Source of the DNA: a virus
Lineage: Duplodnaviria > Caudoviricetes
DNA length: 64,000 nt
Direction: 5' to 3' (one strand)
Virus record (IMG/VR): IMGVR_UViG_2721755344_000002
Span: 32,001-96,000 of that record
This document shows, piece by piece, positions 1 to 64,000 of this stretch; position 1 is the stretch's first letter; each line of letters starts with the position of its first letter. The notes below the pieces were generated by a model. That model did not search any database, was not told the origin of the DNA, and saw only the letters and a program-made list of their open reading frames with translations. The position numbers and the translations under genes were made by a program.

Positions 1-754
1 CATTTTCTCTGATATCTTCGTGCAAGGATAGAAACCCATCCTCGGCTAATGGTTTTAGTAAATCAATATTAGTAATTAGTATTTTACCCTCTCTGGAAGC
101 AACTTCACCTCTTTCTGGGTGACAAAATCCGCAATTAGTTTTCTCACCAGGGATGGCGTATCTCATATTCTTCGCAAAACCTATTGGATTAACTATCGGA
201 ATAAAAGACAAATCCACTTTTCGCAAAGTTTGTTGGTCGCAATTCTTCATCCACTTCAAGATTGCATACGGTCCTGCTTTCTCCTCTCCGTGAAATCCTG
301 CTACTACTAACATCTTAGGGTCTGAATGTTCTGCATTAGAACGGCTTCTCACCAACCATATCTGACGTCCGTCCACTTCTCCCAAAGCACAAAGGAAAAA
401 GCGTTTCTGTGCCGATATGCTAAAAATGTCTTGCATAAATTTACGAATAGCTGCCATAGAAAATCCGCAAAAGGTTGGAAACTTCCCTTATTAGAAATTG
501 TATAAAGAAGTTAGGACTAAATCTTAAAATTACGAAAAGGACGCCTTTTGCAGTTTAGAAGAATTGTAGGCAAGTTGCTGAAATTTCAAATAGAATCATC
601 TATACCAGTCACCATAAAAACTTGAAACGAATCTCCAAAGGCTCCCTTGTACCACCTCTCCTCCACTATATCCATAGCATCCCTAACATTTCCGGCCTTA
701 ACAAGCAATACTCTATCAGCGCTTAGCACAAAAACAAATGTTTTCATAGCATCC

Positions 755-1039
755 TCATTCTATATCATGGAGTTGGATTTTACGACCTTTGAATTTTTCT
801 ATCTTTCCTATAATATTTTGATTAGGTCCTTCCAAAAATTCAGCAACCTCATTTACTATCTTCTGAAACTCCTTTAACCCATCAGCATTAACTCTTAGTT
901 CATATTCGATTGAACCATCCCTATACTTCCACCGCAACCATTGAATATGACCATTAAAAAATCTAGCCTCCACATCTCTAAAATGAGCAAGACCGTCTTT
1001 AAATTGAACAATTTGGATAACTTCAGTATGCACATTCAT
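755..1039 (-). CDS. hypothetical phage protein
   Basis: 94-aa ORF, co-oriented and tightly packed, GGGGTG RBS-like sequence upstream. Confidence 0.6.
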   Translation of the reverse strand: MNVHTEVIQIVQFKDGLAHFRDVEARFFNGHIQWLRWKYRDGSIEYELRVNADGLKEFQKIVNEVAEFLEGPNQNIIGKIEKFKGRKIQLHDIE

Positions 1040-1054
1040 AAATTCACCCCATAT

Positions 1055-1306
1055 TTATTTTTCTTTCTGTTCGTCGCATAGCCTTATCATTCGGAATTTT
1101 GCCGTTCGCTGAACCTTTTCTTTCAAACACTTGATCCCTAAATCGCTACCAAATTTTCTAACTATGGAATTATCTACTTTTTCTTCAAGTGTAGATATTT
1201 CATGCCATTCTCCGTCTGGCCCTAAATATTCTAATTTCACAAGTTTGCCATAAGCCATTCGATATACCTTCCTATGTCCTAATTTCACAAGTTTGCCATA
1301 AGCCAT
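1055..1306 (-). CDS. small hypothetical protein (paralog of 22138-22308) with duplicated N-terminus and C-terminal RMIRL motif
   Basis: EYLGPDGEWH..STLE...VRKFG..LG shared with 22138-22308; ends KFRMIRLCDEQKEK. Confidence 0.7.
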   Translation of the reverse strand: MAYGKLVKLGHRKVYRMAYGKLVKLEYLGPDGEWHEISTLEEKVDNSIVRKFGSDLGIKCLKEKVQRTAKFRMIRLCDEQKEK

Positions 1307-1308
1307 TC
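1231..1308. repeat. 30-bp direct repeat, period 48
   Basis: ctaatttcacaagtttgccataagccattc at 1231-1260 and 1279-1308 (encodes MAYGKLVKL twice). Confidence 0.95.
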
Positions 1309-2402
1309 AATATTCCATCCTATATCTAAATTTCATTAAGGGAATAAAGTGTTTCCTCCTTGGGCAACTTTTTCAAAATAACGCTTCCTCCGCCCTTTAT
1401 AGGTAAGTCCTTATCCCAGGGTATCTTTCCTGTAAGAAATTCCAAAGAAATTACTTCTATTGTATCGGGCGGAACGAAAAGCTCATAATGATTGAATTCT
1501 TCATCTGAACAAACCAGCGTATATCCCTTGCGAGGATTACCGCCACAATTTAAACATTCGTAAGTTAATTTCTTCATATCTTCCTCCTTTATTTTAAATT
1601 TACTAAATTTAGCAGGTTTGAGCAACTTCAATAAGTCCTCCAGTTTACTTTAAACTAAACTTCATTACTTATACTACCTTTTTCCCAACTTTTTTAAACC
1701 TCTTTCCTATCTTCAGTTAAAGCCGGTTCAGGTTCCTTTCTAATTTCAATAGACTCCCAAAACTGAAAAAATTTATCAGTATCCCCATATTCACCTACTA
1801 TCTGCAGCAGTGCTGAAGATATTGTTAAATAATGTGAATTTGATATTTCCACTTCTTTTTCAGTCAAAGGCACATCAGAAAGTTCAATACCTTTTAAATA
1901 GTTTTGTAAATCGTAATCTTTAAACTTAATTTTTATTTTCATTACTTAGTGCCTCCTTTATGGTGGATAAACCGCCCTACTCCACCATTCATGACCACAT
2001 TTTTCGCATCTAACTTTATAATGATCAATATAAATTCCCTTGCGAAACTCTCCGGTAGGTTCTGCTTTTCTTTTCTTACATCTCCGGCACAACAATTCAA
2101 TTTTCATTTCAGCACAAATGCGAAGCGGCCAGGATTTGAACCTGCTTGGACGATTTCGGACAAACTTACCACCTCATAACTACAACTTCTACACTTCCCT
2201 CTCCATTGTCTAATTCGTAAGAACGCTCTTCAACAATGCCAAGACCATCATTATACTCTTCTTCATGTAAAATGGCTTTGGTTTCCTCAATATTATCCAA
2301 AGGTAAATAGCCAAACCCATCCTCCCCAGGCATCACAACTTCCAAGTTCTTATCCAAGCTTGACAATGCTTCTTCCAGCTCCCAAACTTTCATAACGCCC
2401 CC

Positions 2403-3362
2403 CTATACTAACTCCTGCATCTTCATAAAAGCCTTGAAAAACGATTGAATAAGTTTAGGCTTCCCTCCCTCCCAAAAAGAATGAGAGAAAATTTCTATCA
2501 CTTCGCTTGCCCTTAATCGCTCCCTTTCATTTTTTGGATTCTGATTCAGTAACACAGTTTGCATAAACCCTAATACCATTCTTCGCAAATCTTCTACCTC
2601 ATCTTCGTTAGCCTTCAATTTCTCCGATATGTAAAGCCAATTCTTTCCTTTGGTTAAGAGAAATTTACAAATTTCCATCATATCTTCTTTCGATCCTGAA
2701 GAATCGTCTAATGCCTTATTAGCTTCATCTTCATTTTCAGCATTACAAATTTTCTCAAGAAGTAATAATGCTTCCCTTGGACACCCGTCGGCAATGGTGT
2801 GAACTCTTTCTATTATCTTATCTGAAGCCAACACTATCCCCTTTTTCTCAATCACATCAAGAATAAAATTCATCATTTCGTGGTCTTTAAGACGGTGAAC
2901 CTGAAACCTTTCGCATCTTCCCTTTACAGTAGCCAAAAGTTTCTCTGGATTAGTCGTGGCAAGAATGATGTAAACATATGGCGGGGTATCTTCTAAAATT
3001 TTCAACAATGCTTCTGCTGCTACTCCTGTTATTTGGTGGGCCTCGTCAAAAAGAAAAACTTTAACTTTCCCCATTGTGGGAACATAATGCGAGAACTCAA
3101 TAACTTCACGAATTGAGTCTATTCCTCTTGTATTTGCAGTATTCATTTCGTACAATTCGGAACTGTGACAACCTAATTCCTTTGCAATTAAACGAGCAAT
3201 AGTTGTCTTACCACAACCTGTCGGACCATAAAGAAGATAGGAATGAGGTTTAGTAGGTCTTGATAGCATTTCTTTAAGAACTTTCACTGTGGCAACATTA
3301 CCCCTAACTTCGTCAAAAGTCTTAGGTCTTAACTCGAGGTGAAATCCGTTTTCTTTTTCCAT
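2403..3362 (-). CDS. dnaX: DNA polymerase III gamma/tau-like clamp-loader AAA+ ATPase
   Basis: RPKTFDEV, Walker A GPTGCGKTT, DEAH Walker B, LLKILED, ATT, ADGCPREAL motifs; short form without tau C-terminal domains. Confidence 0.9.
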   Translation of the reverse strand: MEKENGFHLELRPKTFDEVRGNVATVKVLKEMLSRPTKPHSYLLYGPTGCGKTTIARLIAKELGCHSSELYEMNTANTRGIDSIREVIEFSHYVPTMGKVKVFLFDEAHQITGVAAEALLKILEDTPPYVYIILATTNPEKLLATVKGRCERFQVHRLKDHEMMNFILDVIEKKGIVLASDKIIERVHTIADGCPREALLLLEKICNAENEDEANKALDDSSGSKEDMMEICKFLLTKGKNWLYISEKLKANEDEVEDLRRMVLGFMQTVLLNQNPKNERERLRASEVIEIFSHSFWEGGKPKLIQSFFKAFMKMQELV

Positions 3363-3364
3363 AA

Positions 3365-3586
3365 TTATTTGTTACCCTCCTTCCTCAACATATCATTTCT
3401 CATTCTTTCAAATCCAATTTCGCAGCAAAGCCCTATACATTCATCACAAATACAAATATTGTGTGGCCCAGCAACCATGTAGACGGCTTCGTCTTGAGAC
3501 TTATCGCAGAAAGAACAATGATATTTATTTTCCTTCTTCTTCTCGTTCATCCTCAAACTCCTTATTTTATTTTCTTCGATACACAT
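3365..3586 (-). CDS. ClpX C4-type zinc finger domain protein
   Basis: [31 protein letters not shown] matches the zf-C4_ClpX pattern. Confidence 0.85.
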
Positions 3587-3777
3587 TTTCTTTTTCTATC
3601 TGCACAAGTAGTTTCTTTTTCTTCAGTTCGGCCAGAGCTTGGGCTTGCTCTTCCCCGCAATCCAAGCAAATATCGTAACCCAATACCTTCCGCTTATCTG
3701 AAAACTCTTCTCCGCATCTATTACAAGTCGCCATCTTAAATTCCTGATTGTGGGATACCCACTAATAGAATCTGGTT

Positions 3778-4215
3778 TCACTTTACTATCATCATATACT
3801 TTGCTACTATTATTGGTCGTCCATGCTGTTCCCCCGTAGCTACAACCTTTCTAAACTTAACTTTTTTTACCACTGGACACCTTCTTCCAGCATCTTCCCA
3901 ATGGTTCGGCCATTTCATGCCATCAGTACACGTTTTCCAATAATAAGCGTCCCTCCGACGAGAAAAGATATGAAAACCTGATTCATACCTCAAGCGCTCA
4001 TAGTTCGACATACAATTAGGTTCTTCCTTCTTCGTTTGCCCCAAGAGGACACTGGAACGAGTATTACTTCTCTTGTTCCATACTCCTGTTTTATAAGAAA
4101 TATTATAAAACTGTGACCAATAATTCCAAAAATGGCGAGAGGAATAGTTACGATAAAACACTTTCCATCCAAACTTTTGTCTAATTGGTATAGGTTTTAC
4201 AGTGTCTAAACACAT
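3778..4215 (-). CDS. hypothetical phage protein
   Basis: 145-aa ORF with MCL start, YESGFHIF motif, GGTGA RBS. Confidence 0.6.
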   Translation of the reverse strand: MCLDTVKPIPIRQKFGWKVFYRNYSSRHFWNYWSQFYNISYKTGVWNKRSNTRSSVLLGQTKKEEPNCMSNYERLRYESGFHIFSRRRDAYYWKTCTDGMKWPNHWEDAGRRCPVVKKVKFRKVVATGEQHGRPIIVAKYMMIVK

Positions 4216-4534
4216 ATCAAGTCACCTTCACACCAACAGAAAAACCCATTGCGGAAGTTTTGTAAATAAATATCAATTTGCCATAATCGTAAATCCAATA
4301 AGCCCCACATGAATGATAGATGTCGCAAAAAAGAAATTTTTTTTTAAGATCATCGACACTCAAAACTTTTTCCATAAAATCAATCTTTAGAAACTACTCC
4401 TCCTATTGTTTTACACTCAGTAACAAAGTTGTATCTAGTAGCTGCAGACGCTCCTTTTCTTAGTTTTAAGATAAACCAAGAGTACCCGCATTTGACGCAT
4501 CTCCAAACACCCTGACCAAATTTTTGTTCGGTTT

Positions 4535-5428
4535 TTAATTCTCCTCCGCAACCTGGACATTCCATGTGTCACCTCGTAATCTCCATATACAATTATTTTT
4601 AAGTTGATTCAAAAGTTTTCTCCTCAAAATCAAATGATTTGTTCTACACGAATTATGATCCATTGGCTTAGTAATACCTGGATAGCACTCATCAATAAGG
4701 GCATAGTTTTTAGTTCTATCGTGCTCGGCACCAACATCATATTTTTTGCCTTTGAAATCTGTTGCCACTATCAATCCTGTATCTTGTAATACATCAAGTG
4801 AGTTTGACCAAAAAACTGTTTTGAATTGCGCTTTTGCATCTGCAGCTACTGAAAATGTTTGATCAAACGGATTTTCAGACCATTTGAAAAAGCCAAAAAA
4901 TCCAGTCCATTTATAAGTTCTTATTAATGGTTTTTCCCGATCATACGAGCTTTTTATCTTGTAATTGAGACTCGTTGTAAAATACGGAATGTTCCACGCT
5001 TTAGCAGTTCCTATCAGAACCTGTAGCTTTTTGGTATATATCTCAGCGTTCAATACACTAGTACGATACGCCCATCTTGTCGGTATAGCATCAGGCAAGA
5101 TATACCTGGTCATAATTATATCGTCATCTAATAGAACACCCGCATCCTCATCCCCCATATAACAACGCTTTAATAAATTCATTCCGTGCCAGCGTAGAGC
5201 CCCAAACGGAGGCTTTCCATCTGATGAGACAAAATCATGTCCCAAAATTTCTATTTCGTAACATTCCAACAAATCTTTAAAATCCTGTAATTGCGACCTA
5301 TGGCAAAATATCTTAATCTTATTCGATTCAACTCCAAGTCGATTAACAAGTATTCTTACTGTTTTAGCACACTTTTTTGGATATTTTGAAGCAATTAAAT
5401 AGTAAATTTGGTATGCCATTTTTCTCAC
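4535..5428 (-). CDS. putative GT-A fold glycosyltransferase-like protein
   Basis: N-terminal YYLIAS strand, 'GALRWHGM' followed by hydrophobic-LLDDDI (DxD-like) motif; own consensus promoter. Confidence 0.45.
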   Translation of the reverse strand: MRKMAYQIYYLIASKYPKKCAKTVRILVNRLGVESNKIKIFCHRSQLQDFKDLLECYEIEILGHDFVSSDGKPPFGALRWHGMNLLKRCYMGDEDAGVLLDDDIIMTRYILPDAIPTRWAYRTSVLNAEIYTKKLQVLIGTAKAWNIPYFTTSLNYKIKSSYDREKPLIRTYKWTGFFGFFKWSENPFDQTFSVAADAKAQFKTVFWSNSLDVLQDTGLIVATDFKGKKYDVGAEHDRTKNYALIDECYPGITKPMDHNSCRTNHLILRRKLLNQLKNNCIWRLRGDTWNVQVAEEN

Positions 5429-5439
5429 CTCGTATAGCC

Positions 5440-5468
5440 ATTATAGCATATCCAAAATTATTTGTCAA
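5440..5468 (-). promoter_or_regulatory. sigma70-type promoter
   Basis: TTGACA-17-TATAAT on minus strand. Confidence 0.85.
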
Positions 5469-5989
5469 GTCTTATTTTTGTGCAAGTCCACAAGAGACTT
5501 AAGCAATTTTATTATCTCCTCCAACTGTCGATTCATTTCCAACAGTATGTTAAAATCTTCCTGGTCCATCGCCATTTTTTATACCATCCCCAAATCAAAT
5601 GCTTCTATACCATCTGGACATTTTCTCCTATTAATCCACGCTATTTTACATCCTTTCCCTTAAGCTCCAAACTATTCCTATGAGAAGCATAAACAAACAG
5701 ATTCCTCCCCATACCCAACTAATCCAATGGACCTCTCCAACAAGAAGGAAAAGAAAACACGTGACTGTTACTCCACCAATTCCAACATATATCATACTCC
5801 TGCATATTTCTGACTTAGTCATTTTATCTCCAAATTAATCCATCTTAATTGTTTCCATTTCTCGCCCAGTAAATTTGACCTAAGATATCTTTAAACAACT
5901 TATACTCCGTTGTTTCAAAAAACAATGTTAAACCCCCAGCTTTTATATCTTCTTTAGTTGCAAACCTGTACATTTTTTCAACTAACTGT

Positions 5990-6220
5990 TCAGAGCTTAT
6001 CATCTAACTCCTCTTCTATTATAAATCTAACATATTCAAGGTGATAGCTAAACCAACCCTTTTCCCACATTCTATCCCATGTTTGCTGTTTGTACTCTTG
6101 ACACCAAGACTTGAAGTCCTTCTGGTACTTTTTCGGCACCTGTTTCCATAGAGCAGGAAACGGTGTATCATCCTCGTTAATCATTCTTGACAAGGCTTTT
6201 AAAAAATATTTACCATTCAT
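5990..6220 (-). CDS. hypothetical protein
   Basis: ORF; start moved to ATG 6220 because the TTG at 6271 is the -35 box. Confidence 0.55.
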   Translation of the reverse strand: MNGKYFLKALSRMINEDDTPFPALWKQVPKKYQKDFKSWCQEYKQQTWDRMWEKGWFSYHLEYVRFIIEEELDDKL

Positions 6221-6242
6221 ACTATCCCAACCCTTTCGCAAT

Positions 6243-6271
6243 ATCATAACATAATAAAATCTATTTGTCAA
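6243..6271 (-). promoter_or_regulatory. sigma70-type promoter
   Basis: TTGACA-17-TATGAT with TGn extension. Confidence 0.7.
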
Positions 6272-6330
6272 CCTGTTTTTGATTCAAAATCGACCTTCTT
6301 TAATTGCTATTAAGATAATAATCTTTTCAA

Positions 6331-7020
6331 TTATATTAGATATTTCTGAGAGCATAAGCAATCTAAATTTGTCCAAATTCCCTCGTTCCTAAGTTTTGAT
6401 CCCTTGCGTTGTCCACTTGTGGTACACAAAGGTCTAAACGGTAACCATACAGCACTATCGTTTTCGCAAACAATAATTTGACCTTTTCGACTTTTGCACC
6501 AACTGGCTAATACTTCATAATCCAAATCCTTCCCATATGGATACAATTTCTGGCCGATATAGGGAGGGTCAATAAACCATGTAGCCTCTATATCGGGGGC
6601 TATGGAATAGTCGCCGAGCAGAATTTCCCATGTACGAATTTTAGCAACGTCATCGGCTACTTTATTCCAATTCAAATTTTGATTACCTTTGAAACCACCA
6701 ACAAAATTTTTAGGAGTTGGACTACCTTGATTCAACATAAAACCTAGAAAATCTCTGGCCTCCTGAGGTTTGATATCAGGTATAGGAGCCTTTGCATCAG
6801 GATGTGGAAGATTTCTAATAAAGTCTAGATCTGAATTTTGCAACCATTTCAGCATAGAAACAATCACAGGATTTTTTTCAATTAAAATAACATGCCTACC
6901 AACACTATGTCTTAAAGCATAATTTGCTGCGCCAGAAAACGGCTCAATAATTATATTATAAATAGGGGCAGGATACTTTTTCCATATTTTTGATTTTGAA
7001 CCATAATAACTGAATATCAT
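6331..7020 (-). CDS. Dam-like (D12 class) DNA adenine methyltransferase
   Basis: FSYYGSK, IEPFSGAA (motif I), FIDPPY (motif IV). Confidence 0.85.
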   Translation of the reverse strand: MIFSYYGSKSKIWKKYPAPIYNIIIEPFSGAANYALRHSVGRHVILIEKNPVIVSMLKWLQNSDLDFIRNLPHPDAKAPIPDIKPQEARDFLGFMLNQGSPTPKNFVGGFKGNQNLNWNKVADDVAKIRTWEILLGDYSIAPDIEATWFIDPPYIGQKLYPYGKDLDYEVLASWCKSRKGQIIVCENDSAVWLPFRPLCTTSGQRKGSKLRNEGIWTNLDCLCSQKYLI

Positions 7021-7298
7021 ACAATGGTACTCTTCAGCATCTTAATCTCTTCTTCTAGATCTTTAATCTTAGTTTCAGCTTCAGATAATGGATGTTTTGG
7101 ACACTGTCTAATATGATCATATAGCACTTTACGTTTAACAGCATTCGTTCCAGGTGGATATCTATGGCCGCAATATACACAATTTATATACATACCACTT
7201 TGTAAATCATCAACCCATTTTTCAAGTCTAACTACTTCATTTTCAAGTTCTATTACTCTATCTGTAAGCTCTAAGTGCTCTTTCTGAACTACTGACAT
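7017..7298 (-). CDS. coiled-coil / zinc-finger protein
   Basis: CVYCGH...HIRQCPKHP flanked by heptad-rich helices. Confidence 0.6.
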   Translation of the reverse strand: MSVVQKEHLELTDRVIELENEVVRLEKWVDDLQSGMYINCVYCGHRYPPGTNAVKRKVLYDHIRQCPKHPLSEAETKIKDLEEEIKMLKSTIV

Positions 7299-7477
7299 TT
7301 GCTTTCTCCTTTCAAGTACCCAGTACCTTCAAAACTCTTATTTTCGCAAAAATGCTACAGCTACATTTCACACAAAGATAAAATCCGCTAGGTGTTAATC
7401 TTGATCTATGCGGTCTTGTTCTACCGCCACATCTGATACATTTATATTTTGATAGTTCTGATCTATCACTACCACAA

Positions 7478-7852
7478 TCAGTTGTACACATCTTTCCCTC
7501 CATTTCCCTCTGCCCAATATCGTATCATGGTTGGAAAACTCTTGTGTGGTGTCGCCATCGGAAATAATCGTTCAATAATTTTTACTTTCTTCCCCGCCAT
7601 AAATGCCATACCAATATCAAAAAGACAACCCTCACTTTTTCCATCCCAAGCGATGTGAATTTCGTCGGCCCATAAAATACCTTTTTTATTATCGGTGCAA
7701 ATTCTAAAACCAACCGAATCATTCTGATCTGTGTCCCGTGATGGCCAGTAAACCCTATTTCCGGTAGCTTCAAGACTTTTCACATATTCTTCAAGGATTT
7801 CTTTCCAATGTACATCAATATTTCTAACTGGACAGATTAAAAAAATTTTCAT
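7478..7852 (-). CDS. nucleoside 2-deoxyribosyltransferase-like protein
   Basis: KIFLICPV, VYWPSRD, ADEIHI, SEGCLFDIGMAF..GKK pattern. Confidence 0.65.
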   Translation of the reverse strand: MKIFLICPVRNIDVHWKEILEEYVKSLEATGNRVYWPSRDTDQNDSVGFRICTDNKKGILWADEIHIAWDGKSEGCLFDIGMAFMAGKKVKIIERLFPMATPHKSFPTMIRYWAEGNGGKDVYN

Positions 7853-7912
7853 TCTACCTCTATTTTTGATTTTGAACCGTAGTAGCTAAAGATCATTATT
7901 TAAACCTTAAAA

Positions 7913-7982
7913 ATACCATACCTTACCATACCGAACCTAACCGAACCAAACCTTACCAAACCAAACCTCACCCTACCGAACT
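7913..7982 (-). repeat. GGT-NN pentamer array C (14 units), putative guide ncRNA
   Basis: minus strand: AGT TC GGT AG GGT GA GGT TT GGT TT GGT AA GGT TT GGT TC GGT TA GGT TC GGT AT GGT AA GGT AT GGT AT; intergenic. Confidence 0.9.
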
Positions 7983-7988
7983 TAAAAT

Positions 7989-8888
7989 TTACCACTCATA
8001 CCCATCTGAATATAATTTTAAATCGCTCTTTTCGTTTATAAGAACAAATCCATTCTTCCACTTAGAATGACTGCTTTTTACAGTACTCCCATTATAGGTC
8101 ATTGAATCTTGAGAAAACATCCCTCCGCAATCCGCTCCAATATATTTCCCACTTTGATCGTTTCCCGAACCGAAATGATGACCGTGAGCACAAATCACAT
8201 TTTTGTGTTCGATTGCTATTATATCTAAAGGAGTTTTGATTGTCTGCTTTGAATAATTGGATGGATGGCAAATAATCCAATTTTTATCTTCCGTCATAGC
8301 ATACTTAATATTTGATGGAAAAACTCTAACCCCAACCAAATCTATTGGAACTAATTGATAAAAAAGATTTTTTACATCAAAGATGCTTCCCAAAGCTCTG
8401 AAAATTCTTATATCATGGTTTCCCAAAATAAAATAGATTTTTTCAAACTGATTCAACAAACACTCGAACAATTCCCTCCCCGCTTGGAGTTCAGTATCCC
8501 AATCCACTTTTACTCCTGTATTCATCCAAATCTTAAACTGGTCTTGATCAAAGAAATCTCCAGCTATCATAAGAGTTTTAATTTTTCTAATATCTGAAAT
8601 TTCGCAGAGTAACTGAAGCCATTCTTTGCTAGTATGAGGTATATGAAAATCCGCAACAATTAAACAAGGAAGAGGAATATACATTGTATTATCTTTTATC
8701 CATTCCAACGACATTTTAATAACTGTGTCAATAGTTGGAATTTTAATAAGATTTCTCTTCTCAGCTCTCTTCAATAAATCATCTTTTGTAAACCCAGCCA
8801 CGGAACTAAATTTCAAAATTTTAGATTTATTAGAAGAGTTACTAATACTTTTTTTACATTCACTAAATTTTAGATTTTTCATTTTCAC
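7989..8888 (-). CDS. calcineurin-like metallophosphoesterase
   Basis: ADFHIPH, GDFFD, GNHD, HGHH metal-binding motifs. Confidence 0.85.
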   Translation of the reverse strand: MKMKNLKFSECKKSISNSSNKSKILKFSSVAGFTKDDLLKRAEKRNLIKIPTIDTVIKMSLEWIKDNTMYIPLPCLIVADFHIPHTSKEWLQLLCEISDIRKIKTLMIAGDFFDQDQFKIWMNTGVKVDWDTELQAGRELFECLLNQFEKIYFILGNHDIRIFRALGSIFDVKNLFYQLVPIDLVGVRVFPSNIKYAMTEDKNWIICHPSNYSKQTIKTPLDIIAIEHKNVICAHGHHFGSGNDQSGKYIGADCGGMFSQDSMTYNGSTVKSSHSKWKNGFVLINEKSDLKLYSDGYEW

Positions 8889-8898
8889 CTCACTAAGT

Positions 8899-8963
8899 TA
8901 TCCATACCATACCAAACCGAACCGCACCTGACCGAACCCTACCATACCCGACCAAACCACACA
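8899..8963 (-). repeat. GGT-NN pentamer array B (13 units), putative guide ncRNA
   Basis: minus strand: TGT GT GGT TT GGT CG GGT AT GGT AG GGT TC GGT CA GGT GC GGT TC GGT TT GGT AT GGT AT GGA TA. Confidence 0.9.
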
Positions 8964-8996
8964 ACAGCCTGATAAGAAGAATATTAAGAATAATTG

Positions 8997-9076
8997 CATC
9001 CTTACCATACCATACCGAACCGAACCCCGCCTAACCATACACTACCATACCAAACCGAACCAAACCTTACCTAACT
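8997..9076 (-). repeat. GGY-NN pentamer array A (16 units), putative guide ncRNA; begins inside the last codons of the RAMP-like gene
   Basis: minus strand: AGT TA GGT AA GGT TT GGT TC GGT TT GGT AT GGT AG TGT AT GGT TA GGC GG GGT TC GGT TC GGT AT GGT AT GGT AA GGA TG. Confidence 0.9.
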
Positions 9077-9609
9077 TCTTTTAATTCTACATCGAAACGT
9101 CCGAATCTAGGTCTCCAATCACCGATACCAATCTTATGCCCAGTAATTTCCATAACACTCTCAACTATTTGCTTTGGAATATCATCATCCACAATTATCG
9201 TAAATTCTGCTTTCCACCCCTTTTTGAAAAGGGGCCTATGAATAGCCACTCTTCCCCCAGTTCTTGGAGGTCTCCTCCCATGACTAATATGAATATCGTC
9301 CCATATTTTTTTGTTGGGAATAAATCGGATTTTATTTTCTTCAATTAAAACACCAGCTATAAAATCTCCTGTCCATTTAGTAGCACCTTTCTTAACCAAT
9401 TTAGATGCTCCAAATTTGATAGCCGCAAGAAAATGTTCGTCTGGGATATAACAACCATCCTCGTCTTTATACACAACTTCATCAACTTTACTGGTCGCAT
9501 CTGTGGCTAATGATTTAGCTCTTTTTACACCTTTTGATTCTTCTTCCGAAATGGTATACTGGTTCTGAAGATAATCGACAATCCCTATACATTTTACTTT
9601 AATTTTCAT
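9067..9609 (-). CDS. stand-alone Cas7/RAMP-like RNA-binding protein (about 180 aa)
   Basis: N-terminal beta strand IKVKCIG, 'CYIPDEHFLAAIK' (RAMP YIP..slKG-like), RP..WKAEFTI, C-terminal glycine-rich loop GIGDWRPRFGRFDV; GGAGG RBS before ATG 9609. Confidence 0.7.
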   Translation of the reverse strand: MKIKVKCIGIVDYLQNQYTISEEESKGVKRAKSLATDATSKVDEVVYKDEDGCYIPDEHFLAAIKFGASKLVKKGATKWTGDFIAGVLIEENKIRFIPNKKIWDDIHISHGRRPPRTGGRVAIHRPLFKKGWKAEFTIIVDDDIPKQIVESVMEITGHKIGIGDWRPRFGRFDVELKEVR

Positions 9610-9634
9610 AGTATCCTCCATTTAATTTAATATT

Positions 9635-9664
9635 ATTATAACACAATTAAAAAGGTTTTGTCAA
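9635..9664 (-). promoter_or_regulatory. sigma70-type promoter for the RAMP-like gene and arrays
   Basis: TTGACA-18-TATAAT with TGn extended -10. Confidence 0.8.
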
Positions 9665-9665
9665 C

Positions 9666-10982
9666 TCAGCCCCACTCCTTTTGAACATTCTGAGTTCTTT
9701 TGGTTGAAAGTTCCGAATATCCCAAATCAACCCCAAACCCGCGCCTGCCTAACTTTTCCGCAACTCTGATTGTAGTACCGGATCCAGCAAACGGGTCTAA
9801 TACCGAACCTGCTATCCAACCTGCATTACATCCGCAGTCCGTTAGCTCGACTAACTTCTTCATATACTGACCCATATTCTTTTCTTTAAATTCTCTCGGG
9901 TCTCGAGGGTCGGGTCTAGGCTTATTAACTTTCGGATCATAATCACCTGAATATTCTGAATCATAAATTTTCTCTCTCGGCTTCCCACATTTCTTACAAA
10001 TAAACTCTGGGACACCAGCCAAAATCATAGGTCGAACAAGATCCTCGGGAAATATTGCGAAATGAGCCTCTCTAACTCCTTTTGTAGGAATCTTCCACAC
10101 ACATCGTTTATTACGACCTAGAGGGTTAAGATTATTAAAAATCCTTTGTCTTACTTTAACACCTCCGCTCACGCCTTCGGAATCATAATCTTTCCATCCC
10201 CTTCCCCCCTCATCATTTCCAGCTCTTGCATCATTGAGCGTAACAGAAGACATTGGCTCAAATTGCTGGTCAAAGAAATAGTCTTTCTTCTTAGCAAAGA
10301 AAAATACAGGCTCCCAGTCGACCGTAAACCTATCTTTTACGCTGTGAGGTAAGGTATTCGGTTTATGCCAAACAATTTTATTCCTAAGTATCCATCCTCT
10401 GTTTAACATCTCGATCACAAATCTTTCCGGAATACCTAACAAAGACTTTGGGGCAAACTTTTGAGAAGGAGGAGCTCCAAATCCGCCTATACCAACAGGA
10501 CGAGAATCAATTCCTCGAGGACCTTTTCTTTGAGTACCAGGTTTCTTTCCCTGATCACCTCCACTCCCTCCGTAACTATCTGATAAATTCACAAAAATTA
10601 TACCATCGTCTCTCAATACTCTTTTCACTTCATCAAATATATCGCACAAGTGCCTGATAAAGTCATCATAATGAGACTCGCATCCTAACTGCCCTTTCCA
10701 TGCGCCACACTTAGTACAATTTGAACGAGAACCATATTCAATTTTTTGTGCTTTAGGTGGCGGTCGATCTCCATACATTGAGTTTTGTGTTCCACCAGCT
10801 CTCATTCGATAATCAAAAGCCAGCTCTTCTGTAACCCAATCGTGGGGGCAATTCGGGGACCCGTCCCAAATCACATCTGGAATATCATACTTTCTGAGAG
10901 CGTAATACGGCGGGGAAGTGATAACGCAATTTATTGACTTATCCGCAAGCGGAATATGCCTTGCATCACAGTTAAATATCAT
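9666..10982 (-). CDS. N4/N6 DNA methyltransferase (beta class) with Cys-rich insertions
   Basis: TSPPY, GWILRNKIVWHKPN, HFAIFPE, LDPFAGSGT; CxxC inserts. Confidence 0.9.
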   Translation of the reverse strand: MIFNCDARHIPLADKSINCVITSPPYYALRKYDIPDVIWDGSPNCPHDWVTEELAFDYRMRAGGTQNSMYGDRPPPKAQKIEYGSRSNCTKCGAWKGQLGCESHYDDFIRHLCDIFDEVKRVLRDDGIIFVNLSDSYGGSGGDQGKKPGTQRKGPRGIDSRPVGIGGFGAPPSQKFAPKSLLGIPERFVIEMLNRGWILRNKIVWHKPNTLPHSVKDRFTVDWEPVFFFAKKKDYFFDQQFEPMSSVTLNDARAGNDEGGRGWKDYDSEGVSGGVKVRQRIFNNLNPLGRNKRCVWKIPTKGVREAHFAIFPEDLVRPMILAGVPEFICKKCGKPREKIYDSEYSGDYDPKVNKPRPDPRDPREFKEKNMGQYMKKLVELTDCGCNAGWIAGSVLDPFAGSGTTIRVAEKLGRRGFGVDLGYSELSTKRTQNVQKEWG

Positions 10983-11006
10983 CCTACGCTTTCTAAATTT
11001 GGTCTT

Positions 11007-11216
11007 TTATTCCACCACTACATTGATTGCTTGTGGACCTTTGGGACCTTCTTGAATCTCGAAATCTACCTTGTCGCCTTCGTTCAGGGATTTAAAACCC
11101 TCCCTCTGAATAGCTGAGAAGTGAACGAATACATCGCTACCATCTTCTCTGGAAATAAATCCGAAACCCTTCTTCTCGTTAAACCACTTAACACTACCTT
11201 TCGTAAATATCACCTC
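11007..11216 (-). CDS. csp: cold-shock domain protein (start codon uncertain)
   Basis: [35 protein letters not shown]. Confidence 0.92.
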
Positions 11217-11229
11217 CTTTCTATTTTTA

Positions 11230-11322
11230 TGGGGACAGGCGGGGGACATAACGGACTCAAACCGAGTTCTTGGTATAACTTCACCCCCGAGGAACCTGAA
11301 CCTGCTTTCGCCACTGTCCCCA
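11230..11322 (-). ncRNA. tRNA-like structured element upstream of csp
   Basis: 9-bp terminal stem TGGGGACAG/CTGTCCCCA, GTGGCGAAA D-like start, CGG-TTTGAGT-CCG T-like arm. Confidence 0.4.
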
Positions 11323-11384
11323 CTAATATTTCACCTTCTATCATCGTCACTAAAATTCACTAGAACTCCCTGAATACTTTCTCT

Positions 11385-11981
11385 TCATACTTCGTCCCCC
11401 CAAACTTCCCACTTTTCATCTCTTTTCCTAGCAAAAAGTTCAATTCTTTTTCCTATAGGATATAAATCTTCAATCATCTTCCTAAACTTAGGAGGTTTCT
11501 CGGAATGTTTACCTCTATGTATTGAGACAACACTTGGATATAATTTCCGACGGTCTGGCAGGCAACTTCCTTTAGTAGCTACCAATAAAAACTCGTGACG
11601 CAACGAGTTGTAGTGAGCGAAATTGTGAGTCATCTTATCCCAAACGAACGAACTTTTGTATTTGAACCCCCAAGCATTAATTACCTTAAAAGCATCTTCC
11701 AGTAATGGAGAAGTTACCCAAAGAAATAAAACAGCATTATCTTCTGTTCGTATCTTTAAATTACAAATTTCTTCAAGACTCATCGTTCCATAATGATGCT
11801 CTGCTGCTCCATATCCATCTACTAGTTTATCACCATATTGCCAAGGCGGGTCAGCATAAACCACACGAAATTTATCGCTGGAAAGAGATTTATTTGTTTT
11901 TTCTCTTATATCATCTTGAAAAAATGTATCTTGATTAGGATTCTTAATCCTGCGCTTAGGAAATTTTTTTGATAGTTGCAT
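11385..11981 (-). CDS. MT-A70 family adenine methyltransferase
   Basis: YADPPW, LFLWVT, WGFKY, HEFLLV, HSEKP, IELFAR, WGDE. Confidence 0.92.
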   Translation of the reverse strand: MQLSKKFPKRRIKNPNQDTFFQDDIREKTNKSLSSDKFRVVYADPPWQYGDKLVDGYGAAEHHYGTMSLEEICNLKIRTEDNAVLFLWVTSPLLEDAFKVINAWGFKYKSSFVWDKMTHNFAHYNSLRHEFLLVATKGSCLPDRRKLYPSVVSIHRGKHSEKPPKFRKMIEDLYPIGKRIELFARKRDEKWEVWGDEV

Positions 11982-11982
11982 T

Positions 11983-12795
11983 CTACTCCGAGTTTAATCC
12001 CAAATCGAATGATTCTTTATACCAATCGGGCACACTTGACCTTATCTCTTCTATATTATGTGGTTTTCCCACATTAAACCCTCTTCCCAAAAGCCACCAA
12101 ACCATTTCGGTACTATTAAAATATACCCTACCCGTAGATTTTATTCCACCTTCTGGCTCAATATTACCGGTATCCAATTCCCAATCAGGAATTTTTACTA
12201 TAACTGAAAGTTCGTCTGCAAACTGGGATGTACCTTCCTTACTTTTCAATATACAAAATACTCCTGGTTCTACAACTAGATCATATCCTTTTAATTCAAA
12301 AAATTTGTCATGGAAATCATCTTTATTTTTAACCAATACTCTCACATATAACTTAGAATGTTTCGCCAGATAACCAAGAGTTTTATAAAAATTGTTGCTG
12401 TCGGTAAACAAAAATTCCTTTCGATTATAGGAATTTCCTTTGCGAGCATCAGCCCTTCTCGACTTATTCTTATCATCACTAAAATTTTTTAAATATCTTT
12501 CGTTCGTATTTTCTAATAAAACCTGCGGAGAAATAGAAGTTCTAATTTCTTCCCCATCTTTTCCTCGTCTTACTATAACTACCTCATCGTTTGTGATAGA
12601 CTCAATCGTATAATACCCCGAGTTATCCATGTAAGTTTCGCCTACCCGCAAACCTAAAATCTTAATCTCTGCTAATTTGTATTCTGCAAAGCTGTCAAAA
12701 TCGTCCCTGTCTAGTGCAATATCTTTATCTTCTTCATCATTTAAATTTATTTCTTTTACCTCTTTCACATCTTCTTTTACCTCAACATTTTCCAT
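11983..12795 (-). CDS. hypothetical protein
   Basis: 270-aa ORF with GGAGG RBS and acidic N-terminus. Confidence 0.7.
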   Translation of the reverse strand: MENVEVKEDVKEVKEINLNDEEDKDIALDRDDFDSFAEYKLAEIKILGLRVGETYMDNSGYYTIESITNDEVVIVRRGKDGEEIRTSISPQVLLENTNERYLKNFSDDKNKSRRADARKGNSYNRKEFLFTDSNNFYKTLGYLAKHSKLYVRVLVKNKDDFHDKFFELKGYDLVVEPGVFCILKSKEGTSQFADELSVIVKIPDWELDTGNIEPEGGIKSTGRVYFNSTEMVWWLLGRGFNVGKPHNIEEIRSSVPDWYKESFDLGLNSE

Positions 12796-13205
12796 TTTTT
12801 CTCTCCTCCCGTATCATTATTTTCATAACATCATTCTACATAGATATCTTCTCCACTCTCTATCGCTTCTTTAGCTTGAATCCAACCTTCAACTTGGCAA
12901 CTGTTCTCTTTATAGTTTAGTTTCTTCTCTTCGATCTTCTCATAGAAAATAGCAACTCTTAACGCAGATAATAAATTTTCTCGCAATATTTTCATCATTT
13001 AAAAACTATTGCCTCTTAAACCTAGCCGGTGTGTGTTGGTCATTCCAAATAGTCTGCCCAAAAGCGTAACGTATGGCCTGAGATATAATAACTCTCATAA
13101 ACCAGACTCCCCCTAATGAAGCAATACAAAGAAGAACATACAAAATAGCATCCATTGAACTCTTTTTAGTTTCCATCTCATACTCCTTTCATTTAATTTA
13201 TAATT

Positions 13206-13234
13206 ATCATATCACAAAAAAAGGAGATTGTCAA
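13206..13234 (-). promoter_or_regulatory. sigma70-type promoter
   Basis: TTGACA-17-TATGAT. Confidence 0.75.
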
Positions 13235-13427
13235 GCTATATTTTATAAATAATTCGTATGTAATATCAAATACTTAGCTTGTTGAAAATCAACTTTTGCC
13301 GTAAGGAATTGATTCATTACACCGCCCGCAAATTGGACAGTAACAAGTCCATCCAGCTAAAACTGCACCGCACCTTGAACAATAATCATATCTTGGAATC
13401 ATAGTCAGGGTCTCACTTTCCCTCCTT

Positions 13428-14480
13428 TCACTTAACCATACAAACCACATCTTCCCAATCTATTCTAGGAGCGCCTTTCTTTTCCTGTAATCTTCGGAAA
13501 AAGCTTTTTCTCTCTTTGGTAAATTCAGCACCGTCAAATGCAGTTTGAGGATCATTATTTACTAACATTGCATAATGCCAACATACTATTTTAAAACCAA
13601 CAGACTCACATAAAGAAGCCCACGTATCAGAAAAATTAATTCTAGTCTTATTCCTTATATAATCCTTTGTAACCCAAATTGCATGCCCATCAGGTTTTAA
13701 CAAATTATAGCATTCTTGAATTATCTCACGAGAAGCCAACCAAAAGTCATCGCCAGCTATGCTACCCAAATTATCTTTATTATCTTTATTGTACCCTTCC
13801 CACGTTTTATTTTTACGATCTATTTTTCTTTGCTCTCTATCTGCTTGCTTAGATGAGCAAATTTCCGATGCTCCGTATGGAGGACTCGACATTATCAAAT
13901 CTGCCTTCATATTAGAAAGATTTCCTGGAGTACAACCGTAGGCATTTTGATAACGTAATTGACCGCATCCTATTCTACCATGCCCCGCTTTTGTTGCTAA
14001 TTCTTGACGTCTTGCATGGTTTTCAGGTTTATCACTCCCAGACAAACTATTTGCATAAGGAGGACTCGACATTACCAAATCAGCCTTATCAATCAGCTCC
14101 TTTAACTTTCTTGAATCCCCTTGAATAATTTTTGCTGTTCCTCTATATAGATGGAAAGGACGGCTTTCGCAAAGTTCCTTATCCAGTCCTTCCCACTTTT
14201 TAATATTTTTTCTGCCTAATTCTACAAATTTTTTCTCGATCTCTATTCCTATCCAATGTGCCCCTCTCGTCATAGCACCAAAACCTCCCAATGCTACTCC
14301 TCCAAACGGGTCGAGAACAATGTTGCCCTTCTTCAACCATTCATTATCAACAGCATGATTGTATATCTTCTCAACTAAGGCACAGCTAAACTTTGCTGGA
14401 TGACAAAAAGCATCACTAACTATGGAATCTTTCCATCCGGTTTCGTAACAATTCCTCCATACATCTGTCTCAAATATCAA
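13428..14480 (-). CDS. amino-DNA methyltransferase (paralog of 50978-51904)
   Basis: HPAKF, LDPFGG, GIEIE, two SSPPY motifs. Confidence 0.85.
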   Translation of the reverse strand: MIFETDVWRNCYETGWKDSIVSDAFCHPAKFSCALVEKIYNHAVDNEWLKKGNIVLDPFGGVALGGFGAMTRGAHWIGIEIEKKFVELGRKNIKKWEGLDKELCESRPFHLYRGTAKIIQGDSRKLKELIDKADLVMSSPPYANSLSGSDKPENHARRQELATKAGHGRIGCGQLRYQNAYGCTPGNLSNMKADLIMSSPPYGASEICSSKQADREQRKIDRKNKTWEGYNKDNKDNLGSIAGDDFWLASREIIQECYNLLKPDGHAIWVTKDYIRNKTRINFSDTWASLCESVGFKIVCWHYAMLVNNDPQTAFDGAEFTKERKSFFRRLQEKKGAPRIDWEDVVCMVK

Positions 14481-14623
14481 TATTCTTCACCTTCGCCTTC
14501 TTCTAATGAGTTATAACACTCTTCACAAAGAATGTCGTAATCGTAATCTAATCCCCTAACCCTAGCTTCAAAATCTTCTTCTGGAATTTCTTCCCCGCAT
14601 CTTTCACACAGCATAAATACCTC

Positions 14624-15418
14624 CTATACAAATGTCCTTTGTACTCCGGATGTTAAGTTACCATAATACTTGCACAACTTTATAAACATAGCTACTTTGT
14701 ACGCAAAAGCAGGAGGAACTGCATTGCCTATTAAAATTTCGATGTCACGTTGCCCTAATTTTCCCAAATCGAAATAAAATGGGAAAGTTTGTAAAGATAA
14801 CGCCTCTTCGTGATTCAATACTCTCACCCTATTTCCATCTTGAATATGAGGACATATCCTACCAAATGAGTTATACCTACAAGTTATGGTCGGATATTTG
14901 CGAATAATTCCCTCAGGTCTGAACTCTCTTAACTTCTGCTCTTGTTCTTCGGTCAAATATTTATTTTTAGTCTTTGGAATACTCAATTTAATATTACTGC
15001 AAAATAATCGCCTTCTTCGTTGAAGTAACCCGTAGACACTCATATCAAACACTTCTTTGAACGGAGCACCTACGAAATCACTCACAGCAGGCACATTCTC
15101 CATCACCCAGAACTTCGGACGGATTTCTGACACCGCCCTAAAGAACTCGTTAGTTAATTTGATATCGCAATCTCGACTTAAAGTATTAGCACAAGAAAAG
15201 GTCTGACATGGAGGAGAACCAATCACTACGTCAATCTTGCCTTCCCATTCCTTAAAACTATATCCCCTAATATCTGCTAGTATGCACTTTCCTATGTTTG
15301 AAGTATAAACTTCAACCGCGTTAGGATTGTTATCAAGTCCCCACAAGTGCTCAAACCCCGCTGCTTTAAATCCCAATGAGAATCCGCCACAGCCTGAAAA
15401 CAAGTCTACAAAGTTCAT
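14624..15418 (-). CDS. dcm: C5 cytosine DNA methyltransferase
   Basis: DLFSGCGG, GSPPCQ, ENV, QRRRR, LQTFP, IGNAVPP. Confidence 0.93.
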   Translation of the reverse strand: MNFVDLFSGCGGFSLGFKAAGFEHLWGLDNNPNAVEVYTSNIGKCILADIRGYSFKEWEGKIDVVIGSPPCQTFSCANTLSRDCDIKLTNEFFRAVSEIRPKFWVMENVPAVSDFVGAPFKEVFDMSVYGLLQRRRRLFCSNIKLSIPKTKNKYLTEEQEQKLREFRPEGIIRKYPTITCRYNSFGRICPHIQDGNRVRVLNHEEALSLQTFPFYFDLGKLGQRDIEILIGNAVPPAFAYKVAMFIKLCKYYGNLTSGVQRTFV

Positions 15419-15718
15419 TTTTAAACCTACTGGTTTCCTTTACGGAAATCCCATTTCCTATCTAAAAGACATGCAATACCTTCACTTCCTTTTATAGCCG
15501 TCTTCCAGGTTTCAGTTTTGAAGATATTTTCGTAATTCTTACTACCGATCGCCCTTTTGAAAGCATCTCCTGCAGTATACATCGCTTCCATCTGGACCAC
15601 TTGAGGTCCGAGTTCTGGCATGTTCATGTTGCGAGCGTGACGAATAAGTATCTCAACTCGGGCCAAATCTTCCAGTTGACTTTTGCTAAACTCTTTCATT
15701 TAATCCTCCTTATTTCGT

Positions 15719-17053
15719 CTAAAAAAATGTTTTTTGCAATGGAGCTTTCAACCTTTTTTGAATAATTTTACAGTATCCTTCGTCTTTCTCAATCCCAACA
15801 GCTTTTCTATTAAGTTTCTTTGCTGCTACCAGAGTTGAACCCGAACCTGCAAACGGATCAAGTATTAAACTCAGATTCTTCCTACTTACTAAATTTAGTA
15901 ACCATTTCATCAACTCCACAGGTTTAACTGTTGGATGGAAGTTCTTTCTCTTGCTCTCCGCACCCCTGTTTCTTGGGTTTGTTCCGCCCAGACTTCCTTC
16001 TTCCCTACCTTCATCCATGAACTCTCCATTTTCCTGCTCGAGTCCCAAGTCCCTTTCTTCCTTATCCGCCTTAGCGCAGTAAAAAAACCGTGATGCTGAA
16101 CCTGAACTAGCTTCTCCTATCCATTTAGTTTTACCTGATGGTTTACCCAACGAAAAACCAGTATTAGTGTATTCATAAGACTTTAGCATAGCACCTGATT
16201 GCTGCTCTGGAAATAGCTCTTCAACTTCTTCACTACCGTCGTGGACTAAGTTAGCTGGAAATCTACCCTTAGAATTTTGCTCATAAAGATTTGGAGTCCC
16301 ATCTTGAAACATCCCTAACGCTTTTCCTTCTCGTGAGTCTCCGCTAAAAGTTCTCAACGGACCTCCGTGAGTTAATATATCTTCTGTCTTAACTCTACAC
16401 TCATCAATATTTATAGCTCCTGTTCCATACTTCAAAACATTCTCTGCTACTGTTCCAATTACTAGCTTTCTGAAAACTAGTATAGGCTCCCAGGCAGGCT
16501 TTAACGCTGTTCCCCACCCCTCCCATTCTTTAGCTTCGGAAGTTGCCGGAATTGTAATCTCACTTGACAATCTCTCTTTCATCATTGCTTTTTCACTCTC
16601 GTATCCTCCCCCTCTGATATCTTGCATCGTCTGGGATTTATGTCCTATAACTTCCCTTTCCGCACCTTTCATCTTGTCAATGGCCTTACTCACGTCCAAA
16701 CTCTTGGGGAAGCCCGACCCGTACACCCACATAATAGTATCTCGAAATTCAAACCCAGCATCCTCGATTGCACAGGCTAAACGATGAAACGTTCTTGTTC
16801 CCCCAAAGACTAGTAAATACCCTCCTGGCTTTACTACTCTCAGAGCTTCTACAGCCCATTGATAATGAAATTGATAAGATGGTTGACCTTTCCCACTTTT
16901 ATCCCATTTTTTTGACATGAAACCGAGCAAATACGGAGGATCCGTTACGATCGCATCAAACGAGTTTTCATCAAACCCCTTCATTACTTCGATACAATCC
17001 CCACAGTACAACTTTACTAAATTATCTTCGTAATCAATCAAATATTTTATCAC
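15719..17053 (-). CDS. N6/N4 DNA methyltransferase (beta class)
   Basis: TDPPY, YGSGFPKS, LKPAWEP, HPTVKP, LDPFAGSGST. Confidence 0.92.
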   Translation of the reverse strand: MIKYLIDYEDNLVKLYCGDCIEVMKGFDENSFDAIVTDPPYLLGFMSKKWDKSGKGQPSYQFHYQWAVEALRVVKPGGYLLVFGGTRTFHRLACAIEDAGFEFRDTIMWVYGSGFPKSLDVSKAIDKMKGAEREVIGHKSQTMQDIRGGGYESEKAMMKERLSSEITIPATSEAKEWEGWGTALKPAWEPILVFRKLVIGTVAENVLKYGTGAINIDECRVKTEDILTHGGPLRTFSGDSREGKALGMFQDGTPNLYEQNSKGRFPANLVHDGSEEVEELFPEQQSGAMLKSYEYTNTGFSLGKPSGKTKWIGEASSGSASRFFYCAKADKEERDLGLEQENGEFMDEGREEGSLGGTNPRNRGAESKRKNFHPTVKPVELMKWLLNLVSRKNLSLILDPFAGSGSTLVAAKKLNRKAVGIEKDEGYCKIIQKRLKAPLQKTFF

Positions 17054-17699
17054 CTTCCAGTAACCATTTCTCTAGAAACTCCTGATGAGTCATTTTAAAA
17101 TACTTACCATATTTTGCAATTCTCGTTTTTGGCCGGTACATATCCATAAAGTCAACTACATATCCCCTAAACTTTTTAGATTGAGCAACCGCTAAAGCTT
17201 TAGTAAACACTTCTGGATGGATAACAGCACTACCCATACAAATAAAATCAAACTCTTCTTCATTCATTATGCAACATAGTTTATTAAAATCATTTTTAGT
17301 TTTGTACGCAAACATAACCCATCTATCATCAAACAGTTGCCAGAAATCCCCACCCAGAATAGTAAATAGCATTACTTCTATTCCGTTAGTTTCGCAAATT
17401 CTTGTTACTGAACCTTCGGGAGCTAAAACTCCCGACTTTCCAAAATTATGAAGCACACAATTTTCGTTTATCCACTGCCACAATAATTCAGACGCATCCT
17501 TATTTAAATCTGGATTTATCATTAAAGCGTCAAGAGAATGAGAATGATAGGGAATAAGTTCGGTAGCTAGCTGAAAATCGTGAAAGATCGAACCTCCATT
17601 GTGAATAAGAACATCAAACATTTTCTTTTGAGCAACTTGTTTCAATTCATCAAGCGCGGTTTTAATAACTGCGCCACCTATAGCAAGTATTCTTTTCAT
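17034..17699 (-). CDS. deoxyhypusine-synthase-like (DHS-like fold) protein
   Basis: GGAVIKT, NGGSIFHDFQLA, GSAVIHPEVFTKAL resemble bacterial DHS-like family motifs. Confidence 0.6.
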   Translation of the reverse strand: MKRILAIGGAVIKTALDELKQVAQKKMFDVLIHNGGSIFHDFQLATELIPYHSHSLDALMINPDLNKDASELLWQWINENCVLHNFGKSGVLAPEGSVTRICETNGIEVMLFTILGGDFWQLFDDRWVMFAYKTKNDFNKLCCIMNEEEFDFICMGSAVIHPEVFTKALAVAQSKKFRGYVVDFMDMYRPKTRIAKYGKYFKMTHQEFLEKWLLEGDKIFD

Positions 17700-18118
17700 A
17701 CCTCCTCGCCTGTTTTAATATCTATTTTTCTTAACCGTAGCATTCTTTTAGGTCTTGGTTTAGAAATAGGAAATGCAATTCCAATTTCTTCAGGCATATA
17801 GTAAATATGTTCGGAAGACGATGCAGCTGTAGATGTTACAAAAAATGATCTCATTAACATCTTTTCAAAATGCTTGCATAATCCATTGTGAAGTTCAGCA
17901 TGCTTACATAATTCAGATAATACCATTTGATTATAATCAAATCTAGCAGTCACCATTTCGAGTTCCGAATACTCGGGAGTGTGCCAAAAATATCCAATTC
18001 TCTCACAATCTTCGCAAAAGAATATAATAGACTGAGATTCAAAAGTACGACATGCCCTAAAACCAACCCCATTAGGAAATCGGTATTTCTTTAGCTCGTC
18101 TATTAAGTTCATAGACAT
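17696..18118 (-). CDS. hypothetical protein with C-terminal RMLRL motif
   Basis: 140-aa ORF, CxxC, ends RPKRMLRLRKID. Confidence 0.6.
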   Translation of the reverse strand: MSMNLIDELKKYRFPNGVGFRACRTFESQSIIFFCEDCERIGYFWHTPEYSELEMVTARFDYNQMVLSELCKHAELHNGLCKHFEKMLMRSFFVTSTAASSSEHIYYMPEEIGIAFPISKPRPKRMLRLRKIDIKTGEEV

Positions 18119-18273
18119 ACGTCCTCCTAACTTTTTTCTTCATAGCTTTTTTATCAACAAAGTGAGAACACTTTTTAGGAACATAACATAAAGTGCTTCC
18201 ATCAATCGGGCACCAAATTTCCTTTACCCTGCTATTTAGATAAGTACTAATAATGGGATTCCAATAACACTCT

Positions 18274-19836
18274 TTACATAGATTCATAGCAATCATTCCA
18301 ACTAAGTTGGGTCGTTTTAGAACGCTCTGACGATAATTCGTGATATCCCAAATCAAGGGATACTCCTATTCTTCCTAACTTTCTAGCAGTTTTCATTGTA
18401 GTTCCGCTTCCCCCAAATGGATCAAGCACCAATCCTGGCTTCCAGGGGATATTTATGTCAAAATCTGAACAACCACACTTTTCGCAAATTATTTTACCAG
18501 AAACCATTCCAGACAATGGGGGCAACGTATCTTCCCCTGATGAAATTTTTTTATCCGAATTAGAAAGATATATAATATTCCCGCAACGAATACAAGTCAG
18601 TTCTCTACATCCGCAATCCGATAATCCTTTATCAACCCGTTTAGTTTCTCTAGATGCCCACACTCTTTCTTTTTCATCCAAAGTCATATCTTCTGAAATT
18701 TCGAGCCAGTCGCTTTTGTCATATTCTATCACTCGAGCTCGAGGTTGTCCGCAAGCTTTACAAATGAACTCTGGGCAACCAGCTTTAATTATTTCTTCGC
18801 ACAACTTCTCTGGAAAGCAAGCGTAATGGGCTTCTCTATATGGTTTAGTTGGAATCTTCCATATACATCTTTTAATTCTGCCTTCTGGATTAGGACGCAT
18901 ATTTCTAGCCCTATACCAACTTTGGCCGGTCCCCTCATCCCAAGTACTTACTCCTTTCGGTATGAGAGTTTCTCCACCCCACCTATCCATAGACTTTTCG
19001 TATTTCTCTAGAGGCTGGTCAAACCAATAATTTTTTGATTTTACGAGGAAAAAGATGTATTCAAAATCAACAGAAAATCTATCTCGAGCACTATTTGGAA
19101 TACCGTTAGGCTTCTGCCAAATAATTGTATTCCTTAATCTCCACCCCTTGTCTATCATTTTAGTAACTAATCTAAACGGAATACCGCATAAAGACTTATC
19201 TTGAATTTGAGTCTTTGGTTGATCAAGTCTAAATTTTTCTGACTTCCCAAACTTATTACTTCTAAACGATGAGTTGCAAACTCCTTCTTTTAAACTTCCG
19301 GAAACGGTAGAATAAGTATCTCCAATATTTAAAAAGAATATACCATCGTCCCGCATTACTCTCCATACTTCATCAAATATCTGAATTAAATGCTCAATAT
19401 ATAAATCAAACGTAGGCTCAAGTCCTAACTGCCCTTTCCATGCACCACACTTCTTACAGAAAAAGCCTGAATCCCATATTGTGTCTCCCGCACTTCCAAT
19501 ATCTTTAGTAACACCCAATACTGTCATACTACTCGAGCTCACACCATGAGAAGGCTTCTTACCTAAAAATTTTATCTGCTCTCCCCAATCATGCTCGCAA
19601 TTCGGGTCGTCATCCCAAATCTGGTCGGGAATATCATATTTTCGGAGGAACCAATAAGGAGGGGACGTAAAGACGCAACTTATTGTTTTGTCTTTTAGAG
19701 GAATAAACCTCGAGTTGCCTTTTATATTAAAAGTCCTTACCGACTCTTTTAGAGATTTCTTACACTTTTCAAGTCCTAGCAGATCACTAACCATCTCGTT
19801 TAGCTCGTTGATACTTTCCACGCCTACCAGTATCAA
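18274..19836 (-). CDS. N4/N6 DNA methyltransferase with multiple Zn-finger-like insertions (paralog of 9666-10982)
   Basis: TSPPY, CGAWKGQLG, GWRLRNTIIWQKPN, LDPFGGSGT. Confidence 0.9.
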   Translation of the reverse strand: MILVGVESINELNEMVSDLLGLEKCKKSLKESVRTFNIKGNSRFIPLKDKTISCVFTSPPYWFLRKYDIPDQIWDDDPNCEHDWGEQIKFLGKKPSHGVSSSSMTVLGVTKDIGSAGDTIWDSGFFCKKCGAWKGQLGLEPTFDLYIEHLIQIFDEVWRVMRDDGIFFLNIGDTYSTVSGSLKEGVCNSSFRSNKFGKSEKFRLDQPKTQIQDKSLCGIPFRLVTKMIDKGWRLRNTIIWQKPNGIPNSARDRFSVDFEYIFFLVKSKNYWFDQPLEKYEKSMDRWGGETLIPKGVSTWDEGTGQSWYRARNMRPNPEGRIKRCIWKIPTKPYREAHYACFPEKLCEEIIKAGCPEFICKACGQPRARVIEYDKSDWLEISEDMTLDEKERVWASRETKRVDKGLSDCGCRELTCIRCGNIIYLSNSDKKISSGEDTLPPLSGMVSGKIICEKCGCSDFDINIPWKPGLVLDPFGGSGTTMKTARKLGRIGVSLDLGYHELSSERSKTTQLSWNDCYESM

Positions 19837-20073
19837 TTATTACTCCAGTCTTTTCATATACTTTGTATTCCCTTTCCCTACTCAAATCCTTTCCGTAAAT
19901 TTCTTTTCTCAGTTTCTTTGCTTTTTTAGCATTCATTATTCCTCCACTCGCAATCCTACTGGGTGACCTGCTGCAGCTAAAACAGAATTATTATTTAAAT
20001 TTTAATAACTTAAATTAAACCAAGTGCCAAAATGTAAATTTTTAAACCTATTCCATAATAATTAAGAATAGTT

Positions 20074-20144
20074 AGCCCGTAGGAGGAATCGAACCCCCTT
20101 CTGATGGGTACAAACCATCAGCTCTGCCATTGAGCTACACGGGC
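20074..20144 (-). tRNA. trnT: tRNA-Thr(UGU)
   Basis: GCCCGTG/TACGGGC acceptor, GCTC-AATGGCA-GAGC D arm, GATGG-TTTGTAC-CCATC anticodon arm, GGGGG-TTCGATT-CCTCC T arm; CCA not encoded. Confidence 0.9.
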
Positions 20145-20981
20145 AACTCTTCTACAAATTTTAACTTTCATAGTGCTCGTATTGAATCATAAAGCCTCCT
20201 TAAGTTATTTTGTCCATATTATTTTTTAAAAATTCTTGGTTTTCATTTTCCTTAACCCAAAAAATCTTATTTAATATTTCGCTAATTTGTTCATCTGATA
20301 TCTCAATTTCTCTTTCTCTCCAACCAAATTGTTCATGTTCTTTAAACCTAATCCTCATAAAGCCTCCTTTTACGAGGGTGCCATCTTATCAACTTTTACC
20401 TTGTTAAACATCTTCATTGCGTCCACCCATCCATCGAAAATCAAGAAATATCCGCAAATTGAGCACAGCGACCCCTGCAGCATATAGAAATCTGTAGAAT
20501 ATTCCTTGTACACCATAGACTTACCGCAACGTGGGCAAATAAAAGTATCCTTAGCTTTATTCAACGTTATCTCCAAAAGTAGAACTCTTGACTTCCCGTA
20601 TTTGAATCATTCTTTTCTTACCTTCTCCTCCTGGCACAGACCCTTTTTCAGCAAACTCCGACAAGTCAATACAAACTTCCAACAACTTCTTAATTACCTG
20701 AATATTCTGTTCTGCATTTTTTAGACTAATCTTATGATTAGTCGTATTAAGTTTAAACTCAAGTACTAACAATTCTCCATTTAAAACAGTAGCCGATATA
20801 TTAGTCATCGGGCCTGCATTAGACCAACTAAGATATTCATACACTTTTTTTTCTACTTTTACCATAAAAATCTCCTATCATTTAGAGTGGGGGAGGCAGT
20901 CAGGAGGAATTTAGCGACTAGCCCCCCTCCCCCTTTTAGAACTTAGTCGCTTGAGGGCTTTTTAATAAAATAACACTATCT

Positions 20982-21275
20982 TTAAAATTGTTCGCTATTT
21001 ATCCTAATCATTCTCTTACTCTTACGGTTATTTGCTTTTATATTAGAATTAAAAGGAGATATAAAATTAAGTACATTCTTCCAACACTTTTTGTGAACAT
21101 AATAGTAAATAAGCCCCTCTGAAATATCTTCTGAAATATCTAATCTGTACTCTGGCTCGAACGATGGCGATCCACGATAATACAACTGCTTCTGGCAGAC
21201 AAAACAAGTACCAGGTCTCATTGACATCACCTCCAGACTTAAAAATCTTTGCCATCTGTGCAATTTAGAATCCAT
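20982..21275 (-). CDS. hypothetical Zn-binding protein with C-terminal RMIRI motif
   Basis: CFVC...HKKC; ends KSKRMIRINSEQF. Confidence 0.55.
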   Translation of the reverse strand: MDSKLHRWQRFLSLEVMSMRPGTCFVCQKQLYYRGSPSFEPEYRLDISEDISEGLIYYYVHKKCWKNVLNFISPFNSNIKANNRKSKRMIRINSEQF

Positions 21276-21600
21276 ACCAATCTATCCCAGGAAGTCCGTC
21301 CACTATTGCCTTTAACAATTTTTCATCTTCAGTAGGTTCTGGAGGAGGTTGTAAATCCTTTGTCAATAGCGGTTCTGAATTAAATTCAAAGCAAAATGGT
21401 TTTGGATCATTCCTTCTTTTTTTCAGCCATCTCTTTCTCCGCATCTAATTCCTCCACCCTATCTACGTGAAAATATTTAATAAGATCATCCAAAAATTTA
21501 TTTTTCCATTTCCAACAAATAGGAGCAGTTTTTGTAATCATCCCGTCGTCATCTACTTTCACACAAAATGTAGATTTAGGACTTGATAACCAATATGTTT

Positions 21601-21861
21601 TCATTCATCCCCATCCCTTAACCTTAGCATCCTCCATTTTGAAGTTCTTTCAACCTTGTTAGTATTTCTAACATCCAATTCAATAGGATCATTTTTTCCT
21701 ATTATTTCTATCAAACCCTGAATGTTTCCTTCCGTAAATACAATTTCGGCAGTAGCAAAACTTCTGCATGCAAGAAATTCCTTATTCCGTTCTCCAAAAG
21801 AAGAAACATCAAGTGATTCTCTATCAATATTTACAGATTTTATATAACCTTTAACTTTCAT
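21601..21861 (-). CDS. hypothetical protein with C-terminal RMLRL motif
   Basis: 86 aa; ends SKWRMLRLRDGDE. Confidence 0.6.
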   Translation of the reverse strand: MKVKGYIKSVNIDRESLDVSSFGERNKEFLACRSFATAEIVFTEGNIQGLIEIIGKNDPIELDVRNTNKVERTSKWRMLRLRDGDE

Positions 21862-22031
21862 TTTAAATCACCCAATTCTTTCTCCATCTGCACCGCACCA
21901 ATCGCATTTTTTAGAAACTTTGTCGACTGCTTCCCATTCATGGTGGCACTTCGTACAATGGAATATATAAACTTTCCATTCTTTACAAAACTTCAATGCT
22001 AATTGCCTAAATCTATTATCTTTAATTTTGT

Positions 22032-22151
22032 TCATCTTAAACGAATCATCCTCTTTGGTTTAGGAACATCTCCATTTTTAATATGAAATCGCTTATGAGC
22101 CATCTTATAACATTTCGGTACTTTCTTCCCGCACAATTCACATTTTTTCAT
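22032..22151 (-). CDS. 39-aa C2H2-like zinc finger peptide ending in RMIRLR (missed by ORF track)
   Basis: manual translation MKKCELCGKKVPKCYKMAHKRFHIKNGDVPKPKRMIRLR*. Confidence 0.6.
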   Translation of the reverse strand: MKKCELCGKKVPKCYKMAHKRFHIKNGDVPKPKRMIRLR

Positions 22152-22308
22152 TTGCTCTATCCTCTCTAAGTCTTATCATGCGATACTTTTTAGGTCTAAA
22201 AATTAATCCTAAATTTTCGCCAAATTTTCTTACTACGGAACTATCCTCCTTTTCGAGAGTTGAAAAATTATGCCATTTCCCATCCTGTCCTAGATATTCT
22301 ATTTTCAT
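22138..22308 (-). CDS. 56-aa paralog of 1055-1306 (missed by ORF track)
   Basis: manual translation MKIEYLGQDGKWHNFSTLEKEDSSVVRKFGENLGLIFRPKKYRMIRLREDRANEKM*. Confidence 0.75.
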   Translation of the reverse strand: MKIEYLGQDGKWHNFSTLEKEDSSVVRKFGENLGLIFRPKKYRMIRLREDRANEKM

Positions 22309-23016
22309 TACGCAATCTCGTACTTCTGTTACCTTGGCCTGTTATTGAAAATCAAAATATTTTTTACTTTACAAATTTTGCGCAAACCTATATCCACTTT
22401 ACATTACGTCTTTCGCATTCCTATTCGATTCAATCGAATCTGTTATACAAGCTATTTCCAAATCTTTGGAACCAACTACACAGTCAAATCCGCACTCGCA
22501 ACTTATAGTCAGTCCGCTGGCTTCAATACACCACCTGCTTTTCTCCAAGTCTATTTCCCAAATCTTTTTGCATTTTGGGCACTCTAAAGTCCAACGGTAG
22601 ATTGTTCTCCCAGACTTACTTCTAAATATTTTAAATTTCTTCTCTTTCATTATTTTTTGGGAAAAGTAACTTTTTGATTGCTTCAAAACGTTCCTTTCCA
22701 GTAAGAACTCTAATTTCCTTGGCGAGTGGTACTAACAACGGCTTACCTTCCTTATTTTTTGAAAAAAGCTGATCAACTGCTTCTTTGGCTTCTCTTAAAT
22801 GTGTTCCGAACAACGGCTCTGGATCATCCAAACAACGGCGTACCTCGATAGATTTTATTATTTTTTCTAATAACTCTTCAAGTTGCGGAATTTCATCTAT
22901 TGAAATATTGAATTTCTTGGTAGTAAACGCATCAATAAACTTACCGTTCTCGTTCAGTTTATCTCTACCGTTAACAAATATCGTTACTTCATCGCCAGAA
23001 ATATCGTATTCAAATC

Positions 23017-23604
23017 TCAATAGTTAAACTCCTTCAAAGGAGTTCCAGACTCTCTTGCCCAAATTAGAGCATCAAGTTCGGCTACTCCCATATCCTGTTC
23101 TTTGGCTTTAATTCTAAACTCCTCTTCCAATCTTAAATAATCTCTTATAGTCATACGGAATTTGTCGTATTTCAAATATCTTAAAATATGAACATCCAGT
23201 ATAGCCAGGTCTCGAGCACCCATATTTCTCAAAAAGTGACTAGCTGCCTTCATTCCCAATCCGCCTACTTGCCTTACTAATATCCCTCTTTTAGATTCCC
23301 AATCTATTTCACTCTTAATTAACTGACATATAGCAGGAAATACATATCGCATATCTTTTAGATATCTTGCTTTCCTTTTCCAAAATCTTAAAGTCTTAAT
23401 CATCTCCTCTATTTTTTTAACCGAAAAATTTGCAAAATAAAAATCATTTTCTTTTAATTTATCAACTATTTCAGTAACTTTTTTAAACTTGCATCCTGGA
23501 ACAAGAATACAAAATACCAAATCATAAAATATATCCACATCGGATTTATTCTGAAATCTAAATCTCTCGGACAGTAAATTATTTATTAAATTAGTTTTAG
23601 TCAT
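23017..23604 (-). CDS. ogg: 8-oxoguanine N-glycosylase/DNA lyase (Ogg, archaeal/Thermotoga-type HhH)
   Basis: LVFCIL, RFWKRKARY, GLGMKAASHFLRNMG, AILDVHIL, Y..LE, ELDALIW. Confidence 0.88.
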   Translation of the reverse strand: MTKTNLINNLLSERFRFQNKSDVDIFYDLVFCILVPGCKFKKVTEIVDKLKENDFYFANFSVKKIEEMIKTLRFWKRKARYLKDMRYVFPAICQLIKSEIDWESKRGILVRQVGGLGMKAASHFLRNMGARDLAILDVHILRYLKYDKFRMTIRDYLRLEEEFRIKAKEQDMGVAELDALIWARESGTPLKEFNY

Positions 23605-23853
23605 CGTTTTCGGTTCTTACAACTTTCAGCCTTTCCTTATTGTGTTTAGTTCCCTGAAAATCAAAGTACTCCATAACTTCCCAAAGTAATTCTTCGTGTT
23701 CTTTCAAATCATCATTCTCGTCTTCTTCAATCACTATTGAAAAAGGCTCTCCGCCTCTCTCCAAAACATAACCGTTTCTAGCCCTATTAATTTTTAACCA
23801 CAAATCATTCGCCATTATTTCCCCTTTCATACGAAAAATTATTTAAAAAGGGT

Positions 23854-24216
23854 TTATAAAGTAGGAAAATACCTACAATTCCAATATTTCTTAGCCTGTT
23901 CTTCTGAAGTGAAACCCATATCAAATCGTGGGGGCATAGTAACACAATCATTCTTACACGATATCTTATACAACTTACTTCCAGGAATAATCCAAATAAA
24001 TGCCTCGCTTCCGCAAAACGGACAACCCATTAAATCTTTGCTTTCTCCAAGTTTTGGGTTTTTATCCATAAGGCTCCCTAATTCATTAGTAGTCCTCATT
24101 TTGCTTGTAAATAGGAGAATCCTAGTTAAATAATAGCACACCCAAAATATCATTAGTAGTACTATTACACCACCTATAATGTATCCCTCTATTGTCATTT
24201 TGTCCTTTACCTCCAA
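23854..24216 (-). CDS. Lar-like (restriction alleviation) Zn-finger domain, possibly with N-terminal TM helix
   Basis: CPFCG...ISC...C...A.KYWN.R. Confidence 0.55.
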   Translation of the reverse strand: MEVKDKMTIEGYIIGGVIVLLMIFWVCYYLTRILLFTSKMRTTNELGSLMDKNPKLGESKDLMGCPFCGSEAFIWIIPGSKLYKISCKNDCVTMPPRFDMGFTSEEQAKKYWNCRYFPTL

Positions 24217-24641
24217 GTTCTGTGTTTTTCAGCTATCCACTCCCTCCCATCATACTCCTCGATCTCCCAATCAACATCATCCGGGATTTCTACTACGGTA
24301 AGTTCTGCATGGGCACCATTTGCTTTCTTCTTTAAAGTCTCAACAGCTTGAATTAAATATGGATCGTCTCTTTTATAACCGTCACCTTCTCCCGCATAGC
24401 CATATCCATGAAATGTGGGATCATCTTTATACTTTACATCAATCTCTAACCATTTTCTATATTCCTCTGGACAGTCATCAGGCCATTCCCCATTCTTCTT
24501 ATAATAATTAAACCATCTTTTTTTCATCTTCCATTCTTGGACTTCATCCTTAGCCTGTTTACTTCCTAAATCAGCCATCAATTCTGCGCACTTCCTACTA
24601 ATTGAGAATCCACCATAACAACTATTAATAACAATATTCAT
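24207..24641 (-). CDS. conserved phage hypothetical protein
   Basis: IVINSCYGGFSIS...RDDPYL...VVEIPDDVDWEIEEYDGREWIAEKHRTW is a widespread phage motif set. Confidence 0.75.
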   Translation of the reverse strand: MNIVINSCYGGFSISRKCAELMADLGSKQAKDEVQEWKMKKRWFNYYKKNGEWPDDCPEEYRKWLEIDVKYKDDPTFHGYGYAGEGDGYKRDDPYLIQAVETLKKKANGAHAELTVVEIPDDVDWEIEEYDGREWIAEKHRTWR

Positions 24642-24953
24642 TATACCCTCCGTTTTTTTTCAGTAGAAAAATTACATTCAGAGTTTGAACATTTAAAGGT
24701 GCTCCAGCACTTAATATGCGACTTCTCTGTTATTGAGTCTCCGCATTGCATCGCATTAATTGCTTGCTCTCTTGTTTTGAAACCATTAATCGCATTACGT
24801 TCTACCAATAGTAAATCATCTCCGCATTGAGGGCACACTCGATTTTCTAAACACCTTTGATAATCTCTTCGGAAAACATCTTTCTTGTGACACCTATCGA
24901 GTGCTTTATCGCAAATCTTAAATTCTTCGGACATTTTATCTCCCTCTAAAATT

Positions 24954-25051
24954 TGGTGGGGAATTACTGGCTCGCCCAGTAGAGTAGCACCACATGTGCC
25001 GTCAGTCCAGACCTTCCATTACGAACACGGTAGACGCTTGCTCCATCCCCA
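24954..25051 (-). ncRNA. tRNA-like structured RNA ending in CCA
   Basis: TGGGGA...TCCCCA-CCA termini, TACTGG-GCGAG-CCAGTA hairpin before the 3' strand; GC-rich intergenic. Confidence 0.45.
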
Positions 25052-25845
25052 TTCTTTAAACATCCCCATAAGCACCTGATTTTGGATTAATTACTGGGTC
25101 AACTTCCAATATTAAAGTTCCAACATTTCCGCAATGCAAACAATATTGTTTTCGCAAGCCAGCAACGTTCCCAATCAGCAATTCGTATTCTTTTTTACAA
25201 TTCTTGCACTTTACTTTCCACAAGTTTTTTATATTTGCATCCATTATCCGTCTCCTGTTGAATCCTGGAATCTTGGAATGAAAACCTTATACTTCTTAAT
25301 AACTCTCTCGGCTTTCTTAGGTTGTTTCTTTTTACCAGCTTTATTCCGTTTATCTTTTTTCATTTTCCTTCTTCCGCTTTGCGCTTTGCTATCTTCTCAC
25401 GCCATTCAATTTCAAGTACTTCACTATCCAACTCATATTTAGTTTGCAAAAGACTTAGTTGTCTTAAATAAGGTTCTCCAATCCTTAAACAATCTTTGCA
25501 ATAGATAACAGCATGGTCCCCTTCCCAGCGATGAAGAATTTGACAGCCCCCGCATAAGTCTTTATGGCACATACAGCACTTTCTCAAACTTGATATCTGT
25601 TTTCCACAATCATCGCAAATATATCTATTCACCATACTTGTTACTTCTTCTTGTTTTATCATCTTAACTCTTCTTTCCGTACAAAGCTTTTCTGACCCAA
25701 GCGTCTGTCATCTTTATACCAAACTGAGAACGCCACATAAAAGATATGTCGCTTACTGTCACATTATTAAACTTAGCTTTTGTTAATTGACAAGTAGAAG
25801 TCATCCAATCTCTTAAATTTGATTTTATTTCATCCCTACTTTTCA

Positions 25846-26250
25846 TTAGTTCTTCTTTCTCTCTTCATAAATTCTTTTCTTGCTCTCCAACCCCTGTAAG
25901 ATATCTATGATGTCTTTCTTAATCTCGTCCTTTAAGTCTCGTCCCGTTACCACAGCTTTCTTAATGTTGTTCTCTGTTATGTTTTGAACAACTATCATAC
26001 CAATAAGGGTATTCTTACTTGGAGTAATAATAGATAGAACAAGAAATATTACAAACAACCATTTGATATACCTAAATCTCCGGTGAACGTTCATTAAATC
26101 TTTGTCATTATCTTTGGCACCGAAAAGACCAACTAAGAAAACTATACCAGCGCCAGCACCAAATATAAAAGCCAAAAGACTAACTATAATACCCAAGTTC
26201 TCAGAAAACCCCAATAGATAAATTAACCAAGGACTAATTATCGGTTCCAT
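25846..26250 (-). CDS. membrane protein
   Basis: MEPIISPWLIYL, two hydrophobic segments, PSKNT motif. Confidence 0.7.
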   Translation of the reverse strand: MEPIISPWLIYLLGFSENLGIIVSLLAFIFGAGAGIVFLVGLFGAKDNDKDLMNVHRRFRYIKWLFVIFLVLSIITPSKNTLIGMIVVQNITENNIKKAVVTGRDLKDEIKKDIIDILQGLESKKRIYEERKKN

Positions 26251-27036
26251 ATATTCCTCCTATATTCTTTCTTTCCAATCATACACCTTCGCCCAACGAC
26301 GAATAACATCTTTACTGGCTCCCGCCTCCTTGGGCAACAAAGAAACTGGGACCCCTTCTAACTTCACACAAATGAACTACTTGTTGAGCAATCTCATCAA
26401 TCTCAAGAACAAAAAATTTCCTCCAGCAGCAGCCACATCCATCAGTCTCGTTTTTTGGAACAGCCGGAAAAGTTTTATTAATTGAGATTACATCAGTATC
26501 TTGATGCCCCTGTAAACTATAATGCTTCATCAGTAAATAAACTTTCACCTGCTAACTCCTCCCAAAAAAAATCGACTATCTCTCCTATCCTACTATGACA
26601 ATGACAACCACATCCTTCTGATTCATCTGCAGTTAAACAACAAGCACAATCAAAACTTAGACTGTCTTCTCCCATTTGTCCATCGTAGCAAAATATCCAT
26701 CTATGAGTAGATCGTGGAGAAGACTTATTCTTCTTATCAAACTCATCCCCTAGCCACTCATTAAACTTCTTCCTTAACTCCACTTTCCTATTATAAACAG
26801 ACTTCGGAATAATAACTTTATCCATATACTCCTCGCTTCTTAAACAGCTTAAAACATTTAAAATCTTCACACCAGTTGCCCGGATCTTTTTTTACTTTAA
26901 ACAACTTACAAAATCCGTTATCAAGATATTCTCCATCAAAACCCGGATTAAAATTATAATGTCCACAAAAATCGCAGCAAGCATTACAAAACTCGCTACA
27001 CTTTTCCACTTTAGTTCTCCTCATGTTTTGTTACAA

Positions 27037-27252
27037 CTACTTTTTCCATTCAATTATTCCATAAATAGCCAAGCAGAAATAGATAGTAAACAGTACCCCC
27101 TGCCAGAACGCTCCTATCCAATAATCGTATACCGCCCAGCTGCCGTTTGTAAAAAACCAAACAAAGAAACAACTTCTCTTCTTCTTAATATTCAACACCA
27201 CACCAACCAAACTAAAAATCGTAAGTATGAAGGTAAAGGTACTTAATCCCAA
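27037..27252 (-). CDS. small PnuC-like membrane protein
   Basis: three short TM helices, F.VW..N..W, GIIEWKK end. Confidence 0.55.
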   Translation of the reverse strand: MGLSTFTFILTIFSLVGVVLNIKKKRSCFFVWFFTNGSWAVYDYWIGAFWQGVLFTIYFCLAIYGIIEWKK

Positions 27253-27313
27253 TTATTTCACCTCCGATTTAACGTAACTGCTCAAGACACTTGGCGACCA
27301 TTTTCGCTTATTA

Positions 27314-27367
27314 CAGTAAGGACATTTCATAAAGTTTCCTCAGTAAGAACATTTCATAAAGTTTCCT
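27314..27367. repeat. 27-bp tandem duplication
   Basis: cagtaag(g/a)acatttcataaagtttcct twice (RKLYEM repeated). Confidence 0.9.
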
Positions 27368-27567
27368 CTCTAAAGCCTGAATATTATCTTTGAGTAAAAT
27401 ATTCTCCCTAACCAAACTAGCAGGATCACTATTGGTTTCAAGCTCATAAATGTAATTTCGGACTGGCTTCGGTAAGGCATTTATATTTTTAGATGTTGGC
27501 TTCCATCTTCTTCCAGGATTCTGTTTCATATATATTAAATAACACTATTATTTAGAATTTTCGCATT

Positions 27568-30138
27568 TTAAACGAACTCGAAAGTGAACTCTCCGCCTGT
27601 ACTGGCTATAAGAGCTATTGCATTTGCTAAAACTATATCGTCAGGTGATTTAGAACCGCCTGTTTTCATCTTAGCTAAATAGGAAAATCTTTTGGCCTGT
27701 TCAATAAATCTCTTACTTTGAATTACCATCTCATCCATTCTAATAGCTTTGTCAAGCAAGTCGATCATTTGGGGTCTTGATAAATTCGATGTCAACCAAC
27801 CCATCTTTCTATCAGGTCCCACATAAATATTAGGATAAGCTGGATAGGCTACCGCTCCCCTTCTTACTATTCCATTTGCCAAATTCAGAATTACAGCGTG
27901 ACCGTGATTGTTTCTTTCCACAGCAAGTACCGCATTATTATATGCCTTACCAAGCCTCCATAATTTCTCACTAAATATATCAGGGGTCCACCTTCCCACC
28001 AATAAACCTACCTGTTCTATAGGAAGAGGAAAAGTCCTTAATACCATAGCTGCTGAATAATCTGAGTGCGGATCTCCTTCTGCAACATCTGCTCCCACCA
28101 CATATTTAGCCCCAGGTTGAGCCATTCTGTAAACATACATATCTCCGCCTAGCCATATCTCTGCTGGAAACTGCTCTACTAAATTCTTATCTATTTGATT
28201 TAACTTAATATTATCAAATACTGGAGTTCCTGACTTTAGAAAGACTTCTTCATCGTCGTCCTCGGGGTATTCCTGAACAAACTTAGCCCCCATCCTGAAC
28301 TTCTTTTCCCTCCGCCAAGCTAACTGTTCAACAGTTAATCCAAACCTTTCTATTAATGCGACCTCTTCTTCATCCAAACTCGTAAGTATCTCTGACTTTT
28401 GCTCTTCTGTCAAATCGGTAATTTTATATTCTGAGTGCTTGTGCCACACAAAGTAGTGCCCAAAATACTCGTTTTTAACCCTTCGTTTGGGCCTGAATGG
28501 GTTTTTAGCTCCCATGTAATAGTCATAGAAGGGTCCGCCCTCCCCTCGTGCCGTAGACTCTAAAACCACGTGCCCAGTCCGAGGAACCGATTCCAATAAA
28601 CCTATCAAAAAATCCTCCGTAAAGCTGGGAGAGCTCACTTCTGATAAATGAAGGTTATTAATAGTCCTGCCACGCCCAAAGTCCCTAGTTTCTGCCGAGC
28701 CAATAGTTAGAGTTGAATTTATCTTATCAAAATAAAGCTCTAATCTATTCGAGTACTTAACATGAGGCTGAAACACAGGAGCTGGTAATGGTTGACCCGC
28801 TATTGAATCAAACATAAACTTTGAATTATGAATAATCCCGGAAACAGTTCTGTATTGATTATTAGGCTGATTCAATTTATCGTATAATTGCCCTTTATAG
28901 TAAATGCTTTCTATTTTTTTAATCTTTTGATAAATATAATCGTTGGTTTCAATAAAAGAAACCTTCCTACATTTTCTATCTAATTTTGAGTATTTTGCAA
29001 AAGTAGAACCAAACATAGTAAGACTATATAGAGGCTTTTTCCTATTATCTTTACTTTTACGAATACTTGACCAACCATAGCCAAGAGCACATATTATATC
29101 ACGTAATTGATACGCTAACTGCGGTCTGCTACTTCCATAACTATTAGCTTTTCTATTTTTTAGGTTATGCCCATCACCGTCTATTAGCCCTCTCACAAGC
29201 CCTGTACAAAAATCTTTATTTGCATCAAAAATCCAATCTGGAATATACTTCTCATTACCATCAGAGTCTACATAAAAAGTTTCTCGAAAAAATCTACGCC
29301 AAACTTCGCTAAGAAGTTCTACTCTTAAAACATTATTTTTTACTTTTAATTTTACTTTACCTCTTATTTTTACTTCGCAAGTTTCAAAAAATCTTTTGAT
29401 TCTTTCGCCGAATAGCTGCTCTTTTTTATTTAAAGTAAAAATAATATTAGAACCTCTATTCTTATCTTTTTCTACATAACCTTCCGCAAGTAATATTCCA
29501 ACTACCCAACCAAACTCTTCGTTTAAATCTATTTTAGCTTCATTTACCCCGTTATAAAGAAGTTTACGACACATAAGTTCTGTATTAATGAAAATACTCT
29601 TTAATTTTCCTGTAATATTCTTCTTATCAAAAGCAATTCTATCCGATAAAGTTATGTAGCGAGCTTGCTTCCACCCCTTCTCTGTAAGAATTTTATGATC
29701 GGGGGTAACTATAATCGGATGATTTGGATTATTTCGCACCTGAATAGAAATCAAATCTCCATCCCATCGAATAGTAGAAGTACCTGATTCGCTAATTTTC
29801 TTAGGAAAACCGTTTGCTTCCAAAGTTTCAACATCTGGATGCACACAACGCTCAAATAATGCACTCGAGTCTTTCTGTGTATGGCAAACAATAATTGAAA
29901 CAGTATTTGGAACAAATAATGTATCGTGGAGGAACAAACCAAGGATCAAGGTTGAGAACCCGAGCTGCCTCGGTTTCAAGATCACGTCCCTACGTGTTCT
30001 ATTATCATAATATTGATTTTGAGCTTCGTTGAATATAAAAGGAACTACATTTCTATCTTTATCTGTAATAGAAACTAAGCTTTCGATAAAAAACTTCGGG
30101 TCTATTAAAGCACGGTCTCTAAGACTTAAATTTGTCAC
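27568..30138 (-). CDS. terL: terminase large subunit, intein-containing
   Basis: ILKPRQLGFST Walker A, GRGRTINNLHLSE Walker B, LESTARG, QEYP, GADVAEG..DYSA RNase H nuclease, VERNNHG, DDIVLA. Confidence 0.93.
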   Translation of the reverse strand: MTNLSLRDRALIDPKFFIESLVSITDKDRNVVPFIFNEAQNQYYDNRTRRDVILKPRQLGFSTLILGLFLHDTLFVPNTVSIIVCHTQKDSSALFERCVHPDVETLEANGFPKKISESGTSTIRWDGDLISIQVRNNPNHPIIVTPDHKILTEKGWKQARYITLSDRIAFDKKNITGKLKSIFINTELMCRKLLYNGVNEAKIDLNEEFGWVVGILLAEGYVEKDKNRGSNIIFTLNKKEQLFGERIKRFFETCEVKIRGKVKLKVKNNVLRVELLSEVWRRFFRETFYVDSDGNEKYIPDWIFDANKDFCTGLVRGLIDGDGHNLKNRKANSYGSSRPQLAYQLRDIICALGYGWSSIRKSKDNRKKPLYSLTMFGSTFAKYSKLDRKCRKVSFIETNDYIYQKIKKIESIYYKGQLYDKLNQPNNQYRTVSGIIHNSKFMFDSIAGQPLPAPVFQPHVKYSNRLELYFDKINSTLTIGSAETRDFGRGRTINNLHLSEVSSPSFTEDFLIGLLESVPRTGHVVLESTARGEGGPFYDYYMGAKNPFRPKRRVKNEYFGHYFVWHKHSEYKITDLTEEQKSEILTSLDEEEVALIERFGLTVEQLAWRREKKFRMGAKFVQEYPEDDDEEVFLKSGTPVFDNIKLNQIDKNLVEQFPAEIWLGGDMYVYRMAQPGAKYVVGADVAEGDPHSDYSAAMVLRTFPLPIEQVGLLVGRWTPDIFSEKLWRLGKAYNNAVLAVERNNHGHAVILNLANGIVRRGAVAYPAYPNIYVGPDRKMGWLTSNLSRPQMIDLLDKAIRMDEMVIQSKRFIEQAKRFSYLAKMKTGGSKSPDDIVLANAIALIASTGGEFTFEFV
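28825..29847 (-). mobile_element. intein (341 aa) with LAGLIDADG homing endonuclease
   Basis: starts CVHPD (residue 98), block B VTPDHKI, GILLAEG and GLIDGDG LAGLIDADG motifs, ends IIHN followed by Ser. Confidence 0.92.
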
Positions 30139-30245
30139 ATATGTCCTTTTTAATTTTTACATTTTTCATCTCCTTCATACAATCATTTGACATTCGGTAA
30201 TTGAAAAGGGCATAATTTACCCTATTGGAATACAAAATGTAAATC

Positions 30246-30596
30246 TTATGCCTTTTCTAGATCTCGGCCCGCCTGGTCACCGAGAACAATGTTGCTTTCT
30301 TGAGCAACCATTTCTTGAGCAGGTTCCCTTGTTTCTTTTGTTTTATATGCTGAAGTTGTCCCTGTACCAACCAAACTAAAAAACATTATAAGTGCAGGAA
30401 TCAACTGAAGCAGGATTATAATAGCCCCAAGAATTAAGAATATCCAAAGAGCCGTCCCGCCTTCTGAAAGGTCCCTCATCCTTAATCCCGACTTCGCTCC
30501 TGGATAGGTAGAAAACCAGAAGAATACAAAAGTCGCCACTGTTAAGATTAAAGACCATCTCCTCATTTTCTCACACGTGCTTGTTTTTACTCTCAT
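30246..30596 (-). CDS. membrane protein
   Basis: two hydrophobic segments, GGAGG RBS. Confidence 0.65.
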   Translation of the reverse strand: MRVKTSTCEKMRRWSLILTVATFVFFWFSTYPGAKSGLRMRDLSEGGTALWIFLILGAIIILLQLIPALIMFFSLVGTGTTSAYKTKETREPAQEMVAQESNIVLGDQAGRDLEKA

Positions 30597-30648
30597 TTTA
30601 GTTACCTCCTTATTTATTCATTTAAGTATTTTGTCCAACTTATTCAAA

Positions 30649-30766
30649 GACCGACGGGAGGGACTCGAACCCTCACGATCCCCTGCAAATCTTGGGTGAA
30701 TTTATCGGTTTTACCAGCAGTTGATCTATCCCATCATTTAGCGTCTACATTTCGCCACCGTCGGTC
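30649..30766 (-). ncRNA. tRNA-like RNA with Leu/Ser-type D arm and an expanded central region
   Basis: 9-bp stem GACCGACGG/CCGTCGGTC, GTGGCGAAATGTAGACGC, GAGGG-TTCGAGT-CCCTC; about 66 nt between D and T arms. Confidence 0.6.
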
Positions 30767-31014
30767 TCCGATTTATTTTTTTTCTTAAGCCTCTTGTCTA
30801 ATCTATCCAAATCCACAACAGGCAAATTAAGAGCTTGCCTCATATATTCTAAATCGTTTTTCAATCCTTTCAATGTATCACCCCAAGGCCCACAAGCATC
30901 AACAGTCCACGCTGTAACTACTTTGCTGTTTTTCCCCAAATAATAACATTCATGGATTGTAAAATACGATTCACCTTCAATCAGGCGTTTGCAAACTCTA
31001 TAGTTCCAACTCAT

Positions 31015-31356
31015 CTAGCTACCAATATAGACCTGGCATCCATTCTGCGGGACTGGCACAAAGTACAGAATGACACCATTAATACGCCAAGTTATGTAGG
31101 CGTTACGTCCATCCTTGTATAGGAAAACATATCCTGTTGGCATATCTATATTATCAGGTGAAGTCAAAAGCCTAATAGCTATACCATCTAGTGTGCCACC
31201 AATATAGATCACAATAATCTTATAAGCTCCCTGGTTAAAACTGAATACCTGCTGTCCAGCTACAAACTCACCATACAAACTACCAGGAGGAGCAGCTGCC
31301 GATATATTAGGTAATAGCAACGCCCCTAATAATAACAACACAAGTAATTTTTTCAT
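31015..31356 (-). CDS. secreted hypothetical protein
   Basis: MKKLLVLLLLGALLLPNISAA signal peptide. Confidence 0.65.
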   Translation of the reverse strand: MKKLLVLLLLGALLLPNISAAAPPGSLYGEFVAGQQVFSFNQGAYKIIVIYIGGTLDGIAIRLLTSPDNIDMPTGYVFLYKDGRNAYITWRINGVILYFVPVPQNGCQVYIGS

Positions 31357-31712
31357 TGATTCTGCACCCCCAAGTTCTTAGGACCAATAGGCGGTGTAGC
31401 ATCAAGATTGTAAGCATAGTTAGCCGGATCGCTATCCAAGCTCTCATTATTGTTAGTGTCCACAGCAGTCAGCACGAAGGACAATATTCCCGAACTGCCA
31501 TCGGGAACCGTCACTGTAAAGAGATAGAAAGTTGTTGGATGCGGAATAGTACCAATCAAGCTACGGGTTCCATCACTCCTATACAACCTATACTCCTTCA
31601 TATCTGGTTCTGTATTAGCTGTCCAAGTTGCCTTAAGGTTTAGTGTCGCCGCTCCTGCTGTACTGGCTATAAACAATAGCCCCAAAATAAAACAGAAAAT
31701 CCCTTTTTTCAT
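31353..31712 (-). CDS. secreted fibronectin type III-like domain protein
   Basis: signal peptide; W.ANTEPD...YRLYR...FVLTAVD..NES.S pattern; start at MKKGIF with GGAG RBS. Confidence 0.75.
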   Translation of the reverse strand: MKKGIFCFILGLLFIASTAGAATLNLKATWTANTEPDMKEYRLYRSDGTRSLIGTIPHPTTFYLFTVTVPDGSSGILSFVLTAVDTNNNESLDSDPANYAYNLDATPPIGPKNLGVQNQ

Positions 31713-31737
31713 GCTACTCCTTTCTATTAATACAATT

Positions 31738-31932
31738 CTACCTAACCTGGCATCCCCATACAGGATAATGATAATAGGAATACGGATAGGAATACGGATA
31801 AGGTTGAACCACAACTGGAGGAGGAACTACTACCACCCCTCCGTGCCTATGATGCCGAGCACTTGTTTGGGTTGCTAAACTTGGCAAAATAATTAATGCT
31901 GCAAAAACCAACAGTATAATAATTTTCTTCAT
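31738..31932 (-). CDS. small secreted Pro/Tyr-rich protein
   Basis: signal peptide, VVVVPPPVVV, YPYSYPYSYY. Confidence 0.55.
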   Translation of the reverse strand: MKKIIILLVFAALIILPSLATQTSARHHRHGGVVVVPPPVVVQPYPYSYPYSYYHYPVWGCQVR

Positions 31933-32259
31933 AACTTTCCTCCTTTTTTAGTTGTTTGTTTTCTGTCATCCACAATCTTAATTCCTCGCTCTTCTGCCAT
32001 TTTCACTACGGCATCCACCATCTGATCTATGCTCATTTCCTTACCAAATACGAATCTGGTCTTCCCCTTCAATTTCTTCTTCATACTATCCTCCTATTTT
32101 TTTTCTTCGTTTCTCAATACTTCCTTTAAATATTTCTTTAAAATTTCTTCATCCTCACAAATCTCGTCTAATGTTCTTGTATCATAAGAGCAACCATTTA
32201 ACAAGCTATAATATTCACATTCGCAACATTTACATTCGCAAACCATTCAGAACTCCTAT

Positions 32260-32748
32260 CTAACCTCCCACACCTATTTCTGTCTTTGCTCGAACATCCC
32301 AAATTGCTTCCTCGCCTGTAGCTTTCGCTATTGACATAGCTCTAGTTTGATCCCTATCATTAAACGAAACATCTAAAAAAATCTTTCCTTCAGCACTTAT
32401 CCAACCACCATAAAATCTTTCATCCTTCTCCCTAACAAACGCCCGCTGTTTTTTAAACCAATTATAAATATCAGACCTACTTGAACCACTTTGAATTATT
32501 TCCCCATGCCCCTTAATACCAACCATAAAACCAGTTCTGGGAACGTGTTTACCCCAGGGCCTCCAACTAAAACCTTCCTTCTTCTTCTCCAACTTCGTCA
32601 TTAACTTCCCAATATCGCCCCTTGTTAGTCGCTGTTGAGTGTAAGCATTTACCATCTTTCCCCGCCTCATATAGCTCCTAATATTCACAGTAGCTTTTTG
32701 CAAGGAATCCCATTCCTTATCTATTGTAGTAACAAAAAACCTAGTCAT
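32260..32748 (-). CDS. hypothetical phage protein
   Basis: 162 aa; VNIRSYMRRGKMVNAY basic motif; GGW..G.IFLDVS...AIWD motif. Confidence 0.7.
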   Translation of the reverse strand: MTRFFVTTIDKEWDSLQKATVNIRSYMRRGKMVNAYTQQRLTRGDIGKLMTKLEKKKEGFSWRPWGKHVPRTGFMVGIKGHGEIIQSGSSRSDIYNWFKKQRAFVREKDERFYGGWISAEGKIFLDVSFNDRDQTRAMSIAKATGEEAIWDVRAKTEIGVGG

Positions 32749-35700
32749 CTTATCCTCTTCCCCTTTTACATATTTTTATTATCCGATAAATTTGTTTCTC
32801 AACCCAATCTTTTGGACCCGTAACCTCTGCTTCTACATCTCCAATTTTTATTCTTATACTATAAATTTGCATAGCAACCTCATTACTCTTCCGTAAACGA
32901 AGCTTCCACATCCCACTCTATAACTGGCTTACTACCAACTACAATAATCCGATGCCAATGAGGGTAAGATAACTTTAGCCCGCAACCCATCAACTCTGGT
33001 TCTTCGCACGGTTGACTAACTGCGTTACAAAATATAACCCCTCCTTCCCAACCTGCAATTCCGTCCCTTACAGGTGGACAATGTTCTCTTTTTACAAAGA
33101 CTCCGCCAGAGGCAAAATGATCATTCGGTGGTTCGGGTTTCATCTTTTTCTCCTTTATATTTTAGTTTTAACTTCTAAGCCATCCCAACCAGTAATTCTA
33201 GTATTCTCAGGTTTAGTTATTGACAACCTTTTCAGTATCTTCCCCTCTTTAGAAAGAAGTATAGCCATACCTCTCATCTGAACAACCCGAACCTTGACCC
33301 CCTCTCTGTCATAGCAAAAGCCGGTCATTACCAAAATCCCGGTAATAACAATATTACTATCAGTGGTTTTCATACCTTTGTAAAATTCAAAATTTATAAC
33401 AAAATGGTCAAGTGTATATCCCCAGTCTTTTCTGACTCCATCTTCCCAATCATGGATAACTTCACTAGTCTTCGAGATATCTTTATAGTACTTTTGTACA
33501 GTATCCACATAACTGTCGTACTCACCTGCAAAACAAATAGTAGCTAAAAAAATTGAAAGTATGATCAAACTCTTTCTTAACATCTAGTCTCCTTCTGAGA
33601 AATCCATGTCTAAAATTGCCTTGCAATGGCAACAAACTTTTTTCCATTTACCATTTTCCCACGCTGTGCCTAACTCTATTCGATAAACGCTATGGTCACA
33701 AGCTGTTCCCGATACCCTATTTGCGGGTGGATTTATGTAATAAATAAATTTAGTCATTACTCCTTTTCTCCTCTGAGACTATCGTCCACTTAATACTCTG
33801 ATTATCAATATTGGCTGGAGCATAGTCTGTTCTCCACCAATTAGCCTCATTAAACTTTAATAACCTCCCTATCCTATCCGTTAATTTAGGATCGGTAGTC
33901 CTCTTTACTATTCCGTAATACGAAAAACTATCATGTCTAGAGTTCTCGCAATCTATTATTGCAACCAGATGAAAATGAGTCTTGTCCCATCCGCTACTCA
34001 ATACTACCTCATCCCCAATTTTAAACTTAGGGAATTTCACTTTTTTATCTTTGCGGGCTTTCTTATATCTCATTTCTTCTTCGAGTTTAGCTTTCTTGCG
34101 AACATCTCTAAACTTATCATACTCCCAATCCTTTTTGATTCCTAAAGTTTTATCTGTTTTAGGTGCTGTTTGCATTTTCTCTCCTTACGGACAATAGGCT
34201 TTTCTTCACTTTCACTATTATCATAAAAACTATTAACAGCAATAATGTTGGGAATACTAACTGCATTTCTCGAATTAAGTATATCGTGCAAGTCCAGCTC
34301 TCCGCCCCATTTATCTCTTATACTATTAAACACTCTCGCAAGTTTTCCCTTCAAAATAACTACGACCCCTTCGTAACCTACATACACTCCATCGGGAATA
34401 TCTACGTTATCCCCAACTCTGAAAGATTTCAACTCGCAATTCCCCAACTTCAACTGAACGCATTCTCTTCCGTAACAATTATAGACTCCCATTATTTTAC
34501 CTTTATCCTCTCTGCTGTAACTGAACTCCTAATAGACTCCTTTTGCTTCACTTCAACTATTCCGGATAGGTAATCCTTCTTAGACACTTCTGGAAATCCT
34601 CTCTTCTTTGCTACCCAATAACTCAGACCTGAGTATCCGTAAGTCTGGAACAATCTTACTACTTCTGGAATATCTTTCTTATTTACCGGCTCGCAATCAG
34701 CTCCATAATAGAAAGTATCATTCATATTCAACATAAACGTACCTTTGTGAATCCATCCTGCCCCCGAGGATAATAGAAAAATAAAATCATCGCTCACCAT
34801 AGTCTTATCTATCCGAGCAATGAGTTTGGCTAGCTTCATTACAGCGTCATTCCAACCGTCCTGACGTGGCGTTCTTTTAGTTTCTTTACCTTTACAGTCG
34901 ATAGTAGCTTTCGGATAAATTCCTAAACTATACGAAACTTCCTTGATAAACAATAGACCTAACTTCTTCCCAACACTTTTGTTGTTGCACATTTTGCATA
35001 TTATACTCTCGTCTTTTTTCATACATACCCCCACTAAATTATATAAACTCGCACTTTACGAATCTCGCAATAGCCACAAAGTAATATTCATACCTATGAT
35101 AATTCCAGCACAAAATATAATAAAAGCAACAATAACTTCCATTCTCAACCTGCATTGAAACTTGCACAAATAATTTGACCAATCTTTATGTGATCTTCTG
35201 CAGTTCCAATTAGTTCAACTTTAACATCTTTTATATTATTTACCCAACAATCATTATGTTTTTCTTTCTCTTCGTGGTCTGCACATTGAAACCACCACGC
35301 TCCATCGTGCCATAAACGAAATCCAGATGGATCAATCTTTACAGCCTCTTTTTCTGACTCTGCGCAAACGACAGCTCCCGAGTATGTATCATAGTCGCTA
35401 GCCTCTTGCGAAATTTTATATAGCATTTTCTTTACTTTTTTCATTCTTCTTATTTAATACAGTACGACCCAATCGTATTTAGTATCATTGCCACAATGAG
35501 GACACCAACGGAAATCCTTATCTATCTTCTGACCACACAATCCACATACTTTATTTTGCTTTTTCTTCATTTTGATCCTCTATGAACTTCTCATTTAATT
35601 TATCTATGACTTTCTGTAATTCATAAGAATCACCGTAAAGCCAAACATTACCAATATCTTTCTTGTCCCACAAAATTTTTACTGCTGTCCCATATTGGTT

Positions 35701-36274
35701 AACTCCTCTTATTTGAAATGAGTGATCAAACACTATTTTAATCATTTTCTGCCCTTCCTCGGAAATAGTCATTATTCCCTACTCATAAATAAATTAACAG
35801 CCTTATCAAACATATTCTTATCTACAAAGAATAAAAATCCGTTGTCGAGCTCTAGCCATCCCTTAATTTTATCATACTCCATCAAAGCTGGCTCTCTCAA
35901 TCTTAATTTATTTCTTGCTATTTGATTTATCCTTCGCTTTACATCCTCTTCATCTTCTTCTCCGCAAATATAATAAACTTGCTTGCCATTAAATACTGAA
36001 TACTGAATATTCATCTCGCCTGCAATTAAATATGGATTCTTGGAAATTTGCTCCAATGCTTCGGGAACAGCTCCCCACTCAAACTCCGCACTACCCATAT
36101 AGTCAAAGCTCCAAATTTTTACTAGCTTCTGCATTAGCTCCTCGACTATACCGCCGTTCGGTAATCCTCCACCAAAACTAAACGGATTAGCGGTTTCTAA
36201 AGGAGATATAAGTCTTTGAAGTAGATAAGTTTTTTCCATCATAATTTTTCCTCCTAAAAAATTTGTTATCTCTT

Positions 36275-36454
36275 TTATTCGTCATTTAGCCTAATCATTC
36301 TAAAATGCCGTTTTTTTTCGATTCTTTTAGAAAATCTTTCCAATTCTTCTAAATTATTTTTTAGAGAATATGGGGAAAAGTTTTTTGTAAGAAGTACTGA
36401 CTCTAAACAAATTACGCAACGACAATTTTGATGGCTTGGAATACAATCATCCAT
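36275..36454 (-). CDS. 59-aa peptide with P.H.NCRC motif and C-terminal RMIRL (missed by ORF track)
   Basis: manual translation MDDCIPSHQNCRCVICLESV...EKKRHFRMIRLNDE*. Confidence 0.55.
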   Translation of the reverse strand: MDDCIPSHQNCRCVICLESVLLTKNFSPYSLKNNLEELERFSKRIEKKRHFRMIRLNDE

Positions 36455-36910
36455 TATCTCAATCCTATTGATTCATTGGTTTAGGGTATCTGTGAGAGAA
36501 ATTTTCTCCCAATACCCAATATAACGCCCACAATCTTTGCTCTGCTTCTACTTGCAATAATGCCCTCGGCGCATTTGTCCAAATATCTGCACAACCACCT
36601 TCGTAGAGGACATGGTGATAATTATCTTTAAGCTCATCTATTTTTCCCCTAATTTCTTTTTCTGTTTTCATATTTCCTCCAATCTACAACCAGTTAGTTT
36701 CTCTGACAAGGAACATAAACAAGGTGCCATCTTGCAAACAGCACAACTCATTTTAACCTCCTCTTCTTGTTTCCTCTTCACGGATTCCCAACAATATACC
36801 CACACTAATAGAATTCAGTACGAGAAAAACCCACCATCTCCAATCGGACATCCCCGTCTGATAAAGAACACTTAGTAAAGTTGCTACGAAGCAGCCATAT
36901 GCCAAATTTT

Positions 36911-37579
36911 TCATAGTCTTATTAACCTCTTTCTCACTCTTAAATTTTCTATCGTCTCATCTTTATAAAACGAAGGAAGTCCACAATTATATAATTTGTT
37001 AAATTTCTCACAATGCCATAAATCGTAAAATTCTTTGCTCCACTTTCCTAACCATGATATGTATTTGCCTACTCTAAAAACATTGCCAGCAAATTTAGTA
37101 TTACCTCCAAATTCAGCATAAATCCATCTCATCCCGTCCCAAATCCTAAATCTAGGTTTAAATCCATTTTTAGGAAATGCACGCAAAAAGAAATCATTTC
37201 TTTTTTCAGTACACTTTACATATCTTGGATCCACTCCAGGTATTGTTTCCATTATCGAAATACATTGAGATCCAGTTCCAACAAACTCACTCAATACCCA
37301 AAAACGAAAAGGAGAGCTTTCTATAATCATATATCCCATATTCCTAAAAGAAAGCTCTGTGGTAGTCTGAAGCATGTCCTCCGTACTATCGCAATCCAGT
37401 CCTAAAAGAAAATAGGGTTCATTTCGCCTTGCAAAAATAAAAGTAGAAACAAATCCTCTATAGGTTGCTCCAGTACTTTCGTCTAAAAATTGAGTAATAT
37501 CTACCTCAAAACGACGGGCGTCTTCACCGTATTCCTTGACTTGAGATTCAGGACTAATTGGTTCTAAATAATATCTCAT
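36911..37579 (-). CDS. hypothetical protein ending in RLIRL
   Basis: 222-aa ORF; LDCD acidic motif. Confidence 0.7.
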   Translation of the reverse strand: MRYYLEPISPESQVKEYGEDARRFEVDITQFLDESTGATYRGFVSTFIFARRNEPYFLLGLDCDSTEDMLQTTTELSFRNMGYMIIESSPFRFWVLSEFVGTGSQCISIMETIPGVDPRYVKCTEKRNDFFLRAFPKNGFKPRFRIWDGMRWIYAEFGGNTKFAGNVFRVGKYISWLGKWSKEFYDLWHCEKFNKLYNCGLPSFYKDETIENLRVRKRLIRL

Positions 37580-38724
37580 CTCACATTTTTAAATTTTCTG
37601 GTTTTCTTTGATCTCGAGACGGAATGCACTTTCCGCAAAAAGCATCACAAACGTCATCCCCTCTATACCAGCTATACTGAGTTTTCTTTACAAATACTGA
37701 GTCATCCCCACCAAAAAGCTTTCCGCAAATAACACAAGTTTTATGATCTGGAACTTGCTCTCTTTTAAATTTTCTCCAAACCACTCGGGGATATTTTTTC
37801 ATGGTTTAGACTTTCTCTTCCTTAACATAACCGCAATGACGGCAAACGTATTCCTTACCTTTCGTCTTTGTTTTCCACCTTGGCATTATTTTTTTATCCC
37901 CAAACATGTTCCTAATAACAGATTTACATTTTGGACAAATTGGTTTTTCTTTTTTTCTCATTTTTTTACCTTCCTACTCTTCTGTCCCTTGTGGTTTTTT
38001 TACTCCGCTGTCACTCCAAACGTAAATAACATTTAGAACAATAACCATCAGATAAACAACCACTGCTATTTATAAAAGATTTTGATTTGCTTATCTGCCC
38101 GCATAAAGGACATTTAAATTCTAGAAAACCTGATCCCGCTTTATCTTCGCTTCCTTGAGTATTCCACTTATAGACTTGCTGAGTTATACCGCTCATCTTT
38201 TCCTCCTTATTTTACCTGTTTGTGAGTCCATCTATCCCATCTTGTCTTACAGTCAGGGCATTCCCAATAAGACACACCATCATACCCACCTTGAATCTCA
38301 ATTCCTATCAACCTCGAATAGTGAGTAGCTCCGCTTGGATAGTGTTCCTTGTATTCTTTTGGTATTTTCTTGCCTCTCCAATCTACTTTGCAGACCGGAC
38401 AATGTCTTTTATCGGAAATGGTTTCTTTCATTCTAATCCCCCAAACTATTAAAGAACAAATCCAGTTTTCTATCCTCGAGTTCTGTTTCCAACTCTATTA
38501 GTTTCCTTTTCAACTCTGCATTTTCCGATTCCAACTCCTTAATCCGTGCCTCCAACCTGTCACACTCGGAGAGGAGAAATTCTATTGCGGGAAGCAGTCG
38601 AGATGGACTACCACCAATTTTAGTATGAACGTGATCCAACACTTTACCTATCTCCAACATTTTCTCAATCTCTCCCCTATCCATTTTCTCCTCCTCCATT
38701 TGTGTAGAAGAATTTTCACGCCTT

Positions 38725-39024
38725 TCATAATAACATCAGATGGTAACAAGTTAGTAATATATAAACACTCAAAACAATCATTGTAGCTACCCTCACGGAC
38801 CTAAATCTCTTCCAATAAAAAGCGACCAGTATTCCACCAATCAATCCTATAAAAATTTTAGGAACTGTCCACCAACCCCCTATTTCTTCCATGAGAAAGC
38901 GCATAAGGGGGTTCATTTCGCTACCATACCCTCCTAGATCTACCCAATGCTGAGTAAATAAACAATCAATAAGGTTTAGTACGAATAAAAGCAACCCTAA
39001 AATAAGTCCTATATGTTTCTTCAT
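38725..39024 (-). CDS. DUF5658-like membrane protein
   Basis: LNLIDCLFT...EMNPLM...K...Y...YH pattern. Confidence 0.7.
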   Translation of the reverse strand: MKKHIGLILGLLLFVLNLIDCLFTQHWVDLGGYGSEMNPLMRFLMEEIGGWWTVPKIFIGLIGGILVAFYWKRFRSVRVATMIVLSVYILLTCYHLMLL

Positions 39025-39044
39025 AATTCTCCATCCTTACTACT

Positions 39045-39073
39045 ACTATAACATATTCTTAAATAAAAGTCAA
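39045..39073 (-). promoter_or_regulatory. sigma70-type promoter
   Basis: TTGACT-17-TATAGT with TGn. Confidence 0.65.
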
Positions 39074-39945
39074 GTCATTTCATTGCTATTTAAAATTTCA
39101 ATTACTTTATTAATTTCTTCTACTTGCTCCACTTGCTCCACCTGCGGAAACTCTTCTAATAATATTGGTATTTGCGTATCCCTTTTAGGAACTGTAATCT
39201 TTTTAGAGTAGGCAAATACATATCTCACATAAGCCCTGCTACGATTATAAGCTAATATAGCAGATTTCTTTGATGAATCCCATCCATGTATTTTGAGATA
39301 ATTAGCACAAGAAGCCAGAGCGTCGGGAATGGAAAACAAATCTATAACTCCATCCTTATCCCAATCTACCGCCCACCGTAAATAACTCGACGGCAAAAAC
39401 TGAACCAATCCAAAGGCTCCGCATGTCGAACCCTTATATTCAAATGGGTCTATGTTGTTTCTATTACAAATTAAAAACCAAGATGTAAGTTCCTTCTCAA
39501 ACAGTTTTCTTCTTTTATTATGAACGACCCAAGTTAAAATAGAATTAACTACTTCCAGCTCCCCTAAATAATTTCCAAAATTAGTTTCAGTACGAGTAAT
39601 TGATACTATTATTTCTTTTGGAACACCGTATTCCATTTCAATATCATCAAGTAATTTTTCATTCTCTGCTATAAACTGCTTGCCTCTTTCAATAGAATCA
39701 TCTGTAAAAGAAACTGGTTTGTTATTTGTCTTTATTTTCTTCTTTTTAAAAATATGAGGATATAATTTAATTCTCTTATCCGAGAGTAATTCGTGAGCAT
39801 TTTCTACTCCCGACATTTTTAAATTCTGAACAATCCTCTTCTTTGTCTTGGGATATCTCTTCAGATCATTTCCCAACAACTGATCAGGAGTTGCAAAACA
39901 TATCAATATCAAAAATAATATATAAACTATGCGAATCATAATCAT
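39070..39945 (-). CDS. MltB-family lytic murein transglycosylase
   Basis: YGVP.EIIVSI..ETNFG, GSTCGAFGLVQFLPSSY, AVDWDKDG.IDL, ANYL..HGW, YNRS..Y; N-terminal signal/anchor. Confidence 0.9.
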   Translation of the reverse strand: MIMIRIVYILFLILICFATPDQLLGNDLKRYPKTKKRIVQNLKMSGVENAHELLSDKRIKLYPHIFKKKKIKTNNKPVSFTDDSIERGKQFIAENEKLLDDIEMEYGVPKEIIVSITRTETNFGNYLGELEVVNSILTWVVHNKRRKLFEKELTSWFLICNRNNIDPFEYKGSTCGAFGLVQFLPSSYLRWAVDWDKDGVIDLFSIPDALASCANYLKIHGWDSSKKSAILAYNRSRAYVRYVFAYSKKITVPKRDTQIPILLEEFPQVEQVEQVEEINKVIEILNSNEMT

Positions 39946-40150
39946 CCAGTAGTAAAGGGAAATTCCAACAATTTCCTATCGAAGTAGACAACCCCCAACA
40001 AAGTGTATCTGCGCTCCTTACACACAGGACAGAATATTCCGTTGTCTCCAGGAGGCGTATTCTGCGTCCACCTAAAAACCGTCCCGCACTTGGGGCACTC
40101 GGCGTCCGTGTAGAGAACCCCGTCGATTTCCACACCGTTCGGACACTCCA

Positions 40151-40432
40151 TCATTTTAGAGTCCTTTTAGCTAAATTGTACGCATCAACGATACACCAAA
40201 TCCATATCGGGATGCCTATTAATATCCAAACTGTTAAATAAACTGCTATAAGAAAACCAAACCCTCTTCCAACTTTCTCGCAATACATCTGACCAGCACC
40301 TGGTATAACAAGACTTAGAAGAGCAGAAATGCCAGGACTCTTTTCCGTCAATAAACTGTCACAATATCTGCATTTAATAGCTTCGTCGTGAATTTCTTCT
40401 GAGCAATATTTACATTTTTTCATATTGAGCAC
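40151..40432 (-). CDS. zinc-ribbon plus TM2-like membrane protein
   Basis: CKYCSEEI...CRYC; KSPGISALLSLVIPGAGQMY. Confidence 0.75.
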   Translation of the reverse strand: MLNMKKCKYCSEEIHDEAIKCRYCDSLLTEKSPGISALLSLVIPGAGQMYCEKVGRGFGFLIAVYLTVWILIGIPIWIWCIVDAYNLAKRTLK

Positions 40433-41456
40433 CTTATAAAAGTATTTAGTTTGATCGCATTGTTAAGAAATCTTTTAAGCCTCTTATATTTTTTCAAGTA
40501 ATATCTCCGTTCTTCATCACTACAATTCATAGCAATCCCTATCTGGAAGCTTTCTTCTCTTTCTTTGAGCATTTTAAGTAGTATCTTTACTTTAGCTGGG
40601 CTCATTAACTGGCTTCCCCTACGCATTAGTTTTGGGAAATCATTCCAGTAAGATAAACCAAATTTCCACAAAAGATTTCCATCATTATAACTATCTCTAA
40701 AATATCCTGTTGCGGGATACATCTTACTCCAATAGTATTCCCATTTCCGTCTCCCAGGTTTAGCTTTATCTAATTCTTTTCGCCAGCGTTTTGTAGTTTC
40801 GTTTGTAATCTTTTCAATATAAAGATCAGCCCCCATTTTTAACTTCCTCCTCTTTCAAAATTATTTCTTCTATTTTAAAATATTTACCGCTTTTATCAGC
40901 AACTTTCCACCATTCTTCAATTCTTGAATCATCTCCGTAAATAGTTATAAATGCGGTAACTTTAAAAAATCCAACAGATATATTGGTTCTAAGACTTAAT
41001 ATTCCAAATCTCTCTTCTAAATCATCTACCAGCATCGAAACATAAATAAACTTTTTGCCAATTCCAGATGTTACTTTAAACCTTCTCATAAATTTCCTCC
41101 AAAATTTCTATTCAACTTTAAATCCTTCCAAACATTTAAAACAGTACCACCACGTTGAATTAGGACCATACCCATAAAGTTCCAAGGTTTCAGTATTACA
41201 TTTTGGACATTTCATCTTTCCCCTCCCTTCGAGACTCTACTTCCACATTAATCTATAAGCTTCCTCTCCGTTCTTTGCACAAGAAGTACATATAAACGAA
41301 TCAAATTCGTATGCACATCCTAAATGCCACATTCTACAATATTTATATAGCTTCTTACACACTTCACACTTTGTCCACAAAAGTTTGGGGAACCAAGTAA
41401 GTTTTAGGATTTTAATATCTTCTTTAACTTTCATCTCATTTCCCTCCAAATTTTAT

Positions 41457-42167
41457 TTAAACACCCTCCAAGGCGCACCAGGAATTTATAATACCATAAT
41501 CTGCTTTAAAATCATTTACAGTTTTTCCATCCCTAAAAATGAAAGTGCCATTTTTCTCTCGAGGGGATAAATCTGTAGCCCAATTCTTCCCTATACTGTG
41601 TAACATTTCGTGCTGTTCTTCCCTGCCTTTGTTCATTAACTCTTTGTGAGAAAAAAATGCCTGACAATACATTGAAAGACTATTCCGTTCCCAATCTTGA
41701 CATCTCCACAAGAAATAATTAGCTATTTCCTCTTTAGGAATATTAAAAGCTCTAGCATCAAAAACAGATACTTTTCCTTCCAACCCCGTCATACCTAACT
41801 CCCAAAAATCATTGAAATAGGCAGTCATCGTTGATGCCGAAACACTCACAATTTTATTTAAATTATAGTTAAACCAGGCTTCCGTCTCCAACTTATCATA
41901 GTCGGTTAATAAGAAAGATGCTTCATCGGACTGAACATACCCGAGTTTGAAACCTTGCATTTCTTCAGCAGTTTTTTCAGTAGCATACAACATAGAGTTC
42001 ATAAAATGCGGAAAAAAGGGAGCCTCTAAATGCTTTTTCATCTTTGATGTTAGAGTATGAAATGCCTTACCATCTACCCTAATAATAACAGGCGTTCTTC
42101 TAGTAAGATAAATTCTATAGCTATCTTCGTAATTACGCTTTATTCTGTCCCCTAATTCGTTTTCCAT
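41457..42167 (-). CDS. tRNA(His) guanylyltransferase Thg1-like protein
   Basis: IIRVDGKAFH, YVQSDEAS, FDAR, YFLWRCQD..RNS, KNGT. Confidence 0.92.
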   Translation of the reverse strand: MENELGDRIKRNYEDSYRIYLTRRTPVIIRVDGKAFHTLTSKMKKHLEAPFFPHFMNSMLYATEKTAEEMQGFKLGYVQSDEASFLLTDYDKLETEAWFNYNLNKIVSVSASTMTAYFNDFWELGMTGLEGKVSVFDARAFNIPKEEIANYFLWRCQDWERNSLSMYCQAFFSHKELMNKGREEQHEMLHSIGKNWATDLSPREKNGTFIFRDGKTVNDFKADYGIINSWCALEGV

Positions 42168-42542
42168 TTTTCTTCTAATACAGCACTCTCGCAGACTTTA
42201 CATTTTCCGTTTTTATAAACTCTAAAATAAGAATCTATCCAAAGAGCACCCTTACAAATTCGGCACAATCCAATATATTTTAAATCTCTTAAAACAAATA
42301 ATGAAATCACTTTCTCTGCCATCCTATCTTTTTACTAATTCTAACGTGTTCTTCGTTACCAACTTCATTCCTTTTTTCATCTATTTTTTTAGCATAATAC
42401 TGACCAATCTCACCAGTAAAAAATGGGTCTCCGATTTCAGCAAATCTCCACTTTCTCAAAAGTTCCTCGTAAGAGGCACTATCAATCCACTCTTTCTGTT
42501 TAAATTTACTAAAAAATCCTTTGTCCAAATCCTCAAGACTCT

Positions 42543-43130
42543 TCATTTTTGCAATCTTATCATTCTTCTAAATTTAATGTATTTTGGAAAGACACACTTT
42601 ATTTCTTCGACAGTAGCTAATCTAAATCTCTCTTTCCACCACCCTCCAGGCGGATATTTAAAATATACATACTCCGTTTTATCATTGCCCACCGGACGCC
42701 TAACTTCATCAACAATATAAATTTCACCTTGTCTCAATCTCACAGAGTCGGGCGGAGCATCAATACAAATAACTCTGTCTCCAGATTTAAATTTATCCAT
42801 CTCTGCTCCTTCTTCTTCATCTCCTATAAAAGAAGTCTGCCAGGCATTATTAGTACCAACAAATTGATTATACCATTGTTCTCTCAGACTCAAAGACTGA
42901 AGATCTCCCTGATTTATATTTACGTCACCTATCACACAAATAGTTTCTTCAGGCCGAGGCCATAAATGAATTTCGTGCTCAAAATACGCCTCAGAACAAA
43001 TAAGACACTTACCCAAATGTTCTCTTCTTCCAGATAAGGTTGCCACTGTAGTTACACAATTTTTACACATTCTTCTACCGCATTTGGGACATATTAAATC
43101 TCCAGCACAACATTCAATATGTTCGATCAT
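42543..43130 (-). CDS. hypothetical Zn-finger protein ending in RRMIRL
   Basis: CxxC clusters; ends KFRRMIRLQK. Confidence 0.6.
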   Translation of the reverse strand: MIEHIECCAGDLICPKCGRRMCKNCVTTVATLSGRREHLGKCLICSEAYFEHEIHLWPRPEETICVIGDVNINQGDLQSLSLREQWYNQFVGTNNAWQTSFIGDEEEGAEMDKFKSGDRVICIDAPPDSVRLRQGEIYIVDEVRRPVGNDKTEYVYFKYPPGGWWKERFRLATVEEIKCVFPKYIKFRRMIRLQK

Positions 43131-43224
43131 AGCTTACCTAAAAAATATTTAGCAGGGAATTTTACGATAAGAAGACTAACGAACAGCGCCCTTTCCTTAA
43201 TCGCCCTTATCAACCCTGCTAAAA

Positions 43225-43434
43225 CTAATTGTACCCTCTGACTTTTGTCCACTCACCAATATCTAGCTTCTTGCGAAACGAGTTGATGAGCTTTATTATC
43301 TCATCGTTTGTGTAGTAAGCTAACTCTTCAAAAGTACACTTGACTACTTCCTTTATCTGAGCTATATTGACTTCTACTTTCTTGCCTTCTTTTTCGGAAA
43401 TACTCTTAACCAAACTATTTTGATTGATAGCCAT
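43225..43434 (-). CDS. HU/IHF-like DNA-binding protein (short, divergent)
   Basis: NQNSLVKSISEKEG...QIKEVV...FEELA helical N-domain; GGAGG RBS. Confidence 0.55.
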   Translation of the reverse strand: MAINQNSLVKSISEKEGKKVEVNIAQIKEVVKCTFEELAYYTNDEIIKLINSFRKKLDIGEWTKVRGYN

Positions 43435-43983
43435 TCTAAATCACCTCCCTTCTCTTAGTATAAACAACCCAGCAGTCGGTCCATAGCGGACATTTAGGAG
43501 CGCCCGTTGTAGTAAAACAATGGTCCTTCACATATTCATTATCAACATTTTCGTCGGCAAAAAATTCGCAATCAATATCTATTTCTCTACCATCTGTTCG
43601 TCTTATAATCATTTTATATCGAGCTCAATTCCATTCTTCTTAGAAATCTTCCGTCTTTCCATCTCATATGCTCCTTTACTAAAAGTAGTCCAAAATAACT
43701 TTGTTTCTCATTCCTATCGTAAAAAACAAAACAAGTGCTATCGTTACTATTTAAAACTACCCTACCAGGACATGAATTCATACCTTCGCATTCATAAAAC
43801 CCAGGGCAAGGAATAAAATTACGGACTTCAAATCTGTCCCCGCTAAAAACCTCTTTCCTAGAGCTGATAGGTAAATAGTTAATATTAACATAGCTAATAT
43901 GATAGAAAGTACCAAATTTTATCCAAGCTGACTTGCCGCTATGAATTTTAACTTCATAAACACCTGGAGGAAAAAGGAAGCGA

Positions 43984-44790
43984 TTAATCTTTTGAGGAAG
44001 TTTCATTAAAATTATCCTCTAAAATGCGCATCAACAATTCCTCTGCTCTATTGTAATCAGGCTTGTCTTTCAGCGTACTATGAATATATGCTTGTTCAGC
44101 CAATCCAAATAGCTTCTCAGCTTCTCTTTTCACCTGTTCCAGAGTCCACTCCCCATTTTTTATAGAAATGAGTTGTGGAGCATCCTCACGCTCTACATAC
44201 AAAACACCCTCAGTAAGAAACTCTATCCCCATCTTTAGAAGACGAATCAAATGTGCTCCATTTTTACAATCAAACCCGAACTTCTCTACAAGTTTTTTTC
44301 TCTTCTCCCCCATATAACCTTCAAATTTAAAATGTGTCATTCTTTTAAACTGTCCATACGCATATCCGCTAAAAGAATGATAGGCATGCTTGCTCACAAA
44401 TATATCACGGTTATCAATAAGCAACTGCCCGTATTTATTCCTACTTAAATAATACTTCTCTGGTAGCCACAACATCATCATAACATTGGGGTTACATTTA
44501 AGAAGAAGCCCAACAAACTTCCTTAACTCGTATAGAATAATATCCCACTCCTGAACCTGTCTTTCATAAACTTCCCTTTTCCCAAATCCTAAATAATGAT
44601 TCTTAGGCGCAATAAAGATACCCATAACATCTTTGTCATCCGTGCTGTTTGGCTTATTAGAAGGAAGATAAGTACCGTGCGCTATTGACCCTCTATATCC
44701 AGATAAAACTATATTCAACGGATTGTTGTTTCCATCCGTAAATAATTCTTTAGTCTTCTCGTCTGACAAACCTTTTAAGTTCATTATCAT
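43984..44790 (-). CDS. pol-beta superfamily nucleotidyltransferase (RlaP/YcgL-like)
   Basis: GSIAHG...DDKDVMGIF, ELRKF..L..CNPN, K.GAHLIRLL. Confidence 0.88.
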   Translation of the reverse strand: MIMNLKGLSDEKTKELFTDGNNNPLNIVLSGYRGSIAHGTYLPSNKPNSTDDKDVMGIFIAPKNHYLGFGKREVYERQVQEWDIILYELRKFVGLLLKCNPNVMMMLWLPEKYYLSRNKYGQLLIDNRDIFVSKHAYHSFSGYAYGQFKRMTHFKFEGYMGEKRKKLVEKFGFDCKNGAHLIRLLKMGIEFLTEGVLYVEREDAPQLISIKNGEWTLEQVKREAEKLFGLAEQAYIHSTLKDKPDYNRAEELLMRILEDNFNETSSKD

Positions 44791-45180
44791 AACCTAAACA
44801 AACGATACGATTTCTTCTCTAAACAACCTCTTCCATCGGGATCATTTTTCTTATCCAAAGCCGTAGCAAGTTCTGACATTAGAATATGAGCATTGTTATT
44901 GTGCTTCAAATACTCCTGAAAAATCTCTCCACGATCTCCGGTTGAAATACCAGAAAATAAAGCAAAAAACAATTCCCACATCCCGTTGATTTCTTTACTC
45001 AAAGCGAATAAAAGCTCGTGCTTCTCTTCCATTACTTTGCCTCATAATGAGTATGATACAAATAATACTGGCACGTCTTATTCTCTTGATGATATGAATA
45101 GGGATAAGGAGCTTTAGGTAGAACTGTTAAATTACTGCATCCAACTATCCCCGCTAAAACCAATCCAATCAATAGCCATC

Positions 45181-45432
45181 TCATTTTTCCCTCCGAGTGT
45201 CCCGCAAAACTTCCCTTACTAAGTATCCGAGCGTTGCAACACCAACTACCCCCAACAAAATTAGTACAACCCACCATCCGATATCAGAACCATCATAATC
45301 CGGAGTAGATCGAAGGAAAGATGGAATCCAGTTAGAAGGAATATAACCCTTTTCCAATATTTCCTTTACAGCATCAGGATGTGGATTAGGACCAAGAATT
45401 GTCTCTATTAATTCTATTATTTCTTCATTCAT
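45181..45432 (-). CDS. small membrane protein, probably leaderless transcript
   Basis: ATG 7 nt downstream of TATAAT; C-terminal TM helix. Confidence 0.55.
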   Translation of the reverse strand: MNEEIIELIETILGPNPHPDAVKEILEKGYIPSNWIPSFLRSTPDYDGSDIGWWVVLILLGVVGVATLGYLVREVLRDTRREK

Positions 45433-45439
45433 ATAATAT

Positions 45440-45468
45440 ATTATACCAAATTCAAAATATAATGTCAA
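45440..45468 (-). promoter_or_regulatory. sigma70-type promoter
   Basis: TTGACA-17-TATAAT. Confidence 0.85.
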
Positions 45469-45556
45469 CCCAGAAAATGATTGGTGCAGATATGAGGCAT
45501 TTATCTCATACGGCTGGAGACCTCCGCTAGCACCCGCTATACTGCACCATTCTAAC

Positions 45557-46408
45557 TTATTTTCGATGCTCTCGTTGTCCACCCTGACGTCCGCCTTGAT
45601 GAATCGCTCCGCCCTGTCGAGTTGTACCCTGACGTCCACCTTGATGAATTGCTCCGCCCTGACGAGTTCCACCCTGACGTCCACCTTGAATTGCTCCACC
45701 CTGTCGAGTTGTACCCTGTCGAGTACCTTGACGAATTGTACCCTGTCGAGTTGTACCCTGTCGAGTTGTACCCTGTCGAGTACCTTGACGAATTGTACCC
45801 TGTCGAGTTGTACCCTGTCGAGTACCTTGATGAATTGCTCCACCTTGAGGAGTTCGAGTTCTACCATCTCCTCTTAAACCGGGGCGGTGGTCAAAATGTC
45901 TGCCTCTAGTACCCCAGTTACGATGGTCTCTCCAATGCCCTCTATCGTGCCAGCCTCTCCAGTTTCTATGAAAATCACGATAATGAATCCTATGATAATC
46001 CCACCTATGACCACCCCACATATGGTTACGGTAATTATCTCTCCAATGTGGATGAATAGTTACATACCAAGTTGGGATACCACTATAAAAGATCCAGCCA
46101 GAATCGTAAGCTCTGGAACGATACCATCTGCCATTCCAAAGTCTAAACCACCATCCGCCATAAAAATAGATGTCTTCCTGAATTTCAGGAACAACATACA
46201 CTTCCGTTTCGGGTAACACTATAACTTCAGGAGGTTCAACAAATACGATCGGAGGAGGAAGTTCTACAACCACTTGAGGTGGCGGAGGAACTTCTATCGT
46301 AATACGAGGCGGAGGGGGCACTACCACCCTCACCTTCTGCGCAAAAGCTGGACTGATTACCAAGCTTAGCACTACTAATACTGAAAACACAAAAGCTAAT
46401 TTCTTCAT
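45557..46408 (-). CDS. secreted Pro-rich/W-rich protein with QG(T/G)(T)R low-complexity tail
   Basis: signal peptide, VPPPP, FYGGWW..W.GRWY; C-terminal repeats. Confidence 0.8.
   Translation of the reverse strand: MKKLAFVFSVLVVLSLVISPAFAQKVRVVVPPPPRITIEVPPPPQVVVELPPPIVFVEPPEVIVLPETEVYVVPEIQEDIYFYGGWWFRLWNGRWYRSRAYDSGWIFYSGIPTWYVTIHPHWRDNYRNHMWGGHRWDYHRIHYRDFHRNWRGWHDRGHWRDHRNWGTRGRHFDHRPGLRGDGRTRTPQGGAIHQGTRQGTTRQGTIRQGTRQGTTRQGTTRQGTIRQGTRQGTTRQGGAIQGGRQGGTRQGGAIHQGGRQGTTRQGGAIHQGGRQGGQREHRK
45578..45848. repeat. coding tandem repeats of 12/15-bp units
   Basis: gtaccctgtcgagtt and variants repeated more than 15 times. Confidence 0.9.
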
Positions 46409-46858
46409 TCTTTTTTGTCCTTTCTTTTTAGTTTATCTTAAAACAACTTATTACACCCCCTTTCATTATTTATTTGATTCCGTTTACCTCCTTTCTCTAC
46501 CATCTACCCTGATATGGAGAGTCAATGAAATACTGTTTAATCATCATCACTATTCCAAATATTAGGTAGGCTAAAATTAGTGCCATTGGAATGTAATTCC
46601 TCTCTACTTTAATAAAATTTCCACGACGGGGAATCCCGATTCTCCACCCCGCTCAGGCCCCCCATGACTCCCACTAAATATGTCATGTTATGGGATTTAA
46701 TATCCAGCAAAGGATAGCTATCTATTGGCCCGTGCGATTTTATTGATCGTCTCGTACACCACGTGGTACTTTTTTAAAATATGCGGTCTCTCCCGCCGTC
46801 ACTGGTTGTTCTGTTCTTACCGGCATTTCCGCCGAACGTCCAGTCGTTGCGGTGCGGT

Positions 46859-47545
46859 CTATTCAATCTGAAACTCTACTCTTCGATTCTGTTTACGTCC
46901 TTCTTCAGTCTTGTTATCGCAACAAGGTTTAGATTCACCATAACCCTTAACCTTCAATCTGTCTGATTGAATACTGAATTTATCCTGCAAGTACTTGGAT
47001 GCACTATTAGCTCTCTTTTCAGAAATAATCTTATTAGTCGCATCCGGCCCCTTACTATCTGTATGCCCGCCAACCTCTACTTTGATACTTGGGTTTTCTT
47101 TCAAAACCACACCATTTTTATCCAACGTCTTAGCTGCGTTAGGTGTAATATTTGATTTATTACTATCAAAATAGATCGGTTCAAGAATTGGTTTAGACTT
47201 CTTAACCACTGGAGGCACAGGAGGTACTCGAGGAACTACCGGAGGAACAACCTTCGGAACAACCTTCGGAGGAACTACCACCCGAGGAGGAACAACGGCA
47301 ACTGGTGTGGATTTAGGATGCTTATCTACAAAACTTGACCCTATACAAGTTGTATGCCAACCATCCAACTCTTCTTTGTCTACATACACTACATACTCGC
47401 CCTGTATCATAACAGGAAAACCAGAAGGCTGGTTTAACGAAGATGGAATATAGTATGTAATTATTGGAAAGTTATTGGCAAGACCTACCCCGGAAAAGAC
47501 GAAAACAAAAGCTAAAGCTAAAACTAAAGCTAACATTTTTTTCAT
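46859..47545 (-). CDS. OmpA-family peptidoglycan-binding protein
   Basis: signal peptide, Pro/Val linker, IYFD, GHTD, ISEKRA, GYGESKP, NRRVEF. Confidence 0.92.
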   Translation of the reverse strand: MKKMLALVLALAFVFVFSGVGLANNFPIITYYIPSSLNQPSGFPVMIQGEYVVYVDKEELDGWHTTCIGSSFVDKHPKSTPVAVVPPRVVVPPKVVPKVVPPVVPRVPPVPPVVKKSKPILEPIYFDSNKSNITPNAAKTLDKNGVVLKENPSIKVEVGGHTDSKGPDATNKIISEKRANSASKYLQDKFSIQSDRLKVKGYGESKPCCDNKTEEGRKQNRRVEFQIE

Positions 47546-47558
47546 AAACTACCTCCAT

Positions 47559-47590
47559 AAAAAAGGGGTGGGGCGAAAACCCCACCCCTT
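47559..47590 (-). terminator. rho-independent terminator
   Basis: AAGGGGTGGGG-TTTTCG-CCCCACCCCTT followed by T-run on minus strand. Confidence 0.88.
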
Positions 47591-47613
47591 AAAATACTAT
47601 TTAAATTCTTTGA

Positions 47614-48489
47614 TTATTGAATTTCAAAGAACTTAATAATATAAGTCGGGTCGGCTGTACTTCTTGTGTATCCAGGAAGAATCGCACCAGTAGCTCCGTA
47701 TCCTAATGGATTTGTTCCGCCACCAATTCCTGATAAAGAAGCTGAACCACCACCACCAACTCCGGCACCCATAGCACTATCTTTATACTGGACAAGGTAG
47801 CGAACTTTTGCAAGATTGAAATCTTTGCTACCATACTTGTCGACGATACCCTTGAAAGCATCCAGCAAATCTTCTTCGATGTCTTCCAATCGGACTCTAT
47901 CAAAGATAGAACCGCTGACTACTTTTAAAACTCGTTTAACTTTCTCGCCCTTATAAGGAAGAGCAGGAATGTCAAACAAAACTACCTGAGCCGTTACGTC
48001 ACCAACTCGCCCTCCCTGAATAAGAGGAATTGGCATAGGAATAACCTGAGGAGCACCCAAAAACTGCTTTGTGTCCTCAATAATTTGGGTATTACTCATA
48101 CTCTGAGACTGAGACTGGGATTGAGTCTGACTTTGTTTCTGTCCCTGTTTCTGTCCCTGAATATTCCCAATAGCCATATTTGTATTGACATTGGTGTTTC
48201 TGTTATCATTGTTATTCAAATTGGCATTGGTATTGATATTAGTATTCGTATTTTTGTTGCTGTTGTTATTGGTATTAGTAATATCGCCAACACCACCATC
48301 ACCGTCAATACCAGTACCTACAAATATGTCACTCACATGCCCTGCTGGGTTGCTTGCATAATATACCACGTTGCTTCCATTCCCAGCAGTGTAAAATCCA
48401 GGCCCCTGCCAGTCGGTGATCTCTGCAAATGCTGGAACTGCCACCGCCATAGTCGCTACTAAAACTAACGCTAACAAATACTTTTTCAT
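47614..48489 (-). CDS. secreted protein with Asn- and Gln/Ser-rich linker
   Basis: signal peptide MKKYLLALVLVATMAVAVPAFA with GGAGG RBS. Confidence 0.75.
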   Translation of the reverse strand: MKKYLLALVLVATMAVAVPAFAEITDWQGPGFYTAGNGSNVVYYASNPAGHVSDIFVGTGIDGDGGVGDITNTNNNSNKNTNTNINTNANLNNNDNRNTNVNTNMAIGNIQGQKQGQKQSQTQSQSQSQSMSNTQIIEDTKQFLGAPQVIPMPIPLIQGGRVGDVTAQVVLFDIPALPYKGEKVKRVLKVVSGSIFDRVRLEDIEEDLLDAFKGIVDKYGSKDFNLAKVRYLVQYKDSAMGAGVGGGGSASLSGIGGGTNPLGYGATGAILPGYTRSTADPTYIIKFFEIQ

Positions 48490-48696
48490 AATTTCCAATC
48501 CTCCATTTTTATTTTGGTTAAATTGTTTAGGCACTATTGCCATACATCTCTTCATTATTTCACTTTTCACTTATCAATAAAATTAATCAATCGCTTCGCA
48601 CCACCTCCTTTTCTTCACAGTAGCCCTACGAGGTTATTCGGGTTAATGCAGTCCATCTGCTACTAATTTTGAATGACAATTTCATCTTACCTAAAT

Positions 48697-48725
48697 ATAA
48701 TAACATAAAAAAATCTGTTTGTCAA
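48697..48725 (-). promoter_or_regulatory. sigma70-type promoter
   Basis: TTGACA-17-TATTAT with TGn. Confidence 0.7.
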
Positions 48726-49142
48726 GTCATTTATAAACTACTCCACTAAATTCTTTACCAGGTAGAAACTTTATCAACTTTTAATTGCCTCAGCATTAAC
48801 ATTACATCTCCGTCTTTATCGGGCTCGAGCCATATTTTTTCGCCCTCCACATTATCCAAGTTCTTATATCTTTTAATAGCCATAAAAGAAATTTCTCCAA
48901 TTTCTCCATCCTTAAAAATTTCTCCAATTTCCCCATTACCGTTGACCTTAACCCCTCTATGAAAGTGAAAGTATCCAATTATCCTTCCGTCCACTTCAAT
49001 ATAAACATGTTCCACCTCCGCAACTTTCCGATCTAGGTTTATCCCAAATCTAACATAAGGTCTGCCTATACTAAATCCTTTCTTTTTTATAAAAGGTTTA
49101 ACAATAGGAATTTCTGGATAACCTTCCAGTCTGATTCTGCGT

Positions 49143-49643
49143 TTAGGCTTTGTCAATTCTTATTAACCTCTTCTTCTTGTAGTCTCTTTTAAGAATTGGT
49201 TTGGGTCCATCCAAAACAATATATTTACCAATCACATCTCGAAAATCTTTCAGTGATTCTTTAATTTCTTTTTTGAGCTCGCCAAAAGTCCATTTCTTAC
49301 CTGATGCTCTACTGGAGGATCCATAATGAGCATAATCCCCAGCATGCCCATAGTCCCACCCATAAAAAAACCAGCCCGATGGCAAATAAACATCATCTCC
49401 ACCTCCAGCAAAAGTCAATCCTCCGTGACAATGAAAAGGATTAAAAATATCGTCCTCATAACTTTTATTAGCTAAGGAATGATCTAAAGGAATACCTATA
49501 TAACAACACCAAGCCATTGGTCCCCGCATTATTATTGAACGAAATGAACCAAAAGCTTCGATGTCGGTAACGTCATAGACAATCGTCCCCATTTCTAACT
49601 TACCCAAATCCCAAAAATCTTCACTCACGTTAAATCTTTTCAT
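49143..49643 (-). CDS. conserved phage protein (CxY...HGGLT...GWDYxH), C-terminal RLIRI
   Basis: WCCYIGIP..H, CHGGLTF, GWDYGHAGD. Confidence 0.75.
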   Translation of the reverse strand: MKRFNVSEDFWDLGKLEMGTIVYDVTDIEAFGSFRSIIMRGPMAWCCYIGIPLDHSLANKSYEDDIFNPFHCHGGLTFAGGGDDVYLPSGWFFYGWDYGHAGDYAHYGSSSRASGKKWTFGELKKEIKESLKDFRDVIGKYIVLDGPKPILKRDYKKKRLIRIDKA

Positions 49644-50046
49644 AGTCTTTCGGCAACATCCTCTATTCTTTCGCCTTCAGCTCTTGGATGAGCAGATAAA
49701 TACAGAACACAAGACGAGCAAACGAAATCTTTATCATAACTAACCACTTGTTGGTCTTTCTTAGACGGTGGTTTCTTACACAGCAGACATAATCCTTCGA
49801 TATTTTCCGACTTTTTTCTTTTCATTAATCGCTCCTTCCAGTCAATAGATTAAGCCACCTCGCACTTTTTCAATTTCTCTTTCGTGCAAAATCAATTCAA
49901 TATCTCTCTCATAATTCCTTAAATAATTAACCCGATCTTCAGCTCCCCTTAGCGCTCTTCCGATTCGATCAAGCCTTTTTCTCAGAGTAGGTGTTCCTGC
50001 CTTTCTTAGTACTTTCATTCTTTGCTGAGGATTCATTTTTACCTCC

Positions 50047-50814
50047 TTAAATATGCAAATCACATCCTACTGCTAAATGCCCTTTATACTTATTATAGAT
50101 AAAGAGCGCCATTTCTTTCCAATCCTTCCCATCTTTTTCATCAGACACTAATGCCCACCATCCCATCTTCCCCTTTTCGTGCCATTTTCCATCTGGAGTG
50201 ACGATTGCAAAAGGAATAATCTGATTTTCAAATAAAAAATCTGTAATATCACAGTTGTTGGACACTTCTTCGTGGTCATTCGCAAAATTGAAGCCTCCGT
50301 CTGAGCTCGGGCGGCTTTCATTTTTAATGTCTCCGTCCCATCTTCCTCCCACTCTCCAATAATCCCATTTCGAGTCCGGATTGTACTCGGTTCTTACTAT
50401 TCCTGTCCCTTTACAGTCGCTACAATCTGGAATTGGAGACTTCTTCAAAGTTGCTAGCAATTCACGCTCTAGCTTATCTCTATCATCCAAAACTTCTCTT
50501 TGCCACAATCTGCGACGCTCTTCTTCCAACTCATTGTCAAATTCGCCAGGAAGGTGCGACTCTACTGAATGAAACTCTGGATGCGCTTCTCTAAATCGCT
50601 CTCGAGCAGAATCAAAAGTCCCGAACTCTTTATTTAGCTGTTCTTGAATGTCTTTCACAATTTCAGATCGAATACAATAACACTCCTGCTCGTAAGAAGG
50701 AACTTGAAGTGACTCGTCAAATGGAGCTAGTAACTTTTCAACAGAAGAATATAATTTTGAATTTGGAGTCTCTTTTGGCAATATGATAACAGTAAAAAAG
50801 TGTGACAATTTCAT
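50047..50814 (-). CDS. conserved phage hypothetical protein
   Basis: SHF, YNPDSKWDYWRVGGRW, TPDGKWHEKG.MGWW, DLHI. Confidence 0.75.
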   Translation of the reverse strand: MKLSHFFTVIILPKETPNSKLYSSVEKLLAPFDESLQVPSYEQECYCIRSEIVKDIQEQLNKEFGTFDSARERFREAHPEFHSVESHLPGEFDNELEEERRRLWQREVLDDRDKLERELLATLKKSPIPDCSDCKGTGIVRTEYNPDSKWDYWRVGGRWDGDIKNESRPSSDGGFNFANDHEEVSNNCDITDFLFENQIIPFAIVTPDGKWHEKGKMGWWALVSDEKDGKDWKEMALFIYNKYKGHLAVGCDLHI

Positions 50815-50837
50815 CCTCCATTCATTACATATAATAT

Positions 50838-50866
50838 ATTATACCAAATAAAAATCATCTTGTCAA
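50838..50866 (-). promoter_or_regulatory. sigma70-type promoter
   Basis: TTGACA-17-TATAAT. Confidence 0.85.
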
Positions 50867-50977
50867 GTTCTTTTGCATTCAAAAACAAAAAGTCCAGCAT
50901 ATTTCATCCGGAGTTTGAAATTTAACTCCCTGCGATGATGTTTGTGCAATCCAAAGATATACTATCATCATTTTCTT

Positions 50978-51904
50978 CTACTCCTTTCTCATACAAATAA
51001 TATCTTCCCAATCTATCTTTGGAGCCCCTTGCTTCTCTACCAATCTTCTAAAAAAGCTCTTTCGCTGTTTAACCTTATCCTCCCCAATCCATATAGATTG
51101 AGCTACTCCTACCATCGTAGCTAGATGCCTGCATACTAAAATAAAACCAATATCTTCACACAAAGCAAGCCACGTATCGCTAAATGGTACTCGTTGCCCT
51201 TTTCTAACATAATCTTTAGTATTCCAAATAGCATACCCTCCAGGCTTGAGCAGTTCGTAACACTGCTCTAATATAACCCTTGCACCACTCCAAAAAGCAT
51301 CGCCTTTCTCGTTGCCTAAATTTTTACTTGAAGCTTCCGCATATTGAAAGTTTGTAACCTTTTTGCCTGCAAGCTTATCTCTACCCACAATTCCGTAATC
51401 TCCGTGCCCGCTTGCAGACGACTCATATGGAGGGCTACTTATGCATATATCTATTTTCCCGCTCACATATTTTTTCAACTCCATAGAATTACCAGCCATA
51501 AGAACAGCTAAGTTTTTCTTCCACTCCAACATCCCTTCCCACAATAAAATATTTTGCTTACCTATATTTGCAAAATTCTCCTCGAGCTCAATCCCTACCC
51601 AAAACACATCCTGAATCATCGCATCCAAACCTCCAAGAGCAATACCTCCAAACGGATCTATTACCCTTGAATTTCTTGCTAACCACCCGTTTTCTATTGC
51701 GTGAGCGTAGATCCTCTGTATCACTCCCCTAGCAAATTTAGCAGGGTGATCGTCAACAATAAGACCCCTCCAATTTTGATTAAAACATTCTTCCCATTTA
51801 TCGGGATAACTGCTCTCTACCAAAACGTCTCCCTTTGTTGCTAATCCAAAGCAAATGAGTTCCGTCGGATCGTCTCGTTCGACTCCTGAAAGTCGTGATA
51901 TCAA
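50978..51904 (-). CDS. amino-DNA methyltransferase (paralog of 13428-14480)
   Basis: HPAKF, IDPFGG, GIELE, SSPPY, KSFFRRL.EK.GAP.IDWED. Confidence 0.85.
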   Translation of the reverse strand: MISRLSGVERDDPTELICFGLATKGDVLVESSYPDKWEECFNQNWRGLIVDDHPAKFARGVIQRIYAHAIENGWLARNSRVIDPFGGIALGGLDAMIQDVFWVGIELEENFANIGKQNILLWEGMLEWKKNLAVLMAGNSMELKKYVSGKIDICISSPPYESSASGHGDYGIVGRDKLAGKKVTNFQYAEASSKNLGNEKGDAFWSGARVILEQCYELLKPGGYAIWNTKDYVRKGQRVPFSDTWLALCEDIGFILVCRHLATMVGVAQSIWIGEDKVKQRKSFFRRLVEKQGAPKIDWEDIICMRKE

Positions 51905-52553
51905 TTTCCCTTAGTCCTCGATCATAAGCCAGTAAAAGCCTCCCAGCGAGTTTGACAATCTGGTTGCCCTCTAATTTAAAACCTACGGTCTCCTGATTAA
52001 ATAAGATACTATCAGCTCTGGGGTAAACTTTAGTACATCTCAAGTCTCTGTTCAATTCTTTTCTGGATTCCTTTGTCATAACATCCTCCTTAATTTAATA
52101 ATAAATATCACTTCACGATTAGTTCACGCTTACACCAACGACATTTAAATCGAGTTACATATTCGTCTAAACCAGCCCCCCGAATCGTTATTCGGCAATA
52201 TGGGCAAGTATAAATACTATTTGTTGTTTCTAATTTTTCAAACCTAATCTTAATTTTATTAGACTTTCTCATAATTTCTTATAGCTAATCATACGAAGCG
52301 CCGATCCGGCCGTTAATAGTCAACAATCCAATCCTGTTTGTGAAATTTAAGGGCTACCGCCTTTAATTCTTGTAACTCCTTATCCGACAGGCTTATTGTG
52401 TATGTTCTGATGATTTGTCCATTCTCAACACCAGACCACGGGTAGCGAGGATTAAAACCATTCTCGATCCTTTTTACGAGCTCACTTAATTTCATGTTTA
52501 CGCTCCATTTTGGATGATAGGCATGAATTCTATACTATATATTAGACTTTCTC

Positions 52554-52582
52554 ATTATACCAAATAAAAACTATCTTGTCAA
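52554..52582 (-). promoter_or_regulatory. sigma70-type promoter (near-duplicate of 50838-50866)
   Basis: TTGACA-17-TATAAT. Confidence 0.85.
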
Positions 52583-52583
52583 G

Positions 52584-52892
52584 TCACTTTTGTTCCAACA
52601 AACTTAGAACTCCAGCAGCAGAATAATTGATTACATCCAACAGCTCATTTATAATATCGTTAACTGGATACTTCTCTTTATCCATCTTCATAGCCTGTTC
52701 TAATTTTTTTCCCGATTGGAATAACGGGCCCCCAATACCAAAAACCTTAGTCCCTCTTACTATCCATTGTTCCTCAAATGATTCTCCGTGCGAATGATGT
52801 TGATGTCCTTTTCCAACAGCTGCTCTCTCATAAGCGAGTCCTAGTATATCTACTAATTTTTGATATTTTGGGTCTATCTTTTCAAAAGCCAC
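52584..52892 (-). CDS. conserved phage helical protein, possibly all-alpha NTP-pyrophosphatase-like
   Basis: A..GKG..HH...F.EQ...KK..Q...ELLDVINY; GTG start with AAGGAG RBS. Confidence 0.5.
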   Translation of the reverse strand: MAFEKIDPKYQKLVDILGLAYERAAVGKGHQHHSHGESFEEQWIVRGTKVFGIGGPLFQSGKKLEQAMKMDKEKYPVNDIINELLDVINYSAAGVLSLLEQK

Positions 52893-53192
52893 TTTATACT
52901 CCTTTTCTCGGTTTCCGAAACATGCAACCGCAAGCCGCAAATCTATCCCATCTAATATTCTTACCGATATGCCCCCTTCCGTAACAACTTGAACAATTCT
53001 TCGCTGGAAGACGGTCGATAGGAACAAATCCTCCTTTACTCATATCTGTATCAAAATCTTCTTTGGTGTCATAAGATTTTATTTCACCATTTAAAGAATT
53101 AAAAGTCCATTTCTTTTCCGTTGTTACATTACTAACAACTTCTTTCAATTCCTCTTCTTTTTCTGGCGTTAAATTATTAAGTGGATTAGGCA

Positions 53193-53654
53193 CTACCATA
53201 ATTTTCCCTCCTTAACCAGAGTGGGAATATGATATATTCCTGGCTCAATTAATTCCATTTGAATAACATAATCTATCCCCGCATTAATAATCAATCTTGC
53301 ACAATTATTGCACGGAAAATCTCCCATCCCAACATTATATTTTGTCCCGTTAAACCGTCTGTTGTGCGAGTTAATGTACATCGTAGCTCCCAAACACCCT
53401 TCCCTACCGCCTGCCTGGACAATAGCATTAACTTCCGCATGGACCGCGTTGCACTTCTCATAACCAACTCCGGGCGGATCGTCTTCTCTTTTACATGGGT
53501 TACAATGAGGAACTCCTCTCGCAGGCCCGTTGTACCCTACACCAATAATCATATCATTCTTTACTATCACAGCTCCAAAATGACTCCGCAAACAACTTGA
53601 AGCCCTTGAAGCTTCTTTAGCCAAATTTAGATAATATTCAGTTTTATTTTTCAT
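53193..53654 (-). CDS. dCMP deaminase family protein
   Basis: GAVIV, GYNG, HAEVNAI, PCNNC. Confidence 0.9.
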   Translation of the reverse strand: MKNKTEYYLNLAKEASRASSCLRSHFGAVIVKNDMIIGVGYNGPARGVPHCNPCKREDDPPGVGYEKCNAVHAEVNAIVQAGGREGCLGATMYINSHNRRFNGTKYNVGMGDFPCNNCARLIINAGIDYVIQMELIEPGIYHIPTLVKEGKLW

Positions 53655-53783
53655 CCTTCATCCTCTCTACGTCAACGGAACCTCCAGCAAAATCTAATGA
53701 ATCAAAAATAAATTCTTTCAGCCACTTTTCCTCGACTTCTTCTGATTCAAATTCTTGGTCTACCCATAAATCAACAATAAATT

Positions 53784-53996
53784 TCATAACGAGCTCATTC
53801 TGCTGTATGCTCTCATATTCCAAGATTCGACCGCTGCGGATTTGGGATACCACCTCATAGTCATTATTCCGCATCTTCGATTAGAGCATCGAACTTGATA
53901 CAAAGTATCTTTTTTTCCTGTTACCAACTTCGGATGAGATACATTTAGTTTAGCAACCGATCCGCAAAATGGACAGAACATTAAATTAAGCTTCAT
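53784..53996 (-). CDS. Lar family restriction-alleviation-like Zn finger
   Basis: L..CPFCG...VRC...CG...A..SWNMR. Confidence 0.7.
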   Translation of the reverse strand: MKLNLMFCPFCGSVAKLNVSHPKLVTGKKDTLYQVRCSNRRCGIMTMRWYPKSAAVESWNMRAYSRMSSL

Positions 53997-54441
53997 TACT
54001 TACCTCTAACCTAAATAAACGTTTATGTTGTTCTCCTCTTTTTAGAGGAATATAAGGATTTAATTCTTTCATCCACTTTCTAGGCATCCTTCGCACAGTA
54101 GCCAATATTTTTTTCTCGGCATCTTTTTGAACAAAGATTTTCCATTGGGGTTTATAAGCAAACGAAGACATAGACTTACGTTCCTCAAAATAAATCGTCT
54201 CTGTTAAATTATAAGTTTTTATTAAAGTTCGGTGTGATTTCCTCCACCAAAAAGTTGTATGCACTAAAAGAGGTTCTTTCAACTCTTTGATGTATTTCTC
54301 TACATCTATCCATCCTCCCTTAACTACAAAAGGATCTCCTTTTGGCGTATAACAAAAGGCAATAGTAAAAGGACTCATAGGTTGATTTGAACCCCACAAA
54401 TTAGGAGTAGGTTGATAGGCAAAAACAATCTCTTTAAGCAT
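53986..54441 (-). CDS. hypothetical protein with C-terminal RLFRL
   Basis: 151-aa ORF; ends HKRLFRLEVSNEA. Confidence 0.65.
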   Translation of the reverse strand: MLKEIVFAYQPTPNLWGSNQPMSPFTIAFCYTPKGDPFVVKGGWIDVEKYIKELKEPLLVHTTFWWRKSHRTLIKTYNLTETIYFEERKSMSSFAYKPQWKIFVQKDAEKKILATVRRMPRKWMKELNPYIPLKRGEQHKRLFRLEVSNEA

Positions 54442-54813
54442 CCAAAGTCCTCATATTCTTAATCCATTTAGTAGGAATACAAAGAACTCCACTTACTTCG
54501 AGTTCATCTCTTCCCCCATCTTTTTGATAAAAGTCCCTACATAATACAATTTGATCTTCCGTCTGAGATAAAAGTCTCCCCACACTCCTTACCGTACTAT
54601 CATCATACGAACAAGCATCCAACCATTCAACCTCGACAACAAGTGTCTTTTCCATAAATTAATACTGCAGGTGAGAGAAAGGAAAATTTATGCGCTTCTA
54701 ATTGTAAGTTATCACTTTCTCCCGGAAAGACTTTTGCTTTACGCACTATAAAGCTGGTAAAGTAGTGTTTGCCAGCATCACACTTCCTTCTTTTACCCGC
54801 ATATCCTTTTATT

Positions 54814-55389
54814 TTATTCAGAATCATCTTTCTTTTCAATTAACGGAGGCTCTAAACCTCGGTCTCTTCTCTTTTGAAGAATCAAAGCATCAATATCTTG
54901 AACAACATCTCCACCACCCATATTAAAAAATTGGTTAATATTTGTAGGCTGTAAACCGCCTGCTTTCATATTACCATACATCTTGATTACTCTATCAATG
55001 GCTTTATCTCTTTGCTCAATATTTGCAGACTCCATATCAAAATCTATTTTAGAAAGAGCTTTGATAAACAAATATCCCAGCATCTTCTCACTCTCAGAAA
55101 ACCTCTCGGATATTATTCTGCGAATTTCCTCGTGAACCAATTTGTTAGTCCGAAGAATGTGATAAACTCTCTTGACATTTATTCTTAAATCTCTAGCGAT
55201 AATGCCAGGTGGATATCCTCTGGAAGCGTATTCAGCTATCATCTGGTATCTCAAACTCAATACACCTTTTCGACCAAGTTTAATTCTATTACTATGATCC
55301 TGCTCCGCATTTTCAATATCTTGATGTTTATCTTCGTCTATTTCAGCTTCAGCTTCGTCTATTTCAGCTTCGATTACGTCTTCTTCCAT
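54814..55389 (-). CDS. HTH protein, possible terminase small subunit
   Basis: acidic N-terminus, HTH-like IARDLRINVKRVYHIL, helical middle, TNINQFFN tail. Confidence 0.45.
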   Translation of the reverse strand: MEEDVIEAEIDEAEAEIDEDKHQDIENAEQDHSNRIKLGRKGVLSLRYQMIAEYASRGYPPGIIARDLRINVKRVYHILRTNKLVHEEIRRIISERFSESEKMLGYLFIKALSKIDFDMESANIEQRDKAIDRVIKMYGNMKAGGLQPTNINQFFNMGGGDVVQDIDALILQKRRDRGLEPPLIEKKDDSE

Positions 55390-56594
55390 TACATCTCCTT
55401 CGCTTTCTCCAAAATTTTTCTAATATTAAATAAATTATTCTTCCAAACATCAAAATCTAGTCCGTCTCCGAGTTGGGTGAGCAGCCTCCATTCGCTTATG
55501 TTAAGCTCTTTCTCTATCTCTTCTACTATTTGCTCTAATTGTTGAACGGTTAAAAATTTACTATACCTAGAAATCAAATCATCACAAAAGCTTGGCATAC
55601 CTGATCTACGGCCGAAAGAATATCTAATAGTTGACAATAACATAACCCACAAGTCTAATTTACCAACAAGACAAGTCTTGTCAGCCCCGGTCTGAATCGC
55701 TATTCTTCTAGCCTGACTTTTTGATTTAATTGGCAATTCTAATCTTTCAGCCTCCCTCCAATATTTTATAAATATCTTGTCCCAACTCCCATATTTTCTC
55801 GTTTAGTATCTCTACCTCTTTTTCCAACTCTCTCACCTTTTTCAGTAATACTCTAATATGCCCTCCACTTTCATCTGTTTCGGTTTCGACAGTCATCTTT
55901 AATCTCCATCCGAAATTCTAATCTTTCTTAGATATTTACGAAACCTGCCCTCTCCGAAAAAAATTGTGGGAGATGTTACTTCTCGATATGCAGGAGCACC
56001 TAAATTATATAAGAATTGAGGATCTGATGTAGCACAAGCTTCACAATAAAAAATAAATCCATTTCTGGTTCCAAATTTAGCAGAAACTTTAAGTCGGTTG
56101 GCCCCCATAAAAATATAATTATTGCATTTCCTACAATGAGACCTACTAGACTTAGCCTTTTCCCATACAAGATTATTCATCTGTTCCCCCCGCTCGGTCT
56201 TCCCTGTTTCTAAAAGTTATTCTTCATCCTTTAAAAATCCCATATCTCGTTTAATGTCAATAAAAGTTGCCATATCTCTCATCGAATGGATATCAAGTTG
56301 CCCTTTCTTATAATAGCACGTGCAAACTCCCACAGGGTCTAAAGAATCTAATCTCAAACCATATATTTCAGCGCACTTAACAAATTTCTTATCAAACTTT
56401 GTCATTATTCCTACAAAATGTCCGCAGTCCTTGCACAAACCAAATTCGGCAAAATCGGAGACTTCTCCAGCAGACCTGAAACTAGTTTCCAAATTCTCTG
56501 CTTCTGCAATTATTCTACTGGCTTCCTTATCCTTTTCTTCTCCAAGAAAACTACGCACTTGAACCTCCATTCTTATATAACACCTTCGCAAAAT

Positions 56595-56870
56595 TTATTC
56601 GCAACTTTCAAACACGTGGAACACCAGATTTCCTCCTGACATCAAAAACGATCCTATGTAATGATATCCCCCAAAATTACCAACATTATTCGGCAATTCT
56701 ACTCCTGTAGGAAAAACACTAAAATGCCTAGTTTCTTTCTCTTGGGAGGGGTCAACCAAAAACCAAATTTGAGCTACCTCTTTTTGGTTCCCAACAAATA
56801 GCGGAACACCTCCTTTGGGAATTTGCAAGTAACACTCTGGACTTAACGTATATTTCAATATTTTTTTCAT
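56595..56870 (-). CDS. conserved phage hypothetical protein
   Basis: KILKY.L, V..Q...IW..VD, TG, YIGS...VFHVFE. Confidence 0.7.
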   Translation of the reverse strand: MKKILKYTLSPECYLQIPKGGVPLFVGNQKEVAQIWFLVDPSQEKETRHFSVFPTGVELPNNVGNFGGYHYIGSFLMSGGNLVFHVFESCE

Positions 56871-57498
56871 TGCCCTTCCTCAGCTTGCAACCCGCGGGGA
56901 TGATATGGCTTTCCCATTATGGAAAGAGTTTCTCTCCATTGAAACTCGTCCAAACATTTACTTGAACAAACTTTGCAGTTTCTCCCCATCTGGTTGGGTA
57001 TTTCTACAAGCATTTTATGTCCGCAAACATTACAATACAATTCCTGTTTCGACCACATTTCATTCCTTTCTTGGATATGTTCCGATGTAAACAAAAACAT
57101 CTATGGCTTTTTCGCCACATTTAGTACATTTCACAAATCGGGTCAATCGAATAAGATTCTCCAACTGAGTCAAAATCTCTTCGCCTTCATTCTCAAAATT
57201 GTGATCGCATTCCGCCATCTACTCTAATAATTTCCTGCACATTTTTCTTGCTTCAATCAAAAAAACAGAGTCGTTTTCTGGCTGTTGTAAATATACCCAC
57301 AATTCTTTAATACCGCCCCGCAATTTTTTTATAGTGTCTTTATACGTTTCTTTGACTATCTTTCTTTTTGCCATAATCTCCTAAAGTTTTTTTTCCCTTC
57401 TTTCTTTTGGCTTCTTTTTGCTTATCAAGGTGAACTTTCGCAAACTGCTCAGCCCAAAAATCTGCCCTGTCCTTTTTTCTTTTCATATTATTGAGAAT

Positions 57499-57527
57499 AG
57501 TATAACATAAATAGAAAGGAATGTCAA
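57499..57527 (-). promoter_or_regulatory. sigma70-type promoter
   Basis: TTGACA-17-TATACT. Confidence 0.75.
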
Positions 57528-57528
57528 G

Positions 57529-59022
57529 CTAAAGAGTACAAGTTCCATCTTCGCATTTAGTAGAGACTAAAACCCCGTCAATAGATTTATCTCTAAAAAC
57601 GGTTATCCCCTTTGCTCCCATTTTCCATGCTTGAAGATAAATATTCCTAATATCTTCCACACCAATATCATAAGGAACATTTACTGTTTTACTAACTCCA
57701 GCATCTACAAATTTTTGAAATTCAGCTTGAATCTTGATATGCCACTCGGGGCTTACTTGGTGGGCGGTCCTGCAAAACTCGGATTTGTAAATATCTCTTG
57801 TTTCTTTAATTATTCCAACTGTTATATGTCTTTCAAAACTGGTATCAAATACGGGCTCAATCCCGGAAGAGCAATCAGCAAGTATGCTCAAACTGCCTGT
57901 AGGAGCGATGGACCTTTTATAAAAAGAATCCCCTCCAACTTCATCAGAAGCTTCTACATAAGGTTTAGCTAATTTACGTATAAACTCAAGACAATCTTCA
58001 GAGTCATATTTTATACCCAACATAATCAGAGTATCTGCGAATCCCATTATCCCAACCCCAAACGGAGACAACTCTTGCATTACTCTTCCGATTTGAGGAA
58101 TAGGATAATAATTAATAAGATTAACATTTAATAATGCCCTACTTCCAATCTTAACAACATCAAAAAATCTAGCAAAATCAAAATTATCCCCATCAACAAA
58201 TTTACTAATATTTATACTTCCAAGAGTACAGGCTCCCCAATCTGGGAGGGGGACTTCTCCACACGGATTTGTTGCCGTAATTTTTATCTCTGGAAATCTC
58301 CTATTATCTTTATTAATTCTGTCATAAAAAAGAAGTCCAGGATCCCCACTAACCCATGCTCCCAAAGTAATTAAATCAAATATATCTTTGGATTTCAAAC
58401 TCCCATATTTTTTTCCTTCGTGGATCAAATCTACATATACCCCGCCATTTTCGAGAGAAGACATAAATTCATCTGTTACAAGTACAGAAAGATTGAAATT
58501 GGTAAGAGTTCTTGTAAGTTTTGACCTACAAAAATCAAGTATATCAGGATGATTATAGTTAAGAACACTCATAGCGGCTCCTCTCCTAAATCCACCCTGT
58601 TTAACAATTTCTGTCACCCTGTCAAAAAGATTCATAAAGGAAGTAGAGCCACTACTAGTTCCCCCCGAAGATAGAGGCGCATCTTTTGGTCTTAAAGCAC
58701 TAAAATTGAACCCGCAACCTCCCCCTCTCTGAAATATTACAGCCATATTTCTAATAGCATCAAAGATACTGTGAATTGAATCTTCAATAGGCAATACAAA
58801 ACAAGCACTTAATAAACCCTTTTTTCTTCCAGCATTTCTAATGGTAGGACTGTTCGGAAAAAATATTCCATCCGAAAATAGTTCCAGTAATTTATTCTCA
58901 AATTTATCATCTTTTATACTAATAGCTTTTGCTACTCTCTTTAAAACCCCTTCCGATGACTCCGCCTTATCTTTGTGCGCGTACCTATTTTGTATCAACA
59001 ATGAAGCATTACTACTTAACAT
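57529..59022 (-). CDS. nrdJ: class II (AdoCbl-dependent) ribonucleotide reductase, compact
   Basis: PNSPT, SACFV, RRGA, TNPCGE, CTLGSIN, APTGS, SKTVN, KGITVFRD, C-terminal CxxxxC; no C-terminal YY pair and no nrdB adjacent. Confidence 0.88.
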   Translation of the reverse strand: MLSSNASLLIQNRYAHKDKAESSEGVLKRVAKAISIKDDKFENKLLELFSDGIFFPNSPTIRNAGRKKGLLSACFVLPIEDSIHSIFDAIRNMAVIFQRGGGCGFNFSALRPKDAPLSSGGTSSGSTSFMNLFDRVTEIVKQGGFRRGAAMSVLNYNHPDILDFCRSKLTRTLTNFNLSVLVTDEFMSSLENGGVYVDLIHEGKKYGSLKSKDIFDLITLGAWVSGDPGLLFYDRINKDNRRFPEIKITATNPCGEVPLPDWGACTLGSINISKFVDGDNFDFARFFDVVKIGSRALLNVNLINYYPIPQIGRVMQELSPFGVGIMGFADTLIMLGIKYDSEDCLEFIRKLAKPYVEASDEVGGDSFYKRSIAPTGSLSILADCSSGIEPVFDTSFERHITVGIIKETRDIYKSEFCRTAHQVSPEWHIKIQAEFQKFVDAGVSKTVNVPYDIGVEDIRNIYLQAWKMGAKGITVFRDKSIDGVLVSTKCEDGTCTL

Positions 59023-59386
59023 ATTTCTCCTTTGCGGGTAAAACCCTATATTAAGATAGATTGAATTTTCTTGTTCTTTTGTGAATTAAACTACCTGGAT
59101 ATGGTAACTTATGCTGGGAATACCACGCTTCAGAGAGGCTAATAAAGTTATTTTCATTCTCAATAGCTTGTAAAAAAATTTTTTGGAGTTCTTCGTATGC
59201 TCTCGTTCCGTAAACTCGTGAACCGCAGTCCTCGTCTTTACAAGTAAAATTAGAAGTATAAAGTTCCTTACCACAAACAAAACAATGAGTTAGACCACTT
59301 TTCTTTCCATTAATTCTTATCATTATCATACATTGACCATCTACCTATTCATTTATATAAGTCGCTATTTTTCGCTAAAAAATATA

Positions 59387-59616
59387 TTGGGATGCAGGTG
59401 GATTTTATAAAGCTGAACGTAACAACAAAAGAACTATCCATTACAGTTCTACAACGGAGTGCGACTAGACTTGCGAGGTTACAGCAACGACAACAAAGGC
59501 TCAGCCGGAATCGAGACTCCCCAAAAATAGTCGCCGCCAACATAGTACAGCTCCAGATATTTCTATCTCCACTTTTCCGATGTCTAAGCAAAGCTAACAA
59601 CATCGTAGCATCCCAA
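59387..59616 (-). ncRNA. putative about 230-nt multi-stem ncRNA
   Basis: closing stem TTGGGATGC/GCATCCCAA; internal CGATGT/ACATCG, AGATA/TATCT, GCGACTA/TAGTCGC, AGAACT/AGTTCT. Confidence 0.55.
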
Positions 59617-59623
59617 ATTTTTG

Positions 59624-59908
59624 CTAAAGCGGTTTTAAAATATCTTTTGCATCAGCTTCAAAAACGATTTCTGTTTTGGCATTGCTCTCCTTAATAGCCG
59701 AACCTGCCATGAACAGGAAATTCTCGTATTCGCTAATGCGCTTGTCAATCTCTTTTGGGTCGTACTGGGGACTGGTTTCTTTTACGAAGTCTCCAGAAAT
59801 CCTATCCGACCATCTTTCCCTAATAGATTGATCTTTTTGGAGACCCTTATACCTTCCTATCCTCTCCCGAACTACCTTCATCATCTCCAATAACTGATTT
59901 ACTGTCAT
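59624..59908 (-). CDS. coiled-coil protein resembling the DIP1984/septicolysin-like family
   Basis: L..MK..RER, YDPKEID..I, AIKESNAKT.I; GGAGGTG RBS before ATG 59908. Confidence 0.5.
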   Translation of the reverse strand: MTVNQLLEMMKVVRERIGRYKGLQKDQSIRERWSDRISGDFVKETSPQYDPKEIDKRISEYENFLFMAGSAIKESNAKTEIVFEADAKDILKPL

Positions 59909-60337
59909 CCGAATCACCTCCAATCTTTTTAAAGCATTCTTTGCAGAGCAAAGTTGGAAATATAACATTTCTAACTCTAATTTCCTTAACCTCTGACATA
60001 CGATTCAGTTTATTACATTCAGAACACCTAAAAAATTCAATTATGTCTTCTTCGATATAACCCATTCAAACCTCTTTCTCTCCAAGAATCAATCCTTTAG
60101 CCCTCATCTCATCATATTGTTTAATCTGAAGTTTGACTTGCTCCAATTCTAGTTCGGAAATAATTCTCCTATCAATCAATAGCGATCGCAAAGCAATAAA
60201 CTCTCTTTGGATAGTCCCCATTTTATCCATCAAATCGTTCAGGATAACTACAAGCTGGTCTATATTTTGCTTGTTCTGCGTCTCAGCTATTAATAGTCTT
60301 TCCTGCCTCGACCTCTTCATACTTCTTGCATCAGCTC

Positions 60338-60817
60338 TCATATGTATCTCTCTCCTGCGTCTAATTGACCGACTCCCTCGAGTTCACATAAAAATTCATG
60401 TATCTTTTCTTCCAAAAATTCTTTCGTAACGTCTTCCTTATCTTTATAATGAAGAGCAAGATACTTCAGATCTTCCGCTCTGTTGTTTACCATATAATTA
60501 TGAAGTGCTATAAAAGATTTATGGGCAGAATCCCTGTAAAATTTATGATGGCCCGGACAGGTGGCGCAGCCATTTTGCGGAGCATATCTAAGAACTTTGT
60601 TAGTCCAATAATTTTCAACATGGTGAGCATTTAAATAACCATCTGAACATGGAGTACCTAAGAATTTACCTATCTCGCAAATATTACCTGCTCTCTTCCT
60701 AACTACTTTTGACCAAAGTTCTGAGCATCTCTTTCTAAGTCGTTTTAACTCTTTAGCTTTATAAGTCTTAGTATCTTTATTTACGACTTTCTTTTTCTTC
60801 TTTTTCTTCACTACCAT
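60338..60817 (-). CDS. NinG-like HNH nuclease
   Basis: LWSKVVRKR..CE, AHH, LRY..NG...C..HH. Confidence 0.75.
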   Translation of the reverse strand: MVVKKKKKKKVVNKDTKTYKAKELKRLRKRCSELWSKVVRKRAGNICEIGKFLGTPCSDGYLNAHHVENYWTNKVLRYAPQNGCATCPGHHKFYRDSAHKSFIALHNYMVNNRAEDLKYLALHYKDKEDVTKEFLEEKIHEFLCELEGVGQLDAGERYI

Positions 60818-60839
60818 TATATTAACACCTTTGCAAAAA

Positions 60840-61604
60840 TTACTCGTGAATAATCTCGTCCAATATTGCCTTCATTTTAGGAGTAGAATTATCAAGAATA
60901 TAAGCTTTCAATTTTTCTTTTAATTCGGTTCTCTTTCGGTAAAATACGCCTATTCCCAAACCGGATTTCTTCTGTAACTTAGTCCAGTCTCCTATCTTCC
61001 CATACACAAATGTATAAGCTATATCCCTTTCTAGTTGGTCAGTAAAAGAATAATTCTCAAACAACGTCCTTACATCCCCAAAAAACTCTTCCCTCTCAAA
61101 ATCATTATCTTTAAACGCTTCCGTCTGCGAGGCAAAATCATCAGATGTTCGGAGTCTTGCTTCTAACTTCCAATCTCGCTGACGATGATACAAGTGCAAT
61201 CGAATCTTGTTTAAAATTTCCTGATTGAGAATATCTCCTAAAAAGGTAATAAATTTAGTTCGGCGTCTTCTATCCCATATATCTACTGCTTTAACAAAGA
61301 TGAAAAAACTTTCTTGAAATAGTTTTTGGCAAAGTTCTGGATCTCGACGTAAAATTGTAGACTTTTTTTCTCTAATAAACTGATGAACTCTACCGTGAAC
61401 CAAACCCCTTACTTGATCCCAAAGAATATTTCTCAGGGGAGTCAAATGAGTCCGTTGATATAAATCGCATAGGTCGTCATACCAACTTGTGTCTCTCTTA
61501 TCCTTGTGCAATAAAAACTCATTTTTTCCACGTCTAATAATTACATTTTCGTGTTTAGCCCGACGCTCTATTATCGGAATAAAAAGACTTTTAGCCCTTC
61601 GCAT
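60840..61604 (-). CDS. sigma-factor-like transcription regulator
   Basis: QESFFIFVKAV..WD....KF.TFL resembles sigma region 2; C-terminal HTH-like segment. Confidence 0.5.
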   Translation of the reverse strand: MRRAKSLFIPIIERRAKHENVIIRRGKNEFLLHKDKRDTSWYDDLCDLYQRTHLTPLRNILWDQVRGLVHGRVHQFIREKKSTILRRDPELCQKLFQESFFIFVKAVDIWDRRRRTKFITFLGDILNQEILNKIRLHLYHRQRDWKLEARLRTSDDFASQTEAFKDNDFEREEFFGDVRTLFENYSFTDQLERDIAYTFVYGKIGDWTKLQKKSGLGIGVFYRKRTELKEKLKAYILDNSTPKMKAILDEIIHE

Positions 61605-61654
61605 TCCATGCCTTTATCCTCTTAAAAACGGGCTTAAATAAGATTATCCAATTA

Positions 61655-62368
61655 TTATTTCATCTTTTTATCCATCTCATACTTAACATATTTGGGTTCG
61701 ACACCTTTCATAATCTTTTTATTCATCTCTTTTTCAATTTTAGTTATTTCTTTAACATATTTTGGCTGAATACCCCCGCCAGGACCTGCGTTGTATGCGC
61801 TTAAAGTAAGTTTCCACACTTCTGTTTCATTTGTGGGATGCTTAACTTTATACGTGTCATACAAATCCTTCAAGATATGAGTAGCCACTTTAATATTTAC
61901 AAGAGGATCCCAAGCAGCTTGAGTTGACACACCCAATCTCAACTTCTTGGCATAATCTTCAAATGTAGCTGGCATAATCTGCATAATACCCATAGCACCC
62001 TTACTGGATTTAGCATTAGGAGCAAACTCACTTTCCCCTTTCATAACTGCCAATACCAAACCTGGAGGCAAATTCAGGTGCTTACATTGCTCCACAATCG
62101 CCTGTGCAATATCCATACCCTGCCCTAAAGAAATACCTTTGTTCCTTAAAACATCATAAATAGTACTCTTCAATTTGAAAGTCTCTAAAACCAGGGATTG
62201 ATCGTTTACCAAAAAAACATCATACGATACTTTCTTAGTTAAAAGAGTCGTCCCTAGTAAAACAACCAAAAGTAAATAAAAACAGTTGGTTAGAATCCAT
62301 CTTAATCGCCATTTCTTCTTCAAACTATCATATGTTTTTTTCCATACAACACCCGTAGACTCATTCAT
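61655..62368 (-). CDS. SLT-domain lytic transglycosylase with N-terminal TM anchor
   Basis: AVM..ESEF...AKS.KGAMGIMQIMP.T, NI, AYNAG. Confidence 0.92.
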   Translation of the reverse strand: MNESTGVVWKKTYDSLKKKWRLRWILTNCFYLLLVVLLGTTLLTKKVSYDVFLVNDQSLVLETFKLKSTIYDVLRNKGISLGQGMDIAQAIVEQCKHLNLPPGLVLAVMKGESEFAPNAKSSKGAMGIMQIMPATFEDYAKKLRLGVSTQAAWDPLVNIKVATHILKDLYDTYKVKHPTNETEVWKLTLSAYNAGPGGGIQPKYVKEITKIEKEMNKKIMKGVEPKYVKYEMDKKMK

Positions 62369-62414
62369 AATAGTTCTCCTTTTAACTCTTATTAGTTATA
62401 TAATCTACGAGTAT

Positions 62415-62443
62415 ATCTTACCATATTTAGAGTAGTTTGTCAA
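62415..62443 (-). promoter_or_regulatory. sigma70-type promoter
   Basis: TTGACA-17-TAAGAT with TGn. Confidence 0.7.
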
Positions 62444-62742
62444 GTCCTTTCTCCCTGTCGGGCAAGACTCTTTAAATTTCTCAATGTTTCAGAAAACCTC
62501 AATGGATCAACCGTAGCCTCCCTATTCAGAAATGCCATAATATCTTTCTCTAAACTTTCTGTATCTTCAAAGCAAAACCAAGACTTCTCCCTATCTTTTC
62601 TTATCTTCTTAATTTTATAATCTCGACAAGCTAGATAAGAAACAAGTGCAATATCTGATAATTCTTTCTCTTTAGCCACGTTACCCTCCGTCATATATTC
62701 TGGTTTCATCGTTTTCCTTTCGAGTCTGAATTCTATTCTCAA
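62440..62742 (-). CDS. DUF5659-like small protein
   Basis: D..L..YL...Y.I......F.F......F......VDP..F...L..LKS. Confidence 0.6.
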   Translation of the reverse strand: MRIEFRLERKTMKPEYMTEGNVAKEKELSDIALVSYLACRDYKIKKIRKDREKSWFCFEDTESLEKDIMAFLNREATVDPLRFSETLRNLKSLARQGERT

Positions 62743-64000
62743 ATTTTGACTTAAAATAGTCCAAATGAGTTAAAACAAAAATGCTTTCCCTTTTAGGAAG
62801 CTGTAATTCCATATTTAACTGTTCTCCGTAAATCATGGATTTCAAAACCTGTATTACACGATCGCAAATCTCTTCATCAAGTCGTTCAAAAACCTCATCG
62901 AGAACAAGAATAGAAAATCGTTTAGACGACCGGCTACTTGCAAGATCGCCCAGAACAAACATCACAATTACATCAATAACTCTCTTTTCACCTCCCGAGT
63001 TACCGTCATAAACCTCGGCACCGATTTTATTGAAAGCCATAACATCAAATTTTTCTGCTAAATCCCCCTTCTTCAACTTAGTTTGAGCCGAAAACTTAAT
63101 ATCAAATTTATTATCAAACAAAGAAGAATAAGTGGAAGCCCAGCCATTCATTTGAGGAATCATAGATTCTATTATTAAAGATTTAACACCCGCATTGGAA
63201 AAACCGGAAACCCAAAAAGCATAATATTTAATTTCCTCTTGCAGACAAGATAATTTTTCTTCTTCCTCGCTTTTTTCCAAAATAAAATTTGCTAAATCTT
63301 CTCTTATTTTATCTGCATTATGCGGATTCTCTGCCAAACTTAATCTAGTAATTTCATTTTCCAACGCCTGTCTCGTAGTAGAAATGCGAACATTCTCAAT
63401 TTTAGCTAAATTAAATCTCTTTTCTAAATCATTCTTTACCTTTATTAATTCGTCAGCTTGCGTAAGTAATTTTACCAACTCTTCTTTCCTATTAAACATA
63501 TCGAAATACTGTTTGTTCAAATCCTTCAACTTTTCTTCTAACTGATTCTTTTCCTCTATAAGTTTGGATTTCTCATTTTCTAAGTGATCTTTGTGCGTTT
63601 CAGCAAATTCTTCTTTTATTTCTTGTCCGCAACTCGAGCAAGTCGTCCCTATTTTATCCTTTATACTATAAATGCTATCAGTCAGAAGTTCTATATCCGC
63701 TTTCTTATAAGTTATCTTCCCCTCCTGCTGCCCTTTTTCCAAATTTAAACGTAATAAATCGTCCTGTATAGTAGTTAAGTCATCGGGTATTTGTTCGTTG
63801 ATTTCAGAAATCTTTTTATCCAAAATTGAAATTTCATCTTCTATTTGTTGGGTATCTAATACTTTAAGACTACCTAATTCTTCTCTTAGTTTTTGAATAT
63901 TCTCTTCTCTGAAGAATTCAAAATCTTTAAATTTCTTTTCTTGTTCTACTATCTCATCCTCCTTCATCTGGATTCGTGTATTTTTAGTACCAATAGCAAC
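62681..64000 (-). CDS. SbcC/Rad50/gp46-like recombination ATPase, 5' part outside the window
   Basis: coiled coil, Zn-hook CSSC, signature NSGGEKR, Walker B ILVLDE, LTH; frame stays open to the window edge. Confidence 0.9.
   Translation of the reverse strand, partial: VAIGTKNTRIQMKEDEIVEQEKKFKDFEFFREENIQKLREELGSLKVLDTQQIEDEISILDKKISEINEQIPDDLTTIQDDLLRLNLEKGQQEGKITYKKADIELLTDSIYSIKDKIGTTCSSCGQEIKEEFAETHKDHLENEKSKLIEEKNQLEEKLKDLNKQYFDMFNRKEELVKLLTQADELIKVKNDLEKRFNLAKIENVRISTTRQALENEITRLSLAENPHNADKIREDLANFILEKSEEEEKLSCLQEEIKYYAFWVSGFSNAGVKSLIIESMIPQMNGWASTYSSLFDNKFDIKFSAQTKLKKGDLAEKFDVMAFNKIGAEVYDGNSGGEKRVIDVIVMFVLGDLASSRSSKRFSILVLDEVFERLDEEICDRVIQVLKSMIYGEQLNMELQLPKRESIFVLTHLDYFKSKFENRIQTRKENDETRIYDGG

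Follow-up and report, generated by a model that had tools for sequence, protein, structure and literature searches.

Why should a series of small and mostly unrelated phage proteins carry the same short peptide at one end? The initial annotation of this window (a stretch of 64,000 nucleotides) had pointed to 12 strong cases of a C-terminal R-M-I-R-L motif, two weaker C-terminal cases (20557 and 55899) and one N-terminal case (48755), and all of these are present in the genes named there, all on the minus strand. We searched the whole 114,307 bp record of this uncultured phage, of which the window is bases 32001-96000, and the observation is confirmed in a stronger form than originally stated. 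The tagged proteins in the window, together with a clamp-loader subunit, are as follows.

770..784, minus strand: weak variant RKIQL, followed by the last 4 residues of protein 755-1039 (94 aa)
1079..1093, minus strand: RMIRL, followed by the last 7 residues of protein 1055-1306 (83 aa), a paralogue of 22138-22308
2403..3362, minus strand: clamp-loader gamma/tau-like AAA+ subunit, context for the candidate hub
17732..17746, minus strand: RMLRL, followed by the last 11 residues of protein 17696-18118 (140 aa)
20599..20613, minus strand: weak variant RMIQI, followed by the last 13 residues of protein 20557-20865 (102 aa)
21000..21014, minus strand: RMIRI, followed by the last 5 residues of protein 20982-21275 (97 aa)
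21619..21633, minus strand: RMLRL, followed by the last 5 residues of protein 21601-21861 (86 aa)
22038..22052, minus strand: RMIRL, followed by the last residue of protein 22032-22151 (39 aa, Cys/His-rich)
22168..22182, minus strand: RMIRL, followed by the last 9 residues of protein 22138-22308 (56 aa)
36287..36301, minus strand: RMIRL, followed by the last 3 residues of protein 36275-36454 (59 aa)
36914..36928, minus strand: RLIRL, extreme C-terminus of the 222-aa AEP primase-polymerase-like protein 36911-37579
42552..42566, minus strand: RMIRL, followed by the last 2 residues of protein 42543-43130 (195 aa)
44790..44804, minus strand: RLFRL, extreme C-terminus of the 81-aa protein 44787-45032
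49127..49141, minus strand: N-terminal variant RRIRL, residues 6-10 of ORF 48755-49156, preceded by K-P-K
49155..49169, minus strand: RLIRI, followed by the last 3 residues of protein 49143-49643 (166 aa, phrog_2164 domain)
54007..54021, minus strand: RLFRL, followed by the last 6 residues of protein 53986-54441 (151 aa)
55914..55928, minus strand: variant RKIRI, followed by the last 4 residues of protein 55899-56180 (93 aa)

ORF 48755-49156 begins with a TTG codon that overlaps the 3' end of gene 49143-49643. Copies beyond those first listed comprise the weak RKIQL variant at window 755-1039, two mutual paralogues at genome 638-979 and 1014-1217, a protein at genome 106681-107043, and an N-terminal copy on DNA polymerase A. 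The tag has the core R-[M/L/K/R]-[I/L/F]-R-[L/I], with lysine, proline or an aromatic residue usually before it and acidic or polar residues after it. The strict pattern R[ML][ILF]R[LI] matches 15 times among the 219 called minus-strand proteins, always 0-11 aa from the C-terminus, whereas 2000 within-protein shuffles give a mean of 0.39 matches in total (maximum 4) and 0.04 at the C-terminus (maximum 2). It has no match in the three plus-strand frames and two in off-frame minus-strand ORFs. When relaxed to R[MLKR][ILFV][RQ][LIV], the pattern matches 20 times in the called proteins of the whole record, 18 of these being within 13 aa of the C-terminus and two (DNA polymerase A and ORF 48755) within 26 aa of the N-terminus, and none is internal. 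Moreover, the description of the carriers as mostly unrelated is borne out by all-against-all blastp, which finds just two paralogue pairs among them, 1055/22138 and genome 638/1014.

Such a repeated element might act in the nucleic acid or in translation: it could bind ribosomes or couple translation for the downstream gene, serve as a recombination site by which genes are shuffled, or stall the ribosome as a nascent peptide, and the shared peptide would then be a by-product. Nine of 17 carriers do overlap or abut the next start codon, and AGG is over-used for the tag Arg codons (14/30 versus 25% genome-wide, p = 0.008). In addition, the clamp/polymerase and 49143/48755 junctions are alike, the upstream gene ending in G-C-C-T-A-A and the downstream frame reading K-P-K. 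However, the following start codon is anywhere between 13 and 149 nt from the motif, the stop codon lies 0 to 13 codons away, N-terminal copies exist, and the peptide is kept with other codons in orthologues and in unrelated proteins of relatives. The codons also vary synonymously, as had been noted: the first Arg is encoded by AGG, AGA, CGT, CGC or CGA and the last position by TTA, CTA, CTT, TTG, ATT or ATA, so that both Arg and Leu switch codon families, and the information in the motif codons is highest at second positions and low at third positions. Arg codons in several overlapping genes probably double as the ribosome-binding site of the next gene, and there is therefore a minor DNA-level contribution. 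Nevertheless, the codon, spacing and orthologue results already largely refute the by-product explanation, which we consider barely credible. Together with conservation in orthologues despite diverging linkers, they show that the tag is selected as a peptide, and not as DNA, in agreement with the original suggestion; it is also shown to be appended to unrelated bodies.

Conservation is seen most directly in the 49143 family, where [KR]-R-[ML]-I-R-[IVC] is kept in 4/4 close orthologues (44-48% identity) with a diverged linker; four distant homologues stop short of the tag and have no motif. Related metagenomic contigs (L002, L017, L019, L023, L024 and L025) encode 2-6 tagged tails each, on small proteins, compared with 0.02-0.04 tails per contig expected by chance in shuffles of L002, L017 and L019. 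The L002 contig is syntenic with window 44.7-49.6 kb, the carriers of L017 and L019 have no blast match in this genome, and L017 has an additional N-terminal copy. Positions 1, 3 and 5 (Arg, aliphatic, aliphatic) are constant across relatives, and the tag is shown to be kept across a clade of related uncultured soil, sediment and groundwater phages. A point against the docking reading is that no C-terminal tails are present on the relatives' clamp/polymerase contigs (L014, L015, L016), although the corresponding part of this phage has just one itself. A distant lineage, L026, has an AEP-like homologue and five other proteins that share a different, hydrophobic-aromatic tail at the extreme C-terminus, and comparison of these sequences suggests that the tail co-varies with a lineage-specific partner.

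What might such a tail do? The initial annotation had proposed a common docking tag, and the part of this proposal that concerns a peptide-level tag is supported by the codons, the spacing, the orthologues, the unrelated proteins of relatives and a predicted disordered tail; that the tag serves docking on one common partner is, in our judgment, very probable. The tag would be a short linear motif on a flexible protein end (C-terminal on 18 proteins, N-terminal on two) through which all carriers would dock on one hub. Docking would probably be as an extended strand, because the constant positions 1, 3 and 5 match the periodicity of a strand presenting one face. Among the functions originally listed, namely capsid or ejection targeting, degron or adaptor binding, and hub binding, the evidence leans towards a hub-binding motif.

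The tail might instead tether its carriers to an AAA+ protease, for example at the ClpX N-domain, so that they are degraded on schedule or deliver targets. The SspB C-terminal L-R-V-V-K 'XB' tail binds the ClpX N-domain, and SspB-type adaptors have a varied body, a flexible linker and a basic-aliphatic tail. By analogy, the tag would have the same architecture, and clusters of small tagged genes with different bodies (20557-22308; 8.7-9.8 kb in L017) resemble an adaptor set. Up to 13 residues often follow the tag, however, N-terminal copies are also found, a polymerase and a primase-like enzyme would be odd clients, and an AAA+ protease gene was not found in the record. The complete change of tail in L026 would, moreover, be unexpected for a conserved host machine, and we regard protease tethering as improbable. 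Mimicry of the RecA polymerisation strand, by which carriers would cap or ride host RecA filaments much as BRC repeats act on RAD51, is suggested by an aliphatic-aliphatic-R-L-x-acidic pattern that resembles the RecA N-terminal strand (S-I-M-R-L-G-E in the PDB sequence of E. coli RecA). This likeness spans only 4-5 residues, however; the invariant first Arg of the tag is without counterpart in RecA, position 2, which on this model would fill the first pocket, is in many of the variants K, R or S, and the phage's own RecA-like protein differs in sequence there, making RecA mimicry very improbable.

Capsid loading or ejection, in which the tail would dock on the inner face of the major capsid protein so that carriers are packaged and injected with the DNA, has a structural precedent. 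In the 80alpha scaffolding protein and SaPI1 CpmB, a near-C-terminal R-I-I-K 'helix-and-hook' docks on the capsid protein, the R, I and I of a C-terminal K-R-I-I-K-N inserting into a capsid-protein cleft (PMC5644958). The tag resembles K-R-I-I-K-N in chemistry and position, two carriers lie downstream of the portal gene, and a Lar-type restriction-alleviation protein, to whose anti-restriction role co-injection would be suited, is tagged in L002. Nevertheless, the large virion-type proteins adjoining the portal are without the tag, nothing in the record could be recognised as a scaffolding or major capsid protein, and no helix precedes the motif in the AF2 model of the 36911-37579 tail. N-terminal copies, the primase-like carrier and the variant on DNA polymerase also argue against a capsid signal, which seems distinctly unlikely.

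Two carriers point instead to replication. Protein 36911-37579 has an AEP fold, its 16 best VIA matches all being primase-polymerases (Z 6.9-4.5) and the rows after them, at Z 4.1 or less, unrelated; its alignment also contains an invariant D-x-D. Residues 207-222, which include the tag, have pLDDT below 50 and no secondary structure in the AF2 model, so that the tail of this carrier is predicted to be disordered. DNA polymerase A (genome 102301-104856, outside the window) has a conserved N-terminal extension with K-P-K-R-K-I-R-L-R-E, of which its closest relative, in L014, keeps R-K-I-R-L; position-4 Arg is lost in 3/5 close orthologues (C, H or a shifted K), and this element may, on its sequence, be a different thing from the tag. 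The carriers thus probably include a primase-like enzyme and DNA polymerase. The tag is C-terminal on the AEP-like protein, has an N-terminal variant on the polymerase and can occur at either protein end, which suits a replisome hub better than it would suit either capsid targeting or a degron at the C-terminus. That the clamp or some other part of the replisome is the partner is, in our view, somewhat less than an even bet.

We return to the hub-binding motif, for which the best candidate partner is the phage's own divergent beta sliding clamp, a reading to which, with other replisome components counted in, we assign a probability of roughly 0.4. The clamp gene (genome 104795-105958, outside the window) lies just upstream of the polymerase gene and overlaps it, and its identity rests on phrog_947, a profile match to PDB beta clamps (E = 6e-33) and an AF2 model with pLDDT 93.5. 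An extra C-terminal helix and an Asp/Ser-rich tail lie beside the client-binding site. Loaded by the phage clamp loader, this clamp would be the most likely hub, and through the tag, acting as a clamp-binding motif of a non-canonical kind, the polymerase, the primase-like protein and a number of small accessory proteins would be kept on phage DNA during its replication. Known clamp-binding motifs sit in C-terminal tails, N-termini or loops with acidic flanks, those of the bacterial beta clamp being Q-L-[SD]-L-F and Q-L-x-L-x-[LF] (PMC11139829). Canonical Q-L-x-L-F is absent from every protein terminus of this phage, so any terminal clamp motif used by the polymerase must be non-canonical. The tag itself misfits the canonical consensus Q-phi-x-[LM]-[FL]. 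Its two Arg residues would face canonical pocket surroundings that are positively charged (PMC11139829). Most carriers are tiny proteins without a recognisable DNA-related domain.

The tag might instead be aimed at another hub of phage or host origin, such as a replication-compartment scaffold, the gp32-like SSB, a helicase, RNA polymerase or a chaperone. Every argument for a peptide-level tag applies here too, a physical link of the tag to the clamp being putative. The RMIRL core is unchanged in L017 and L019 though the shared proteins are only 40-66% identical to those of this phage (RlaP 66%, TerL 56%, AEP-like about 40%), which would fit a slowly evolving partner, and a second tail flavour alongside RMIRL in these contigs, R-R-[IV]-E-[IVM]-[GS]-[EN]-W, hints at more than one docking site. 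However, Pfam and PHROGs annotation of about 70 proteins yields no candidate, and the polymerase and primase-like carriers point to replication; docking on another hub is accordingly rated as unlikely.

Each of the known systems shares some features with this putative docking tag. Like the R-I-I-K helix-and-hook, it is a near-C-terminal Arg-aliphatic-aliphatic-basic motif on otherwise different proteins, the one partner there being the capsid protein; the helix-and-hook, however, is found on two proteins, both scaffolds, with an amphipathic helix before it, whereas here there are about 20 carriers, including replication enzymes, N-terminal copies occur and no scaffold or capsid gene is identified in this record. 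In SspB, likewise, a flexible linker joins a body that varies to the XB tail, a short basic-aliphatic tether which adds a strand to a small hub domain, but there is one such adaptor per cell, in contrast to the family of twenty seen here with a different motif and no Clp gene seen in the phage. T4 gp43, gp33 and gp55 have C-terminal clamp-binding tails. Unlike bacterial clamp motifs, the tag lacks Gln, has two conserved Arg residues and is carried mostly by tiny proteins, clamp binding being putative. Nevertheless, it shares with those motifs and the T4 tails a length of 5-6 residues, a position at a disordered C-terminus, N-terminus or loop, and acidic flanks. Many unrelated clients there use one ring-shaped hub, as the many unrelated carriers might use the candidate hub here, and, as in clamp systems, this phage encodes a beta clamp and a clamp loader, with a motif-like N-terminal peptide on the adjoining polymerase.

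The pentapeptide R-[ML]-[ILF]-R-[LI], typically R-M-I-R-L, is a real tag that is selected as a peptide and conserved across the clade to which this phage belongs. All of the tails listed in the initial annotation, which proposed a common docking tag, are present in the sequence, and the strict pattern occurs 15 times among the 219 called proteins, every match lying 0-11 residues from the C-terminus. Permuting the residues within each protein over 2000 rounds gave a mean of only 0.39 matches (maximum 4), with a mean of 0.04 in the C-terminal zone, and the strict pattern has no match in the three plus-strand frames. When position 2 was also allowed to be Lys or Arg, and position 4 to be Gln, we obtained 20 matches, 18 of which are at most 13 residues from the C-terminus and two at most 26 residues from the N-terminus, with none being internal. 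Tagged proteins amount to about 9% of the phage's called proteins. The following copies had not been listed previously ("genome" denotes coordinates in the whole 114,307-bp record):

window 755-1039, weak copy
genome 638-979, tag copy
genome 1014-1217, tag copy
genome 106681-107043, tag copy
N-terminus of DNA polymerase A (genome 102301-104856), tag copy

The description of the tag-bearing proteins ("carriers") as mostly unrelated is borne out by all-against-all blastp, which reveals only two paralogue pairs (those starting at window 1055 and 22138, and at genome 638 and 1014). Carriers are 39-222 residues long, several have Cys/His clusters, and nearly all are of unknown function. Apart from that at window 36911-37579, no carrier is assigned a function by Pfam or PHROGs; the 166-residue carrier at 49143-49643 matches phrog_2164 (function unknown), and the carrier at 42543-43130 has weak Atlas leads to a small beta-barrel or KOW-like fold. 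Outside the window we also observed:

genome 96567-97262, minus strand, 231-residue protein containing K-K-R-L-I-R-P internally and a low-complexity stretch rich in Gly, Ser, Tyr and Arg; its acidic end, D-D-E-W-I-P, recalls the D-D-D-I-P-F tip of bacterial SSB
genome 101740-102249, minus strand, PhageMetallopep-type protein just downstream of the polymerase, ending in R-R-R-R-I-R-P plus an acidic tail; this end is kept in a related contig (L015) and may represent a relative of the tag that terminates in Pro
genome 107701-107991, minus strand, 96-residue homologue of a tagged protein of the related contig L002, in which T-K-P-V-E is repeated four times and the tail is degenerate (K-R-R-I-S-C followed by acidic residues)

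Across the 15 strict copies, information is maximal at second codon positions (1.8-2.1 bits) and low at third positions, and the synonymous codon variation reported earlier holds, with Arg codons of both AGR and CGN type and Leu codons of both TTR and CTN type. The next start lies 13-149 nt from the motif, and the gene's own stop 0-13 codons away. Because of these codon and spacing data, readings at the DNA or translation level are largely excluded; nascent-peptide stalling and a ribosome-binding site, in particular, are ruled out by the variable spacing to the stop and the next start. AGG is overused among the Arg codons of the tag (14/30 versus 25% genome-wide, p = 0.008), likely as a minor secondary effect at the DNA level; in several pairs of overlapping genes, these Arg codons probably also provide the ribosome-binding site for the gene that follows. 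Two gene junctions are alike, the upstream gene ending ...G-C-C-T-A-A in both and the overlapping downstream frame reading K-P-K-R-[KR]-I-R-L, with different synonymous codons:

genome 104740-104900, minus strand, junction of the beta sliding clamp and polymerase genes
window 49080-49200, minus strand, junction of the 49143-49643 carrier gene and the open reading frame at 48755-49156

Orthologues in metagenomic contigs of related phages conserve the tag. Four orthologues of the 49143-49643 carrier (44-48% identity) retain [KR]-R-[ML]-I-R-[IVC] and a short acidic end after a linker that varies in both length and sequence, and four more distant homologues end short of the tail. Three tails are present in contig L002 (syntenic with window 44.7-49.6 kb), and a Lar-type restriction-alleviation protein carries one of these. 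In L017/L019, a separate assembly (RlaP 66%, TerL 56% and the AEP-like protein about 40% identical to those of this phage), R-M-I-R-[LV] followed by an Asp/Glu run is found on several small proteins having no blast match in this genome, and one copy is at an extreme N-terminus. The same phage combines these with a second C-terminal tail, R-R-[IV]-E-[IVM]-[GS]-[EN]-W followed by acidic residues, which is borne by three or four proteins, the AEP-like one included. Contigs L023, L024 and L025 have R-[MWL]-L-R-[PFL] six times in 4 kb, together with R-M-I-R-L and R-L-I-R-L on AEP-like homologues. In the distant contig L026, an AEP-like homologue (32%) and five other proteins, six of about 30, share an extreme C-terminal tail of hydrophobic-aromatic type, F-V-A-F-[FI]-[IL]-I, which is closer in look to a classical clamp-binding end. 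Control contigs of other phages have no tag tails. This pattern of conservation indicates that the tail is a portable module, kept clade-wide while drifting or being replaced between lineages. When all variants are compared, positions 1, 3 and 5 are constant (Arg, aliphatic, aliphatic) and positions 2 and 4 more variable, which is the periodicity of an extended strand with one exposed face. A BRC-like mimic of the RecA polymerisation strand was considered, as this reads S-I-M-R-L-G-E in E. coli. It is unlikely, given that the invariant first Arg of the tag is without a RecA counterpart and that the tag does not match the pattern of hydrophobic residues at i and i+3 that would fill the two pockets, position 2 being Lys, Arg or Ser in many variants from this genome and its relatives.

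R-L-I-R-L forms the exact C-terminal end of the 222-residue carrier at 36911-37579. Atlas leads point to AEP or Prim-Pol families, and the homologue alignment has an invariant D62-C-D64, a D-x-D as in the catalytic acidic motif of AEPs, in addition to other conserved blocks. With an AF2 model built from 12 input sequences (pLDDT 67, core 80-90), a wide VIA-align search placed primase-polymerases at all of ranks 1-16 with middling Z values of 6.9-4.5, unrelated folds reaching Z ≤4.1. The matches include 2iru (Z 6.9, rmsd 4.8, 152 aligned), 2fao (6.8), 1zt2 (6.8) and 3h20 (6.8), and cover the LigD polymerase domain, archaeal PriS, RepB', Prim-PolC, CAPP, S-2L PrimPol, human PrimPol and PRIM1. 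Foldseek with the same model gave no significant match (E-values >0.06). The carrier therefore likely has the AEP catalytic fold, for which the modelled structure provides moderate support. Its last 16 residues (207-222) are coil with pLDDT <50. A protease-adaptor or degron role would suit the architecture of body, linker and tail but is improbable. In the SspB-type XB tail, the ClpX N-domain is bound by a peptide resembling L-R-V-V-K at the very C-terminus. Only the general chemistry of the two is alike; the tag can be followed by as many as 13 residues and also has N-terminal copies. No AAA+ protease gene was found in the record.

A position-weight scan of the whole proteome ranks the N-terminus of the polymerase directly behind the C-terminal tails. 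Translation starts at a GTG preceded by AGGAG, the same start being present in the stored protein-collection gene call, and residues 17-30 read S-K-P-K-R-K-I-R-L-R-E-N-D. R-K-I-R-L is retained in the closest relative (L014, polymerase 76% identical). Three other orthologues have K-V-C-L, K-I-H-L or K-I-R-K at this place, retaining K-P, the Lys, Ile/Val and the acidic flank and losing the second Arg. The open reading frame at 48755-49156 begins with nearly the same peptide, with different codons and an identical junction architecture. These N-terminal copies, together with the polymerase and the primase-like carrier, argue against a role in capsid loading, by which the tag would dock on a capsid protein so that carriers are co-injected. 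There is a real precedent for such loading: an R-I-I-K hook near the C-terminus, common to the 80alpha scaffolding protein and SaPI1 CpmB, inserts into a capsid-protein cleft (PMC5644958). The tagged anti-restriction protein of L002 would suit co-injection, and two carriers are downstream of the portal gene. Neither Pfam nor PHROGs recognises a major capsid or scaffold protein in the record. In the 80alpha/CpmB system, an amphipathic helix some 11 residues long lies ahead of the hook; residues 207-222 of the one carrier modelled are predicted, at low confidence, to be coil.

The record (37% G+C, strong purine skew, essentially all genes on the minus strand) is without a terminal repeat and may be incomplete. 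Its gene content includes:

replication and repair: clamp-loader gamma/tau-like subunit (window 2403-3362), SbcC/SbcD, RecA-like protein, gp32-like SSB, 5'-3' exonuclease, family-A DNA polymerase fused to a UDG-like domain, type IB topoisomerase
DNA/nucleotide modification and repair: at least seven DNA methyltransferases, OGG-type glycosylase, ribonucleotide reductase, dCMP deaminase, Thg1-like and RlaP-like nucleotidyltransferases
other: sigma-like factor, two lytic transglycosylases, OmpA-domain protein, portal, large terminase with LAGLIDADG intein
window 20074-20144, tRNA-Thr(TGT), adjoining a cluster of five tagged small genes
genome 113515-113589, tRNA-Pro(TGG)
window 6331-19836 and 50978-51904, minus strand, unusually dense DNA methyltransferase genes (N6/N4 types, MT-A70, C5), with two apparently paralogous pairs among the N6/N4 enzymes
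genome 6729-7697, minus strand, outside the window and near the portal gene, catalytic core of the type IB (eukaryotic-type) DNA topoisomerase (Pfam E = 4e-28)
window 27568-30138, minus strand, large terminase subunit of 856 residues (phrog_2, phrog_5989, phrog_24361), split by an intein that contains a LAGLIDADG domain; residues 418-855 have a homologue lacking the intein in L019 (56% identity)

Near-identical DNA is found in soil, sediment and groundwater metagenomes from four studies, and no RNA run is among the sequencing runs listed for it. A thermophilic host, suggested by the Lys/Glu-rich composition (charged-minus-polar bias 12.4), was dropped on account of this distribution. Among INPHARED phages, neither megablast of the phage DNA nor tblastn of the AEP-like carrier identified a close relative. 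The clamp has only five distant matches there (22-24% identity), and the clamp loader is only about 30% identical to that of the nearest deposited phages. IMG/VR scans with the AEP-like carrier and with the clamp gave no match, as did the clamp in the first metagenome scan; clamp-loader and portal scans returned only short or tag-free contigs.

Taken together, we put at roughly 85% the probability that the tag serves for docking to a common partner. As that partner we favour the phage clamp or replisome, tentatively and on grounds of context. A clamp is the classic example of a hub recognised through short terminal motifs, and the clamp gene (genome 104795-105958) is directly upstream of that for the polymerase and overlaps its start. 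The protein matches phrog_947 ("DNA polymerase processivity factor") and has 287 relatives in a library of 1.8 billion proteins; a profile of 63 of these relatives finds bacterial beta clamps in the PDB (E = 6e-33). In the AF2 model (pLDDT 93.5) it has three clamp domains, together with an additional helix at the C-terminus (352-372) and a disordered end rich in Asp and Ser. Canonical Q-L-x-L-F is absent from the termini of the phage's identified replication proteins, and a clamp-dependent polymerase here would therefore need a non-canonical motif. The sole terminal extension of the polymerase is the one bearing the tag-like peptide. A wider and more doubtful possibility is that this uncultured clade uses exchangeable, lineage-specific terminal address tags that recruit a large, fast-changing client set to one co-evolving, phage-encoded hub. 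The addresses would be R-M-I-R-L with an acidic flank, R-R-I-E-V-G-E-W and, in the distant lineage, the hydrophobic F-V-A-F-F-I-I end. Clients would comprise the polymerase and the AEP-like primase, along with dozens of small proteins that have accessory or host-takeover roles. The hub would be either a sliding clamp of altered specificity or a scaffold of the replication compartment that has yet to be described.

To our knowledge, the mapping of short linear motifs by which many proteins connect to a single hub is well advanced for eukaryotes and their viruses but has scarcely begun for phages. We found no description of such a tag in the literature, a literal-peptide search giving only noise. 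What this analysis adds is its conservation across lineages on unrelated bodies and its use at both termini, as well as the tie to a primase-like enzyme and a polymerase and a named, testable candidate hub. The tag survives in relatives and is linked to replication enzymes, and finding its partner would immediately place some twenty uncharacterised proteins per genome in a shared functional context. Were that partner the phage's own clamp, this would show that the client code of a clamp is open to rewriting, from Q-L-x-L-F to an Arg-rich form, with consequences for predicting clamp clients from their motifs and for understanding the separation of phage and host replisomes.

In its mode of action the tag would resemble clamp-binding, PIP-type, XB-type or scaffold-hook motifs, yet its sequence places it in none of these classes. 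Canonical clamp-binding motifs have the consensus Q-phi-x-[LM]-[FL] or Q-phi-x-[LM]-x-[FL] and are located in C-terminal tails, N-termini or loops with acidic flanks (PMC11139829). The tag is likewise a short linear motif at protein termini (on a tail of pLDDT <50 in the modelled AEP-like carrier), and the partners in that system, a clamp and clamp loader, are encoded by this phage; its core, R-[ML]-[ILF]-R-[LI], nevertheless does not fit the consensus. If exchangeable address tags are indeed at work, they would form a phage counterpart of the PCNA/PIP-box client network, written in a private code that excludes host proteins from the phage hub.

What the first reader, a model, noticed from the sequence alone, without database searches (positions are those of the whole stretch)
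7913..9664. Candidate RNA-guided system: stand-alone Cas7/RAMP-like gene plus three GGY-NN pentamer arrays
Seen in sequence: a dedicated promoter (9635-9664), then a ~180-aa gene, then array A (starting inside the gene's last codons), a 33-nt AT-rich gap, array B, a metallophosphoesterase and array C. Each array has 13-16 perfectly phased 5-mers with an invariant GGT (rarely GGC/TGT/AGT/GGA) and a freely varying NN. Established knowledge: the protein carries RAMP hallmarks (YIP..(S)lK-like motif after the first strand and a C-terminal G-rich loop GIGDWRP.FGRF), and Cas7-type RAMPs polymerise along RNA with fixed periodicity. Inference: one protomer binds each GGU and displays NN, so each array is a guide that reads a target non-contiguously. 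No cas1/2/3/5/6/8/10 or CRISPR repeat-spacer array is in the window. This matches my recollection of recently reported phage 'VIPR'-type systems, which I cannot verify here.
Basis: partly seen in the sequence, partly recalled or inferred. Interest (0 to 1): 0.97.

Follow-up and report, generated by a model that had tools for sequence, protein, structure and literature searches.

The report
Phage VIPR RNA-guided silencing locus
This phage carries a VIPR system, a kind first described in 2026: a small Cas7-like protein plus three guide RNAs built from GGT-NN pentamers. It is a new member of a known kind, and its one unusual feature is a phosphoesterase gene sitting among the guide arrays.

Summary
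On the minus strand a perfect sigma-70 promoter (9664..9635) precedes a 180-aa gene (9609..9067). Three phased GGYNN arrays follow: A 9071..9002 (14 units), B 8958..8904 (11 units) and C 7977..7913 (13 units). An intact metallophosphoesterase gene (8882..7989) lies between B and C.

The protein matches the solved "SUSP1 Vipr protein" by sequence (E 7e-12). It keeps the residues that bind GGY, and its model resembles Cas7 proteins. In 79 of 83 loci with homologues, GGYNN arrays lie on the gene's strand (317 arrays against 13 on the other strand). These are the defining features of VIPR (Viral Interference Programmable Repeat; bioRxiv 10.64898/2026.04.26.720920).

Four things differ from the characterised type II system:
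- The Vipr protein falls in a separate clade.
- There is no vap1 homologue.
- There is no conserved or structured 3' tail.
- A vipr-arrays-phosphoesterase module recurs in three different gene neighbourhoods. None of the four VIPR papers I could read mentions a phosphoesterase.

Natural targets could not be established. The only full guide match is about what chance would give.

Verdict: a new member of a known kind, possibly a new accessory-gene variant.

The parts
9635..9664 (-). Sigma-70-type promoter of the locus (TTGACA, 18 nt, TG-TATAAT)
   Evidence: 12 of 12 consensus matches with an extended -10 TG. It is the only strong minus-strand site in 7400-9900. Function is inferred.
9067..9609 (-). 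vipr gene: 180-aa minimal RAMP (Vipr homologue), including the stop codon
   Evidence: PDB 36pp_D 'SUSP1 Vipr protein' at E 7.2e-12. phrog_4652 at 5e-20. AF2 model pLDDT 76.6. Top Foldseek hits are Cmr4, Csm3 and type VII Cas7. R138, D177, W178 and R179 equivalents and the GIGDWRPRFGRF G-loop are conserved.
9002..9071 (-). vrRNA array A: 14 GGYNN units. NN = AA TT TC TT AT AG AT TA GG TC TC AT AT AA.
   Evidence: Array caller and sequence. The first unit GGTAA overlaps the vipr stop codon.
8904..8958 (-). vrRNA array B: 11 GGTNN units. NN = TT CG AT AG TC CA GC TC TT AT AT.
   Evidence: Array caller. One 22/22 xNN match in an IMG/VR phage contig, L085:11379-11410, which is about what chance would give.
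7989..8882 (-). Metallophosphoesterase gene (297 aa) embedded between arrays B and C; candidate accessory (vap-like) gene
   Evidence: PF00149 at 5.5e-8 and phrog_221 at 3e-16. Metal-binding motifs D78-x-H80, G108-D109, G154-N155-H156, H206 and H233-x-H235 are conserved. AF2 pLDDT 88.8. Foldseek hits Mre11, LpxH, GpdQ and PP1. The same vipr-arrays-phosphoesterase order occurs in L001 and L100.
7913..7977 (-). vrRNA array C: 13 GGTNN units. NN = AG GA TT TT AA TT TC TA TC AT AA AT AT.
   Evidence: Array caller and sequence.

Best explanation
The locus is a VIPR (Viral Interference Programmable Repeat) system carried by a roughly 114-kb tailed phage. Steps 1 to 3 and 5 below are inferred; step 4 reports searches run here.

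1. One strong promoter probably drives a single transcript: vipr, array A, array B, phosphoesterase, array C.
2. By homology with SUSP1 VIPR, Vipr protomers bind one per pentamer. The G-loop (GDWR) and the thumb arginine hold each GGU, and each NN is exposed.
3. The filament then reads double-stranded DNA with the two-paired, one-skipped rule (NNxNNx). It blocks transcription of a competing mobile element such as a rival phage, a satellite or a prophage.
4. The three guides have no target in the phage's own genome. Their natural targets were not identified.
5. The phosphoesterase has an intact active site and is kept with vipr and the arrays in three different gene neighbourhoods. It is probably this subclade's accessory gene. 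It could be an Mre11-like nuclease or phosphodiesterase acting on the bound target, or it could act on vrRNA 3' ends. This step is speculative.
For: - Sequence homology to the solved SUSP1 Vipr protein at E 7.2e-12, with the G-loop and thumb aligned.
- Residues whose mutation abolishes silencing in SUSP1 (R138, D177), plus W178 and R179, are conserved.
- The AF2 model's best structural matches are all Cas7-family RAMPs, E 3e-5 to 1e-3.
- Three arrays of 11-14 phased GGYNN units lie on the gene's strand. No other array of 10 or more units exists in the genome, and none appears in surrogates.
- In 83 loci with homologues, 79 have same-strand arrays: 317 against 13 on the opposite strand.
- The context is a phage: terminase, ribonucleotide reductase, SbcC, and an IMG/VR virus record with CheckV completeness 87%.
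- No Cas1 and only one vipr copy in the genome.
- No self-target under the xNN rule. The best scores of 20/28, 16/22 and 20/26 fall within the range of shuffled guides. The paper likewise found no self-targets.
- The vipr-arrays-phosphoesterase order occurs in the window, in L001 (Vipr 54% and phosphoesterase 66% identical) and in L100 (38% and 40%). The flanking genes are unrelated in the three loci.
Against: - Nothing here shows that the arrays are transcribed, processed or bound by the protein.
- No natural target was found. Guide A units 1-11 have no exact match in the viral, metagenome or genome collections.
- Guide B's single 22/22 match (one phage lineage: L085 = L105 = L106) is about what chance would give across the databases searched.
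- There is no conserved or significantly structured 3' tail, which type II vrRNAs have. Fold z-scores are -1.28, +1.19 and -0.15.
- NN is A/T-biased, and the 3' units of all three arrays are AT or AA.
- SUSP1 H17 aligns with an asparagine.
- The phosphoesterase link is not general. Four other Vipr relatives at 36-42% identity have no such gene nearby.
- Two close phosphoesterase homologues have no vipr next to them.
- More distant phosphoesterase homologues have no arrays nearby.
Confidence: 0.9

Rival explanations
1. It is a VIPR locus, but the phosphoesterase is only a passenger phage gene that happens to lie between arrays. On this reading the system is a vap-less vipr-plus-vrRNA type.
For: - The wider phosphoesterase family is large (1095 representatives at E <= 1e-3) and is a general phage family (phrog_221).
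- The close homologues P0012 and P0013 have no vipr next to them.
- Distant homologues in IMG/VR have no arrays.
- Four Vipr relatives at 36-42% identity lack the gene.
Against: - The module vipr, arrays, phosphoesterase is kept in three loci whose other neighbours differ: DNA methylases in the window, PAPS reductase and HerA-like genes in L001, RlaP and an SNF2 helicase in L100.
- In the window and in L001 the gene is bracketed by arrays on both sides and has no good promoter of its own.
Confidence: 0.45
2. The locus regulates the phage's own or its host's genes as a developmental switch or host takeover function, rather than fighting other mobile elements.
For: No competitor target could be established. 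The host is unknown, so host genomes could not be scanned.
Against: There is no match above shuffled-guide background in the phage's own 114 kb. Characterised VIPR systems target satellites and prophages.
Confidence: 0.1
3. The pentamer arrays are DNA-level repeats such as iterons, packaging sites or G-rich structural DNA, or a fossil. They are unrelated to the protein's function.
For: No expression data exist for this locus.
Against: There is a strict strand and adjacency association with Vipr homologues across 79 of 83 loci. The GGY-binding residues are conserved. The arrays' NN differ between relatives while GGY is kept.
Confidence: 0.02

Closest known systems
Type II VIPR of Escherichia phage SUSP1/SUSP2 (Vipr + vap1 + vrRNAs; bioRxiv 10.64898/2026.04.26.720920, 10.64898/2026.04.26.720927, 10.64898/2026.10.15.759431; PDB 36pp)
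   Same: - A homologous Vipr protein, 29% identical over the full length, with the same G-loop and thumb residues.
- GGYNN arrays of 11-14 units on the gene's strand.
- Phage-encoded, with no self-targets.
   Different: - A separate Vipr clade: a 9-row clade with SH-aLRT 97, against a 63-row clade that holds SUSP2 (quick tree).
- No vap1 homologue in the genome.
- All arrays lie downstream of vipr.
- No pseudoknot or other conserved 3' tail.
- A metallophosphoesterase is embedded among the arrays.
- A shorter helical insert, with a 9-residue deletion where SUSP1 K33 lies.
Stand-alone vipr relatives with hairpin-tailed arrays (L107, L110, L111; Vipr 36-42% identical)
   Same: They group with the window protein in the profile search. 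They have the same small protein followed by short intergenic GGYNN arrays.
   Different: Their arrays end in a short GC hairpin, for example CUCCC-UUCG-GGGAG, and they have no phosphoesterase nearby. The window, L001 and L100 arrays lack that hairpin and do have the phosphoesterase.
Cas7-family RAMPs of class 1 CRISPR-Cas (Csm3, Cmr4, type VII Cas7)
   Same: The fold is the same: an RRM core plus a glycine-rich loop. All top Foldseek matches are Cas7 subunits. Like them, Vipr polymerises along a guide RNA with fixed periodicity, as established for SUSP1 Vipr.
   Different: - No CRISPR repeat-spacer array: TRF finds no repeat-spacer-like array in the window.
- No Cas1 in the genome.
- 5-nt periodicity rather than 6-nt.
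- Structural similarity is only moderate (TM about 0.5, 12-16% identity).

Membership tests
VIPR system | Vipr protein: sequence or profile homologue of characterised Vipr | tested here: met
   phmmer against PDB finds 36pp_D 'SUSP1 Vipr protein' at E 7.2e-12, aligning residues 37-180 to 45-189. tblastn finds 126 phage records, mostly Felixounavirus/Suspvirus.
VIPR system | Minimal RAMP fold: a single RRM core, a glycine-rich loop and a thumb | tested here: met
   AF2 model pLDDT 76.6, pTM 0.72. Twenty-three PDB matches at E <= 1e-3, led by Cmr4, Csm3 and type VII Cas7. The stretch 105-116 before the conserved R-P, which I take to be the thumb, is modelled with low confidence (pLDDT < 50), so its geometry is not resolved.
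VIPR system | GGY-contact residues of SUSP1 Vipr (H17, R138, D177, W178, R179) | tested here: met
   R138, D177, W178 and R179 are conserved in the window protein; R138, D177 and W178 are invariant columns of the five-sequence alignment, and R179 is H in one relative. H17 aligns with N16.
VIPR system | Adjacent same-strand tandem arrays of about 9-16 GGY/NN pentamers with variable NN | tested here: met
   Three arrays of 14, 11 and 13 units. 37 of 38 units fit GGY, and NN uses 11 different dinucleotides. Zero such arrays in surrogates.
VIPR system | Association of arrays with the protein family across relatives | tested here: met
   79 of 83 loci have arrays on the gene's strand; 317 same-strand arrays against 13 on the opposite strand.
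VIPR system | Conserved 3' tail after the repeat tract (a pseudoknot in the SUSP1 clade) | tested here: not met
   The three downstream stretches share no sequence and do not fold better than shuffles (z -1.28, +1.19, -0.15). No Rfam ribozyme is present. The paper describes the pseudoknot tail for the SUSP1 clade and says array architectures vary between types, so I treat this as a type-level feature rather than a family-level one.
VIPR system | vap accessory gene next to vipr | tested here: inconclusive
   There is no vap1 homologue. A metallophosphoesterase occupies the downstream position, and the same arrangement is conserved in 3 loci. Whether it is one of the published vap1-6 genes cannot be checked, because the figures and data S4 are not held.
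VIPR system | Virus-encoded context | tested here: met
   Terminase, ribonucleotide reductase, SbcC and many DNA methyltransferases. The genome is an IMG/VR virus record.
VIPR system | Guides match natural DNA targets under the 1-nt-skip (xNN) rule, and there is no self-target | tested here: inconclusive
   No self-target. Guide B matches 22/22 at the start codon of a 94-aa ORF in one phage lineage, but my rough estimate of chance full matches over all collections is 0.1-0.5. Guides A and C have no convincing target.
VIPR system | vrRNAs are expressed, bound by Vipr, and direct DNA binding or silencing | not testable with these tools
   This needs small-RNA sequencing, pull-down and reporter assays.
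CRISPR-Cas (class 1) | CRISPR repeat-spacer array and further cas genes (cas1 and others) | tested here: not met
   No repeat-spacer-like array among the TRF rows for the window. No Cas1 (PF01867) in the genome, while the control genomes were positive. No PADLOC hit for the locus proteins.

The most novel reading that the evidence does not exclude
The window, L001 and L100 may define an undescribed VIPR subtype. In it the usual DNA-binding vap and the structured vrRNA tail are replaced by a catalytically intact metallophosphoesterase embedded in the array. The enzyme would act either as an Mre11-like nuclease recruited to the Vipr-bound target, which would give a phage VIPR that destroys its target rather than only silencing it, or as the enzyme that matures the 3' ends of tail-less vrRNAs.
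Probability: 0.3. Interest if true: 0.55.

Novelty: new member of a known kind. Interest (0 to 1): 0.4.

Why it matters
VIPR was described only in 2026, as a phage-borne RNA-guided DNA-silencing system with a gapped reading code and a proposed link to the ancestry of CRISPR. This locus adds a divergent member from an uncultured 114-kb phage.

It also points to a small subclade with two differences from the studied systems: it has no structured guide tail, and it carries an active-looking metallophosphoesterase instead of the known DNA-binding accessory protein. If that enzyme is a real partner, the range of VIPR effector activities in lytic phages would be wider than reported. It would also give a simple three-part module to test. 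If it is not a partner, the locus is an ordinary example of a known system.

Tried and rejected
1. Targets.
- Exact xNN pattern scans were run for guide A (units 1-11) in viral, metagenome and genome collections. All gave 0 hits.
- Guide B units 1-9 gave 9 IMG/VR hits in 6 contexts. All decode to an N-E-A-W-E-L-I-R-N-like peptide. I first read this as convergence on one gene family, then rejected that reading. The pattern fixes codon positions 1-2, so the peptide is forced, and the host ORFs are unrelated.
- The single 22/22 match (L085) recurs only as identical copies in metagenomes and is absent from the genome collection.
- Guides A and C do not hit that contig above the shuffled background.
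- Guide C's 6 hits lie in unrelated genes and do not extend.
- There is no cross-targeting between the window's and L001's guides, their genomes, or any of the loci then held.

2. Finding more members of the subclade in IMG/VR with clade-specific motifs gave none.

3. The profile of 50 phosphoesterases was too diverse for a locus scan. The 6-sequence profile found only distant homologues without arrays.

4. Host inference was not possible.

5. Substrate of the phosphoesterase. The fold search cannot separate Mre11, LpxH, GpdQ and PP1. NCBIfam hits are far below cut-off, and there are no PADLOC hits.

6. Assignment to one of the seven published types was not possible, because the classification figure and data are not held.

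Full report
**What is there**

Read on the minus strand, the region holds the following, in order:
- A consensus promoter, TTGACA-18 nt-TG-TATAAT, at 9664..9635. It matches 12 of 12 positions and is the only strong minus-strand site in 7400-9900.
- A GGAGGA ribosome-binding site, then an ATG at 9609 that opens a 180-aa ORF ending at 9067.
- Array A (9071..9002), whose first unit GGTAA contains the stop codon.
- A 43-nt AT-rich gap.
- Array B (8958..8904).
- A 297-aa ORF (8882..7989).
- Array C (7977..7913).

A strict GG[CT]NN caller run over the whole 114,307-bp genome finds only these three arrays of 10 or more units, with 14, 11 and 13 units, all on the minus strand. Of the 38 units, 36 are GGT, one is GGC and one is TGT, and NN takes 11 different values. 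Twenty Markov surrogates of the genome produced no array of 10 or more units. Two qualifications apply: NN is A/T-biased, and each array ends in AT or AA units.

**The protein**

Pfam, NCBIfam and PADLOC give no hit. PHROGs gives phrog_4652, of unknown function, at 5e-20.

A sequence search of the PDB gives exactly one hit: chain 36pp_D, 'SUSP1 Vipr protein', at E 7.2e-12. The alignment runs through ...RV..HRPLF..GW..EF... and GIGDWRPRFGRF.

The window protein was aligned with the SUSP2 orthologue and three closer relatives. SUSP1 residues R138 (thumb) and D177, W178 and R179 (G-loop) are conserved in it; R138, D177 and W178 are invariant across all five sequences. H17 aligns with N16. The helical insert around K33 is 9 residues shorter.

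An AF2 model (pLDDT 76.6, pTM 0.72) finds only Cas7-family RAMPs at the top of the PDB: Cmr4, type VII Cas7 and Csm3, at E 3e-5 to 1e-3 and TM about 0.5.

**The system is published**

A literature search finds four 2026 preprints. VIPR systems consist of a minimal RAMP (Vipr), vrRNAs of 9-16 GGY/NN repeats followed by a 3' tail, and usually a vap accessory gene. They occur mainly in phages and proviruses.
- One protomer binds each repeat. Two neighbouring protomers hold GGY, and NN pairs with dsDNA while every third target base is skipped.
- Seven types and six vap genes are described. Array architectures vary between types.

**Independent check of the protein-array link**

I fetched 83 loci that encode homologues. 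Seventy-nine have arrays of 5 or more GGYNN units on the gene's strand. There are 317 such arrays against 13 on the opposite strand, and all 13 are minimal 5-unit calls. The closest relative, L001 (54% identical), has the same order of elements but different NN.

**Context**

- The genome is an IMG/VR virus record, classed as linear, with CheckV completeness 87%. GC content is 37%.
- It encodes a terminase, ribonucleotide reductase, an SbcC-like protein and at least six DNA methyltransferases just upstream of the locus.
- It has no Cas1, a single vipr copy, no vap1 homologue, and no nucleotide match among 50,697 phage records.

**What differs from the characterised type II system**

1. In a quick maximum-likelihood tree of 72 Vipr sequences, the window groups with L001, L100, L002, L080 and L004-6 (SH-aLRT 97). 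SUSP2 lies in the separate 63-row clade. The careful tree search did not finish, so this placement is provisional.
2. The sequences after the three arrays share nothing with each other and do not fold better than shuffles. No Rfam family is present. In contrast, relatives L107, L110 and L111 end each array with a short GC hairpin.
3. The ORF between arrays B and C is a calcineurin-like metallophosphoesterase.
   - It hits PF00149 at 5.5e-8 and phrog_221 at 3e-16.
   - All metal-binding motifs are conserved across 50 homologues.
   - Its model is confident (pLDDT 88.8).
   - The fold search does not separate Mre11, LpxH, GpdQ and PP1.

**Is the phosphoesterase a partner?**

For:
- The order vipr, arrays, phosphoesterase recurs in L001 (phosphoesterase 66% identical) and in L100 (Vipr 38% and phosphoesterase 40% identical).
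- The surrounding genes are unrelated in the three loci.
- In the window and in L001 the gene is bracketed by arrays on both sides.

Against:
- Four further Vipr relatives at 36-42% identity have no such gene nearby.
- Two close phosphoesterase homologues have no vipr beside them.
- Distant homologues have no arrays.
- The wider family is large, with 1095 representatives.

None of the four papers' text mentions a phosphoesterase. The classification figure and data are not held. I rate the partnership at roughly even odds.

**Targets**

- Under the xNN rule there is no self-target. The best scores fall within the shuffled-guide range, which agrees with the paper.
- Exact pattern scans with guide A (units 1-11) gave nothing in three collections.
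- Guide B units 1-9 gave 9 IMG/VR hits. One, L085:11379-11410, extends to 22/22. It lies antisense over the start codon and the first nine codons of a 94-aa membrane and coiled-coil ORF.
- The similar peptides among these hits are forced by the pattern, and the genes are unrelated. The full match recurs only as identical copies.
- My rough expectation of chance full matches over all collections is 0.1-0.5. It rests on base composition and assumed collection sizes, so it is an estimate and not a measured value.
- Guides A and C do not converge on that contig.
- I therefore treat the target as not established.

**Mechanism and status of each step**

- Shown here: homology of the protein, conservation of the contact residues, the arrays and their family-wide linkage, the phage context, and the absence of self-targets.
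- Established for SUSP1 and inferred here: filament assembly with one protomer per pentamer, the 1-nt-skip reading of dsDNA, and transcriptional silencing of competing elements.
- Inferred from sequence only: a single operon transcript from the 9664 promoter, and processing into three vrRNAs.
- Speculative: the role of the phosphoesterase, and the idea that the terminal AT/AA units serve as a handle in place of a tail.

**Verdict**

This is a genuine VIPR locus and a new member of a known kind. A possible new accessory-gene and tail-less variant is the part worth following up.

Noticed in passing
window 4535-19836 (minus strand): A dense run of DNA methyltransferase genes lies next to the VIPR locus: 6331-7020 just downstream of it, and 9666-10982, 11385-11981, 13428-14480, 15719-17053 and 18274-19836 upstream (PHROG and Pfam hits). 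It looks like an anti-restriction island.
   Followed up: partly
L107:3686-3990, L110:2558-2640, L111:3871-3960: In Vipr relatives that have no phosphoesterase, each GGYNN array ends with a short GC hairpin, for example CUCCC-UUCG-GGGAG. The three phosphoesterase-linked loci (window, L001, L100) lack it. This is a 3-against-3 correlation between the tail type and the accessory gene.
   Followed up: partly
L100:2440-3975: This locus has at least ten degenerate arrays upstream and downstream of vipr, with many TGT and AGT units. Four of the arrays between vipr and the phosphoesterase gene are followed by a conserved motif of about 25 nt (AAATAAATTTGAGAAAATTGAGAA-like). The 3' end of the vipr ORF, just before the first downstream array, also carries this motif (TTTGAGAAAATTGAAGAATAG), and the last array lacks it. 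So it may be a 5' leader or a promoter module rather than a tail.
   Followed up: no
L080:3293-3877: A single uninterrupted GGYNN array of 117 units (585 nt) lies next to a Vipr homologue. That is far longer than the 9-16 units described. It might be a staggered or overlapping array.
   Followed up: no
L001:4924-5049: A 41-aa, very basic ORF with a good ribosome-binding site sits between arrays A and B in the closest relative. The window has no counterpart.
   Followed up: no
window 45581-45837: Tandem repeats of 15, 42-45 and 57 nt (consensus ACCCTGTCGAGTTGT on the plus strand) lie inside the 283-aa minus-strand ORF 45557-46408. This would be a repetitive protein segment.
   Followed up: no
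window 7478-7852 (minus strand): The 124-aa ORF directly after array C has only a weak hit to nucleoside 2-deoxyribosyltransferase (PF05014, E 0.05, below cut-off). It has no PHROG, NCBIfam or PADLOC hit.
   Followed up: partly

What the first reader, a model, noticed from the sequence alone, without database searches (positions are those of the whole stretch)
7913..9076. The NN dinucleotides look like information: a possible gapped (wobble-skipping) target code
Read in plus-strand (target-sense) order, the variable dinucleotides are: C = AT AT TT AT GA TA GA AA TT AA AA TC CT GA; B = TA AT AT AA GA GC TG GA CT AT CG AA AC; A = (CA) TT AT AT GA GA CC TA AT CT AT AA GA AA TT TA. All three strings differ, and identical neighbours run at most two units, unlike microsatellite slippage. 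If each NN is codon positions 1-2 with the third base skipped, they spell protein-like strings: about IILIDYEKLKKSLE, YIIKEA(W/C)ELIRKT and LIIDDPYILIKEKLY. That would give targeting that is immune to synonymous escape. I found no such peptide by eye in this window's ORFs, so any targets are probably elsewhere (competing phages or host). Caveat: AT-rich dinucleotides easily give plausible peptides.
Basis: inference. Interest (0 to 1): 0.88.

Follow-up and report, generated by a model that had tools for sequence, protein, structure and literature searches.

The report
Phage VIPR guide-RNA arrays
The three runs of five-base GGT-NN repeats are guide RNAs of a phage VIPR system, a CRISPR-like RNA-guided gene silencer first described in 2026 preprints.

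Summary
Three arrays of 13-15 GGY-NN pentamers lie on the minus strand at 7913-7977, 8899-8963 and 8997-9071. They occur nowhere else in this 114-kb uncultivated soil/groundwater phage.

The 184-aa gene just upstream (9067-9621, minus) is a Vipr protein. It matches the solved SUSP1 Vipr by sequence (E 7e-12; profile 3.6e-25) and folds like Cas7. The locus is therefore a VIPR system (bioRxiv 10.64898/2026.04.26.720920, .720927 and 2026.10.15.759431).

The gapped-code reading is supported here directly:
- Guide B, read as NN-x-NN, matches 12 of its 13 units (24/24 bases) at the start codon of a 94-aa gene in an unrelated phage of roughly 150 kb.
- The skipped bases fall on codon position 3.
- Across target variants, 4 of 9 skipped positions vary against 1 of 20 read positions.

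Guide C has a probable target (11 of 13 units, also at a start codon). Guide A has none. No guide targets the phage's own genome.

Local peculiarities are a metallophosphoesterase gene embedded between the arrays, conserved in three loci, and no structured 3' tail.

This scan has already found VIPR loci in other genomes. Verdict: a new member of a known kind.

The parts
9635..9664 (-). Candidate promoter of the VIPR module, in the 44-nt gap between the methyltransferase stop and the vipr start
   Evidence: Perfect sigma-70 consensus TTGACA-18-TATAAT with an upstream TG, 12/12. This is a consensus match only. No terminator-like site was found on the minus strand of the stretch scanned (7300-9800).
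9067..9621 (-). vipr gene: 184-aa minimal Cas7-like RAMP protein (P0001)
   Evidence: Sequence: phrog_4652, the same family as the 195-aa gene of the Felixounavirus VIPR locus (29% identity, E 8e-17). It hits PDB 36pp_D 'SUSP1 Vipr protein' at E 7e-12 alone and 3.6e-25 as a profile. Fold: AF2 pLDDT 83; top Foldseek matches are Cas7/Csm3/Cmr4, prob 1.0, TM about 0.55. Residues: the G-loop GIGDWRPRFGRF and R129 are invariant.
8997..9071 (-). vrRNA array A, 15 GGYNN units (NN 5'->3': AA TT TC TT AT AG AT TA GG TC TC AT AT AA TG); one more degenerate unit reaches 9076
   Evidence: Parsed. Two scaffold units are degenerate (TGT, GGC). No target was found.
8964..8996 (-). Spacer between arrays A and B; possible short 3' tail of vrRNA A
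   Evidence: Only a weak AU-rich hairpin is predicted, no better than shuffles (z -1.3). It lacks the GC hairpin seen after the arrays of other Vipr relatives.
8899..8963 (-). vrRNA array B, 13 units (NN: GT TT CG AT AG TC CA GC TC TT AT AT TA); it runs to within 10 nt of the Shine-Dalgarno sequence of the next gene
   Evidence: Units 2-13 match L040 11376-11410 at 24/24 bases with a 1-nt skip. Units 2-11 match L041-L043 exactly.
7989..8888 (-). Metallophosphoesterase gene (297-299 aa) embedded between arrays B and C; candidate accessory gene
   Evidence: Family: Pfam Metallophos E 5.5e-8 and phrog_221. Catalytic motifs DxH, GD, GNHD and GHxH are intact. Synteny: the order vipr-arrays-MPE-array is kept in L011 (63% identity) and vipr-arrays-MPE in L052 (40% identity), with different flanking genes.
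7913..7977 (-). vrRNA array C, 13 perfect GGT units (NN: AG GA TT TT AA TT TC TA TC AT AA AT AT); a degenerate unit AGT-TC lies at 7978-7982
   Evidence: Parsed. Units 3-13 match L044 5582-5613 at 22/22 bases, 23/26 over the whole guide, at the start codon of a 99-aa ORF.

Best explanation
This is a VIPR (Viral Interference Programmable Repeat) locus of an uncultivated lytic-type phage.

**Proposed mechanism.**
1. A strong promoter upstream of vipr drives one transcript: vipr, array A, array B, metallophosphoesterase, array C (inferred).
2. Vipr, a minimal Cas7-like RAMP, polymerises on each array, one protomer per pentamer. It buries every GGY and exposes every NN (shown for SUSP1 by cryo-EM; inferred here from homology and conserved contact residues).
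3. The exposed dinucleotides pair with double-stranded DNA that carries the same dinucleotides separated by one unread base.
4. In coding DNA the unread base is the wobble position, so synonymous changes do not break recognition.
5. Binding silences transcription of the target (shown for SUSP1; inferred here).

**Targets.** Guide B is aimed at the start-codon region of a 94-aa membrane/coiled-coil gene of an unrelated phage of about 150 kb with similar GC content. Guide C is probably aimed at the start of a 99-aa gene that follows the portal gene of another phage. The system is therefore a weapon against co-infecting rival phages.

**Accessory gene.** The embedded metallophosphoesterase is probably a clade-specific accessory gene. 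Its role is unknown.
For: **The arrays.** They are real, unique to this locus and on the coding strand. The scaffold is nearly invariant and the NN are variable.

**The protein.** The adjacent 184-aa protein hits the solved SUSP1 Vipr, belongs to the same PHROG as the Felixounavirus protein and folds like Cas7. Of the residues that hold GGY in the cryo-EM structure, the equivalents of R138, D177, W178 and R179 are present and invariant here as R129, D168, W169 and R170.

**Relatives.** 23 of 24 IMG/VR loci that encode relatives carry GGY-NN arrays on the same strand beside the gene. The NN differ completely in the 54%-identical locus L011.

**Guide B target.**
- Four exact 10-unit hits, one of them extending to 12 units or 24/24 bases.
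- My estimate of the chance expectation for the 24-base match is 1e-3 to 1e-2. The collection's size is not stated and I assumed about 1e11 bases.
- Six other 10- or 11-unit patterns gave no hit in the same collection, and the seventh gave only the guide C hit described below.
- The match is in frame, with the skipped bases on codon position 3, and it covers the ATG of a gene that ENA assemblies call independently as 94 aa.
- Across four target variants, 1 of 20 read positions varies against 4 of 9 skipped positions in the coding part.

**Guide C.** 11 of 13 units match at the start codon of an ORF, in frame.

**No self-targeting.** No match in the phage's own genome exceeds the shuffled controls.

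**Independent support for the rule in this Vipr clade.** A guide of relative L017 hits a gene of L019 at 21/22, in frame on wobble. None of 200 shuffles reached this score, and skips of 0 and 2 gave at most 0.83.
Against: - No RNA data exist for this phage, so the transcripts, their ends and the Vipr-RNA complex are all inferred.
- The arrays lack the conserved structured 3' tail that caps vrRNAs in SUSP1 and in most relatives.
- Guide A has no target.
- Guide C's seed is so AT-rich that I estimate 1-4 seed hits by chance. Only its placement at a start codon and its frame argue that it is real.
- Guide B's first (degenerate) unit does not match its target.
- H17 of SUSP1 Vipr is N20 here.
Confidence: 0.9

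Rival explanations
1. The arrays are binding sites for a ring- or filament-forming RNA-binding protein that regulates the flanking genes in cis. This would resemble the TRAP protein, which binds GAG/UAG triplets separated by 2-nt spacers. The NN would then be meaningless spacers.
For: The form is the same: a conserved triplet plus two free bases, in 13-15 copies, sitting in the 5' leaders of the metallophosphoesterase gene and of the 124-aa gene. Array B ends about 10 nt before a Shine-Dalgarno sequence. The comparison with TRAP rests on my own knowledge of that system.
Against: The NN of guide B spell a 24/24 gapped match to a foreign gene start. The neighbouring protein is a Vipr homologue, not a TRAP-like protein. 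A cis-regulatory side effect of Vipr binding next to the ribosome-binding site is not excluded.
Confidence: 0.04
2. The guide B and guide C matches are chance hits. The locus is a VIPR-type locus, but the natural targets of these guides are unknown.
For: The collections are huge, and two other 10-unit seeds gave hits that are clearly chance. L039 is the rho start region of a high-GC bacterium. L045 is an Ignavibacteria MAG contig. Guide C is very AT-rich.
Against: The chance hits neither extend beyond the seed nor sit in frame. The B hit extends to 12 units, occurs in four related contigs plus six ENA contigs despite wobble differences, is in frame and sits on a start codon. The C hit is also in frame on a start codon.
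Confidence: 0.05
3. The arrays are structural DNA or RNA repeats with no guide role: slipped microsatellites, two-tier G-quadruplex formers (G2N3), or a recombination or replication site.
For: The period is 5 bp and the minus strand is G-rich. (GGNNN)n can in principle form two-quartet quadruplexes, which I state from my own knowledge.
Against: Microsatellite slippage would make the units alike, yet 13 different NN types occur. The arrays always accompany a Vipr gene across distant phages and switch from GGT to GGC with genome GC content. The target matches are not explained by this reading.
Confidence: 0.01

Closest known systems
Type II VIPR system of Escherichia phage SUSP1 and Felix O1-like phages (Vipr + Vap1 + vrRNAs; bioRxiv 10.64898/2026.04.26.720920 and .720927; PDB 36pp)
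   Same: It has a homologous Vipr protein (29% identity) with an identical G-loop core (GDWRPRFGRF). It has GGY-NN arrays of 13-15 units on the gene strand, both after and between genes. It follows the 1-nt skip rule with wobble alignment, and it targets other mobile elements. Array B even aligns by blastn to the Felixounavirus arrays.
   Different: There is no vap1 homologue (phrog_5926) at this locus. A metallophosphoesterase lies between the arrays instead. There is no pseudoknot or hairpin tail. The host phage is an uncultivated one of at least 114 kb from soil and groundwater, with no nucleotide match to known phages beyond the array itself. The targets found are lytic-type phages, not a satellite or prophage.
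Cas7 backbone subunits of Class 1 CRISPR effectors (type VII Cas7, Csm3, Cmr4)
   Same: It has the same RRM/RAMP fold with a G-loop and a thumb hairpin (Foldseek prob 1.0, TM about 0.55). One protomer binds each short RNA period and flips bases out of the guide.
   Different: Sequence identity is only 9-16%. No CRISPR repeat-spacer array or other cas gene was seen around the locus (ORFs 4000-14000 listed; nine neighbouring proteins scanned). The period is 5 nt with 2 read bases rather than 6 nt with 5 read bases. The guide is written inside the repeat itself.
TRAP (trp RNA-binding attenuation protein) binding sites
   Same: It is an RNA made of a conserved triplet plus a 2-nt spacer, repeated about a dozen times and wrapped by a protein oligomer (from my own knowledge).
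   Different: In TRAP sites the spacer bases carry no information, and the protein is unrelated. Here the two free bases are the message.

Membership tests
VIPR system | vrRNA arrays of 9-16 tandem GGY-NN (YNNGG) pentamers with a conserved scaffold and variable NN | tested here: met
   There are three arrays of 13-15 units. G1 is G in 39/41, G2 in 41/41 and position 3 is a pyrimidine in 39/41. The NN entropy is 1.6-1.9 bits.
VIPR system | Adjacent gene for a Vipr protein: about 20 kDa, a minimal RAMP with RRM core, G-loop and thumb | tested here: met
   The 184-aa protein hits PDB 36pp_D SUSP1 Vipr at E 7e-12 alone and 3.6e-25 as a profile. Its fold is Cas7-like. The G-loop GIGDWRPRFGRF is present.
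VIPR system | Residues that hold GGY in the SUSP1 structure (H17, R138, D177, W178, R179) | tested here: met
   R129, D168, W169 and R170 align to R138, D177, W178 and R179 and are invariant in 11 homologues. H17 aligns to N20, a position that is N or H in most of the 11 homologues.
VIPR system | NN hypervariable between homologous loci while GGY is kept | tested here: met
   L011 (Vipr 54% identical, same gene order) shares none of the guides. 23 of 24 viral relatives have arrays with their own NN.
VIPR system | Natural targets that match under the 1-nt skip rule, with the skipped base on the codon wobble position | tested here: met
   Guide B matches L040 at 24/24, in frame, at a start codon, and the variants differ mainly at skipped positions. 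Guide C matches at 23/26, in frame. Guide A has no target. Other skip lengths were tested only on the phage's own genome and on fetched loci, not on the collections.
VIPR system | No self-targeting of the carrier genome | tested here: met
   The best self matches with a 1-nt skip are 20-21/26-30, within the shuffled controls.
VIPR system | Conserved, structured 3' tail (pseudoknot or hairpin) after each array | tested here: not met
   The 3' flanks of the three arrays, and of those of L011, fold no better than shuffles (z -1.3 to +1.4). They share no GC hairpin, unlike L012-L022 and the Felix-like phages. L052 shows the same lack. This may be a subclade trait, because the preprint says array architectures vary between types.
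VIPR system | Accessory vap gene in the operon | tested here: inconclusive
   There is no phrog_5926 (the family of the gene that follows vipr in phage fjerdesal, taken here to be vap1) at this locus. A metallophosphoesterase occupies the operon in three loci (window, L011, L052). The word 'phosphoesterase' does not occur in the held text of either of the two preprints searched for it, and their supplements are not held.
VIPR system | vrRNAs expressed and bound by Vipr; target transcription silenced | not testable with these tools
   No RNA run holds this phage. This needs bench work.
CRISPR-Cas | Repeat-spacer array with contiguous spacers, plus cas genes | tested here: not met
   Rfam gave only a sub-threshold CRISPR-DR8 match, on the opposite strand inside the metallophosphoesterase gene (19 bits against a gathering score of 39). 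No other cas family was found among the neighbours.

The most novel reading that the evidence does not exclude
This locus and its two relatives (L011, L052) may define a VIPR subtype not characterised in the preprints. In this subtype the vrRNAs have no structured tail and lie inside a protein-coding operon, where they serve as the leaders of downstream genes. An active metallophosphoesterase is the effector or an RNA-processing partner. That would add an enzymatic step, such as cutting the bound DNA or maturing the guides, to what is otherwise a pure silencer in a lytic phage. A related point is that both targets found here cover a start codon with the guide antisense to the mRNA. That would also allow translation to be blocked at the RNA level.
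Probability: 0.3. Interest if true: 0.55.

Novelty: new member of a known kind. Interest (0 to 1): 0.4.

Why it matters
VIPR was described only in 2026 and mostly in coliphage and Pseudomonas prophage models. This locus adds a natural guide-target pair between two uncultivated environmental phages. The logic of skipping the wobble base is directly visible here: the guide stays matched across target variants that differ at third codon positions. This supports the idea that phage-against-phage silencing by RNA guides is widespread in soil and groundwater viromes. The repeated pairing with a metallophosphoesterase, and the absence of a structured tail, are leads on how these systems vary. As a kind of system it is not new, and this scan has already met VIPR loci in several other genomes.

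Tried and rejected
**Exact 1-nt-skip scans with no hit.**
- Guide B units 1-10 in viral contigs. It failed because the degenerate first unit does not pair with the target.
- Guide C including the degenerate 5' unit and C units 1-10.
- Guide A units 2-11, and A units 2-13 with unit 7 left open.

**Hits judged to be chance.**
- B units 1-10 in metagenome contigs gave one hit, L039, at the rho start region of a high-GC bacterium. It is out of frame and does not extend.
- A units 5-14 in genome contigs gave one hit, L045, in an Ignavibacteria MAG. It scores 21/30 and is out of frame.

**Other target searches.**
- Guides A and C against the two target-phage records that are held: none with up to 3 mismatches. 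Those records are only 9-13% complete.
- Guides of relatives against the target contigs: nothing above background.

**Steps the tools could not take.**
- No RNA holder is listed among the sequencing runs. Laid contigs only show the same phage, identical, in soil, sediment and groundwater runs.
- The contig of a further metallophosphoesterase homologue (P0017) has no DNA on hand.

**Searches that gave nothing usable.**
- The AF2 model of the metallophosphoesterase reached only pLDDT 45, so I ran no fold search on it.
- PADLOC and NCBIfam gave nothing useful for the three locus proteins.
- Rfam gave nothing at gathering score.

**Ideas considered early and dropped** once the Vipr homology and the target appeared: a TRAP-like cis-regulatory site, a G-quadruplex former, a Rho-utilisation site on the antisense strand, a Chi-like or primase site, and a translated repeat.

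Full report
**Observation**

The plus strand between 7913 and 9076 holds three runs of NN-ACC pentamers. All genes of the window lie on the minus strand (GC skew about -0.3 throughout). In the sense of transcription the runs therefore read (GGT-NN)n.

A four-unit pattern with at most one mismatch matches 32 times, against 0.13 expected from shuffles, and every match lies in these runs. The whole 114,307-bp virus record has no further copy.

Parsed in the GGYNN register, the arrays are as follows:

| Array | Coordinates | Units |
|---|---|---|
| A | 8997-9071 | 15 |
| B | 8899-8963 | 13 |
| C | 7913-7977 | 13 |

Over the 41 units, G1 is G in 39, G2 in 41 and position 3 is a pyrimidine in 39. 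The two free positions carry 1.59 and 1.87 bits of entropy, with 13 different dinucleotides.

**Context**

The arrays are intergenic. On the minus strand the order is:
- a DNA methyltransferase (9666-10982);
- a perfect sigma-70 consensus promoter (9664-9635);
- a 184-aa gene (9067-9621);
- array A, a 33-nt spacer and array B;
- a metallophosphoesterase gene (7989-8888);
- array C;
- a 124-aa gene of unknown function.

No terminator-like site was found on the minus strand of the stretch scanned, 7300-9800.

The record is an IMG/VR virus contig estimated 87% complete. It carries terminase, ribonucleotide reductase, clamp loader, SbcC-like and many methyltransferase genes. It has no close cultured relative. 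The same sequence occurs unchanged in soil, sediment and groundwater metagenomes from several studies.

**What it is**

A blastn search of the region found only array B, aligned to similar arrays in Felix O1-like phages, where one is annotated merely as 'repeat_region'.

A literature search led to a 2026 preprint that describes VIPR systems. In these systems:
- A phage-encoded minimal RAMP protein, Vipr, binds vrRNAs made of 9-16 GGY-NN pentamers followed by a structured tail.
- The NN pair with double-stranded DNA while one target base per unit is skipped.
- The skipped base usually falls on the codon wobble position.
- The natural targets are competing phages and satellites.

A companion cryo-EM paper shows one Vipr protomer per pentamer and names the residues that hold GGY. 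A third paper shows competition between a phage and its satellite, and orphan guides that stand without a vipr gene.

**The protein**

The 184-aa protein (P0001) is a Vipr homologue. The evidence is:
- It belongs to phrog_4652, as does the 195-aa gene of the Felixounavirus locus. The two proteins are 29% identical (E 8e-17).
- It hits PDB 36pp 'SUSP1 Vipr protein' at E 7e-12 alone and 3.6e-25 as an 11-sequence profile.
- Its AlphaFold model (pLDDT 83) matches Cas7-family subunits: type VII Cas7, Csm3 and Cmr4, with probability 1.0 and TM about 0.55.
- The C-terminal G-loop GIGDWRPRFGRF and R129 are invariant among homologues. They align with R138, D177, W178 and R179 of SUSP1 Vipr. H17 corresponds to N20.

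**Relatives**

- Twenty-three of 24 IMG/VR loci that encode relatives carry GGY-NN arrays on the gene strand beside the gene. The scaffold is GGT in low-GC phages and GGC in high-GC phages.
- The closest relative, L011 (Vipr 54% identical), has the same order: vipr, two arrays, metallophosphoesterase, array. Its NN are entirely different.

**Testing the code at this locus**

No guide matches the phage's own genome above shuffled controls at any skip length. The only exception is the trivial match of each array to itself at skip 3.

Exact scans of the public collections with 10-unit patterns at a 1-nt skip at first found nothing. Leaving out the degenerate first unit of guide B then gave four viral contigs, L040-L043.

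In L040 the match runs over units 2-13, which is 24 of 24 read bases. I estimate a chance expectation of 1e-3 to 1e-2 for this match. The collection's size is not stated, and I assumed about 1e11 bases. Six other patterns of the same or greater specificity gave no hit in the same collection, and a seventh gave only the guide C hit described below.

On the coding strand the site reads TAT ATT ATG AAC GAG GCT TGG GAA CTA ATT CGT AAT. That is six bases upstream, the start codon and nine codons of a 94-aa protein that has an N-terminal hydrophobic helix and a coiled coil. ENA assemblies call the same 94-aa gene independently.

The read bases are codon positions 1 and 2 and the skipped bases are position 3.

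Four distinct target variants were recovered. In the coding part, one of 20 read positions varies (CGT to AGT, arginine to serine). Four of nine skipped positions vary, and one of those changes glutamate to aspartate without touching the read bases.

The target contigs carry primase, DnaB, UvsX, dCMP deaminase and ribonucleotide reductase genes. They are 9-13% complete fragments, which implies a phage of about 150 kb. They are not kin of the window's phage: only RNR at 26% and dCMP deaminase at 28% identity.

Guide C, units 4-13, gave one contig, L044:
- The match extends to 11 of 13 units (23/26).
- It covers nine bases upstream, the ATG and seven codons of a 99-aa ORF that follows a portal gene, again in frame with the skip on wobble.
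- The seed is very AT-rich and the contig is 31% GC, so I estimate one to four seed hits by chance.
- The start-codon placement makes the hit probable but not proven.

Guide A has no target.

Two seed hits elsewhere show what chance looks like. They are L039, a high-GC rho start region, and L045, an Ignavibacteria MAG contig. Neither extends beyond the seed and both are out of frame.

As an independent check of the rule in this Vipr clade, I scanned 80 guides from all fetched loci against 645 kb of fetched sequence. One outlier appeared at skip 1. A guide of L017 matches a 144-aa gene beside the VIPR locus of L019 at 21/22, in frame on wobble. Skips 0 and 2 reached at most 0.83, and none of 200 guide shuffles reached this score.

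**Local peculiarities**

1. The 3' flanks of the arrays have no conserved or stable structure. Most relatives end each array with 'GGAAC' plus a GC hairpin, or with the Felix-type tail. L011 and L052 also lack such a structured tail.
2. The metallophosphoesterase has intact catalytic motifs.
   - It keeps its place after vipr and the arrays in L011 (63% identity) and in L052. In L052 Vipr is only 38.5% and the esterase 40% identical, and the flanking genes differ.
   - More distant members of this large phage esterase family stand without vipr or arrays.
   - It therefore looks like an accessory gene recruited in one VIPR subclade. Its role is unknown, and the structure model failed.
3. In both targets the ATG lies three or four units from the guide's 3' end. 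This would explain why all three arrays end in AT/AA/AT units.

**Verdict**

The locus is a member of the VIPR family, with one defining feature (the structured tail) not met and the accessory gene unresolved.

It is a new member of a known kind. This scan has already reported VIPR loci in other genomes, and the same stretch was noted by first readers in overlapping windows.

Noticed in passing
window 7914-7977 (array C), seen in run X7: A 1,403-nt groundwater contig holds an exact 59-nt copy of array C in a different sequence context. About 50 nt away it has a second array that differs at 12 positions. This could be a related locus, or an orphan ('solo') vrRNA on another element.
   Followed up: no
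L017 3703-3757 and L019 3184-3215: A guide of one IMG/VR phage matches a 144-aa gene (L019 2923-3357) next to the VIPR locus of another phage at 21/22 read bases with a 1-nt skip, in frame on wobble. This looks like cross-targeting between VIPR-carrying phages.
   Followed up: partly
window 6331-7020, 9666-10982, 11385-11981, 13428-14480, 15719-17053, 18274-19836, 50978-51904: At least seven DNA methyltransferase-like genes (N6_N4, MT-A70 and others) lie in one window. That is an unusually heavy anti-restriction load around the VIPR locus.
   Followed up: no
L046-L051 1501-1530 (target gene of guide B): The most abundant variant of the target protein has serine instead of arginine at codon 9 (AGT for CGT). 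This is the only change at a read position in the coding footprint, and it is a possible escape variant.
   Followed up: partly
L011 4924-5049: In the closest relative, a 41-aa very basic ORF with its own Shine-Dalgarno sequence lies between the first two arrays. It has no counterpart in the window.
   Followed up: no
L040 11471-11434 and 11025-10998: The targeted 94-aa gene sits alone between a strong intrinsic terminator and a perfect sigma-70 consensus promoter that serves the next genes. The guide footprint begins 24 nt after the terminator's T-run.
   Followed up: partly
window 27568-30138 and 57529-59022: The 856-aa terminase-like ORF matches terminase profiles only at its two ends. The 497-aa ribonucleotide reductase ORF matches its profile in two stretches. 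These may be split or intein-bearing genes.
   Followed up: no
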